DNA from: a virus
Taxonomy: Duplodnaviria > Caudoviricetes
DNA: 44,874 nt
Virus record (IMG/VR): IMGVR_UViG_3300016467_000490
Location: 1-44,874 of that record
Reading direction: 5' to 3' (one strand)
The notes beneath the pieces were generated by a model. The model ran no database searches and had not been told where the DNA came from. It saw nothing but the letters and a program-made list of their open reading frames with translations. How positions within the stretch are numbered: position 1 is the stretch's first letter; the number at the start of each line of letters is the position of its first letter. Below are positions 1 to 44,874 of the stretch, in pieces. The translations under genes and the position numbers were made by a program.

Positions 1-38
1 GACTGGTGTGGCGACCATCGCGTGGACGAGAACAAGGT

Positions 39-263
39 ATGAAGTTCCGCAAAAAACCAGTGATCATCGAGGCCACGCAGTGGTTCAAGATGGGAGACCA
101 TCCAAAGGTCTTCATGGGGCAACTCAGCGACAGGCCGCGCATCGACACATTGGAAGGCCCAATGTTCGTCGATGTTGGCGACTGGATCATCACCGGAGTG
201 AAGGGCGAACACTACCCGTGCAAGCCCGACATCTTCGAAGCAACGTATGAAAGGATCGAATGA
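39..263 (+). CDS. small phage protein (MKFRKKPVIIEA...TLEG..M....GDWII.GV.GE.YPCKPDIF family)
   Basis: ATG at 39 after AAGG; recognisable widespread phage motif; stop overlaps next start (ATGA). Confidence 0.8.
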   Translation: MKFRKKPVIIEATQWFKMGDHPKVFMGQLSDRPRIDTLEGPMFVDVGDWIITGVKGEHYPCKPDIFEATYERIE

Positions 264-430
264 TGGACAGTCTTGGATCACTGCTCATTTTCGCGTGGGT
301 TGTTGCCGCCTGGCTCACCCACGTCATCGTCTGCATCAGCACCAGTAAATGGGTCTTCCTGCTGGCTGGCGCAATCTTTTTTCCCATCGGTTGCGTGCAT
401 GGCACCGGTGTTTGGTTTGGAGCATTCTGA
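260..430 (+). CDS. small membrane protein, 56 aa (not in ORF track)
   Basis: MMDSLGSLLIFAWVVAAWLTHVIVCISTSKWVFLLAGAIFFPIGCVHGTGVWFGAF; two hydrophobic segments; start and stop overlap both neighbours. Confidence 0.7.
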   Translation: MMDSLGSLLIFAWVVAAWLTHVIVCISTSKWVFLLAGAIFFPIGCVHGTGVWFGAF

Positions 431-1185
431 TGATGGCCAAAGAACCTCGCGCCAGCGAGAGCAATCACTGGTACACGCGCGACGGCGTGCCGCGATACAC
501 CGTCATCGGCGCCAACGGCAAGGAGCGCAACACAACCCTGCGTGACGCGCGGAAAGAGAACCTGGTGCCATCAGTCACCACGATTCTCAATGTGGCGTCA
601 AAGCCGGCCCTGATCCAGTGGCTGCAAAAGCAGGTACTGATGGCCGCGCTCACGCTGCCCAGGCGAGACGGCGAGCCCGAGGACGACTACATCGCCCGGA
701 TCATGGACGACAGCAAAGAGCAGGGGCGTGCCGCTGCTGACGCTGGCACCGAAATCCACGCCTCGATCCAGTCGTTCTACGAAGGTGTGCCCACCAGCCG
801 CCACGAGGAGCACGTCAAGGCCACTGTGAACGCCCTGGATGGCCATTTCGGCCGCCAGGCATGGATCGCCGAGCGAGCCTTTGCCCATGAGGTTGGGTTC
901 GGCGGCAAGGTCGACCTGCATGCGGCCAACATCGTGGTCGACGTGAAGACCAAGGACTTCACAGACCCCAGCAAAGTCGACGCGTATGAAGATCACCTCA
1001 TGCAGTTGGCAGCCTACCGTGTTGGCCTTGGCATGCCCTCAGCCCGGTGCGCGAACGTGTTTGTGTCTCGATCGGTCCCAGGACTCGTCAAAATAGCGGA
1101 GTGGGATCAGGCGGACCTCGAGCGCGGCTGGAATATGTTCCACGCACTGCTGACGTTCTGGCAGATAAAGAATCAACACAGGTGA
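430..1185 (+). CDS. PD-(D/E)XK family exonuclease (Cas4/lambda-exo-like phage nuclease)
   Basis: PSVTTIL, GTEIH, E...GFGGKVDL, VVDVKT, QLAAY motifs; start at TGATG overlap. Confidence 0.8.
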   Translation: MMAKEPRASESNHWYTRDGVPRYTVIGANGKERNTTLRDARKENLVPSVTTILNVASKPALIQWLQKQVLMAALTLPRRDGEPEDDYIARIMDDSKEQGRAAADAGTEIHASIQSFYEGVPTSRHEEHVKATVNALDGHFGRQAWIAERAFAHEVGFGGKVDLHAANIVVDVKTKDFTDPSKVDAYEDHLMQLAAYRVGLGMPSARCANVFVSRSVPGLVKIAEWDQADLERGWNMFHALLTFWQIKNQHR

Positions 1186-1188
1186 ATC

Positions 1189-1401
1189 ATGGAACAGATC
1201 AAAGCATTCAAGACGTCAGACGGATCGATATTTGATGATCAAATTAAAGCGGAGAAGCATGAGGAGTTTCTCAAGCACTCATGTATCGTGGAAGAATTTC
1301 TGGACAGCGACCTCAATCCATATAACGGGCCACAGCGAGTCATCGCTCGCAACTCAATCATCAACTGGCAACTTTGGAAGACAAAAAATGCAACTGAGTG
1401 A
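1189..1401 (+). CDS. hypothetical protein (AFKTSDGSIFDD..AE.HE motif)
   Basis: AGGTG RBS then ATG; typical small phage protein. Confidence 0.7.
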   Translation: MEQIKAFKTSDGSIFDDQIKAEKHEEFLKHSCIVEEFLDSDLNPYNGPQRVIARNSIINWQLWKTKNATE

Positions 1402-1624
1402 AGAAACCATCAAGCAAATTTTTTTCCACAGCGACGCGCCCCGCAAGGACGCCATGCTGGCCGACGAAGTCGACATCGTTCAGTTCGCTGAGAAGATCGC
1501 CGACTACGTGACCAGGGAGGCCATGCTCAAGGAGCGCAGCGAGTGCATCAAGTTCGTCCGATCGCTGAACAGCACGGTGGCGGATGCGCTCGAGGCCAAC
1601 CGGCCGCTGATCTTGAGCCGATAA
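1388..1624 (+). CDS. hypothetical protein
   Basis: ATG at 1388 after GGAAG; MQLSEETIKQIFF...; ends at terminator. Confidence 0.65.
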   Translation: MQLSEETIKQIFFHSDAPRKDAMLADEVDIVQFAEKIADYVTREAMLKERSECIKFVRSLNSTVADALEANRPLILSR

Positions 1625-1648
1625 AAAAAGCCCCCCGTGAGGGGGGCT
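1623..1648 (-). terminator. intrinsic terminator between convergent units
   Basis: AGCCCCCC-GTGA-GGGGGGCT 8-bp stem; A7 tract gives a U-tract on the minus strand. Confidence 0.85.
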
Positions 1649-1663
1649 AAGATGGCAACGCAA

Positions 1664-3451
1664 TCACATGTGGTAGCGGCCGTACTCGTCTCGTCTGAGT
1701 CCAGAGACGGAGGCGAGCGGCCCGCCGGTCGGCACCCTGGGCTGCTGCGGCCGGCTTTCTTGAGGCTTACGCGACGAGTAGAGGTCGATCAGGAGCTTTG
1801 CAGCGCTCCCGCCAATACCCAGGGCCTTCAGGAAAGCGGTCACCGGCGTGGCCGGCGGCAGGGCCGCCATGCCGTTCAGGATGATGTCGATCCCAGAGCT
1901 TACCATGCGGCCCTTGTCGCCCTTCTGGTAGGCGTCGACGATGTCGTAGGCACTCAGGCCCAGGCCAAGCCCTGACAGGGCGCCAATTGTCTTTCCTGCG
2001 ACCTTCTGGGCCGCTATGCCGGCGCGGCCAACCCGGCCAGGCATGGCCTCTTGCGCCTTGCGTGCAGCCTCCTGGGCGGCGGCCTGCCTGTTGGATGCCG
2101 CGATCAAGTCCTCGGTGGTGGCGATCTTGGCCTTGCCCATCCCCTTCTCGGCCGACTCTCGCAGCTTGCGGGCACTCTCCACCTCGCTGCGGGCTGCGTC
2201 TGCCTGGGCTTGCAGGTCGGAAACCTTCTGGCCAGCCAGGGACCGGGCGGACTCGGAGGTGGCAATTTTTTCCGCAGCCAGCTCCGGCGGCAGGTAAATG
2301 TTCCCGGCGGACGGCACGGGCTTGGCTCCGGGCATCATCTTCTGGACCTTGGCCTCTTGCTGGCGCCCCTTGGACATCTCGTCCCAGGCCCCGCCAGGAC
2401 CCTTGCTCATGTCGACGGCACGGGCGGCATCGATGTCGCTGGCCCCAAAGGCCTTCGCGTAGTTGTAGGCACCACCACCCCCTGCCGGCGGCGGTTCGAG
2501 CGCAGCAGCGGCCGATTTGGCCTGCTCCAGCGCCTTCTCGAGGTTGGCCAGGGTCTTTTGTTTGGCCGCAAGATCGCCCTCAGCCTTGGCCAACAGCTCG
2601 GCTGCCGACGATCCGCGCGTCTGGGCGGCGCTGGCGGCCGTCTGGAGGTTGACCTTGGCGTCAGCCAGGGCGTCCCTGGCACGCTGTGCACGCTCCTCGA
2701 GCATGTTGATCTTCATGCTGCCAGCGGTGCCAGCCATTGCGCCTGCAACGGCGCCAACACCGCCCGCGATGGCGCGATCCTCGTTGCTCAGAATGTCGCC
2801 GGCAGCGGTGGCCATGCGCTCGCCCAGGCCGGCAGGCTTGCGGGCGGTCGGCTTCTCCGGCTCGATGTCGCCGATCTGCGGCACTTCGCCAAATGCGTTG
2901 CCGGATGGCTCGCGCGGCTCCTCTGACCCCTGCTGCGGAGCTCTTCCGGCGGGGGCTTCGAATTGATCTATCTGGGGCACATCGCCGAAGGCGTTGGTGT
3001 TCAGCGATGCCATGCCAAGCGGCCGGGCCTGGTTGACGTTCTGGAGGTACTTCTTGGTCTCTTCAGGTAAGACGCTCAGGTCCTCGTTGCCCTCGACAAA
3101 CTGCATCGCGATCGATGGCCGGGCGTTGTACGCAACCAGGGCCGCACGCTCGTTGCCGCCGAATCGCTTCAGGTTTTCGCGAAGCAGACGGATGCCTGCA
3201 CGGATGTTGGTCTTGACGTCGTGCAGCTCGTGCGGGTCCAGGCCAAGGCCGGAGGCGTTGGACTCCATGATCTGCATGGGACCAATTGCGTGGCCAAACC
3301 TCGTTTTGGGACCGATCACATTCGGCTGGAATCGACTCTCCTGCCAGCCCACTGCAAGAGCCAGCTCGGGGTCGATGTTCATGTTTCGGGCTTCTTCGGC
3401 AATGGCTTGAGCCACCGCCTTCTGCTCACCTGTCAGGTTTCCAAAATCCAT
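1664..3451 (-). CDS. virion lytic transglycosylase (SLT domain) / ejection protein
   Basis: N-terminal IDPELALAVGWQESRF...AIGPMQIM...NIRAG...ALVAYN...ETKKY motifs, then coiled coil and Gly/Ala hydrophobic helices. Confidence 0.85.
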   Translation of the reverse strand: MDFGNLTGEQKAVAQAIAEEARNMNIDPELALAVGWQESRFQPNVIGPKTRFGHAIGPMQIMESNASGLGLDPHELHDVKTNIRAGIRLLRENLKRFGGNERAALVAYNARPSIAMQFVEGNEDLSVLPEETKKYLQNVNQARPLGMASLNTNAFGDVPQIDQFEAPAGRAPQQGSEEPREPSGNAFGEVPQIGDIEPEKPTARKPAGLGERMATAAGDILSNEDRAIAGGVGAVAGAMAGTAGSMKINMLEERAQRARDALADAKVNLQTAASAAQTRGSSAAELLAKAEGDLAAKQKTLANLEKALEQAKSAAAALEPPPAGGGGAYNYAKAFGASDIDAARAVDMSKGPGGAWDEMSKGRQQEAKVQKMMPGAKPVPSAGNIYLPPELAAEKIATSESARSLAGQKVSDLQAQADAARSEVESARKLRESAEKGMGKAKIATTEDLIAASNRQAAAQEAARKAQEAMPGRVGRAGIAAQKVAGKTIGALSGLGLGLSAYDIVDAYQKGDKGRMVSSGIDIILNGMAALPPATPVTAFLKALGIGGSAAKLLIDLYSSRKPQESRPQQPRVPTGGPLASVSGLRRDEYGRYHM

Positions 3452-3462
3452 GACAATGCCTC

Positions 3463-5100
3463 TCAGCGACGAATTTGTGACTCAAGGGGGCCAGGTGCCC
3501 CAGGCCGGGCTTCGCGACGGCCAAAGGCCTGTTTGTACAAGCCCTCTGCATACTTCTCGCGATCGTCTTTGAGCTTGCGCAACTCCTCGCTGCTCTCAAA
3601 GTCTCGAGCAAACTTGTTCGGGTTCTTCTCGGCCCAGCGGTCGTAGAGCTGCTTGCGCTTCTCGTTGAACATCGCCTCGAGCTTGGTCATCTCCGCAAGC
3701 AGGATGTAAGCCGTGGGGTTCAGGTGCGGGTTGGGTCCAAGGCGGTTCAGCATCTCCTGCTCGAAGTTACTGATGGAGCCGCTGCCCTTGAGCAGAGCAC
3801 GGGACTCAAGCGCAAACTGGCCAGCGTCTCGCAGCAGACTCTGATACGCCGCAATCTGTCTTTCGGTGACGGGCGATCCATCCTCGTTCTTGAGGTTGAG
3901 CAACTTGAACTCTTCGATGCCAGGCACTTCGATCGTGTTGCCCATGATGCGAACACCCTTGGCAATCAGGTTTGCAAACGCACTGCCAGGCTGTTGCAAG
4001 AGGCCAAACACTTTTTTGTATTCAGGGTCTTTGGCCAGAGCAATACCTCGCTCAGACATACCTTTGATCTTCGAAGCCTGGGCCGCTTGAGTCGTGTATT
4101 GATTGACTCGCTCGGCTTCATCTTTGACAGCAGCAGTATCTCGCTCGCCTTGCACTCTCGCCGCGCGCTCACGCTCCTCCGGCGTTTTCATCTCGGGAGC
4201 GGCTCCTGCGCCAGGCGCTGCCGCTGCCCCGCCCGCCGGAGCTCCGCCTGCCGGTGCGCCAGCGCTTCGAATCCAGCCTTGACGCGCATAGTACTGGGCC
4301 AGCTCTCGGTCTTGCTGGTCCTGCGGCAGGTTCTTTTCGATGATCGCCTCGACGGCCCTGCGCTGCTTCTCTGTGATCGTCTTCTTGCCAATGATTGGCA
4401 AGTCATACTCCTCGGGCTTCTTGTCAAATTTGACAACCCAAGAGTTGGTCGCGCTGTTGTAGATACCCTCGGTGGTCTCGATCAGGCTCTTGCGCTCGGT
4501 CTCAGAGAGCTTGTTCAAGAACTCGCCGAGGTCTTTGTCGACCATGCCCAGACGATAGATGTCGTCCACGGTGATGCGTCGAGCCGGCTCGCCACTGATC
4601 TGGGGTTGACCGCCAGGAATGCCGGGGCGAGCTTGCTGCTGACCTGCGCCGCCAGGCTGCCCAGGACGCTGCCCCAAGAATCCTTTGGACGAACCAAACC
4701 CGGCCAACAGGCCGAGCTTGTTCTCCATCATGCTGCGCTCGTATTCCTTCTGCGCGAGATCGAGTTTCTTCTGCTCGACCTCGGCACCACGCGCGGCTTC
4801 TTTTTGATACTCGTCCAAAAGCCCGCCCGCCACATTGCTCAGGCCCTCAGAGAATGACCCGGTTCTTGTTGGGCGCCCAGCTTCTTGAGCGATGCGCATC
4901 ATGATCGGATCAAACGGCAAAGAGGAGCGCTTCTCCAGGCTTTGACGCAGTCGCTCGATCTGCGAGTCAAGAGTCGCTCGACTCTTGCGCATGTTCTCCA
5001 TGTAGGCTTGAATGGGATCGGCCTGCTGAGGAGCCGCTTGCTGTTGCGGCTCTTCTTGGACTTCCTCGGCTTGAGCGACTTGTTGGAGAGGACTTGGCAT
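3463..5100 (-). CDS. internal virion / DNA ejection protein
   Basis: start MPSPLQQ at 5100 after AGGTGG; Gln/Gly-rich, helical, GSISNFE motif typical of ejection proteins; position. Confidence 0.6.
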   Translation of the reverse strand: MPSPLQQVAQAEEVQEEPQQQAAPQQADPIQAYMENMRKSRATLDSQIERLRQSLEKRSSLPFDPIMMRIAQEAGRPTRTGSFSEGLSNVAGGLLDEYQKEAARGAEVEQKKLDLAQKEYERSMMENKLGLLAGFGSSKGFLGQRPGQPGGAGQQQARPGIPGGQPQISGEPARRITVDDIYRLGMVDKDLGEFLNKLSETERKSLIETTEGIYNSATNSWVVKFDKKPEEYDLPIIGKKTITEKQRRAVEAIIEKNLPQDQQDRELAQYYARQGWIRSAGAPAGGAPAGGAAAAPGAGAAPEMKTPEERERAARVQGERDTAAVKDEAERVNQYTTQAAQASKIKGMSERGIALAKDPEYKKVFGLLQQPGSAFANLIAKGVRIMGNTIEVPGIEEFKLLNLKNEDGSPVTERQIAAYQSLLRDAGQFALESRALLKGSGSISNFEQEMLNRLGPNPHLNPTAYILLAEMTKLEAMFNEKRKQLYDRWAEKNPNKFARDFESSEELRKLKDDREKYAEGLYKQAFGRREARPGAPGPLESQIRR

Positions 5101-5101
5101 A

Positions 5102-6109
5102 TCAACCCACCTGATTTCCGAAGTTGTCATAAACATAGCCATCATCACCAAGGATGAGGCTGCCATCGCCCATTTCGCTGTCGTCTGGGCTTTCGATCAC
5201 GCCACCTTCGGCCTTGCCGAGCGTGCTGGTGTTGGAGCCGCCACTGGTTGCGTTGAAGATGCCCGCAAGTTGAGAAGGGTCTCCGCCGTTCATGACGGAC
5301 TGAATCACGGCAGCAAGTTGCGTGAGCTGCATCAACGGGCTGTTCGTGAAGTTGCCAGCCTGCCCAGGCTGAATTGATTGTCTCACTGTACCGGTTGGGA
5401 TTTGCTGCCCGCCAAGCAACCCAGAGTAGAACTTGGCCTGCTGCATGGGGTAGTCAAGTTCGGTCTGGGCTTGCTTCTGCTGAAGAGAGCCAAGATTGGA
5501 CAACGTCGTCAGCGCACCCGTGCCGACGTTCTGCTGGGTTTGGCCAAGCTGAGTCAGACCTTGGCCAGCCGTGATGCCTCGATTCAAGTCCGTCTGGGCG
5601 TTTTGAATGGCCTGCTGGTACTCATCCCCCAGCACTTTCATTTGGCGGCCATACAGGTCGGTGGAGATGTCTCGCAGCGCCTGGCCAGTGATGTTGGCCT
5701 GACGCTGAGAGCCAAAGTTTCCACTGGAAATTGCGCCGGCCTGGATGCCGGGCAACACGGTCTCCCTGACGCCTCGCTCTACAAGGCGACCCATCTCATC
5801 AGTGATGTACTTGTTGAATGGGTTCATGTACGCACTGGCGATCGCCGGCGCGCCCGTGTAGCCCGCCTGGGTCAGCATGTCCTGCGCGGTGCCAAGTGAA
5901 CCAGCGCCAGCGAAAGAGGTCTCGGGCGCCATGTTGAGCGCCTGCTGCTGCAGCGGGCTCAGGCCGGCCACGCCGCCCTGCATGACGGCGTTCTGACCAA
6001 GGTTGGTGACGTCCTGGAGGTAGTTGCTGTAAAACTCTGGGACAGTTGTCTGAGTCTGCTCGCCACTGATGGTTGCAGGAAGCGCGGCGCCTTGGAGTAG
6101 ATCAGCCAT
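5102..6109 (-). CDS. DNA transfer / pilot (ejection) protein
   Basis: Gln/Gly-rich, AYMNPF and SGNFGSQRQ motifs typical of podovirus ejection proteins; GGAGG RBS. Confidence 0.65.
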   Translation of the reverse strand: MADLLQGAALPATISGEQTQTTVPEFYSNYLQDVTNLGQNAVMQGGVAGLSPLQQQALNMAPETSFAGAGSLGTAQDMLTQAGYTGAPAIASAYMNPFNKYITDEMGRLVERGVRETVLPGIQAGAISSGNFGSQRQANITGQALRDISTDLYGRQMKVLGDEYQQAIQNAQTDLNRGITAGQGLTQLGQTQQNVGTGALTTLSNLGSLQQKQAQTELDYPMQQAKFYSGLLGGQQIPTGTVRQSIQPGQAGNFTNSPLMQLTQLAAVIQSVMNGGDPSQLAGIFNATSGGSNTSTLGKAEGGVIESPDDSEMGDGSLILGDDGYVYDNFGNQVG

Positions 6110-8798
6110 TTTTGGCCTCCTTCAGGTACGTCAGGGGTGACTTGGATTTGGGTGGAATTTTATTCAGCGGAGCCGACCGCTTGTGCTTGCGAACCTGCTC
6201 GCGGAACTTGTCCAGTAACTCGGCTCCGGCCTTTGTGGAGCCGTTGCCAAGCATTGACACCAGCTCGGCGTCGATCACGTACTCGCCGTCAGCCAGCATG
6301 GCCGGAATGTCATCAGACTGGCCGTCGCCGGCGCCGGTGACTCGAGAGCCTTCTCGGTAGTCGTGCCGACCTTGGACCACAGGCACGCCAGATTCCGGGT
6401 GCACAGCGCGGGTCAATCCGCCGCGCTTGCGCTCGATACCCAGGTTCTGGTACGGGTCCACAGGCGCACCGTAGGTGTAGTGCGTGAGGCCGCCGCTGGC
6501 CATGCCAGGCATCTTCATCGGCTGAGGCAGGGCGGGAGCGGGAGACGACTCGTATTGCTTGGAGTACCCGGGCACACCCAGGGCGGCATTCGTGGCGACC
6601 TGCTGCTGCGGCGCCATGGCTGTGGCCTCGCCAAGGGAGACCGTGCGAGCCGGACCCATTCCAAACGGAGTCGTGCGCGGAGCGATTTGCCCCACCTTGC
6701 TCATGTCGACACCCTTGTAGCTCTTGTCTGTGCCGCCACCCAAAACCTGCGACAGCAAGCCCGCCGTTACACCGCCCTGAATGATCGGGTTCTTGAGCAA
6801 AGTTCCGATTGAAGACAGCGGTCCCTTGCCAGCGGTGAATGCTTTTGAGATGTCCTCGCCAAGACGAGACAGAGAGAATGCATCGGGGACAACTTGATTG
6901 TTTTTGTCGTAGGTCGTCTTTTGGCCGCTGCGAGTGATCTCTTGCCTTGTGCCGTCTGGGTTGTAGACGGTTCTGACGATGTCAGTCGGCATGGCAAACT
7001 GCGCGGCAGCCTCGGGATCATCGCCGTTGAGGGCGGCCTCGCGAGCGTCATCCGTGATGTCGTAGCCGTTGGGGTCTGTGACCTTGACAATCTTTCCTTC
7101 GGTGTCGCGATAAATGTTGATCCCGTCAGGCGTTGTCTCTACGGTGCGGCCTTGGGCGTCAACAGCCCCGTCCCCGGCCCCGCCGCTGATGGTGCCGGTG
7201 CTGACCATGTCGCCAAATTCTCCGGCGTCACCGTAGTCTGCGGCATTCTCATAGTCGCCACCGCCCTCGTATTCGCTGGTGACGCCATAGTCACCAACGT
7301 CAGGCATGTCAGTGCTGCGAGCCTCCATTGCGACAGGCTCGTAGTCAGACGAGTAATCAATCCCGCTTGAATCAATCTCGCCAGCGTCAACCAGGCTGCC
7401 ATCCTCGAAACGAGGCAATCCATATTTCTTTTTCACTTTTGCAGTTCCCCCGTTTTTGAGGTGAGCCAAACCACCTTTTTTGCCAAAAAAATCACCCCAG
7501 TCGATCGAGTCCTCTGACTCTCCAGAATCAAAAGAGCCAAAGTCGAAGTCGTCATAGGAAGGGATGAAGCTGCCAAAGTCGATTTCATCAAAAGACGGCA
7601 GTTCGAAATAATCGCCAAGATCAGACAACGAAAGATCGCTGAAGTCAGGCAGATCAAATTCGCCAAAGTCAAATTGACTTGTGTCGAAATCGGGGATCAG
7701 GTCTGCGTACTCTCCGATGTTGATGTCGGGCAAAGACTCGACAAAGCTGCTGATGTCTTCGTCAGAAGAAAAGTCAGGCAGGTTTACACCGTACTCATTG
7801 AACGCGGACTCAAAATCAGACGTGACGTCTGTCAGCGATCCATCTGAGAGCTCGTACACATTGCCCGAGGTCTTGTCGTAGAAGAAATTGTCGCCAAGAT
7901 CGACGACATCAGGCTCAATGCCAAGATCGTTCGCAAGAGCAGTGTTGACGTCATCAACAGTTGCATCTGACTCTGCGTATTCGCCTTGCTGTCCCTCATC
8001 AGAGGCGACCTCTTCCGTCAGGTCCGGCTGCTCTTCTTCCGCAACAGTTGTGTCAGTCGGGTAATTGTTGAGATCATCAAACTCGCCAACCTCATCAGTT
8101 TGGTCTTGCAAATCCGTCTCATCCGTCTGCCCGATCTGATCTGTCTGATCGGTCTCTTCGGGCTGCTCTTCGCCCTGCTGGTCTGATGGCTCACCTCCTG
8201 CAACTCCTCCGCTCGTGGGCGCTTTTGTTGAAAGATTCTTTTGGGCTGCTGCTTTCAGTATTTGATTCAAAACAGACGCCGGCATTTTGGGCTTTTGCGC
8301 CCCAGGCTGGCTGGTTGGCTTTGACGTCAAAACCTCTTTCAGCTTGTTGAGCGCCATCGCGACGCCCGCCGATGCGGCGGCTGAGGGCGCCGACGACGCA
8401 GGCTTTTGTGCGGCAGGGGCACGGCCGCTCGAGCTAGAGCCGCCAGTCACCGCGTTGGCCACCTTGTCGACGATGCTGTCGCTCTTGCCACCAAGGATTT
8501 GATTCGCCACGTCCTTCGGCGACGATTCGCTCAAGCCGCCAAAAATAGCGGCCGCAGCCGCACCAAGGGCCGCTGCAGTTTTGGGGTCAAGGTTGGAACC
8601 CGATCCGGCCGGGTTGTATCCGGCGAGCATGTTGTACCCGGCACCGCTTCCTGGCGAGCGAATCGGGGACGCTGATGCCGCCGATGTGTTGGCCACGCTG
8701 GGCTGCTTGTATGCTGCGCGAGGAGCAACATCGGTCACCGCTTGCAGCGGGGATAAAAACAGCTTTCCTCGAGGAGTGGTGAAAGTGTTTGGTGGCAT
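6102..8798 (-). CDS. large internal virion protein with acidic tract and C-terminal tape-measure-type GDGQSDDIPAMLADGEYV domain
   Basis: 898-aa ORF, GAGGA RBS; low-complexity blocks separated by KKGG/KNGG/ASGG/KRGG motifs. Confidence 0.65.
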   Translation of the reverse strand: MPPNTFTTPRGKLFLSPLQAVTDVAPRAAYKQPSVANTSAASASPIRSPGSGAGYNMLAGYNPAGSGSNLDPKTAAALGAAAAAIFGGLSESSPKDVANQILGGKSDSIVDKVANAVTGGSSSSGRAPAAQKPASSAPSAAASAGVAMALNKLKEVLTSKPTSQPGAQKPKMPASVLNQILKAAAQKNLSTKAPTSGGVAGGEPSDQQGEEQPEETDQTDQIGQTDETDLQDQTDEVGEFDDLNNYPTDTTVAEEEQPDLTEEVASDEGQQGEYAESDATVDDVNTALANDLGIEPDVVDLGDNFFYDKTSGNVYELSDGSLTDVTSDFESAFNEYGVNLPDFSSDEDISSFVESLPDINIGEYADLIPDFDTSQFDFGEFDLPDFSDLSLSDLGDYFELPSFDEIDFGSFIPSYDDFDFGSFDSGESEDSIDWGDFFGKKGGLAHLKNGGTAKVKKKYGLPRFEDGSLVDAGEIDSSGIDYSSDYEPVAMEARSTDMPDVGDYGVTSEYEGGGDYENAADYGDAGEFGDMVSTGTISGGAGDGAVDAQGRTVETTPDGINIYRDTEGKIVKVTDPNGYDITDDAREAALNGDDPEAAAQFAMPTDIVRTVYNPDGTRQEITRSGQKTTYDKNNQVVPDAFSLSRLGEDISKAFTAGKGPLSSIGTLLKNPIIQGGVTAGLLSQVLGGGTDKSYKGVDMSKVGQIAPRTTPFGMGPARTVSLGEATAMAPQQQVATNAALGVPGYSKQYESSPAPALPQPMKMPGMASGGLTHYTYGAPVDPYQNLGIERKRGGLTRAVHPESGVPVVQGRHDYREGSRVTGAGDGQSDDIPAMLADGEYVIDAELVSMLGNGSTKAGAELLDKFREQVRKHKRSAPLNKIPPKSKSPLTYLKEAKNG

Positions 8799-8807
8799 GC
8801 TGTCCTC

Positions 8808-11800
8808 TTACGTTGTCTTGCCCAAACCGAGAGCCTGGTTGAGCAGAGCGGTCTGGTATTGAGGCGTCGAATAAATCGACTGGTTTGCGGTTTGGTTTGC
8901 GGTTGGCTGCGCGGCCGCATACTGTGCCCAGCCCGTGTATGCACTTGGGTTGGAAAGAACGACGGGGGCGGGCTTGAACACGTTGGTTCCAGTGGATGTT
9001 CCTGTAGCCGGTATTTTCGTCGCACCGGTAACAGTTGCCAAGGGACTGGTGGTTGTGGTTGTGGCCGGCTTCCCGGCAATCGTGTTTAGGACGGACGTGA
9101 CCGCCGGCTTCACCGTGGTAGTCGGCGCCGGGGTGACAGCAGGCTTGGCCGCCGTCGCCTGGGCCAACGCACTCAATGGCGAGGTCGTCGGGGTCGTTGG
9201 GGCCGTCGGGGTCGTCGGGGTCGTCGGGGTAGTCGGCTTTGCAACCGGAGTCACCGGTCTCGTGCCCAGATAGCTCAAAACAGACGCCACGGCCGGTTTT
9301 GTCGGCGCCGTGGGCGTGGCTGGGGCTGTCGGCGTCGTCGGCTTCGTGGGGGTTGTCGGCGTCGTCGGAGTTGTGGGCTTCGTCGGCGTGGTCGGGGTCG
9401 TTGGCGTGGTGGGCGTTGTCGGCACGGTCGGCTTGACAGGGGTCGTGGGCGTCGTGGCCGGCTTTGTGCCAGAGAGAGCATCTGCCGCCTTTTGCGCGGC
9501 CGCCTTGGTGCTGAGGTAAGTGTTGTAGGACGACGGCGTGACGTAGCCCAGAGCCTTGGCGGCCTGCTGGGTCGCATAGTCGGTGAACCCGGCCTGCTTG
9601 GCGTAGAACTCCGTGGCCGGCGCCGTCCCGGCCGCAGCCATATCGGCGGGGCTCTTGAACCCAGCCATCTTTGCCTGCTGCGCAGCATAGTAGTCCGCCG
9701 CGTTGGTCTGGCCAGCCGCCTTTTGATCGGCATAGCTCATAAAGCCAGACTGCTGGGCATAGAAGTCCTGGGGGTTCAGCCCGTCGGCGGCAGTCATGTC
9801 TGCGGCATTCTTGAAGCCCGAGCGAGCTGCATAGAAGTCCGGCGCCGACGTGCCTTTGGCCGCCAGGTAATCGTTGGTGTTCAAGAAGCCCTTGGAGTAG
9901 GCCTCCTGCTGCGCGTAATACTGCTCCGCAGGGACGCCGTTTGCAGCAGCCTTGTCGACGGCAGTCTTGAAGCCCTGAGCCTGGGCCTCCTTGTCTCGGT
10001 AGAACTCCGTGGCGGACTTGCCCTTTGCGGCGATCATGTCCTGGTAATTGTCGAAGCCCAAAGCCGCCGAGTTCTGGGAACCGTAATACTCGTCTGCCGT
10101 CTTGCCGCCAGCAGCCTGCATGTCTGCATAGCTCCTGAAGTTTTTGGACGCTGCCAGCTTTTCATTGTTGTAAGTGGTGGCGTCTTGACCCAATGCGTTT
10201 GCAGCTCGCATGTCAGCAAAGGTTTTGAAGCCCTGTTGAGCTGCAGCCTTCTCGTTGTAGAAGTCGTAGGACGACATGTCCCCTGCGGCAATCTTGTCTT
10301 GCGCACTGTTGAAGCCGGCAATCTTTGCCTGGTAGTCAGCAGCGGTGTATGCGCCGATGCTTTTTGCCTTCTGTTGCTCGGCGTAATCGGTGAAGCCTTC
10401 AAGCTGAGCGTTTCTGTTGTTGTAGAAGGTTGTTGCATCAAGACCTTTTGCAGCCTGCTGATCCGCTGACGAATTGAAGCCTGCCTGCTTGGCGTAGAAC
10501 TCGGCAGACGTTGCGCCCTTTGCGGACTTTTGATCGGCGGCGTTCTTGAAGCCAAGAGCTTGCGCAGCAACCTCTGCTCGGTACTGAGCCGGCGTCATGC
10601 CCTTTGCTGCGGCCTGCTCTGCTGCGTTTGCATAGCCAGCCTTCACGGCGTAGTAGTCATCAGCGCCAAGGCCTCGATTTTTTGCGGCGGCCATGTCAGA
10701 TGCGGTCTTGAACCCAGACGCTTTTGCAGCCTTCTGATAGTAGAAGTCAGTCGGGTTCAAAGAGCCCGCCTCTTGCTGGTCTTCATACGTCATGAATCCA
10801 GCCTTCTTGGCGTAATAGTTCGGCGCCGTCGTGTTGGTCTTCAGAGCCTCCTTGAAGTCTGCAATGGCCTGATCTGGGGTGCCCTTGAAGCCATCATCGG
10901 CGGCATCTTTGTAGACGCCGTAGTATTCCGCCGCGTTGGCATAGCCCCTTATCTTTGCGACATCGTTGGTCATGCCCAATGACGATGCAGCCTTTTGATC
11001 CGACGCAGAGTTGAATCCAGCAAGTTGAGCGTAGTACTCCTGCGCAGGCAGGCCTTGCGCCTTGACGTAATCGGTCACATTGTTGAACCCGCCGTCCTTG
11101 GCCGCCTTTGCTGTGTAGTACGTGTTTGCATCCTGATTGGCAGCAGCAGCAAGAGCTTGATCGCCCGCGTTTTTGAACCCGGCTTGGGTTGCGCGATAGT
11201 CTGCGGCACTCAAGTCGCCAGCAGCAGCTCGCTCTGCTGCATCCTTGTACCCAAGGGACCGAGCGGTTTTTTCTGCGTAGTAGGTGTCCGCAGGTTGGTT
11301 GCCTGCTTCTTTTTGCTCTGACGCGTTTCTAAATCCGGCTTTGGTGGCGTAGTAGTCTTCGGTGTTTAGATTTTTTGCTTTTGCATCAGCATAGTCCGCA
11401 GCGGAGACAAATCCGGCATTTTTTGCAACTTCTCCATAGTACTGGTCTGGAGTTTTGTTGCCGGCAAGAGATCGGTCAACAGCATTGGCAAACCCCAACT
11501 TCTGAGAGTAGTAGTCAAGAGCACCAACGCCTTTTCTGACGGCGTCAAGGTAATCTTCTGCCGACATGAATCCCTTATCAGCAAAGGCTGCAGTATTTTT
11601 TTCAGCATTGAATTGCGCGGCAGTCTTACCTTGATTGGTAGCGTCAACTTGATCTTGAATGTTGGAAAATCCAGCTTTAGTTGCAGTAGCAATTTGATCA
11701 CCAACTCTGGGTTTTTTAGTTGTTGCATAGTAGCTTGCTGCATCACCGGTATATTTACGCTGCCAAGTTCCCTCATTTACCCACCCATACCTGCTTTGAA

Positions 11801-14306
11801 CCCGCTTGTAAACAATTTCTCCTGCGGTTGTGGCATCAACAAAATCTGAGTAGTTGCTGAACCCATTAGCGGCAGCAACTTTATAATTATTCAACTCTGT
11901 AGGGGTGTTTGCTTTAATCAAGCCTTGTGCGAGTAATGCGGCGCCGTTTTTGTAGTCATCAATTGAGTTATAGCCGGCATCGTAAACTGGCTTGTTGTTG
12001 TAGTACTCCACGGGACTATTCTGAAGCCCCTTTGTCTTTGCAGCGTTGTAATCCGCTGCGTTTTTGAATCCCCTTCTAGATGCATAGAAATCTGCGGCAG
12101 GAACATTTCCGGCAGCTTTCATATCAGAATCGCTGTCAAAGCCCTTGAGCGAAGCGTAGTAGTCAGGCGCAGTCTTCCCCTTTGCTGCAACGTAATCTGC
12201 CGCAGTTGCAAAGCCCTGCTTCTTCGCATAAAAATCATTTGCCGGCTGACCTGCGGCTTCCTTCATGTCGGCTACGGTTTTGAAGCCAAGCTGTTGAACG
12301 TAGAAGTCATCAGGGGCTCTGCCCGCTGCCGCCTTTTGATCGGCGGCATTCTTGAAGCCCGCCTGTTGGGCGTAATACTCGGCGGCCGATGTCACGCCTT
12401 TTGCTGCGCCAGCCGCTTGATCCGATGCGTTCTTCCATCCAGCCCTGGAAGCATAGTAGTCCTTGGCGTCAGAAATGCCCTTTGCTGCTGCGTCAGCGGC
12501 ATCATTCCCGTTCGTGAAGCCCTTTTGCTTGGCGTAGTAATCAACAGCCTTGGCGCCCTTGGCATCAACAAAATCGCCGTATGTCTTAAAGCCGGCATCG
12601 GTGGCTCTTTTGTTGTTGTAAAAGTCGGTTGCACTGGTGCCGGTTTCTTGCGCCTTTTTCCAATCTTCGGCTCTGGTAAATCCAGCTTTCCTGGCGTAGT
12701 ACAGATCAGCCTCGGTGCCCTTTGCAGCCGCATAGTCGGCGGCATTTTGGAACCCGGCGGCCTTTGCCGTTTTGTCGGCATAGTAGGCCGTCGAGTTCAT
12801 GTTCAATGCCTTGGCAGCATTCTGATCGTCGACGTTGGTAAAGCCCTCCTGCTTGGCGTAGAAGTCAGGAGCGGCAGCGCCTTTTGCTGCCGTCATGTCT
12901 GCGAACGTCTTGAAGCCAGCGTCGACCGCTCTCTTTTCGTCCGCAGCCTTCTGAGTTTCGGCTTCCGTTTTTGCCTGCGTGACAATCTTGTCGACTGCGG
13001 TTTTCTGGAGATCAAGAGCAGATGTCTTCAACGCACCTTCGTATTTGACGACTGCTTCAGAAATTTTGTTGATGATGTCTCGCTGCTTTTGGTTCAGCAG
13101 GTTGACCTGGTTGACAGAAAGATTGATGTCTTTGTACAGACCGTCGTAGGTTGCCTGCGCATCCTTGAAGGCTTGAGCCTTTGTCTTGAAGGTGTCAACG
13201 GTGGTTTTGTACGCAGTGTCCGCCTCTTCAGACTTCTTCTTCAGCTCGTTTGTCTTTGCAAGCAACTCATCAGCAGACCAATACTTCGGCTGTCCGTTCT
13301 CGTCCAGGGGCATCGTCTTCATGATCGCCGCATAACGAGCGGGATCATTCTTTTGAAGCGAAGGAAGAATGTTCTTGACGATGTTCTCGTAGCCGGCAGC
13401 GGCATCTCCGTTGCCGTAGCTCTGAGCAAGCCTCTGCGTTTGGCCAGTGAGGTCGGCCATCTTGATGTAGTCATTGCGGGTCTTCATTGCCTCAGACAAT
13501 TTTTGCTGGGCATCAGTCTGCAATGTCTTGATTTCTTTGATGGCGTTTGGATCGCCCAAAACGCTGTTGGCGTAGAACTGGGACGCCTTCAGTTTTGCGT
13601 CGTTTGCCTGGGCATATGCAGCGTTCAGCAGCGACTGGTTGTTGATCTGCTGACCGGTCAGGTTCTCAATCGTGTTGCCAATCGCAACGGCCGCAGCAGA
13701 AGAGGAAATTGCCTCGCTCAGTGGCTTGCCCTGAAGAACTTGCTTCAGGGTTTGGTCTGCAACTTCTCCAAGATAGTTGTCGTCCTTCAGGGACACGCCA
13801 GCAGAAGTCAGGGCGCTCTTGAGAGAGCCAACCATGGCCCCCTTTGCTCCAGCCTCAAGGATGTCCTGAAACGATCCGCCCTTCAATGCAGCCATGGCGG
13901 CTTCTGGCGTTGCGCTGCTGACGACCGAAGACACCAGGTCTTTTGCGGCCCTGTCAAGGCCAGACATCAGGTCGGACTTGGACAGAGCGCCAGATACACC
14001 GCTTGACACCGCGCTTGCAAGATACTGGGTCGCGGCAGCAAGTGCAATTTGCTTGATGTCGCCGCCATTCAATGCGCTCACAGCGGCGTTGGCAAGAACA
14101 GGCGGAACACCCAGAGAGATCAGAGCCAAAGTCTCAAGGACCGGCAGCGGATTCTTCGCAATGTTTTGCGCAACACTTCCAATCGTGCTGAACGTGTCGG
14201 CCACAAAACCTTTCGCCGCACCCAAAATTCCGCCGCTGCCGAGCAGACTGTCATCACCGCCAAAAACGGTGTCCCAAACAGCTCCGCCAATTTTGCCGAG
14301 AATCAT
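8808..14306 (-). CDS. very large repeat-rich virion protein (1832 aa)
   Basis: uninterrupted ORF; hydrophobic Ala/Gly N-terminus, coiled coil, ~40 GF...YYA repeats, Pro/Thr tail. Confidence 0.75.
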   Translation of the reverse strand: MILGKIGGAVWDTVFGGDDSLLGSGGILGAAKGFVADTFSTIGSVAQNIAKNPLPVLETLALISLGVPPVLANAAVSALNGGDIKQIALAAATQYLASAVSSGVSGALSKSDLMSGLDRAAKDLVSSVVSSATPEAAMAALKGGSFQDILEAGAKGAMVGSLKSALTSAGVSLKDDNYLGEVADQTLKQVLQGKPLSEAISSSAAAVAIGNTIENLTGQQINNQSLLNAAYAQANDAKLKASQFYANSVLGDPNAIKEIKTLQTDAQQKLSEAMKTRNDYIKMADLTGQTQRLAQSYGNGDAAAGYENIVKNILPSLQKNDPARYAAIMKTMPLDENGQPKYWSADELLAKTNELKKKSEEADTAYKTTVDTFKTKAQAFKDAQATYDGLYKDINLSVNQVNLLNQKQRDIINKISEAVVKYEGALKTSALDLQKTAVDKIVTQAKTEAETQKAADEKRAVDAGFKTFADMTAAKGAAAPDFYAKQEGFTNVDDQNAAKALNMNSTAYYADKTAKAAGFQNAADYAAAKGTEADLYYARKAGFTRAEDWKKAQETGTSATDFYNNKRATDAGFKTYGDFVDAKGAKAVDYYAKQKGFTNGNDAADAAAKGISDAKDYYASRAGWKNASDQAAGAAKGVTSAAEYYAQQAGFKNAADQKAAAGRAPDDFYVQQLGFKTVADMKEAAGQPANDFYAKKQGFATAADYVAAKGKTAPDYYASLKGFDSDSDMKAAGNVPAADFYASRRGFKNAADYNAAKTKGLQNSPVEYYNNKPVYDAGYNSIDDYKNGAALLAQGLIKANTPTELNNYKVAAANGFSNYSDFVDATTAGEIVYKRVQSRYGWVNEGTWQRKYTGDAASYYATTKKPRVGDQIATATKAGFSNIQDQVDATNQGKTAAQFNAEKNTAAFADKGFMSAEDYLDAVRKGVGALDYYSQKLGFANAVDRSLAGNKTPDQYYGEVAKNAGFVSAADYADAKAKNLNTEDYYATKAGFRNASEQKEAGNQPADTYYAEKTARSLGYKDAAERAAAGDLSAADYRATQAGFKNAGDQALAAAANQDANTYYTAKAAKDGGFNNVTDYVKAQGLPAQEYYAQLAGFNSASDQKAASSLGMTNDVAKIRGYANAAEYYGVYKDAADDGFKGTPDQAIADFKEALKTNTTAPNYYAKKAGFMTYEDQQEAGSLNPTDFYYQKAAKASGFKTASDMAAAKNRGLGADDYYAVKAGYANAAEQAAAKGMTPAQYRAEVAAQALGFKNAADQKSAKGATSAEFYAKQAGFNSSADQQAAKGLDATTFYNNRNAQLEGFTDYAEQQKAKSIGAYTAADYQAKIAGFNSAQDKIAAGDMSSYDFYNEKAAAQQGFKTFADMRAANALGQDATTYNNEKLAASKNFRSYADMQAAGGKTADEYYGSQNSAALGFDNYQDMIAAKGKSATEFYRDKEAQAQGFKTAVDKAAANGVPAEQYYAQQEAYSKGFLNTNDYLAAKGTSAPDFYAARSGFKNAADMTAADGLNPQDFYAQQSGFMSYADQKAAGQTNAADYYAAQQAKMAGFKSPADMAAAGTAPATEFYAKQAGFTDYATQQAAKALGYVTPSSYNTYLSTKAAAQKAADALSGTKPATTPTTPVKPTVPTTPTTPTTPTTPTKPTTPTTPTTPTKPTTPTAPATPTAPTKPAVASVLSYLGTRPVTPVAKPTTPTTPTTPTAPTTPTTSPLSALAQATAAKPAVTPAPTTTVKPAVTSVLNTIAGKPATTTTTSPLATVTGATKIPATGTSTGTNVFKPAPVVLSNPSAYTGWAQYAAAQPTANQTANQSIYSTPQYQTALLNQALGLGKTT
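9180..9460 (-). repeat. degenerate 9-bp tandem repeats encoding (PTT/PTK/PTA)n linker
   Basis: GTCGTCGGG-type units; translation PTTPTTPTTPTKPTTP. Confidence 0.8.
9480..12940 (-). repeat. ~40 degenerate 24-32 aa protein repeats
   Basis: consensus xGF(K/N)(N/T/S)AAD(Q/Y/M)xAAxGxxAx(D/E)(Y/F)YAx; about 42 GF/GY anchors counted by eye. Confidence 0.85.
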
Positions 14307-14713
14307 TGCTCACCCCCGCGAGACAAGTCGATCGCACCGGAGTACATCCATTTGCCGTTTTCTTGCTTTCTCTGATACTCAACAGGGTAGCCAGCCTCTT
14401 GCGCGGCAATCAACTCCTGGCGCTGGTCAGTGATCATCGCCACGTATTGATAGCCTGCCTTCTTGAGAGATTCCATGTAATTTCCCATGTGCTCAGGGAG
14501 ATTTTCCGGCCTGTCCGCATCAAACAGCCAGACCATGGCCACGCCAGGTTTTGCGATGTGCACCCACAACAGAGTGTTTCCGTCTCGGAGCATGCGGTAG
14601 TCTTTTGACTCGAGCGTCTTCGCCACAGTGGCATAGGCCTGCTGCCAGGTCATGCCCAGGCGCTTCGGCATCGAAGACCGCTTGAAGATGTCCTGATCCT
14701 TCATCTTGCTCAT
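14303..14713 (-). CDS. hypothetical protein, possibly degenerate GNAT-like virion assembly protein
   Basis: ATGA-coupled on both sides; lies between tail nozzle and ejection genes where podoviruses often carry such a gene. Confidence 0.55.
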   Translation of the reverse strand: MSKMKDQDIFKRSSMPKRLGMTWQQAYATVAKTLESKDYRMLRDGNTLLWVHIAKPGVAMVWLFDADRPENLPEHMGNYMESLKKAGYQYVAMITDQRQELIAAQEAGYPVEYQRKQENGKWMYSGAIDLSRGGEQ

Positions 14714-14976
14714 GCGAAATTGCCCTTTGGGTTAACGGCCAGCACGACAGCTTGAGCCCATTCCCGCCAATCAGAATATCCATCCGTGTTGGGGATGGCC
14801 TCGTTTGTGAACACGTCGATCGCCTTCAGGCCATTGCCCCAGTCCCTCCACTCTTCCTCGCTGCGGGCAACCATCAGGTTTTGCGCGGCATACTGCTCGC
14901 ACATCAGGTCTGCCCACTCCACAAAGGTGTAGATTCGAGGATCGTACTGAATCGCGATGCCGTAATCAGTATCCAC
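14710..14976 (-). CDS. hypothetical virion-module protein (YDPR...WA family)
   Basis: GTG start at 14976 preceded by GGAG at 6 nt; the ORF-track start at 15168 overlaps the upstream gene. Confidence 0.6.
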   Translation of the reverse strand: MDTDYGIAIQYDPRIYTFVEWADLMCEQYAAQNLMVARSEEEWRDWGNGLKAIDVFTNEAIPNTDGYSDWREWAQAVVLAVNPKGNFA

Positions 14977-16960
14977 GGCGATCTCCAACGTCTGCGTTGA
15001 CCAAAATCCTGCCGCACTGATACGTGCCACCCTGCTCGTTGCTCTTGAACTTGAGGCGCAGCTCTCGACCCTGCTCTCGCATATCAACCTTATGCGTGCC
15101 TGGCTCGAAGGGGTATGGTTGCGAGACGACATCGTCTGCCTGGGCATACGGACGGCTGATGACCTCAATGGTCATGGTGCCCTCTTGAATGAAATCCGGC
15201 TCGATGCGATCGATCAGCAGCCAGTTGTTCATGCCCACCATGGCCGGCTCTGAGGGGCCGCCAGACACCAGGCCAAGGTCGTTGGTCACAAAGTAGCTTT
15301 CAATCGCCTCAGCGAGCGTTCCTGACACCTTGTCGGTGCCAGTCTCATGCTGCCAGAACTGGGTGAAGTTCATCAGGGTGTCGATGCGCATGAAGAAGTT
15401 GGTCCCGCCAGCGATGGCCATGGTCAACTGATCTCCGACTTGGTAACCCTCGCCACGGTTTTGGATCGTCACAGACGTCACTTGACCACCGGACACAATG
15501 AACTTTGCTGTTGCGCCAGTTCCCGCCCCGCCGAGGAGCGGCTCGAAGTTGTACGTGCCGTCCGTGTATCCGTTTCCTGCGGTCACGATCGTTGTTTTGT
15601 CAACGCCTCCATCAGAAACTGTCTCAGACGATGCGGCAACGGGAAATTGGTACACCTGGGAGAAATATCCAGCACAGCGACGAGCTCCATCAGCCTCGCC
15701 AGCGTCGTACCAAACTTGCTCGCGCACGTTGTAGATGATGGCGTCTGTGCATTCGGTAGCCGTCCCCTTGGGGTAGTACCACCAGATTTCGCCAAAGCGA
15801 GGAATCTTCTGCGCCCAAACCTTTTGACGCTGTGCGTAATTCAGGTTGTCGAAAAAGTAGTTCTGGTTAAAGCCGTTCGGAATCTCTTTGACGGTACCGC
15901 CGTACATCAAGAATCGGTCAACGCCGATCCAGTAGTAGATGCCGTCATACTCGATCACGCACTGGCTCGACAAGATCGATGTCTGGCTCGAGATGATGTC
16001 GTATCGCCAGTAGAACGTGTTGGAGCCGGCGCCTGTCGACACGGTGGTTGGCGCATAGCTCACGCGAATGAGGCTATCAAGGCTCCAAAACAGACCAGAA
16101 GGCGCGTTTGAGCCGCCCCGCACAGGCAGACCCTTGACGATCTTCGTTGACGACACGTTGGCCTCGTTTGAGGTCGGCGAGACCCAGTCCAGGACGTTGT
16201 TGGGTCCGGTGTTCCTGATCAAGCCGTTGTCACCATACACAAACAGGTACGGGTGAAGCATGACGCAGCCACCAGAGACATCGACATTGTTGTCGAAGGT
16301 GAACGTGATCCCGGATGCCGTGCCGGTTGCGGTGTTCGAGATGACAACCGCAGTGCCACTGACGGAGACAACAGTGGTGTTGGGCGGGATGTTTGTGCCC
16401 GTAACAGTTTGCCCAGCACCGACCAGGTCATTGGTGGCTGTGAGCGTAATTGTTGTGGTGGCGTTCGTTGATCCAGTGGCCGTGAACACGCCAACTTTCG
16501 ACAGACTCGAACCGTTGATGTCGCCGTACAAAACCGGGGACTCAATTGAGTTGTCGATGTCCACCAAGTTTTTTCCAGGGTGGGCAATCAGGTTTGCCTG
16601 GCCAGTTCCAAACGCGTCGTACTGCGCGTCAAACTGCCACAAGTTGAGGTCACTCGGGGTGAAGTTGCTCAGTGTGAAATCGGTTATGCCGGTGCCGGAG
16701 CCAAGGCCTGTAATGGGTAGAACCTGGACGCCAGATGAATAGCCGTTGTAGACGTTGGAATAGTTGTCCCGGGGGTCAACGTAGATGCCTCGAGACGGGC
16801 CTGCCAAAAACTGCGTGAACAAGCGAAAACCGCCCATCTTGCGAGGGCGGCCTCGTTGGAACCTGACCCAACGACCGTCGCTGTAAGACTGTCGATCAAA
16901 AACAGTTCCGTCGCGCTGTATGCCAGGCTTTGTGTCGAGGGCAAATACTTTTTCCGTCAT
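14966..16960 (-). CDS. tail tubular/nozzle (packaged DNA stabilisation) protein
   Basis: start MTEKVFALDTKPGIQRDGT at 16960; beta-rich, WVRF.RGRPRKMGG, FGEIWWYYP motifs; position. Confidence 0.7.
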   Translation of the reverse strand: MTEKVFALDTKPGIQRDGTVFDRQSYSDGRWVRFQRGRPRKMGGFRLFTQFLAGPSRGIYVDPRDNYSNVYNGYSSGVQVLPITGLGSGTGITDFTLSNFTPSDLNLWQFDAQYDAFGTGQANLIAHPGKNLVDIDNSIESPVLYGDINGSSLSKVGVFTATGSTNATTTITLTATNDLVGAGQTVTGTNIPPNTTVVSVSGTAVVISNTATGTASGITFTFDNNVDVSGGCVMLHPYLFVYGDNGLIRNTGPNNVLDWVSPTSNEANVSSTKIVKGLPVRGGSNAPSGLFWSLDSLIRVSYAPTTVSTGAGSNTFYWRYDIISSQTSILSSQCVIEYDGIYYWIGVDRFLMYGGTVKEIPNGFNQNYFFDNLNYAQRQKVWAQKIPRFGEIWWYYPKGTATECTDAIIYNVREQVWYDAGEADGARRCAGYFSQVYQFPVAASSETVSDGGVDKTTIVTAGNGYTDGTYNFEPLLGGAGTGATAKFIVSGGQVTSVTIQNRGEGYQVGDQLTMAIAGGTNFFMRIDTLMNFTQFWQHETGTDKVSGTLAEAIESYFVTNDLGLVSGGPSEPAMVGMNNWLLIDRIEPDFIQEGTMTIEVISRPYAQADDVVSQPYPFEPGTHKVDMREQGRELRLKFKSNEQGGTYQCGRILVNADVGDRRGY

Positions 16961-18192
16961 CAGAATGTACCGCCAGAGATGCCTTGAGGAAAGGCTGCTT
17001 GACCGTTGTACGTCAGATTGGTTGCGGTCAGCAAGAAGGCCTGCGTGCCCAAGATGGAAACAGCCCACTGACCGGTGCCGGGACGATAAATGCCGGTGCT
17101 TGGCTCGCTAGCAAAGGCAAGGGCAGGGTTTGCAGCGGAGCCGTCAACGGTCAAGAACGTGCTTGCGCCAGCCTGTGTCGTGTTGGCGTTGTAGAAGTTC
17201 GTGCCGTCGCAATAGACGGTGGCCTGGCCGTTGGCCGGGATCGTGGCCGTGAAGCCCAGTCCGGTGCTCACAACCAAGTTGTACGGGCCGGCCGAGGTCT
17301 TGTTGCTGATCACGTAGAAGTTGACCACCGGCGGGAAGATCACCGTCACGTTGCCGACCAGTGTGCCGATGTAGGTCTGGATCGTGTTGGAGGCCTCATC
17401 GACGGTCAGGTTGACGGTGCCCGTCGAGACCGATTTTGTCAGCGCCGTGAAAGAAAACTGCGTGCTCTGACCAAAGCCAACGGTGAAGAAAGACGATCCT
17501 GTACAGACCACAAAGGCGGAGTCGCCAGGGTTGAAGATTTTGGTCAGGCCCGTATCGATGTACTCGCTGGTCGTGGTTTGAACCGTCAGCGATCCGTTGC
17601 CGTTGTTCTTGATGAGAACGAACCAGTTCTCACCCAGGGACGACGCCAGGGGCAGTGTGGCGGTGCCGGCGCCACCGGTCCAGACGTAGGCAATCGCGCG
17701 GTCGGTCGTGGCGAACGTGGAGGCGTCAATCAGCGGCTCGACGTTGTATGCCTGGTTGAGCTTGTTTGCAAGGGCCAGGAGGCCGTTTCCGGCCAGGGCA
17801 GAGGCATCGGCACCCGATGTGCCAGTGCCGAACGTGAAGATGGCCCAGACGCCCGCAGAGGTCGAGTTGTTGGTCAGGTAGATGTACTTGGCCTGGCCAG
17901 CAGCAATCGTCCCAATCGTGCCGCCACCAGCATCCTTGACGGTGAAGGTCTCGGAGCCCACGTTGCGCACCAAGGCGTCCGTGCCGACCGATGTCTGGTT
18001 GGCGGGCGGCATGATCAGGCTCAGACCGGCGGTCGACGCCGTCACGTCCATGATGCGGGCTGCGGCCGTTTGCCCATTGGAGCCGTTGACGGGCCAAATC
18101 AGCGTCAAGTCGGCTGCAAGCGTCAGCGACTCATAGCTGACATCGGTCGGCTGAATTACGTCGCCAGAGAAGGGATTGAGGAATGAAGTCAT
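16960..18192 (-). CDS. tail structural / fibre-like protein
   Basis: Thr/Gly/Ser beta-rich repeats (TLP...NN..G.LTV), DGSAANPALAFASEPSTGIYR motif. Confidence 0.65.
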   Translation of the reverse strand: MTSFLNPFSGDVIQPTDVSYESLTLAADLTLIWPVNGSNGQTAAARIMDVTASTAGLSLIMPPANQTSVGTDALVRNVGSETFTVKDAGGGTIGTIAAGQAKYIYLTNNSTSAGVWAIFTFGTGTSGADASALAGNGLLALANKLNQAYNVEPLIDASTFATTDRAIAYVWTGGAGTATLPLASSLGENWFVLIKNNGNGSLTVQTTTSEYIDTGLTKIFNPGDSAFVVCTGSSFFTVGFGQSTQFSFTALTKSVSTGTVNLTVDEASNTIQTYIGTLVGNVTVIFPPVVNFYVISNKTSAGPYNLVVSTGLGFTATIPANGQATVYCDGTNFYNANTTQAGASTFLTVDGSAANPALAFASEPSTGIYRPGTGQWAVSILGTQAFLLTATNLTYNGQAAFPQGISGGTF

Positions 18193-18827
18193 GAATCTAC
18201 CGCCACAGCTTGTCTATCGCCAACGAGGGTCATGTTTTCAGCCTTGAGGGCATCCAACGCCATTTTGTACTGGGTCTGGATGGTCTGAATGCGCGCGTCA
18301 TTCTTCAGCCAGGGCATCGCTTGAGTCAGCGCGCCGTACAAGAGCGCCTGGGGCGCGTTGATTGTGAACCAGTTGGTCTGGTTGCTTGAGTCGAGCGGCT
18401 GGACGCGCTCGTAGTACAGCACCTCGAAGGCGTAGTTGGCGTCCGGCGTCGGGGCAACCAGCCAATGGAAGGCGTCATAGTCGGTGTAGTACAGCGGCAG
18501 GTCGGTCTGGTTGGCGTCCGGCCAGTACTCGCGCAGATACTCATAGCGGCGCAGCAACACAGGCTGTCTCTCGCCATTCGCTTTCGTGACGTTAACCGAA
18601 ACGGTTTTGCGCCAGCGAGCCGGCTTCTGGATGACGCTGTCGCCGGTTGTCATCGTGGAGGTGGCGACGGCCAGGTTGCCCAGGAATTTGATCTCGGTGG
18701 CCAAAATCTGCTCGGCCAGCATGATGAAAGTCGGGATTTTGTCGATGGTGGCGGCGTCCGTGCGTTCAAGCCAGGTCTGGATGTTCTCCACCAGCGAGTC
18801 GTACGTCATCGCGACGGCTTCGGTCAT
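18189..18827 (-). CDS. head-tail adaptor / tail tubular protein A-like
   Basis: MTYDSL...IPTFIMLAE...APTPD..Y..E..YY...NW....P..LLYG pattern of phage adaptor proteins. Confidence 0.7.
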   Translation of the reverse strand: MTEAVAMTYDSLVENIQTWLERTDAATIDKIPTFIMLAEQILATEIKFLGNLAVATSTMTTGDSVIQKPARWRKTVSVNVTKANGERQPVLLRRYEYLREYWPDANQTDLPLYYTDYDAFHWLVAPTPDANYAFEVLYYERVQPLDSSNQTNWFTINAPQALLYGALTQAMPWLKNDARIQTIQTQYKMALDALKAENMTLVGDRQAVAVDS

Positions 18828-18839
18828 TGCGGCCTCCTG

Positions 18840-19178
18840 TTATACGTTGCGCTCGAAGTGAGGGCAATCCACCAGCGACTTGAAGTTGCCTCCCCATCGA
18901 TTTTTGGGGTGCAGAGACTCCCAAAATGCCCCCAGCGGAGCAAGGGTGGCCTTGTCCCAGATTATCTGCCCGTCCTTGAAGAAATTCAAGTCGATGGCAC
19001 ACCGCTTCAGGTGGATCGAGTTTAGCGTCTTGGAGCGCCCCGTTTTGACGTAAATGGCCTGCTGCTCGGGCGTCCTGGCCAGCTCCCCGCCGGTCACCAC
19101 AAACCCCTGCTCTGTGGCGTACTGGATCAACTTGCAGGCATCCAGCAGAAAGGCCGCTTGTTCTTGGCTCAGGCTCAT
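18840..19178 (-). CDS. endolysin, peptidase M15 (L-Ala-D-Glu peptidase-like)
   Basis: RT.EQQ, SIHLKRCAIDL, WGG.F...DCPHFE zinc-peptidase motifs; ATGA-coupled start at 19178. Confidence 0.85.
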   Translation of the reverse strand: MSLSQEQAAFLLDACKLIQYATEQGFVVTGGELARTPEQQAIYVKTGRSKTLNSIHLKRCAIDLNFFKDGQIIWDKATLAPLGAFWESLHPKNRWGGNFKSLVDCPHFERNV

Positions 19179-19696
19179 TCCGACTTCCCCTTGTTGCGAA
19201 GCTCCATGACCTTCTCGACCGTGCGGCCGCCAAAGTAGGCTGTCATCACCAGCATGCCCCACTGACCCAACAGGCTCACGTAGGCCTCCTGGACGTTGAT
19301 TCCTGCGGCGCTCAGGCCCGCAAAAATCAGATAGGCCGTCAGGATGTAAATCAGCGTCCCGGGGCGGATATTTTTGGACAGCCAGGAGTCAGACGCCATG
19401 TCCGCCTTCCAGCGGTCTGAGACGTTGTTTTCCTCGTTCTTGGCGGCATCCAGCAGAGCCTTGAGCTCCTCCTGCTCCAGGCGAGCCTTCTCGATGCCAA
19501 GCTCGAGCAGGCGCTCCTCGTGGTCGTATTGGAGCTGGCGCAGCTTTTCGACGTCCTGCGGCCCTGGGTTGTCAGAAATCTTCACCCCCAGGGCGCTTTC
19601 GACGACCTCCTTGCCCTTAGCCTGGATCGCAGATGACAAAAGGCCCAGACCATTCTGGGCCAGTGTCGCCAGGAGAGATGCGGCGATTGGAATCAT
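19175..19696 (-). CDS. holin (GTA 3TM holin-like)
   Basis: D..SDSWLSKNIRP, two C-terminal TM segments, AYFGGRT.EK; adjacent to endolysin. Confidence 0.75.
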   Translation of the reverse strand: MIPIAASLLATLAQNGLGLLSSAIQAKGKEVVESALGVKISDNPGPQDVEKLRQLQYDHEERLLELGIEKARLEQEELKALLDAAKNEENNVSDRWKADMASDSWLSKNIRPGTLIYILTAYLIFAGLSAAGINVQEAYVSLLGQWGMLVMTAYFGGRTVEKVMELRNKGKSE

Positions 19697-20097
19697 GATC
19701 CACCTTTCGATGTTTGAACCTGGTCTGAGCCCTTGCGAACCGTCACTTTGTCTTCCTCGACTGTCACCGACATGGGATGCTCCTCGCGGTCAAGGCGCTC
19801 GATCAATGACTTGATGACCTCGAACTCGGGCTTCTCTGGCTTTGGATTGGCGCCGGCAATCCCGTTGAGCATGGAGATCAACGCCGTCAGGGCCGCGCTC
19901 ACCAAGCCAATGACGGCGGCGATCTTTGACTCCTCCAGAACCAGGCTCGCGCCCACGCCAACAATCACGATGGCTGTGATGTACGCCAGGCCATGCTTCC
20001 CGATGGCCTTGCCGGCCACTTCTTTGGCGGGGGAGGCAGCCTCAAGGCGAGCAAGCTCGGCCTTCATCTGCTGCTTGAGTAGTTTGATGTCATCCAT
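19693..20097 (-). CDS. membrane protein (lysis module)
   Basis: two hydrophobic helices; coupled to neighbours. Confidence 0.65.
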   Translation of the reverse strand: MDDIKLLKQQMKAELARLEAASPAKEVAGKAIGKHGLAYITAIVIVGVGASLVLEESKIAAVIGLVSAALTALISMLNGIAGANPKPEKPEFEVIKSLIERLDREEHPMSVTVEEDKVTVRKGSDQVQTSKGGS

Positions 20098-20300
20098 CAG
20101 TGAAGCCCCAAGATTTTCTTGACTATGTCGGCGGCCACGCCTGGGCCAAACAGCACAGCAAGGATAAGTATGCCAAGCAGGTACTCAATCCTCGTCATCC
20201 GTTTGTCGCCCTCAACAAGGCGCTCCTCGATATGCTGGTATCTGGCGGCAGAAGTGGCCTCATGAACGGCCAATTTTGTCTCCAAAGACGGATCGGTCAT
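20097..20300 (-). CDS. small coiled-coil + TM protein (holin/XhlA-like)
   Basis: L.VHEA....RY..I..RL..G..RM.RIE followed by a TM helix; start at TGATG overlap. Confidence 0.65.
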   Translation of the reverse strand: MTDPSLETKLAVHEATSAARYQHIEERLVEGDKRMTRIEYLLGILILAVLFGPGVAADIVKKILGLH

Positions 20301-20728
20301 CACAAGTCCTTCCATTGCTCACCATCCAAAAACCCTTGAACCTGTAGAGCGTCCTGGCAAGACTCCAGCCACGCCTCCAATCTCTTGCATTCGGCAACGA
20401 TGGCCGCGCGCTTTGCGGTAATCTCTTCGGGGATGTCGATGTTGCGCTCAAGTTTGCGGATCACATACCAATCGGTCTCGCCAAGTTTTTGGCTTGCCTG
20501 GCTCTTGATCAGAGGAGCATAGACTTGCTTGAGCTCAAAAATGTTTTTGTATCCGCCATCTTCGTTGCAGATTCGGTTGTCGACCATTTTGGGGTCTTCA
20601 ATCTCCAAAATCCCAAGAGCATTACGCTCCTCAAGAGTGGACAACTCGAGCCAGTTGGCTGGATAGTTGTACCCATCATGAGAAAAGGGCACGCCAACAA
20701 AAAGACGCTTGTTATTCAACAGATACAT
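20300..20728 (-). CDS. tail fibre assembly / chaperone-like protein
   Basis: YPANWL...EER.A.GI, L..TDWYVIRK.E....IP motifs; GAGG RBS; follows fibre genes. Confidence 0.65.
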   Translation of the reverse strand: MYLLNNKRLFVGVPFSHDGYNYPANWLELSTLEERNALGILEIEDPKMVDNRICNEDGGYKNIFELKQVYAPLIKSQASQKLGETDWYVIRKLERNIDIPEEITAKRAAIVAECKRLEAWLESCQDALQVQGFLDGEQWKDL

Positions 20729-20735
20729 TGTTTCC

Positions 20736-23036
20736 TCACTTTGGGTTTGACCAGACAAAACTGGTTTCGTTGAACGCAATGAACACGTAGTAACTGTTCG
20801 AGTTCTGGTTCATCACCCCAGTTGCTTGGTTAATCTTGAAACCGAATGTTGTTGCAACCAAGCTGACAGTCGCGGCGGTGGAGCTGCTTGCAAGCCTTGT
20901 CACCGATGTAATTGGGTTTTGGTTCGCGTTGAAGTTGACAAGATACCAACCATCAAGGGTCGTTCCGTTTCTTTGCTTGACGATGGCCCATCTTGGCTTA
21001 CCGCCCGTCCAGGCGGCGCCGGACAGCTGCGCGGTGCTGCTGCCAGTCAGGTATTGTGAGACCCTAGAAAATCCCGTCTTGCTGGCAAAGCAGTAGGCAA
21101 CATAAGTTGCGCCGAGCGTATTTGTTTTTGCGCTCACGCCAACAGAAAAAACACTTGATGTGGGGGCCGTGTTATTGAGATACGCCGTGTCTGCGGCCTC
21201 ATTGGCCGTCGTCGACATGTCAAGAATGTAGCCCCACGGTGTGGTGCCGGCATTCAGGCCCTTGTGGTACATGTTGCCAACGCCAGTCGTGCTTCTGATC
21301 TTAATAATCATGGCCTCTGGGGTCGCGTTCAAACCGTGGCCAATTGTTCCAGCAACTCCGGTGCCGGTCCAAGTAACAATGCTGACTCCGGTTGTTTGAT
21401 TCGCCAGGACGGTCGAGGTAATCGTGCCATCCGTGTTTGTCACGGGGGAGCCACCAATTGCAATTTGTCCGGCCAAGAATGTTGTTCCGCTTGCGTTGAC
21501 AAGAGTGTCAGACCCAACACTGAAACCGTCCGAATTGAACGACGTCACGCCTGTAGCCACAGTGGTTTCTGCGGCGGATGTATTGAACAGCAACTGTGCA
21601 GTCGCACCTCTTACTGAATCGTAAAAAGGTTTGTTGTTTGCGGTTGCGTTGGCCGCTATAAAAATTATGTCGGGGCGAAATTGATACGCCACAGAACCGT
21701 ACGTTATTGCATTCGAAACGCTGCGAGTCGCTCCTGTTCCGGTGTAAGTCGTGAGGTTCTGGTAATTCATTGGCTTCGTCAGAATTCCAGTTGGGCTCGT
21801 GAAATAAACATTGCAAACAGGGTTGTAGCCGGTTGGCTTGGTATACGTAAATGCAAAGTACCCAGAGTTGATGTAAATGGAGCCGCCGCCGGCAAAGTTT
21901 TGGTACGGAACCCACGGGCCACTTGATGCGGTGGCGCCATTTGTTGTGATCGCAGTCCATACGGTCCCGTTGGTCGTGTACTCAAACGATCCGACGGTTG
22001 TGTCATATCTGAACCCAACGGTTTGACCTGCGGAAAAAGTAGTTGTGTAGGCAAAAGTGGCGCCGGTTTCCACATTCTTGAGGCCGGTACCGCCGCCAGT
22101 GGTTACGGCGGTGCAGTAAACCTCCCAATACCATTTCCCCTCTGTCAAAGCATATGTGGTTGACGCGTTCTCGCTGTTGGAGGCAAATCTTCCACCCTGT
22201 CTTGGGTAGGAAGCGTTACTGGCTCCAAACGCGGTGTTTGTGGTCCAGTACATAAATGCACCGCGATCTTCATACGGCGTGGGGCTCTCTTGAGTCCAAT
22301 CCTGGCTGACAAGTGTGCCGGACACAACCAAGGCGTTTGGTGTCCAGTTGTTGCCGTTTGGAGAACTGTCTTTTCCAAGCGTAGCGGCGGTTGATGCACT
22401 GCCATCTGAAAAGGTCAAATAAAAACCGTTGTTTCCAAAAGTTCCGCCGTACTTGATTGGAATCCATTGTCCAGACGTTGCGTCCGTCGTTCCAAAACTT
22501 GTGGGGGCTACGACCTGGCCATCAATGAAACAGACGTCGGCTAGATACCCATCCATCTGGCTTCCGGCCGACGAGTTGTATGCGCCAAGAAAATGAGCGA
22601 CGGCGGTGTTGATTGTTCCACCTGTGTATGCGGTAGTCGAGGTCGCGTAAGTCCTGCCATTCACGTAAATAGCATGGTTGTTACCACCAGTGGTCGTCAC
22701 GACAATGTGATACCAGGCATTGTTGTCGGCTAGTTGAGCAGTCGCGGTCGCTCCAGTGATGACCGCCGTTCCGCCAAGCGTGAGAACCAGGTTGTGTGTT
22801 TGAGTGCCGTTGGACGAAAGACCGTTAGTTGAGCTTGTCCCAAAATAGCTCAGAGTTGTGTTCGTTGAGGTTCTGACGAAACCGTAGCGCATCCAAAAAG
22901 AAAGCGTCCACGTCGTCGCGTTTGTGGGTGTGCCGAGCGTACGAGTGAAATACTTGTTTGCTTGCTGATCGATCCTGATCGAATTCTCGATTCGATAGGC
23001 GCGACTGGAGCCAACAGGGAAAATTGGGTAGGGCAT
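20736..23036 (-). CDS. tail fibre / receptor-binding protein with ConA/LamG and SPRY-like domains
   Basis: WTLSFW...AWYHIVV...DGYLAD..FIDG (LamG); GKWYWEV (SPRY); YTG.G repeats. Confidence 0.75.
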   Translation of the reverse strand: MPYPIFPVGSSRAYRIENSIRIDQQANKYFTRTLGTPTNATTWTLSFWMRYGFVRTSTNTTLSYFGTSSTNGLSSNGTQTHNLVLTLGGTAVITGATATAQLADNNAWYHIVVTTTGGNNHAIYVNGRTYATSTTAYTGGTINTAVAHFLGAYNSSAGSQMDGYLADVCFIDGQVVAPTSFGTTDATSGQWIPIKYGGTFGNNGFYLTFSDGSASTAATLGKDSSPNGNNWTPNALVVSGTLVSQDWTQESPTPYEDRGAFMYWTTNTAFGASNASYPRQGGRFASNSENASTTYALTEGKWYWEVYCTAVTTGGGTGLKNVETGATFAYTTTFSAGQTVGFRYDTTVGSFEYTTNGTVWTAITTNGATASSGPWVPYQNFAGGGSIYINSGYFAFTYTKPTGYNPVCNVYFTSPTGILTKPMNYQNLTTYTGTGATRSVSNAITYGSVAYQFRPDIIFIAANATANNKPFYDSVRGATAQLLFNTSAAETTVATGVTSFNSDGFSVGSDTLVNASGTTFLAGQIAIGGSPVTNTDGTITSTVLANQTTGVSIVTWTGTGVAGTIGHGLNATPEAMIIKIRSTTGVGNMYHKGLNAGTTPWGYILDMSTTANEAADTAYLNNTAPTSSVFSVGVSAKTNTLGATYVAYCFASKTGFSRVSQYLTGSSTAQLSGAAWTGGKPRWAIVKQRNGTTLDGWYLVNFNANQNPITSVTRLASSSTAATVSLVATTFGFKINQATGVMNQNSNSYYVFIAFNETSFVWSNPK

Positions 23037-24683
23037 TTACGATACGTTCAAAGCGTACCCTTGCGAGTACAGGTTGGTTCCGTCGCTGCGAAAGACAAAA
23101 TAATCTTTTGCACCCGCGTTGGCGCTCAATGTTGGAGCAGAGCCGCCTGGCCACTTGAAGACACTGTTCCAAGTCAACGTGTTGCCGCCGGCGTTTTGGA
23201 TGACAGCCAAAGAGTAGAAGGCGCCGTCCTGAAGCCCAGTGGGGGCGCCAATTGCTCGATTTGAGGATACGAATGTGAACGTGGCCACCTGGCCCAAGGA
23301 GGTGTCCCAGGCGATTGTTGCGGCATCTGTCAAAGCCAAGTTGGGGGAGTATCCGTATGTGAACTTGCCCGTGCTCGGCGTGGTGGCTCCGATGGTCCCG
23401 TTGAATGCAGAAGACGTGATCGTCTTATTGCTCAGGTTCTCCGATCCAGCAAGAGTCGCCAAGGTGCCGGTGGTGGGTAACGTCAGCGCGGTAGCCGCAG
23501 AAAGCGTCCAGGCAAGGCTGTAGGCGCCGTTGATGGTAACGGTGCTGGCAGCATTGTTGGCAATGCCTGTGCCGCCCAAAGTGGGAGAAACGGGGTTCGT
23601 CAAGCTGAACGTGGTGCCAACAAGCGTCAGGCCTGTGCCAGCAGAGTAAACCGCCGATGAGCTGAACTGAGTGAAGGTCAAGTTGGTGGTGCCGAACACG
23701 ATCGTGCCGGCAGTCGTCAAAACATACGACTCGCCCTTGCCGGTAAGCCCGTTGGTGACGAAGAAATAGTCGCCCTCACCCAAAGAGCTTGTGCTGTTCG
23801 GGGCATACGTGTTTGCATCAGTGGCTCTGGTCAGCACCCAGTTGGTGGAGCCGCTGCCAACCGTTGTGACGGTGTAGACGCCGTTTTGAAACCCGCTGGT
23901 TTGCTGGTATATCAAGACACGATCGCCGACATTTAGCGCAACACCGTCAATGGTCAGGGCTGCTTGGGCTCCAGCATTGACAAGAGTTGCTCCGACACCA
24001 GAGTTGGCGCGGCTGCTAAGGGTGATCGATCCGTCCGTCAGCGTGGTGATTTCGGCGCCGTTGTAGGTCAGAGAAAGAGTGATCGACAGCGTGCTTGCCG
24101 TCTTCACAAAGTACGGGGTGCCGGCAGTGATTCCGTTGGTTGTGCTGCCAAACACAATCACGTCACCGACTGACAGGCCGTGAGCGGAACCTGTGTTCAG
24201 AGTCTTTCCGCCCGAGATGCTTGTCCAGGTCGGCGTGGTGCCGCCGTCCGAATAAGTTGCCGTCAAAGCGGTGGGGGACTCCACGTAAACCGGGGTGTGC
24301 ACATGCACGCCGGTCGAAGACATGATGTCCACATACGCCTTGTTGGCGATGTCGGTTCCCGAGGAGGGGACGGCCTGGATGCTGCCGCTGTCCAAGGCCA
24401 CAGACGTGATGTCCGTGTTGGCGCCCGACTTGGCGGCGCTCAAGTTTGCCCTGGCCGCAGTTGCGGTAGATGCGCCTGTGCCACCCACGTTGACCGCAAT
24501 TGGAACCGTCGCAAGCGAGGACAGCGCCAAGACAGCCAGGTTTCCGGCGGAGTCTTTGAAGTACAGGGCGCCGTCTGCACTGTTGAGCGCCAACTCGCCG
24601 TCTGCCAGGTTTGACACAGACGGAAGTTGACCGGGCGACGTCGAAACGTAGAGCTTGATTGGGGTATATCCTGCCTGGGCCAT
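23037..24683 (-). CDS. tail fibre protein
   Basis: start MAQAGYTPIKLY after GAGG; LADGELALNSADGALYFKD N-terminus, IANKAYVD, GDRVLI..Q....NGVY, LTRATDA motifs. Confidence 0.75.
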   Translation of the reverse strand: MAQAGYTPIKLYVSTSPGQLPSVSNLADGELALNSADGALYFKDSAGNLAVLALSSLATVPIAVNVGGTGASTATAARANLSAAKSGANTDITSVALDSGSIQAVPSSGTDIANKAYVDIMSSTGVHVHTPVYVESPTALTATYSDGGTTPTWTSISGGKTLNTGSAHGLSVGDVIVFGSTTNGITAGTPYFVKTASTLSITLSLTYNGAEITTLTDGSITLSSRANSGVGATLVNAGAQAALTIDGVALNVGDRVLIYQQTSGFQNGVYTVTTVGSGSTNWVLTRATDANTYAPNSTSSLGEGDYFFVTNGLTGKGESYVLTTAGTIVFGTTNLTFTQFSSSAVYSAGTGLTLVGTTFSLTNPVSPTLGGTGIANNAASTVTINGAYSLAWTLSAATALTLPTTGTLATLAGSENLSNKTITSSAFNGTIGATTPSTGKFTYGYSPNLALTDAATIAWDTSLGQVATFTFVSSNRAIGAPTGLQDGAFYSLAVIQNAGGNTLTWNSVFKWPGGSAPTLSANAGAKDYFVFRSDGTNLYSQGYALNVS

Positions 24684-24693
24684 TGTGTCCTCT

Positions 24694-24966
24694 TCAGTGT
24701 CCGTATTTGCCGCCGTACTCCGGCGATTGGTCATCCACACCCGTCAACGGGACATCGGGGCGCGGGAATCTGAGGTTGATTCTTTCAGTCTTGCGAGCCG
24801 GGAGACGATAGGGGTCGAACTGATCTTTGCAACCCTGGTCGCAAACGCGCAACCCTGGGAAGTTGGGGTCAGCAGAAAGCGCCACGAGAGGGCGCTTCAT
24901 TTTGCATCTGTCGCACACGGCAATCGCGACTGACGCGAGGCCGGTGGTATCGAGAAATCGCGGCAT
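24694..24966 (-). CDS. small Cys-rich (CxxC...CxxxC) virion-module protein
   Basis: AVCDRCKMK...LRVCDQGCKD..DP...L..PRPD; GAGG RBS. Confidence 0.7.
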   Translation of the reverse strand: MPRFLDTTGLASVAIAVCDRCKMKRPLVALSADPNFPGLRVCDQGCKDQFDPYRLPARKTERINLRFPRPDVPLTGVDDQSPEYGGKYGH

Positions 24967-24969
24967 GGA

Positions 24970-26043
24970 TCACCTCGTGTACACGCCGATGCCCGGCGCG
25001 AAGTAAATTGGCGACTTGTCGCGCTCCTCCTGCTCGGCCTGATTGAGGTAGGCGTCGGCCTGCTTCTCCAGGTACTGAATGCGATCCATGGCCACGCCAG
25101 GCAGCTCCAGGCTCATGCGGTGAGACAGGTTCATCACCACCGCCTCATACCAACGCTGGGGAACCTCGAGCTCACCAGACAGATCGCCCACGTCCATAAT
25201 CTGGCGAGAGCGCCAGACAACAGCCTGGACGTACGGCGTGCTTGGCACCGGCCACAGGTACATGGTCGGCTTGGGGATGGTGCGATCAAACCAGAACTGG
25301 TACGGCTGGTTGGCCGTGAAGTTCTTGTTTGGCAGGCTGGTGTAGTCGTCGCGGTTCAGGCGGGCCATCGGCACTTCTCGGCTGTTGTTGCCGAAGTACA
25401 GCTCGCGGATGGCCAGCGTGGTGCCGCCGGTAGCGCGCATGCGGTAGTACTGCACGTCGGCGCCGGGATCGATGTCTTGCCACACCCATTGCTTGTTGGT
25501 CACGGCGACGTCTGTGCCGGTGTACAGCGTGTTCCATGTCACGCCATCAGCAGAGGACTCAAAGACGTAATTCCACACCGCCGTGCCTGCGCCAGAGACG
25601 TAAGGCATGAAGCCAATCGAGCCGATGTACTGCGGGTCATTCACACCGTAGTCGACCGCGATGTTGCCGTTGGCTGAGGTCTGCTGGCAGTAGGTGTCGA
25701 TGTCGTCGTCAAAGGCGTTGTCGGCCGTGCCGCCGGCAGACGTCGAGTACGTGCCCGTGGGGCGCGCCATCGTGCGATACAGGACGTTCAGGACATCGAT
25801 GGTGCCCAGCGGCATCTCGTAGATGTATTGGTCCATGTTGAGACCAATCACGGTCTTCTCGACGGCCCAATACTGGATGCCAATGTTGGCCAGGCTCGAC
25901 AAAAAGAAAAACAGCGACCGACGAGCCGAAAGAACCTGCTCAGAGGTCAACTCTTCAGCAAGTTTTCCACTCCGTCGGGCACCATGATCAATCAGGTTTT
26001 GGACGGTGATAACAGTGGTGCCAACAGTTCCTGAGTACGCCAT
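24970..26043 (-). CDS. head-tail connector/tail protein with inserted discoidin (F5/8)-like domain
   Basis: MAYSGT...SARRSL...R.DY..LPNK...P.Q.W.DR adaptor scaffold; insert NAFDDDIDT...SADGVTW...YYRMR. Confidence 0.65.
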   Translation of the reverse strand: MAYSGTVGTTVITVQNLIDHGARRSGKLAEELTSEQVLSARRSLFFFLSSLANIGIQYWAVEKTVIGLNMDQYIYEMPLGTIDVLNVLYRTMARPTGTYSTSAGGTADNAFDDDIDTYCQQTSANGNIAVDYGVNDPQYIGSIGFMPYVSGAGTAVWNYVFESSADGVTWNTLYTGTDVAVTNKQWVWQDIDPGADVQYYRMRATGGTTLAIRELYFGNNSREVPMARLNRDDYTSLPNKNFTANQPYQFWFDRTIPKPTMYLWPVPSTPYVQAVVWRSRQIMDVGDLSGELEVPQRWYEAVVMNLSHRMSLELPGVAMDRIQYLEKQADAYLNQAEQEERDKSPIYFAPGIGVYTR

Positions 26044-26049
26044 AAAACC

Positions 26050-26445
26050 TCACCATCCTGGACATTTCCAACGCTTCAGTGAAGCCTTGGCTCGAGGGGC
26101 ATCGCCCTTGGAGTGCTCCACCACACCGGACATGCGAGCGCAAAAACTGTCCTTGCGCGAGCCTCCTTGCGGCTGTGGTGCCTTCAAGTGCGAGCCGGTC
26201 TCGCGATTGTATTTTTCGCGGCCCTTTTGCGTCAAACCGGCGCCCTGTTTGGTCGGCAGCTTCTCGCCACGGCCAACAGCAAGGCTCACGCCGCCCTCTT
26301 TCATCTTTGCGGTCTTGGCGGACTGCTTGAAGGCCTCTGCTGTCGGCGCGCCAGGCTGACCAGGCTTGCGCATTTTCTCGCCGGAGCCCTCAGCGATCCT
26401 CTCGCGCTTCGCGTTAATGTTCGCATAAAGGCCTTTTTTTAACAT
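26050..26445 (-). CDS. basic protein: GLYANINAKR module + RKDSFCARM module joined by MKEGG
   Basis: both modules are recognisable from phage proteins of unknown function. Confidence 0.7.
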   Translation of the reverse strand: MLKKGLYANINAKRERIAEGSGEKMRKPGQPGAPTAEAFKQSAKTAKMKEGGVSLAVGRGEKLPTKQGAGLTQKGREKYNRETGSHLKAPQPQGGSRKDSFCARMSGVVEHSKGDAPRAKASLKRWKCPGW

Positions 26446-26447
26446 GA

Positions 26448-27068
26448 TCACCACCCAGACTTGGATTTTTTGCCCTTTTGAGCCGTGCTCACCTTCGAGG
26501 TGACCGCTCCACCGTGCTTGTACATGCGAATTTCGCCGCTGCGCAGCTTTTCCTCGCCCTTTTTAGCGATTGGCTTTCCAACCGGTTTTGCCTGGATTGG
26601 CGATTTGACCGGCATCGGCTTGGGCGGGGGTGCAATCACCGGTTTTGGCTGGCGCTGCATCTCGGGAGGCCGCACAGGGGCCTGGGGCTTCTGGCCAGGA
26701 CGCACGGCGCTCATTTCGCGCTTCATTTTGCCCAGGTAGTCCATCGAGGACGGGCCGGAAGGCGCGGGAGCGGGCGCAGAAGCGGCCGCAGGCGCATTTT
26801 GAGGGGCCGGTGAGGGCATGGGTGCGGGAGCGGGCGTTGCGGCCGCCTGGACGGGCGCTGGAGCGGGTGCCGCAGCCTGGTCCGGCATGTCATCCGTCAT
26901 GCCGCCATCGGCCATCTTCTTCGGCAGCTTTGAGTACGATTTTTTGCCCACGTTGGCCTCCGTCATTTCGGCGGCTTTGGACTGAGACATGCCCAGCTTC
27001 TTGGCCACCTTGGGGTTGTTCTCGGCCGCCTTGAACAAGCGGAACTGCGATTTGGACTTGACCGGCAT
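26448..27068 (-). CDS. basic Pro/Ala-rich protein with MPxKSKSQ N-terminal module
   Basis: 206-aa ORF in operon; MADGG and YKHGG motifs. Confidence 0.7.
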   Translation of the reverse strand: MPVKSKSQFRLFKAAENNPKVAKKLGMSQSKAAEMTEANVGKKSYSKLPKKMADGGMTDDMPDQAAAPAPAPVQAAATPAPAPMPSPAPQNAPAAASAPAPAPSGPSSMDYLGKMKREMSAVRPGQKPQAPVRPPEMQRQPKPVIAPPPKPMPVKSPIQAKPVGKPIAKKGEEKLRSGEIRMYKHGGAVTSKVSTAQKGKKSKSGW

Positions 27069-27073
27069 ATCGA

Positions 27074-27355
27074 TCAGCCGCAGAAAATGGTGATGGCCGC
27101 GCTGGCCGGCAAGGTCACATGGATGTTGGTTTTGAAACGAATCCCGTTTCCAGGGACAAGCGTAGAGATCACGGCGGTGTTGGTCGTGATGTCGATCTCC
27201 AGCAACAAAGTTCCGCCAGACCCACCGTCTCGAAATTCAATCACTCCAGCAGTGCCGCCCGGCTTGATTTGGTAACCACCCAGGTTGGCAGCGCCGGAAT
27301 AAATTGTTCCGGTCGCATTGGCATGCTTGGAAAAAACATTGGTTAAAGTGCTCAT
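27074..27355 (-). CDS. small beta-rich virion protein
   Basis: GGAG/GAGG RBS; G....F.DG...G.......P..GI.F...I.V pattern. Confidence 0.7.
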   Translation of the reverse strand: MSTLTNVFSKHANATGTIYSGAANLGGYQIKPGGTAGVIEFRDGGSGGTLLLEIDITTNTAVISTLVPGNGIRFKTNIHVTLPASAAITIFCG

Positions 27356-27368
27356 CTACCTCTCCATG

Positions 27369-27397
27369 AAAAAGCGAAGGGCCGAAGCCCCTCGCTT
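27369..27397 (-). terminator. intrinsic terminator after capsid module
   Basis: minus strand AAGCGAGGGGC-TTCG-GCCCTTCGCTTTTT; cUUCGg tetraloop and U-tract. Confidence 0.8.
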
Positions 27398-27402
27398 AAC
27401 AG

Positions 27403-28974
27403 TTACGCCTTTCCACCACGCTTCATTTTGTAGCGGGGCGTGTAGTTCCCGTACAAGTTGCTGCTTGATGGATAGATGTTGGCCACAGGCTTCACGCCCA
27501 TGATCCGAGCCTGGTACTGACCCGGGGTCTCCCCCGGCCTGATGCCGCTGGCGCTTGACGAAGAACTCGACGAGCTTGACGGCTTGGGCGCAGGAATCAC
27601 AACCGGGGGCGGCTTGTACGCAGGAGCATACGTCGATGACTTCGTCGCAGGCGCAGGCGCAGGCGCAGGCTTCGGAGCAGGTGTCGGCGCAGGCGTTGGT
27701 TTTGGCGCGGGCGCAGGCGTAGGGGCTGGCGTTGGCTTGGTTTCTGCAGTCGGGGTTGAGGTCGTGGACTTCGCCTTATCGGCTTCGGCCTTTGCCTTGT
27801 CCTCCAACTGCTTGAGCCATGCCATGATTTCGTCGTAGGAAGCAGAGCCCCCTTCGGCCATCGTGGCCACAGAACCACCCTTTGCCTTCTTTGCCGGCGC
27901 AACCGTTACAGACTTCTCAGTCTTGGTCACGCTGCCTTCAGGCGCCTTCTTACCCATCAGGCCTTTGAGGCCCGACATGATGCGCTCAGGGACCCCAAGA
28001 ATGGAGTCACGCATGGCCTCGTTCTCTTCCTTCTCCAACCGCTTGAATTTCTCGAACTCGCGATTTGCTTTGTTCGTCATCAGTTGGTCTTCGATGTCAG
28101 AGATCGCGCCGCCCTCAGCTTTTTTTGAGACTTTGCCGCCCTTCTTGAACACGCCACTCAGGTTGACCTGAGTTGCGGGCTTGGAAGGGGCCTTGCGGCC
28201 TTGAGGCATAGCCACGGGTTTGCCGCTGTCAACTTTTCCCCCCGTGGCGTAGCCCTTTTTTGTGGCACCGCCTTCGCAAAAGCCGCCCTGACCCTCAATC
28301 ACGCCACCGGTCTTGCGACGCGGAGCGGTACCGATGGTCTTGCCGAACTGGCTGGGAGCCCGAACATTGCTGACCGGAGTCGGAGCAGTGGAGCCAAACC
28401 CGCGCATGACGGGAGCCGGCTTTATCTGAACAGGAGGAGCAGAGGTCGTGATGCGGGGAGCGGGGGCGATCTTGCCGCCCATCGCGTAGCCGCCCTGACC
28501 CTTGGCAACGCCACCAGTCTTGTAGCCGCCCTGGCCTTTTGCAACGCCGCCGGTCTTCAAGCCCTTGTGGGCCTTGGAAGCTGGCTTGTCTTCGTGGGCT
28601 TTCAGTTCCCCCTCCAACTTGTCCATCTTCTTCATCTCGGCTTTGTGCTCGGCCTTGCTCTCAACCTCGCCACCCTTCGCACGCATCTTCATGCCTTTGG
28701 CGGCACGCATGCGGTCGACGATGCTGGGCTTTTTGGGAACCGCAGCAGGCTCGTTGATAGCAGGACGACCCAAAAGTGCCGCGCCTCCCTTAACAGGAGG
28801 AGCGATCTCGCCCATCATCTTTCCCAGGCTACCGCCCTTGGCCATCTTTTTGTGGCCAGTGCCGTGGTCCTTGGACTTCATCTTGGGCATGGTGGCGATG
28901 CCACCCTTTTTGAGCTTCAGGATCACTGAAGGCTCAGTCGTCTCCATCTTCACCATTGGCTTGAATTGGCCCAT
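27403..28974 (-). CDS. Lys/Gly-rich low-complexity protein with ~14 xxxGG motifs
   Basis: start MGQFKPMVK after GAGGAGG; motifs KKGG, MAKGG, YKTGG, YAMGG, YATGG, FKKGG, AEGG, MKRGG. Confidence 0.75.
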   Translation of the reverse strand: MGQFKPMVKMETTEPSVILKLKKGGIATMPKMKSKDHGTGHKKMAKGGSLGKMMGEIAPPVKGGAALLGRPAINEPAAVPKKPSIVDRMRAAKGMKMRAKGGEVESKAEHKAEMKKMDKLEGELKAHEDKPASKAHKGLKTGGVAKGQGGYKTGGVAKGQGGYAMGGKIAPAPRITTSAPPVQIKPAPVMRGFGSTAPTPVSNVRAPSQFGKTIGTAPRRKTGGVIEGQGGFCEGGATKKGYATGGKVDSGKPVAMPQGRKAPSKPATQVNLSGVFKKGGKVSKKAEGGAISDIEDQLMTNKANREFEKFKRLEKEENEAMRDSILGVPERIMSGLKGLMGKKAPEGSVTKTEKSVTVAPAKKAKGGSVATMAEGGSASYDEIMAWLKQLEDKAKAEADKAKSTTSTPTAETKPTPAPTPAPAPKPTPAPTPAPKPAPAPAPATKSSTYAPAYKPPPVVIPAPKPSSSSSSSSSASGIRPGETPGQYQARIMGVKPVANIYPSSSNLYGNYTPRYKMKRGGKA

Positions 28975-28985
28975 GATGTGCCTCC

Positions 28986-29435
28986 TCAAACTTTCTGGGC
29001 GTAAACCACCGTGAGGCGGTAGATGCCCTGGGTCGTTGCGATGGTGCCGTCCGGGTCGACGGTCAGGAAGACGCCGGTGTTGGTACCAACGTCCGCCATT
29101 GCGGCGAGCTGAGCGGCTGTAAAAGTCAATGCAGCACGTCCACCACCAATGACGTCAGTCGCCGAAACGTACTGAGTGCCGGCGGCAGCGGTGCCAACAG
29201 TGGCGTTGATTGCAGTGGCAGTGCCACCGCCCACAACCTCGTTCTGAACCTGATCGATGAAGATGCTAACGATCTGGGAATAGGCGGGGATGGTGACGCT
29301 GGTGCTGGTTGCAGAGCCGTCTGCGGCGGTGGTGACAGTCGAGGACTGCATCATGACGACGAAACCGCCGTCAACAGAGTCCGTCAAACTGCCAGACCCC
29401 GCGCGAAGGGTCGAGCCAAAATATGTTTGAGCCAT
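28986..29435 (-). CDS. putative capsid decoration / minor structural protein
   Basis: immediately after MCP, AGGAG RBS, beta-rich IPA.SQI...VGT pattern. Confidence 0.65.
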   Translation of the reverse strand: MAQTYFGSTLRAGSGSLTDSVDGGFVVMMQSSTVTTAADGSATSTSVTIPAYSQIVSIFIDQVQNEVVGGGTATAINATVGTAAAGTQYVSATDVIGGGRAALTFTAAQLAAMADVGTNTGVFLTVDPDGTIATTQGIYRLTVVYAQKV

Positions 29436-29452
29436 TTCGATCTCCTGTGAAT

Positions 29453-29472
29453 AGGGGGGCAGAAGCCCCCCT
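29453..29472 (-). promoter_or_regulatory. stable hairpin after major capsid gene (mRNA stabiliser or weak terminator)
   Basis: AGGGGGGC-TTCT-GCCCCCCT perfect 8-bp stem, no U-tract. Confidence 0.6.
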
Positions 29473-29479
29473 GCTCGGT

Positions 29480-30394
29480 TTAGACGCCCGGAGTGCCGTA
29501 CATGGCACGCCAGTCGGTGAAGCCGACGTCGTAACGCTCGGTGGCCTTGTAGCGCATCGAGTCGGTCTCGAAGTCGCCTTCCATGGTCTTCTCGAGCTTG
29601 CGACGCATCAGGAGCTTCATGCCCTCAGGAGCATCGGTCTGAACCCACCATGCGGTGGCGCTGGACAGACGAGACAACACGGTGGCGCCTTCGTCCAACA
29701 GGCCGATGGCTTTCACAGGGTTGATGTCGTTGTTGGCAGTGCCAGTACGCAGAACGGACTTCAGCAGCACTTCGGCCTGGAAGATGTTGCCAGGAGCGAC
29801 CACCAGTTGGCGGGGCACCAGACGAATCTTCTTGCCGTTGTTGTCCACAGCCTGGCGAATCTGGATCAGCATCTGCTCCAGGGAGGTCTGCGACAGGTTC
29901 GCTGCGGTGGCCAACAGGTTGCTGGCGGTACCGTTCACGATCGGATGGCTGGCGCTGTTCAGTTGAACACCGTCACCACCGGGGTATGCGCTGTTGAAGG
30001 CGCGGTTCAGCACGTTGGCGCACAGCGTCTCTTTCGTCTCAATCAGCGACTGAGCGAGGTGACGGGCGTACACCTGGCCAATACGGATGTGGTCACCGTC
30101 CTCGACCAAAACCTTGGTCAGAGCGAACGCCAGACCATAGACCTGGTAGACGTAGCGCTTGAGGAACAGCACACCACCTTGTTGGTACGTAACCGGCATG
30201 CCGTCAGGCAGTTGCGGAGCAGCACCAAAACCGTAGAGCACAGGCTCTTCGTGGTAGTTGCGGGGGATGCCTTGCTGTTCGCGGAAAACACGCGACCATT
30301 CGTCGGCACGTTGGTCATAGACTCCATCGAAACACTCGTTGAGGATGGGCTCAACAATTGAACGAAAGTCTGTACTGCGCATTGGAGCGGCCAT
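29480..30394 (-). CDS. major capsid protein (Mu gpT-like family)
   Basis: 304 aa; GFGAAP...G..V.Y, A.VLN.AF....GGDG..L....HP, LVV.P, DF.T...RYKA.ERY..G..DWR..YG.PG. Confidence 0.9.
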   Translation of the reverse strand: MAAPMRSTDFRSIVEPILNECFDGVYDQRADEWSRVFREQQGIPRNYHEEPVLYGFGAAPQLPDGMPVTYQQGGVLFLKRYVYQVYGLAFALTKVLVEDGDHIRIGQVYARHLAQSLIETKETLCANVLNRAFNSAYPGGDGVQLNSASHPIVNGTASNLLATAANLSQTSLEQMLIQIRQAVDNNGKKIRLVPRQLVVAPGNIFQAEVLLKSVLRTGTANNDINPVKAIGLLDEGATVLSRLSSATAWWVQTDAPEGMKLLMRRKLEKTMEGDFETDSMRYKATERYDVGFTDWRAMYGTPGV

Positions 30395-30410
30395 GGTTCA
30401 CTCCCTCCTT

Positions 30411-31013
30411 TTAGATACCGGTACCGGCGACACCAGCGAACTGGTACTCGGCGATTTGGGCTTGAACGATTACGTAATTGTCACCCCATGCGTTATCGGC
30501 ATAAGGGGCGAGGTTGATTACGCGCATTTGGGCGGTGCTACCAGCAGACACAGGCGTGGCCGACAAGGTGCACTGAGACAGGCCGGTGGTCGTGGAACCA
30601 GCGGTCGTGTTGCTCAAGTCACACTCGGCGCCCAGGATGGTCTGAGCAACAGTGCCATCGGTCTGGATTTCGTACACGATGTTGGGATCGTTGTAGAAAT
30701 ACGCGACCACCGAGCCAGTCTGGAAAGACTCGCTGGCAGGCCAGTAGTTGCTGATGCGGCGACGACCAGTGCTGTCGGTCCACTCGACGCCTGCAAAGCA
30801 GCCGCAGAAGGCATCACCGGCAGCAGCCACGTTCAAAACACCGGCGGTGTCGAACTTGACGGGCTGGCCCTTCAGGATGGTGGTTGCATAACCAAGGCTT
30901 ACGTTCCCAGAGGTGGAAACGATAGGGATACCGTTGGCGAGAGCCGTTGCGCGATCCAAACCAGAAGGATGGTACGCAGGACGCAGGCCGAACGGAGCAG
31001 AAGTTGCTGACAT
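30411..31013 (-). CDS. capsid cement/decoration protein
   Basis: APFGLRP, I..G.PV, G.F.GVE.TD, DP..VYEIQ motifs; AGGAG RBS; precedes MCP. Confidence 0.65.
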   Translation of the reverse strand: MSATSAPFGLRPAYHPSGLDRATALANGIPIVSTSGNVSLGYATTILKGQPVKFDTAGVLNVAAAGDAFCGCFAGVEWTDSTGRRRISNYWPASESFQTGSVVAYFYNDPNIVYEIQTDGTVAQTILGAECDLSNTTAGSTTTGLSQCTLSATPVSAGSTAQMRVINLAPYADNAWGDNYVIVQAQIAEYQFAGVAGTGI

Positions 31014-31042
31014 AGTCTAGCTCCTAGTTCAATGAACTCCCA

Positions 31043-31582
31043 TTACCCTTCAAACATGGGTGCAGGGATCGGTTTGTCGATGTTGTCCAAGCCCTCGCCT
31101 TCGATCTGACCGAGTCGGCGACCCGATCTATCGCTGCCCTGATTCTGCTCTGCATTGCGACGGATTTTTTCCGTCTCCTCCAGAGGAGCCTCATGGTGGA
31201 AATACGCCATGACTTCTTGATACCGATCGAGCGGAATCTTGAAGAGGAGCATTTCATTGCATGCGATAAACCCGACGTGCTCACCAGCCTTTACGCGCCA
31301 ATTTTCGTACCCGGGAATCTCCTCGGCCATAACCGGGGTGTATCCGAGCCTCATACGCTTATCAATGCTGTCGTAGCTGTTCGTGGTAGATAGCCAGCAA
31401 AGGTGAAATCCCTTCAATTCGGGAACTTGGGGCAATGCGCTTTGTGTCCATTCGTCCTTCCACATCTTGCGACGTTCTTCAGCCGAAACGAACTTATCCT
31501 CCGGTGCCTCACGAACGGGGTCGTGACTCGCGCGAGATTCGCGTCCACCAGCAGAGAGATTTTTTTTGAGTCGTGAATCCAT
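31043..31582 (-). CDS. conserved head-module hypothetical protein
   Basis: W....LP..P...GF..CW...R.GY.PV...E; GGAG RBS; between scaffold and capsid genes. Confidence 0.7.
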   Translation of the reverse strand: MDSRLKKNLSAGGRESRASHDPVREAPEDKFVSAEERRKMWKDEWTQSALPQVPELKGFHLCWLSTTNSYDSIDKRMRLGYTPVMAEEIPGYENWRVKAGEHVGFIACNEMLLFKIPLDRYQEVMAYFHHEAPLEETEKIRRNAEQNQGSDRSGRRLGQIEGEGLDNIDKPIPAPMFEG

Positions 31583-31596
31583 TTTTAACTCCGATT

Positions 31597-32568
31597 TCAG
31601 TATTTAGAGGTTTCAGAAGCGTACCGCTTGATCATGCGATTACGCGCAACGGGATCGTCCCACATGCCCGCATCCTTCATGGCTTGAACCTGTTCCCGCG
31701 AAAGCTGGAACTGGTTCGGGCTTGAAGCACCCGAGCTTGTTTGTCGTCCTGAGCCTGTAACCACCGTTCTTGGCCTCGAAGTTTGTGTGTTTTCACTACC
31801 CACGCCACCAGTATAGCGGTGGGGCATCATTCTTGACAAGCGGTTGTCAAGTTCTTGCCAGTATTCCGGCGTGCGGGGGTCGTAACCCTCGTCCGACAGA
31901 ATGACGTCCTCGTTCAAAACGCGTCGCGAGTCGGCGTCACGCCCTTGCGGGTCGTACCAACTGTTTCGGGCGAGCCAATCGGCCGCCTGGCGCTGCACGT
32001 CGGGGTCAACCGCCGGCGCGGCGGTCTGAGGACGCTGAGGTTTTGCCGCGCGCTGGCGCATGACTTTGAGACTTTCCAGGGTTTTGCTGGACTCAACCAG
32101 CAAATCCTGGGCGCTCACCATCAATTCGCCGTTTCCGGTCTCGGCAGCCTCTTTGATCTTCTCTTTTGCGAAGTTAATGCGGTGCTCTTCCTCCGCAATC
32201 TTGTTGTCCATGCGCGCCAGGTCGGTCGCCAGGGTCTTTTTCTCGACCACGGCGAGCCGCTCGAGCAGCTCACGGTTCTGACGCTCCAGCAAATTGAGCT
32301 TCACGTCCTTTTCGTTGGACACCTGGCGGTGATATTCCTTGCGAGCCTTGCGTTTTGCGCGGCGAGCCTCGCGTTCGGCCTCACGGTCAGGGTCAATACT
32401 GCCTGTTGCGGCAATTTCAGCGCGCTGCGCGGCCGCATCATCCTCTTCGCTGCCGTCTTGGTCGGGCAACTTGATGGATTCGGGCAGCGCAACGATGGCA
32501 GAGCCATCGGCAGCCTCGTTCACGACGATTTTTTCGTCGACTTGTTCGGTGTTGGTGTCAGTGGTCAT
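31597..32568 (-). CDS. capsid scaffolding protein
   Basis: acidic N-terminus, long coiled coil, W..RN.WY, GYDP...EYW.ELD.R, LS.EQV..MK..G C-terminus. Confidence 0.7.
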   Translation of the reverse strand: MTTDTNTEQVDEKIVVNEAADGSAIVALPESIKLPDQDGSEEDDAAAQRAEIAATGSIDPDREAEREARRAKRKARKEYHRQVSNEKDVKLNLLERQNRELLERLAVVEKKTLATDLARMDNKIAEEEHRINFAKEKIKEAAETGNGELMVSAQDLLVESSKTLESLKVMRQRAAKPQRPQTAAPAVDPDVQRQAADWLARNSWYDPQGRDADSRRVLNEDVILSDEGYDPRTPEYWQELDNRLSRMMPHRYTGGVGSENTQTSRPRTVVTGSGRQTSSGASSPNQFQLSREQVQAMKDAGMWDDPVARNRMIKRYASETSKY

Positions 32569-33005
32569 ACGAATGCCTTCACGTCAAGTGGATTGCCAGT
32601 GATTTTGGCGATCAGTTCGTGGTCGTTGAGGACCATGAACAGGACTGGGTCTTCATCGTCAGCAGCTCCGGGGACCGGAACCTCCCAACGATCACCACCC
32701 CACTTGGGCACACGCACGAAGTCGCCGACTTCGCACCAAATCCCCTCTACCCATGGCTCCATGGTGTCGCGCTTTTTGAACGCGAGCGGGCCCAGCTCGA
32801 TCACTTTGGCCACCATGTTCTGCCACTTCTCGGTCTCACGGGTCTCTTCGACCAAAATGATCCCGCCAGAGGAGGTTTTCTTCTTCACGCGGCGCAGTTG
32901 CACGAGGACTCGTGCGCCAAGAGGTTTAGCCCCGGGGTCTAAAGCAGGAAATGCATCCCGCACATCAGCTTCTGAAAAAGCTACCGGTTCATTCATCTTC
33001 ATCAT
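32565..33005 (-). CDS. groES: co-chaperonin GroES-like protein
   Basis: KPLGARVLV...KTSSGGIIL...VIELGP...WCEVGDFV...LND.E.IA; alternative start at 32996. Confidence 0.85.
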   Translation of the reverse strand: MMKMNEPVAFSEADVRDAFPALDPGAKPLGARVLVQLRRVKKKTSSGGIILVEETRETEKWQNMVAKVIELGPLAFKKRDTMEPWVEGIWCEVGDFVRVPKWGGDRWEVPVPGAADDEDPVLFMVLNDHELIAKITGNPLDVKAFV

Positions 33006-33174
33006 CTTCCTTCAAAAGGTTGTTGAGGGTGTCCAACGACTTTTGAAGACCAGCATGCTCTCCGACCAGGCGCTGATACGCGTCCCAAGTCGACGGTTGC
33101 CCGTTGACCATGGCGCGCGCAATCTCTGCCTGTTCCGCTTGCACAGCGGAAATCAGGTCGGACAAGGTTTTCAT
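32989..33174 (-). CDS. small helical hypothetical protein
   Basis: G....WD.YQRLVG...GL motif commonly found upstream of phage groES. Confidence 0.7.
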   Translation of the reverse strand: MKTLSDLISAVQAEQAEIARAMVNGQPSTWDAYQRLVGEHAGLQKSLDTLNNLLKEDDEDE

Positions 33175-33347
33175 GCGTTCTTCTTGTCGATGGCCGACTT
33201 TTCAAAGTTGCCGTGGTCGCTGTTTGCTCGCGGAAGGGTCGCTGATTGCTTCTCTGTTAGCTCTTCTCCGTCAACCCAGGCGCCCGCAGCCATGCGGCGG
33301 TGCTGGTTCACGGTCTCATCCAGTTGTTGTTTGTCAGTGTCTGCCAT
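33171..33347 (-). CDS. hypothetical protein, 58 aa (not in ORF track)
   Basis: AGGAGG RBS, MADTDKQQLDETVNQHRRMAAGAWVDG...; ATGA-coupled to next gene. Confidence 0.7.
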   Translation of the reverse strand: MADTDKQQLDETVNQHRRMAAGAWVDGEELTEKQSATLPRANSDHGNFEKSAIDKKNA

Positions 33348-35838
33348 AGTTTCCTCCTAATAGGTTGGCTTGGGCGGCGTCTTGCAACGCAATTGCGGTG
33401 TCCTGCTGCTCTCGCTTCAGTTTCACCTCTTCCACAGTCAGGTCCGCAGTCTTCATGCGCTCCTTCGTGAGGTTGTTTTCGGCGTTCATGGCGACGCGAA
33501 TCTCTTGATCCTTCGCCTTGAGCTGAATGTCTGCCTGATCGCGAGCCTGGCGGCGCTGTGTTTCGGCCATGGAGGCCTGCAAAATGGCCAGCGCATCGCC
33601 GTCCATGGGCGGCTGAGGCTTGGGGAACTGCTGCATGATCTGGCCAATCTGCTCCATCGCCTGCATGACGCCAGCAAAGACCTGCTGTGTGTCCATTTTG
33701 ACGTGGCTCGCGGCTGCTGCCATGGCCTGATCGACCTTGTCGACGTTCTTGTTCTCGGCGTACTTGCCCAACTGCAGGTCGGTGCCGGCCGTGACGTACG
33801 TCTTCATCTGCTGCGTGTACCACAGCGTGATGTGCTGCTTGAGGTGCTCGAGTACTTGCGGCAGGAAAGTCGGCCCCATGAGCTTGCTCGAGCCCAACAT
33901 GGGGTCCAAAGCAAAGTCCAGGTGGGCCTGGATGTGCGCCAGGTGGTCTTGGCGGGGGTACGCAAAAGCGCGGCGACCCAGGGCCATGGATGCGTTCTCG
34001 TCGGCCGCGTCCATTTCGGCGGGCTTGCTGCTCTGGGGCATCAGCTCGTCGACGTTGGGCACCTTGATCTGCTTCATGATCCGCTGCAGCACGGCGTTGA
34101 TGTCGAACGACTGCGGGTACTGCGTGGCCAGTTGCAGCACGGCCTGGTTCTGGGCCATGCGCTGCGTCTCGCTGAAGATGTGCGGATCGCTGACCGGGAT
34201 GACATCGGTGTTCTGGCGGAAGTCGTCAGGGCTGATCGGCAGCTCGGCAACCAGGTCACCACGGCGCTGCTCGTTGAGGTACCAGCGGTTGATGCGCGAC
34301 ACGATTTGCAGTGCACGCTTTTGCGACTTGTGGACCCGGGCGTGGATCGAGCTGAACACCTTGGCGCCTTGCTCGATGAGGGCCTGCGTGGTGCCCACAG
34401 GCGTGTTGGAGTTCAAGTCCTTGATCTTCTCCTCGGCGGTGCTCACAACGCCCTTGGCGGCCCCATCCAGCCAGCCAAGGAGCTTGAACAGCACCTCGCT
34501 GGGCGGGTTGAACGGCATGGGCATGGCCACCTTGCGGATGTCATCCACACCTGGGCCAGCCTCGATCTCGGTGACCTGCGTGATTTCGATCTGCTGGCTC
34601 TGGCCAGAGATTTTGGCGCCCTTGAGCTTCAGCGCGGTAAGCGAGTTGTTAACGTGCGCAGTATCCAGGAGGGCACGTAGCGCACCAGTAAGAGCGGCTG
34701 CGAGTCCGCCGATGAGGTGAGGTAACCCAATGGCGTAAGCGCCTCGCCACGGGATGAACTTGTACTCGACGATCCAGTCGAGCTTTGTGAGAGTTTCATC
34801 TCCCTGCTCCCAGTTGCGATACAGACCAAGCACTTCCATGTCGACCGAGTCGATCATGAGGATGTACGGGGCCAGCTTGCCGCCGCTGTGGCTATCCTCT
34901 TCGACCTCGAGCCAGGTGTAGATGTGGTACATGCGGCGCAGGCCGTCTTCGTTGCCCACCCACTCGCGGCCCTCGATCTTGTTGTTGGCCTTCTCGGCGG
35001 CGCTCTCTTCGGGCTCCATGCTGGCGAAGATCGAATAGCGCGACTCCTTGTACAGGCCGCGATTGACGCGCTGCTTGAACTCGAACTCGGTGATGTCATC
35101 GATCTCGGTCACTCGCTGCGCGGTGTAGAAGTTGGCCGCAGCGAACGGCAGCAGGATGTTGTCGATGGGCACGAACTCGGCGCACGGGCGCTTCTTGTTG
35201 TCATCCCACCAGAACTTCATGTACTGCGAGCCACCCAGCGGCAACTGCGTGAAGAGCTGCTCCTGCTCGTCCTGGAACTCTTCGATCTGCTCAGTGAGCT
35301 GCCAGTTGAGATAGTCGCGCTTGCGCTCGGCACGCTCGACCTTCTCGTCCGTCTGGTCGCCCAGGATGCGGGTGCGCACCGGGCCGTCGGGCGGGAACAG
35401 TTCTTTGGTGGTGGCGGCAGCGAAGTCGACACACGCCTCGGCCATCACGGGGTGCACCACCTTGCTGGCACCAGCGAAGGATGCGCCACCAGGCGCGTCG
35501 TCACCCAGGCCAGTGCGGCGGATGCCCTCTTCGTACTGCTTGTCGCGGCGCTTTCGGGCCTCTTTGTCGTCCTTGATGAGGTCCATGTACCGCAGAGCGA
35601 TCTTTTGCAGCTCGCCCTGGTTGAAGACCTCGGCCAAGTTGTCGTAGAAGTCGGTCTCTTCGGTCGGGCCAACGCGTTCTGAGCCAGGCAGCGTGACAGT
35701 CGCGGAGCCGTCCTCGTGCTCCTCGACTTCCGGCTCCTCCTCTTCGCCCATCTCGACCAAAGCCCCGCCATCGGGCAGGTCAGTGATCCCCTGGACGAAT
35801 CGTCCGTACTCCTGTTCGATCGGCATCTCAGTGGCCAT
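33334..35838 (-). CDS. portal protein
   Basis: 834 aa; GAS.V.HP.MAEA.V.F.A....EL.P..GPV, LPL.GS...K, PVGTT.AL.E.G.KV.S.IH.R.H motifs; downstream of terL. Confidence 0.88.
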   Translation of the reverse strand: MATEMPIEQEYGRFVQGITDLPDGGALVEMGEEEEPEVEEHEDGSATVTLPGSERVGPTEETDFYDNLAEVFNQGELQKIALRYMDLIKDDKEARKRRDKQYEEGIRRTGLGDDAPGGASFAGASKVVHPVMAEACVDFAAATTKELFPPDGPVRTRILGDQTDEKVERAERKRDYLNWQLTEQIEEFQDEQEQLFTQLPLGGSQYMKFWWDDNKKRPCAEFVPIDNILLPFAAANFYTAQRVTEIDDITEFEFKQRVNRGLYKESRYSIFASMEPEESAAEKANNKIEGREWVGNEDGLRRMYHIYTWLEVEEDSHSGGKLAPYILMIDSVDMEVLGLYRNWEQGDETLTKLDWIVEYKFIPWRGAYAIGLPHLIGGLAAALTGALRALLDTAHVNNSLTALKLKGAKISGQSQQIEITQVTEIEAGPGVDDIRKVAMPMPFNPPSEVLFKLLGWLDGAAKGVVSTAEEKIKDLNSNTPVGTTQALIEQGAKVFSSIHARVHKSQKRALQIVSRINRWYLNEQRRGDLVAELPISPDDFRQNTDVIPVSDPHIFSETQRMAQNQAVLQLATQYPQSFDINAVLQRIMKQIKVPNVDELMPQSSKPAEMDAADENASMALGRRAFAYPRQDHLAHIQAHLDFALDPMLGSSKLMGPTFLPQVLEHLKQHITLWYTQQMKTYVTAGTDLQLGKYAENKNVDKVDQAMAAAASHVKMDTQQVFAGVMQAMEQIGQIMQQFPKPQPPMDGDALAILQASMAETQRRQARDQADIQLKAKDQEIRVAMNAENNLTKERMKTADLTVEEVKLKREQQDTAIALQDAAQANLLGGNYGRH

Positions 35839-35848
35839 GAATCACCCC

Positions 35849-35877
35849 TTGTATTGGTTTAATTTCTGGTGTACTAT
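35849..35877 (+). promoter_or_regulatory. sigma70-type promoter, antisense to late operon
   Basis: TTGTAT-17 nt-TACTAT in an AT-rich island; ATG begins 8 nt after the -10 box. Confidence 0.7.
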
Positions 35878-35884
35878 CGGCAGC

Positions 35885-36187
35885 ATGGAATCGCATGCCA
35901 AGCGCACCAGAGCGCAGTACCCCTACGTTGTCGAGCCCTTTGGCTCGCAATGGCAGGTGCTGCTTGTTCGCGCCGAACCCCCCGAGAGGGTTGCTGTCTT
36001 CAAGGATCGGCCGCGTGCGTTTGCTCATATGCGCCAGCTCAATCGAGAATGGTGGACTGAGCTTCACGCGCTTGACGAGGCGCGGCTTGCGATTGCCCGA
36101 GCTCGCGGAAAAGCCGCTGCTCAGCCCGCTTCAGTCGCTCCCGCATCGCTTTGGACGCGGCTGAGGGCTCTCTTGCGCCTTCGGTAG
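35885..36187 (+). CDS. small antisense protein (100 aa), probably leaderless
   Basis: fills a 200-nt gap in an otherwise gap-poor operon; promoter directly upstream; overlaps 3' end of 36039..39440 by 149 nt. Confidence 0.55.
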   Translation: MESHAKRTRAQYPYVVEPFGSQWQVLLVRAEPPERVAVFKDRPRAFAHMRQLNREWWTELHALDEARLAIARARGKAAAQPASVAPASLWTRLRALLRLR

Positions 36188-39100
36188 CGTAGTCGCTGCG
36201 GGGCATGTACATCAGGTCACGCCCCTGCTCGGCCTTGCCGTACTGGAACTTGGCGTCTTTGCCCAGCACCGCCTTGGCCACGGACTGCGCGTCCAGGAAC
36301 TCGTTGGGGATGCGCCCCTTCTGGTAGTCGAACGGGGCGATCACCACGCCACCCAGGCGCGGGTTGTGGGCCACGATCATGCCAGGCAGGCGCTCGCCCA
36401 GCATCTTGACCTGCTCGTCGGTCAGCGGGCCGTTGCCCTTGATCAGCATGGCGCTGGCGTCCTTGATCTGGTTGGTGGCCATAGGCACGAAGCGGTGCGC
36501 AGCCATGGCCTCCTGGCCCAGCTCCTGGCCGGCGGTGGCGATGTCGGCGCGCAGAGCCTTGTTCTTGCTCAGGTCGCCGGCGCGCGGCACGTCAACGGCC
36601 ACCAGCGGGTTGGTCTCGAGCTGGCCGGCCTCGTTCTCGTACACGCCCTGGCCGGCTCGCTTGGTCGTACGGCGTCCGCCCATGGTCTCCATGGACACCG
36701 GCGCGCCCTCACCAGTCAGGCGGCGGGTGGCGGTTTCCTGCCACTGGCGCGGCTTGTACTTGGCCAGGTCCGGGGCCACGGCCTCGACCGTGATGGTGGC
36801 CGGGGTCATGGGGCGGCGGGCGGCGGCGGCCAGCGTGTTGAGGGCGGACTCGCCGGCACGGGCGGCCTTGGGCAGCGCCTTGGGCAGCTTGGCGGCCCCT
36901 TGCATGGCGCCGGCAGGGGACGGCAGCGACAGCAGCGTCTCCATCATCGGGCGCTCTTCGTCCGTGGTCATGCCGTACTCGCGCATCAGGTCACGCAGGT
37001 GCTCGGAACCCAGCGTTGGGCGCTCGGAAGCCAATCGGTTACCGACTCGCTTGCCACTCGCTAGATCGCGGGCAGCATCGACGCCCTCGAGGCCCATGTT
37101 GATGAGGTCGACGGGCAGGCCGGCCAGGGAGGCGACGATGCCACGGTTGGCCAGGTCGGTCAGGGCGCGGGGCTTCTTGAGGGATTCGATCTCCTCTTTG
37201 CCTTGGGCCTTGGCCATGCGGGCCAGGGCTTCGGCCATCAGGCGGGTCATGCTCGGCTCCTCTGAGCCCAGGTCGCTCTGGTCAACGGCCAGGCCGCCAC
37301 CGTCGAAGTGCTGGATGAGGCCGCCGTGGGCCTCGTTGATGTCCGGGCTGTTCACGTCGTACGTGCCACGGTTGCCGGTCTCGGACTTGATCTTCTTGGG
37401 GTCGAAGATGCCCAGGTTCTTGGAGTCACGCTCGCTGGTGTAGTAGGCGTCGTGACCGAGCTGTCTGATCAGCTTCTGAATGTCGGGGTGCTCAATCGAG
37501 GCCCAGTTGTTGGTCATGCCGCCAGAGTCGTCCACGCCTGCGATGGCGTCCAGCTCGTACTGGATTTCCTTGTTGCCAGGGAATCGCTTGCTGGCCGCTT
37601 CGCGAATCGCCTTCATGTGCTCGCGGTTGTCGTAATCGAATGGGTTTCTGACCTGCACCCGAACCGGCATGACGTTGGGGCCATGGTGGCCGCTGGAGTT
37701 GATGGCCCAGTCGCCGGCGAAGTCAGGGTCTGGCGAGACGAATGTGCCCTTGTGGCCAGGGAAAAAGTTTTTGATGTCGCCCTTGGTGCCGTGGTAGAAG
37801 CGGCGTTTGTCCTTGGACTCGGCCAGGAACTTCTCGAGGTTGGCCTCACGCTTCTCTGCTGGCAAGATTTTCTGCGTGCCCTTGAGTGCGGCATTGGCCT
37901 CCTCTGAGGCTTTGGCGATTGCCTTGGCGGCCTTGGCCCAGCCGCCGCCAGCGTAGCCCTCTTCGACGTGGGAGTTGATGGAGTCCAGGATGCCGTCGAG
38001 GTCGACGCCCTCGGTCGTCTCGACCTGCTGCTCGGGCTGCATGGTGTAGCCCAGGGCGTTGAGGCGGTCCTCGATGTGGAACGGCACGTTGTCAGGTGCC
38101 TGAAAGGCTGCGCCACCGTCGGCGAATGAGTCGTCGTCGGTCACGGCTCTGCCGGTGTCCTTCTTGCGCAGCTCGTCCTTGCGCAGCTCCATGTCGCGTT
38201 TGCGCACGCCGCCGCCACGACGCATCTCGGCAGTCACCTCGCCGCCGTCCTTCTTCTTGAGGTAGTCCTTGCCTCGCAGCATGTCCTCCATGACCTCGCG
38301 CGGACTCTTGCCGGTGATCTCGGCCGTGCGGCGAATCATGCGCTCGAGGTTGTCGACGTACAGCTCGGGCTTGGTCTTGAGGGCGGTCACGTCGGCAGAG
38401 CCATACCAGCCCAGCGCCTGGGCTTCGGCCGGGGCCATGCCGTGGCGCTTGGCACCACGTTGCCACAGGTCTTCAAAGCCCGCATACTCGGACCCAGACG
38501 GGGCGGCCTCCCAAAAGCCAGGGCGTTCTTTTGCCTGCTTGAGGGACATCTGGCCGGACTCGACGGCCTTGCGGGGGAAGTGCTCGCCCGTCACCTTGCC
38601 GGTCACCGGGTCTTTCTCCACCACCTTGGACGTGAGCCAGCGCGGATCACCGCGCTCGATGATGGGGCCGCGCACCGCGTTGACGTCGACGGTCACGGGC
38701 TTGAGGTTGCCCAGCAGGTTGCGGTAGAACGTGCCCAGCTTGGCGTTGGGCGGAAGTGCGCCCTCGAGGTCGCCGGCCGCGATCTGCTTGCCGCGCTTGA
38801 AGATGTCGCTCTGGGCCAGGGAGCCATACCCGGGCGGCAGCTCGATGGCCGTGCCGGCAGGGCGCTCGCCCTTCTTCAGCTTGTTGGTCAGCAGGTATGC
38901 GTCCTCGGGGAGCTGGCCTGTCTGGCTCAGGTGCCACAGGTACGAGCCCATCAGGTTCTGCTGGTCGACCGGGTTGCGCTGCGATGCGCTGGCCATCTGG
39001 GCCATGAAGTCGTTGAACTGCTTGGGGGTCAGGCCGATGTCCATGGCCACCTGGCGCAGAGGCTCGGTGCCGTACCACTCACGCATGCCCAGCTCTTCAC

Positions 39101-39440
39101 CCTTGGCGATCAGCTTGTCGATCTTCTTGCGGGCGGTCGGGCTGTCGAGCAGGTCTTGCATCCGCTCGGTGTACTTGGGCTTTTCGCCTGCCGCCCGGGC
39201 CTTGTCGACCATCGGGATGCGGGGCAGGTCTTCTTGTGCGATGCCCGGGGTGTACATGCCCTGCGATCTGGGCATCAGGGGCAGGCCGGTCCCCTGGGGC
39301 GTGGTCATCGGGGGAGTCTTGGCGGCCAGGGCTTCCTCGAGCTTGGCGGCCTTTTGGGCTTCGATTGCTGCCTCGGCCTCACGCTTGGCCAGTTGCAGTG
39401 CGCTGACGACCTTGCGGCCTGTGGTCAGTGGATCACTCAT
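36039..39440 (-). CDS. large polyvalent protein: N-terminal helical glycosylase-like domain + ART-PolyVal-like ADP-ribosyltransferase + unknown C-terminal domain
   Basis: FYHGT...F.SPDPDFA...NVMPV.V...NPFD...GHDA...FDPKKIKS..GN.GTYD...PDI at ~37335-37810; WY...KLG.FY.NL.G...VTVD...P.EAQA.GW at ~38300-39100. Confidence 0.75.
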   Translation of the reverse strand: MSDPLTTGRKVVSALQLAKREAEAAIEAQKAAKLEEALAAKTPPMTTPQGTGLPLMPRSQGMYTPGIAQEDLPRIPMVDKARAAGEKPKYTERMQDLLDSPTARKKIDKLIAKGEELGMREWYGTEPLRQVAMDIGLTPKQFNDFMAQMASASQRNPVDQQNLMGSYLWHLSQTGQLPEDAYLLTNKLKKGERPAGTAIELPPGYGSLAQSDIFKRGKQIAAGDLEGALPPNAKLGTFYRNLLGNLKPVTVDVNAVRGPIIERGDPRWLTSKVVEKDPVTGKVTGEHFPRKAVESGQMSLKQAKERPGFWEAAPSGSEYAGFEDLWQRGAKRHGMAPAEAQALGWYGSADVTALKTKPELYVDNLERMIRRTAEITGKSPREVMEDMLRGKDYLKKKDGGEVTAEMRRGGGVRKRDMELRKDELRKKDTGRAVTDDDSFADGGAAFQAPDNVPFHIEDRLNALGYTMQPEQQVETTEGVDLDGILDSINSHVEEGYAGGGWAKAAKAIAKASEEANAALKGTQKILPAEKREANLEKFLAESKDKRRFYHGTKGDIKNFFPGHKGTFVSPDPDFAGDWAINSSGHHGPNVMPVRVQVRNPFDYDNREHMKAIREAASKRFPGNKEIQYELDAIAGVDDSGGMTNNWASIEHPDIQKLIRQLGHDAYYTSERDSKNLGIFDPKKIKSETGNRGTYDVNSPDINEAHGGLIQHFDGGGLAVDQSDLGSEEPSMTRLMAEALARMAKAQGKEEIESLKKPRALTDLANRGIVASLAGLPVDLINMGLEGVDAARDLASGKRVGNRLASERPTLGSEHLRDLMREYGMTTDEERPMMETLLSLPSPAGAMQGAAKLPKALPKAARAGESALNTLAAAARRPMTPATITVEAVAPDLAKYKPRQWQETATRRLTGEGAPVSMETMGGRRTTKRAGQGVYENEAGQLETNPLVAVDVPRAGDLSKNKALRADIATAGQELGQEAMAAHRFVPMATNQIKDASAMLIKGNGPLTDEQVKMLGERLPGMIVAHNPRLGGVVIAPFDYQKGRIPNEFLDAQSVAKAVLGKDAKFQYGKAEQGRDLMYMPRSDYATEGAREPSAASKAMRERLKRAEQRLFRELGQSQAAPRQAREAQSTILD

Positions 39441-39757
39441 GAGCTCACCTTGGTGGGGATCGGTGTGAACATGGCCTCGACCCTGCGCTGGGCGTCAGAC
39501 TCCGTGGCCTTGAGGTCTTGCAGCACCTCGCGGTTGACCAGCTCGAGGTCGAACCTGGCAAGGTGGGCGTCGATCACGTTGAAACGGTGGACCGCCCACA
39601 TGAACTGCGGTTTCCACAGTCGAATGCGCAGGCGGTAGGTCACGGCGTTGTGGGTTGCGAAGTCGTACCAGGCCCACATGAGGCGAAAGCCCCCAGGGGT
39701 CAGGCTGAAGTTCAGCCCCAGCTTGATGAACGCGCCCTCGGGTGTATGGTGCAGCAT
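39437..39757 (-). CDS. hypothetical protein
   Basis: GAGGG RBS, ATGA-coupled to polyvalent gene. Confidence 0.65.
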   Translation of the reverse strand: MLHHTPEGAFIKLGLNFSLTPGGFRLMWAWYDFATHNAVTYRLRIRLWKPQFMWAVHRFNVIDAHLARFDLELVNREVLQDLKATESDAQRRVEAMFTPIPTKVSS

Positions 39758-39766
39758 CGTCGTCCC

Positions 39767-41176
39767 TCAAATGGCGTATGGGTTGACCTTGGGCTGACCG
39801 AAGTCAAGGTCGTCGTCCTCGTCATCATATCTCGGCTCGGGGTCAATGTCGAGCCAGCCGGCGTCCTTCAGCCAGCGCATGGCCTGGGTGGTCGAGTCCA
39901 CGTAGTCGTCATGCGTGGCGTCCGGGAACGCACAGAGCTGGGACAGCAGCGGCTCGACCCAGTCCTTGACGTATCCCTTACGGTGATCTGACTCGGGCAG
40001 CCAGACACGGCCGGCCACGAAGACGGCGGCGGCGATCTGTAGGCGCTGCATCTTGTCGGCGCGGCCAGGGTTGTAGCCAGACACGGGCAGGTGGGCGCGG
40101 CGCAGTTCCTGGATCAGGGACAGGCCGGCGGCCTTCTCCTCGACCAGGACCATGTCGGGCTTCTTCTGCTTCTTGCCCTCGCCGTAGCTCACCCGGTACT
40201 CGTCCAGCACCTCGGCCTTCAGGTCCGGGAAGATCAGGTGCTTGTCCCAGCAGTCCAGCAGCATGACCGACATCGGGCCGTCGTCCGGCTTGAACACGCC
40301 CCAGGTCGTCATGGCCGTCGGGTCGTTGTGCTCCTTCTCGGTGTAGGCGCAGTCGTAGGACTGCAGCACGTACAGCAACTGAGGGAAGGGCTTGCCGGCC
40401 GGCCACAGCTTGAACATGGACCGGCTGACCACCTTGCCGTCCTCGAGGTCGACGATCTCGCCCATGACCTCCTGCTGGTACAGCTTGGTGCCCTTGTACT
40501 GCTCGAGCTGCTTCTGAAAGGTTGGCGCAAGGTTAGCGGCGTTTTGGTACGTGCTGGCGCGGTCGACCACGACGTCGTCGCCCTCCCTGGACACCAGCTC
40601 GATGATCAGGTCTTTGGGGCGGGGCGTGGTGGTCACGATGACCTTGGGGCTGTCGCCCAGGCGCAGGCCGAACTCCATCATGTCCCAGGCCTCCTGGATG
40701 TAATGGAAGGCCGCCAGCTCGTCGCACCAGGCGAAGTGGAACTGCGGGCCGCGCAGACGCTCGTATGAGTCGGCACTGATGCCCCGGATGATCGAGCCGT
40801 TGACCAGCTTGATCTGGTGGTCCTGCTTGTTGTAGTCGACCACCAGGGGCTGCGGGATGCAGGCCAGCAGGCCAGACACGCCCTCAAAGCAGGTGTGCTT
40901 CAAGTCGTTGGACGTCGGGGCCAGCACCAGGGCGCGCGCATTGGGGACCAGCCAGCACCACCACCACAGGGCCTCGGCAGCACTACGGGTTTTCCCTGCA
41001 CCCCGGCCGGCCAGCATGAGCCAGACGTGGTAATCGTGCTGCAGGTCCGGCGGCACCTGGTACTTGTGGGCGCCGGCCAGCCAGTTGGTGTGGGCGATGA
41101 CGGCCAGGCGCTCGTGCTCCGGCTTGGCGTCGAACTCCTCCGCGAGCTGCGGATCAAGGTGCTCAAGAATCGACAC
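39767..41176 (-). CDS. terL: terminase large subunit
   Basis: Walker A AGRGAGKT, Walker B AWCDE, TTTP motif III, nuclease SYDCA...VEEKAAG...HDDYVD. Confidence 0.95.
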   Translation of the reverse strand: MSILEHLDPQLAEEFDAKPEHERLAVIAHTNWLAGAHKYQVPPDLQHDYHVWLMLAGRGAGKTRSAAEALWWWCWLVPNARALVLAPTSNDLKHTCFEGVSGLLACIPQPLVVDYNKQDHQIKLVNGSIIRGISADSYERLRGPQFHFAWCDELAAFHYIQEAWDMMEFGLRLGDSPKVIVTTTPRPKDLIIELVSREGDDVVVDRASTYQNAANLAPTFQKQLEQYKGTKLYQQEVMGEIVDLEDGKVVSRSMFKLWPAGKPFPQLLYVLQSYDCAYTEKEHNDPTAMTTWGVFKPDDGPMSVMLLDCWDKHLIFPDLKAEVLDEYRVSYGEGKKQKKPDMVLVEEKAAGLSLIQELRRAHLPVSGYNPGRADKMQRLQIAAAVFVAGRVWLPESDHRKGYVKDWVEPLLSQLCAFPDATHDDYVDSTTQAMRWLKDAGWLDIDPEPRYDDEDDDLDFGQPKVNPYAI

Positions 41177-41774
41177 GCTTGGACATCTCGATGGCGCGGA
41201 TCAGCTCGTACAGGCGGCCGCTGCCGGCCTCCTCGGTCTTGATGGCCGCCCCGTTGGGGTCGCCCGTGATGACCGTCTTCTCGCTGTACTTGTTCGACCA
41301 CTTGGCCAGCAGCTTCAGGCGGGTCTCGATGCGCAGCTTGGACCGTTGGATGTGCTCAGGGTCCACCACCCGGATCACCTCGACCTTCTTGGTCCTGGGG
41401 TTGAACTGCTCCCGGTTGACCCAGTCATTGACCGAGTTGTCGGCGATGTCCAGGCATTCCTCGGCGATGCTGTCGTACCCCACCTCGCGTGCCCGTGCGA
41501 TGTGTGCAGCCAGGTCTTCGTCGCGCGCCATCCAAAAGTAGATGTTCCTCCACGGTGGCATCCCTTCCATGCGGCATATCTCTCGCAATGGAATGCCCTC
41601 AGAGAGCATCTCGCATATCTGGTGAGCGACTGCAGGATCGTAGGATGACTTCCTGCTCATGCCGTGCTTCTTGATTTCGGTCTGTGCGTCTTGGACGACC
41701 TTCTTGACGGCGTCTGAGGCCTTTGCGGCGTCTGACTTCGCGGGCTTGCGCGGTTTCTTCGGCGTTTCGGACAT
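41163..41774 (-). CDS. terS: terminase small subunit (Sf6/P22-like HTH)
   Basis: ICE.LSEG.PLR.IC...GMP......W, AR..G.D...EE.L.IAD, R.KLRIETR.KLLAKW..KY; AGGAG RBS; overlaps terL start. Confidence 0.88.
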   Translation of the reverse strand: MSETPKKPRKPAKSDAAKASDAVKKVVQDAQTEIKKHGMSRKSSYDPAVAHQICEMLSEGIPLREICRMEGMPPWRNIYFWMARDEDLAAHIARAREVGYDSIAEECLDIADNSVNDWVNREQFNPRTKKVEVIRVVDPEHIQRSKLRIETRLKLLAKWSNKYSEKTVITGDPNGAAIKTEEAGSGRLYELIRAIEMSKRVDS

Positions 41775-41907
41775 GACTCCTATTCCCCTCAAAGCGGTGA
41801 TTGAATTGGCTGCAGTCTAATCGATTCGCTTTCGGGATGCCAGCGTCAGGGTACGCTCTCGGCGCTTTGCTTAATCCGTCACTTTAGGCTCGGCGCGCTT
41901 CGCTTAT

Positions 41908-42074
41908 GGTGTTGGTACTCACGGCGTCGTGCGGTTCTGACTACTGTCGATACCCCGCTGCCGAGACGGCTTACCGCTTTCCCAACACGGCTGGGGACTG
42001 ATCCGTCAGGTTGTGGCTCATCGGTACGGCTGACGGCCCGCCCGAAACTTTGCCCCAGTCCCCATGCGTGTTGG
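41908..42074 (-). ncRNA. putative structured non-coding RNA / cis-regulatory element
   Basis: 17/19 inverted repeat 41982-42000 with 42056-42074, inner 7-bp stem 42003-42009/42030-42036, competing pairing partner at 41909-41915. Confidence 0.6.
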
Positions 42075-42172
42075 CTCCGAGTCGCCCTCCCCCGGATGCT
42101 TTGTCCCGAATTCCACGGGCTTGGCCTACTTCACCACCTAAATGATTACAGACCTCCGAAACCGATTCGCTA

Positions 42173-42406
42173 TCAGTTCGCCGGCGACTCGCTCGCCTCG
42201 ATCATTTCCATCTGGTCAGGGTTCGCGTACTGCTCCACGGGCGTGCCCTTGCTGAGTTCCTTCACCAGGTCATCTTGCGATGCCACGCGAACGGTCAGCA
42301 TGGTGTTGGCCACATGGCTCAGTGCCTGCTGGCGCAGGCTGGCCTTGATCAGTCGGGTGTTGCCGTCGGGCGTGCCGACAAGGTAAATACGTTGTGCTGC
42401 TGCCAC
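42173..42406 (-). CDS. hypothetical protein (RIYLV....RLIKA....QA..HVA family)
   Basis: GTG start at 42406 after GGAG. Confidence 0.7.
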   Translation of the reverse strand: MAAAQRIYLVGTPDGNTRLIKASLRQQALSHVANTMLTVRVASQDDLVKELSKGTPVEQYANPDQMEMIEASESPAN

Positions 42407-42435
42407 GATGATTCTCCAGTGTTGTTGTGCGTTGA

Positions 42436-42444
42436 ATTTTAACA
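42436..42444 (-). promoter_or_regulatory. extended -10 promoter (TGnTAAAAT)
   Basis: minus strand TGTTAAAAT just downstream of terminator and ~30 nt upstream of the 42406 start. Confidence 0.5.
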
Positions 42445-42455
42445 CAACATTGCCC

Positions 42456-42484
42456 AAAAGAAAACCCGCTCGTGGCGGGTTTCC
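42456..42484 (-). terminator. intrinsic terminator ending small-gene array
   Basis: minus strand AAACCCGC-CACGA-GCGGGTTT followed by TCTTTT. Confidence 0.75.
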
Positions 42485-42562
42485 GGTGTTGGTAGAGGGG
42501 CACCACCCCTTGATTAACCGAGTCGGTTTGCTTTCGCTGCAGGATCGCTACACGTTCGCTTT

Positions 42563-42703
42563 TTAGATGAACACGAGTATAACCACGCAGACGATAAACG
42601 CAACCCCTGCAAACATCTCGTCGAAGGCATCACCCAGGCCTGACGTGTATTTCCTCTGGCTGGGCAGATGCCGCATCATCTCGTCGATCTCTTGCTTGTT
42701 CAT
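42563..42703 (-). CDS. small protein with C-terminal TM helix, 46 aa (not in ORF track)
   Basis: MNKQEIDEMMRHLPSQ...FAGVAFIVCVVILVFI; ATGA-coupled, AGGGG RBS. Confidence 0.6.
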   Translation of the reverse strand: MNKQEIDEMMRHLPSQRKYTSGLGDAFDEMFAGVAFIVCVVILVFI

Positions 42704-42960
42704 GTGTTTCCCCTTGCTCGGATGGCTTCGGCGCAGTCGGCAGCGATCATCACGCCGTCATGATCCATCTGCTCACACAACTCAGCACAAGCCTCACGCT
42801 CGGCAGCCGCAATGCTGCGCTCGTACTCAGTCCAATGCTCCTGCGTCCATGTGCGGTTGCGCTCAACAGCAGCGAAGGCGGCGAACACAGTTTCAATCAC
42901 TTCCTCCGAGTCGATTGAGCCTGCCTCCCGCGCCATGCGGATGATGTCATCGCGGTTCAT
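42700..42960 (-). CDS. hypothetical protein (MNRDDIIRMAREAG...AAEREACA..C....CA.AIRARG family)
   Basis: recognisable small phage family; AAGGAG RBS, ATGA coupling. Confidence 0.75.
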   Translation of the reverse strand: MNRDDIIRMAREAGSIDSEEVIETVFAAFAAVERNRTWTQEHWTEYERSIAAAEREACAELCEQMDHDGVMIAADCAEAIRARGNT

Positions 42961-43622
42961 GTGTTCTTCTCCTTGAGTTGATAGTCTTTAAAAACAATTC
43001 CCTTGCTCGCATCACCCTTCCAACATTCTTTAACCCACCCACGCTTGCCTGACTTGTAGGTGCGCCAATGACCTCTGACTTGGTGTCTTCGTGGGCTTGC
43101 GTGTGTGCCGCCTTGTGGATCGTTCTTTTCCTTTGGTGGCTCAATCTCAACTGTGTGCCAGTCAAACGTCAAGGCTGACTTGCCTTTGGCTTTGCGCTTG
43201 GCGTTGATGAATGTGCGCTGTGGCGTTGGTTTATATGCCTGTTCTTTGCCAGCCAGTTTAAGCAGCACCGCATAAACCATGCGTAAAACGGGCAGGATTT
43301 CGTCTTGCGTGACCTTCCTGCCGTGGTTGTAATACTGCATCCCTTCGTCTGTCAGGATGTAGGCAAACGGCTCAAAATACTTTGTTGGTGCAATGGTGCA
43401 TCCAGCCACCGTGACGCTGTTTTCTCCTGCGGTTAGCCAAAGACTGAACTTCCTGTTTTTGCTGTCTACCCCTGCAATTCCTGTTCGTTTGAATGGCAGA
43501 TTCATCACCACATCTGCGGGTATGCGCTTGTCAAAGATAGGCTCCATCATGCCAACATCAAACCACAAAGCAGTTTCAGGCTCTGGAGCAAGTCTGACCG
43601 CTTCGCAAATCAAGGGTGTCAT
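42957..43622 (-). CDS. hypothetical protein with HASPRRHQVRGHWR basic motif
   Basis: 221 aa; AAGGAG RBS; ATGA coupling. Confidence 0.75.
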   Translation of the reverse strand: MTPLICEAVRLAPEPETALWFDVGMMEPIFDKRIPADVVMNLPFKRTGIAGVDSKNRKFSLWLTAGENSVTVAGCTIAPTKYFEPFAYILTDEGMQYYNHGRKVTQDEILPVLRMVYAVLLKLAGKEQAYKPTPQRTFINAKRKAKGKSALTFDWHTVEIEPPKEKNDPQGGTHASPRRHQVRGHWRTYKSGKRGWVKECWKGDASKGIVFKDYQLKEKNT

Positions 43623-43843
43623 GTGTTCTTCTCCTTGAGTTTGGCTTCTTCGGACTCTTTAAATTCCATGATTGCAGTTAATACCTTTAACGGCATGGGA
43701 ACCCACAATTGGGTTTGTTCGTCTTTGTAAATGCCGTACAAGCCGTACAAATCTTTGTGTAACAGTTTGCTGCGATGCGCCTCTGCTTCTTCGGAGGATG
43801 AAAAGCCGTTAATGGTTGTAATTGATTTTGTTTTAGCCACCAT
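43619..43843 (-). CDS. hypothetical protein
   Basis: ATG at 43843 after AAGGAG; ends AKLKEKNT. Confidence 0.65.
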   Translation of the reverse strand: MVAKTKSITTINGFSSSEEAEAHRSKLLHKDLYGLYGIYKDEQTQLWVPMPLKVLTAIMEFKESEEAKLKEKNT

Positions 43844-44078
43844 TTTTCTCCTTGAGTTTGGCTTCGACAATGTGGGCAAATTCAATCAGGTCTGCATCGG
43901 TTGCTACCCAATCGTCTTTTTGTATGCGTGTCAGGCCGTGTGTTGAATCCCATATTTCTTCCATTGTCAGCCCAACCCACGGCAGTTCAATCACATCGTG
44001 ACCAGCTTGCTTGTAGGCTTCAGCTCTCCATCTGGCGGCGCGGTTCTTGTGGTACTCGCAGTTTAAACATTCAGCCAT
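43833..44078 (-). CDS. hypothetical protein
   Basis: CxxC start; WVGLT...FA..VEAKLKEKN module. Confidence 0.7.
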   Translation of the reverse strand: MAECLNCEYHKNRAARWRAEAYKQAGHDVIELPWVGLTMEEIWDSTHGLTRIQKDDWVATDADLIEFAHIVEAKLKEKNGG

Positions 44079-44304
44079 GGTTCTTCTCCTTAAGTTTTAC
44101 TTCGATGGCTCGGGCAAATTCATTAAAGCCGCCACCCTCTTGAGTGTCATCAAATGCAATGTCGATGTCCTGCTGAGTCAGCCCCACCCACGGCTTGCGT
44201 TCTTTCTTCAGTTTCTTGATAAGCCGCAAATGAGAATCACATACCTTCTCCCACTCTCTGCACTGAGCGCGGAGCATCTCGACTTCGCTTGTGTAAATTT
44301 GCAT
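44071..44304 (-). CDS. hypothetical protein
   Basis: WVGLT...FARAIEVKLKEKN module; AAGGAG RBS. Confidence 0.7.
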   Translation of the reverse strand: MQIYTSEVEMLRAQCREWEKVCDSHLRLIKKLKKERKPWVGLTQQDIDIAFDDTQEGGGFNEFARAIEVKLKEKNHG

Positions 44305-44307
44305 CTC

Positions 44308-44511
44308 TCACTCCTTAATGCCGTGTGCAAGGCTCATACCGCTGAGAAAAATTGCTGTCAGCGTCTGTTGCAAAGTGCAGCCACCGTTGGTCATGGTGGC
44401 AAAGATGTCAAGCACTTCTTGCTCAATAAATTGACTGGTTTCCCGAGGCATTTTCATTTTGTCCATGCCTCGTGGAGATGACCTACGCATAGTTGGTTTG
44501 AGTTCAGTCAT
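44308..44511 (-). CDS. hypothetical protein
   Basis: ATGA coupling; ends AHGIKE. Confidence 0.6.
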   Translation of the reverse strand: MTELKPTMRRSSPRGMDKMKMPRETSQFIEQEVLDIFATMTNGGCTLQQTLTAIFLSGMSLAHGIKE

Positions 44512-44874
44512 GCTTCCCCCTTAATGCCGTGTGCGGCTTCGATGGCTCGGGCAAATACATAGGAATCAATCTCATGGTGTACTGCCCGAACACCTGTGTA
44601 GATAGCGTCAATCTCCTCATCCGTCAGCGGCTTGCGCTGTGGTGGGGTGGTGTAGAGGGGAATATGCGTTTCATCAAAGCACCCATCTACATCCTCTGTG
44701 CGATATAAAGCGCCTGTTGGAGTCATCCATGCCACAGGCTCCTGCTCTGGTTGTGCCAAGGCTTTTCGGATGGCGGTGATGGCTTTGTTGTGTATGTACT
44801 GGCGGTCTTTGACATAGTCTTCGGTGACGTTCTCCAACGCCTCCAGCGCCAACTTCAATGCTTCGTCTTTGGTC
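44508..44874 (-). CDS. hypothetical protein (Ead/Eaa-like EPVAW...PLY module), start truncated by window edge
   Basis: (M)TKDEALKLALEALE...QEPVAW...PLYT.P..RKPLTDEEI...FARAIEAAHGI. Confidence 0.7.
   Translation of the reverse strand, partial: TKDEALKLALEALENVTEDYVKDRQYIHNKAITAIRKALAQPEQEPVAWMTPTGALYRTEDVDGCFDETHIPLYTTPPQRKPLTDEEIDAIYTGVRAVHHEIDSYVFARAIEAAHGIKGEA

Follow-up and report, generated by a model that had tools for sequence, protein, structure and literature searches.

Why do late proteins of one phage genome, which at first sight have little in common, share a short glycine-rich motif, and what reads it? The motif was noticed in the virus record IMGVR_UViG_3300016467_000490, and the window referred to throughout is this whole record of 44,874 bases. 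Based on Pfam and PHROGs searches, its minus strand carries, in order, terminase, the 1133-aa gene, portal, Cpn10, a predicted scaffold, capsid genes and small basic genes, followed by genes for adaptor, fibres and lysis, then a nozzle-like gene and five large genes, the last of which encodes the SLT protein. No tail tube or tape-measure gene was recognised in the record, which is 79% complete by estimate; adaptor, nozzle-like and ejection genes are found instead, and this gene content points to a short-tailed virion. The capsid protein is 89.5% identical to that of a Manatee Spring record, 76.6% to that of Caulobacter phage RW, the nearest cultured relative found, and 39.6% to that of Pelagibacter phage HTVC023P. 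No solved-structure relatives were found for the capsid protein (MCP), the portal or the 335-aa protein.

For comparison, 80 capsid-anchored and 80 end-domain-anchored IMG/VR loci were collected, being the best 80 of 597 and the best 80 of 585. A longest-ORF script supplied their genes, with dereplication at 90%. The loci are closely related to one another (capsid 90–96%), and counts by gene slot are not independent events. The Cpn10 (GroES-like) gene between portal and scaffold (32565–33005) is retained throughout the family. A motif-free 1832-aa gene of low GC (about 52%) without Pfam or PHROG match occupies 8808–14306, and its slot encodes 330 to 1660 aa in relatives. Three relatives (L124, L140 and L150) have an additional 152-aa gene between the 898-aa and 335-aa slots.

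The motif is enriched in the window

The copies lie in six open reading frames:

36039–39440, minus strand: 1133-aa pre-portal polyvalent protein with modules A, B and C; six copies between modules
27403–28989, minus strand: 528-aa basic protein (pI 10.2; ATG at 28974); 14 copies at nt 27406–28914
26448–27068, minus strand: 206-aa basic protein; two copies, which flank a Pro-rich spacer, with a small N-terminal module before them and a basic tail with final Trp after them
26050–26454, minus strand: 134-aa fusion protein; 50-aa module (phrog_16028) and DUF6321 with one joining copy (nt 26284–26304)
6102–8798, minus strand: 898-aa acidic protein, predicted ejection or cargo protein; four copies (nt 7484–7440 and 6503–6411)
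5102–6109, minus strand: 335-aa predicted DNA ejection protein (PHROG 4287, E 4.5e-5); one copy, K-A-E-G-G-V-I (nt 5195–5215)

An earlier note on this DNA had listed about 28 copies, and all 28 are present in these frames. The pattern it gave, [YFMKR][AKR]xGG, fits 21 of them; the other seven deviate at the first position (L, G or E) or at the second (C or D). Over 44 proteins (14,524 aa) the pattern yields 27 matches, one of them overlapping. Within-protein shuffles give an expectation of 4.9 (maximum 14 in 5000), or of 9.8 with GG held as a unit (maximum 23 in 2000 shuffles). The proposed enrichment is present in the window, in a test that is partly circular because the pattern was taken from the same window. 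With GG kept, the 528-aa (p 0.0005), 1133-aa (p 0.004) and 206-aa (p 0.015) proteins are significant singly and no other motif protein is, so that the claim for the 898-, 335- and 134-aa proteins (p 0.13–0.28) depends on relatives.

The motif had been described as absent from portal, terminase, MCP, scaffold and fibres. The window's own scaffold indeed lacks the full motif, but the 766-aa fibre has a single chance-level match, the MCP has YQQGG, and scaffolds of relatives carry the motif (24 of 51). Single chance-level matches also occur in the nozzle, the SLT protein, a 357-aa protein and a 93-aa protein. Two motif-like strings are conserved, YQQGG at residue 70 of the capsid protein (29480–30394) and FRDGG at residue 41 of the 93-aa protein (27074–27355), and both were excluded as likely structural turns.

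The motif spans seven residues, [YFMLK]-[AK]-x-G-G-x-[VA]. A profile built from 1180 copies reads M/Y/L/F/K, then K or A, any residue, two Gly, any residue, and V or A. Codons differ among the copies, so selection acts on the peptide, and a DNA repeat is ruled out as its origin. Chance or composition is likewise ruled out by the shuffle tests in the window and the relatives.

The motif keeps to fixed gene slots in relatives

Relatives were counted with a pattern stricter than that used for the window and with a GG-preserving expectation. The 528-aa slot holds 554 copies versus 75.8 expected, spread over all 65 dereplicated relatives; the 898-aa slot 182 versus 24.1 (67 of 67 relatives); the pre-portal slot 122 versus 21.3 (36 of 38); and the 335-aa slot 44 versus 8.9 (37 of 51). 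Other late slots fall below expectation: one copy versus 6.0 in the portal (43 relatives), none versus 0.7 in terminase (17), none versus 7.1 in the nozzle (41), two versus 6.5 in the fibre (55), two versus 12.1 in the 567-aa predicted ejection protein (58), one versus 12.1 in the gene preceding the 898-aa protein (61) and three versus 5.8 in the SLT protein (22). These shortfalls are suggestive only, since the loci are closely related. Collectively, the motif is real and has fixed gene slots in relatives.

In the 335-aa slot (5102–5200 in the window; L088–L167), a conserved Tyr/Asp/Gly C-terminal element of about 17 residues lies downstream of the motif, and in a few relatives a basic tail replaces it.

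Copies mark the joints between modules

The modules of the 1133-aa protein are A (residues 10–399, DUF7178), B (505–715, ART-PolyVal) and C (704–1133), and the motif copies in its gene lie at nt 38255–37935 and 37334–37287.

37362–37802, minus strand: ART-PolyVal domain, residues 547–693 (Pfam PF18760, E 1.3e-9)

The copies at residues 396–496 separate module A, which is shared with relatives, from the ART module, and those at 703 and 712 precede the last module, as the earlier note had claimed. The placement also recurs in homologues: internal alignment ends fall within 12 aa of a motif 124 times versus 45 expected in the pre-portal slot and 547 versus 213 in the 898-aa slot. In one relative (L007) the module order is B-A-C, versus A-B-C in the window, and the borders coincide with motifs (at 216, 610, 663 and 693). 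ART-PolyVal, PcfJ, LPD23 and DUF7178 are each present or absent depending on the relative (30 of 38 pre-portal slot proteins scanned), so this slot near the head genes holds several unrelated effector domains in variable order. Judged by its sequence, the pre-portal slot reads as a changing polyprotein whose modules are permuted and fused at the motif. The ART-PolyVal domain is predicted, from the function of its family, to be an injected effector against the bacterial host.

This arrangement resembles the phage polyvalent proteins, which, in the accessible part of their description, likewise combine ART-PolyVal, LPD23 and PcfJ in changing order, and for which processing by a HEXXH metallopeptidase was proposed (Iyer et al. 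2017, PMC5512222). Unlike many polyvalent proteins, in which a zincin-like HEXXH processing domain is common, though not universal, the 34 late proteins of the window contain no HExxH. The words 'glycine' and 'tape measure' do not occur in the accessible text of that paper.

About six modules of 45–85 aa make up the small basic genes; they are joined in many orders, and nearly every joint carries a motif. For DUF6321, GG lies just upstream in 36 of 36 fusions versus one of nine stand-alone genes. Several small stand-alone genes have the motif near the C-terminus, followed by a tail with a final Trp. Most small basic proteins in the slot 26050–27068, and in the same slot of L006–L085, end in Trp, often after a basic tail; this Trp may be a further signal or reflect overlap with the ribosome-binding site that follows.

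The 528-aa protein, predicted to be an internal head protein or a source of basic peptides, has its final copy two residues from the C-terminus (sequence end GGKA), and the last GG is 2–4 residues from the end in 49 of 60 complete relatives. Its C-terminal residue is Cys in 47 of those 60 (e.g. L006–L085), mostly as GG, one to three residues and C. Motif doublets are frequent, with 77 of 160 short spacings measuring 8–10 residues.

31597–32568, minus strand: 323-aa predicted scaffold, role assigned from position and composition; degenerate site at residues 52–58

In the 24 predicted scaffolds of relatives that carry the motif, it lies within the first 120 aa (1.4 expected) and never beyond. 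The predicted scaffolds of these relatives and the predicted internal proteins share one motif.

The same peptide is cut in the T5 tape measure

The tape measure pb2 of phage T5 is cut after R1127, as determined by intact-mass MS (Linares et al. 2023, PMC10038345). This bond lies in the sequence R|AEGGMM, with a G-E-H-G-x-E module after it. In its 1219 aa, pb2 contains three X-[AK]-x-GG sites, and across four T5-like tape measures of 32–39% identity R-A-x-G-G and two Glu do not vary. The window contains the same peptide as K-AEGGVI and K-AEGGAI, its motif matches the X-A-x-G-G-x-hydrophobic of the scissile bond, and a small Glu-rich module comes immediately after the T5 site. The second residue is Lys in 49% of the 1180 copies and Ala in all four T5-like sites. 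Unlike the window, with about 28 copies on six predicted head proteins, T5 has one site in a tail protein. The cut may be made in cis or by a separate enzyme, and the accessible text of the T5 paper does not describe the motif (PMC10038345).

Lambda gpH offers a second comparison. It is processed to gpH* and gpHC with a loss of ~14 kDa, and the accessible part of a 2025 paper states the cut site and catalyst to be unknown (PMC12617516). In gpH, the copies S-ASGG (717), F-ATGG (733) and Y-ATGG (778) lie around a G-E-F-V module. The C-terminal piece has been put at ~14 kDa; the motif predicts 14.1 kDa for a cut at 717 or 12.5 kDa for one at 733, and the values for sites 706 and 710 are 14.8 and 14.6 kDa.

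The third comparison is gp45 (cargo protein C1) of crAss001, a podovirus cargo protein with copies between modules and at the C-terminus. Seven copies follow residue 200 (206, 260, 329, 370, 424, 559 and 825, the last near the C-terminus), and 19 dereplicated homologues retain such copies. The portal-bound density, present in 12 copies on the portal, was modelled as residues 425–552, and a tail-bound part, 214–245, lies 420 Å from it (PMC10172136). Residue 425 is the Ala of N|AFGG, so that the portal-bound domain starts at a motif copy, and 214–245 is flanked by the copies at 206 and 260. The start of the model could also reflect order beginning there. The authors read gp45 as continuous, and 'cleav' is absent from the accessible text; the four gp45 MS regions given in it span no motif site (PMC10172136). 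In the crAss001 MALDI peak lists (the accessible part of PMC6235969, supplement 8), nine tryptic and one predicted semi-tryptic mass of gp45 were sought in 13 bands: the sole match was weak (1278.72 in band 7, 0.11 Da off), the trypsin control was present, and neither full-length gp45 nor a 15-kDa piece was seen. Unlike the window, the other scanned late proteins of crAss001 lack such a motif series. A cut of JBD30 at 1066 is a prediction and was not used as evidence.

Since the motif is the same peptide as the mapped T5 cut site, we favour cleavage: the motif is probably a maturation cleavage signal, X|[AK]-x-G-G-x-[VA], cut before the second residue. The earlier note had proposed either a loading signal or a mark for polyprotein cleavage. 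The junction placement and conservation it expected are borne out, and the T5 site speaks for its second option. The motif is hardly ever present in two predicted ejection proteins or in the gene preceding the 898-aa protein, which makes it unlikely as a loading address common to all cargo. The cut would lie before Ala or Lys and not at GG, where the earlier note had expected new termini. A cut after GG, as made by ubiquitin-like and adenovirus proteases, is disfavoured, since the T5 cut precedes Ala.

A conserved acidic domain as candidate enzyme

No protease family was found in the 46 ORFs of the window by Pfam or PHROGs, in agreement with the statement of the earlier note that no prohead protease is recognisable. 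That note had also called the six proteins unrelated and left the reader of the motif unnamed. The proteins are not wholly apart from a reader: at the C-terminus of the 898-aa protein lies a conserved domain, a candidate reader, with a variant of the motif as its first strand.

6105–6401, minus strand: 99-aa C-terminal end domain of the 898-aa protein; first strand a motif variant (nt 6339–6359)
33334–35838, minus strand: portal (phrog_1216), motif-free and included for context; the end domain is predicted to dock on it

The end domain is found in 15,218 clusters at E≤0.001 and has no Pfam match at E≤10, including the family crAss_CARG1 (PF25725). In an alignment of 143 sequences, Asp30 is invariant and Glu40 nearly so. 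Ser29 varies, and a Ser nucleophile was therefore rejected. In the Douge tape measure (8zdo), a module that begins Y-A-x-G-G is its homologue (E 9e-7). Profile comparison gave E 0.58 with T5 pb2C, an hhalign E of 0.058 with crAss C1 (PF25725) and a weak score with lambda (E 0.0026, probability 11%); lacking a profile match to the first two, the proposed kinship with the cut proteins is one of motif and acidic pattern judged by eye, and the homology to C1 is putative. An atlas link to crAss_CARG1 (0.85) is a lead only. Models from 36 and 143 sequences had mean pLDDT of 61.5 and 72.8, with an acidic core below 65 and unfolded in both. With this low-confidence core, Foldseek returned no match at E≤0.001 and the best VIA hit had Z 4.2.

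The motif tracks the domain. Among 11 records or part-records, motif-bearing late proteins are present in all seven that have the end domain, and the four that lack it have zero or one match; in RW and HTVC104P, the protein with the domain is the sole one to have the motif. A more distant set contained 33 proteins with the domain, of which 30 carry the motif (35 copies versus 9.9 expected).

Further features of the domain vary among relatives. In HTVC104P (L174, gp81) it is encoded by the gene that immediately follows the portal, and this protein has a motif at its residue 10. It is tandemly duplicated in some relatives (L004, MW202545.1, a 639-aa gene; several of P0060–P0150), as in the Douge tape measure. 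One clade (about half of L180–L254) has a degenerate first strand, Ala for Ser29 and one motif copy elsewhere in the protein.

By analogy with crAss001, the end domain may dock on the portal. Its position, co-occurrence with the motif and conserved acids make it the likeliest candidate enzyme, a tentative assignment for a domain with a poorly modelled core and no fold match. An alternative protease was sought in a 179-aa head gene, for which the atlas search returned unnamed clusters alone.

Discussion

Under the cleavage reading, precursors with the motif would be built into the prohead and cut there into separate pieces, namely ART and other effector modules, short basic peptides of the 528-aa protein and trimmed ejection proteins; in many relatives the scaffold would also be clipped. 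Passage through the portal would be easier for small pieces, and a motif would offer a place where new modules could be fused on. The enzyme might, at a modest chance, be the acidic end domain, seated on the portal like the crAss001 C1 domain. Cleavage explains why the motif stands at fusions yet not in stand-alone forms, why scaffolds, the classic protease substrates in T4, carry it, why other internal proteins show a shortfall, and the cut in T5. The fit is poorer for the terminal copies and the 8–10-residue doublets, where cuts would release merely tiny peptides, and for the tails of motif and Trp.

These last features keep alive a different role for the motif, that of an uncut docking tag. 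Each copy would add a strand to the end domain, or to a different head protein, and cargo would thereby be drawn to the portal, with the 528-aa protein as a multivalent organiser. Terminal and tandem copies suit such a tag, as do the motif-plus-tail ends of small stand-alone genes, the motif-variant first strand of the end domain, which is poorly modelled alone, and the 12 portal-bound copies of crAss C1. Against it, stand-alone DUF6321 lacks the motif in eight of nine cases, the predicted ejection proteins of 567 and 595 aa are nearly without it, scaffolds have it, and T5, the sole mapped example, is cut there. We regard docking as less probable than cleavage but worth retaining for the terminal copies, doublets and Trp tails; it can be combined with cutting if the new N-termini stay bound.

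A motif without a reader, acting as a flexible turn or hinge and as a recombination seam for module exchange, is unlikely. In its favour, turns with GG occur widely, the folded MCP and the 93-aa protein conserve similar strings, and tandem copies could be swap scars; yet the motif is confined to four or five slots with a shortfall in equally Gly-rich neighbours, and it has specific flanking residues, varied codons and the T5 cut. A host enzyme that cuts the motif, or modifies its Lys or Gly, during assembly or after injection is very unlikely: a 1973 paper by Zweig and Cummings reportedly names host involvement in T5 tail-protein cleavage in its title, and no phage protease is recognised in the 46 ORFs, but the motif occurs in phages of Escherichia, Bacteroides, Caulobacter and Pelagibacter alike, and in the 11 records its presence follows that of a phage domain.

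Cleavage at the motif would resemble the prohead-protease systems of T4 (gp21), phiKZ (gp175) and SPN3US (gp245), in which, as far as the accessible sources describe them, a short motif is repeated on scaffold, internal and ejection proteins. Those enzymes cut after Glu and are recognisable serine proteases. Unlike in T4 (gp21), phiKZ (gp175) and HK97 (gp4), no prohead protease was found in the window and the capsid protein has no leader; MCP matches to protease-capsid families cover the capsid part alone. Capsid-targeting peptides such as the T4 CTS and encapsulin tags are one terminal tag on every cargo, sufficient for loading, whereas here many copies are internal and some predicted cargo is untagged.

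Motif-directed maturation of head proteins is already known, and the T5 cut is published. In the literature covered, outside which most subscription papers lie, we found no description of this motif, nor of a GG signal linking tape-measure maturation to head cargo. Taken as a whole, it is a speculative proposal that the end domain is an unrecognised phage protease cutting X|[AK]-x-G-G, which would be the missing catalyst of lambda and T5 tape-measure maturation and would sit on the portal of crAss-like and HTVC023P/RW-like podoviruses, there serving a head-wide processing code for scaffold, basic core protein and shuffled effector polyproteins. The proposal offers exact bonds in lambda (717 or 733), crAss001 gp45 (206, 260, 329, 370, 424, 559 and 825) and Caulobacter phage RW gp66 (495), and names Asp30 and Glu40 of the end domain as candidate catalytic residues. 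If it is true, the head- and tail-separated parts of crAss001 gp45 need not belong to a single threaded chain, and in a very abundant group of aquatic phages, estimated at about 3000 stretches in IMG/VR, the giant genes could be read as lists of separate injected proteins.
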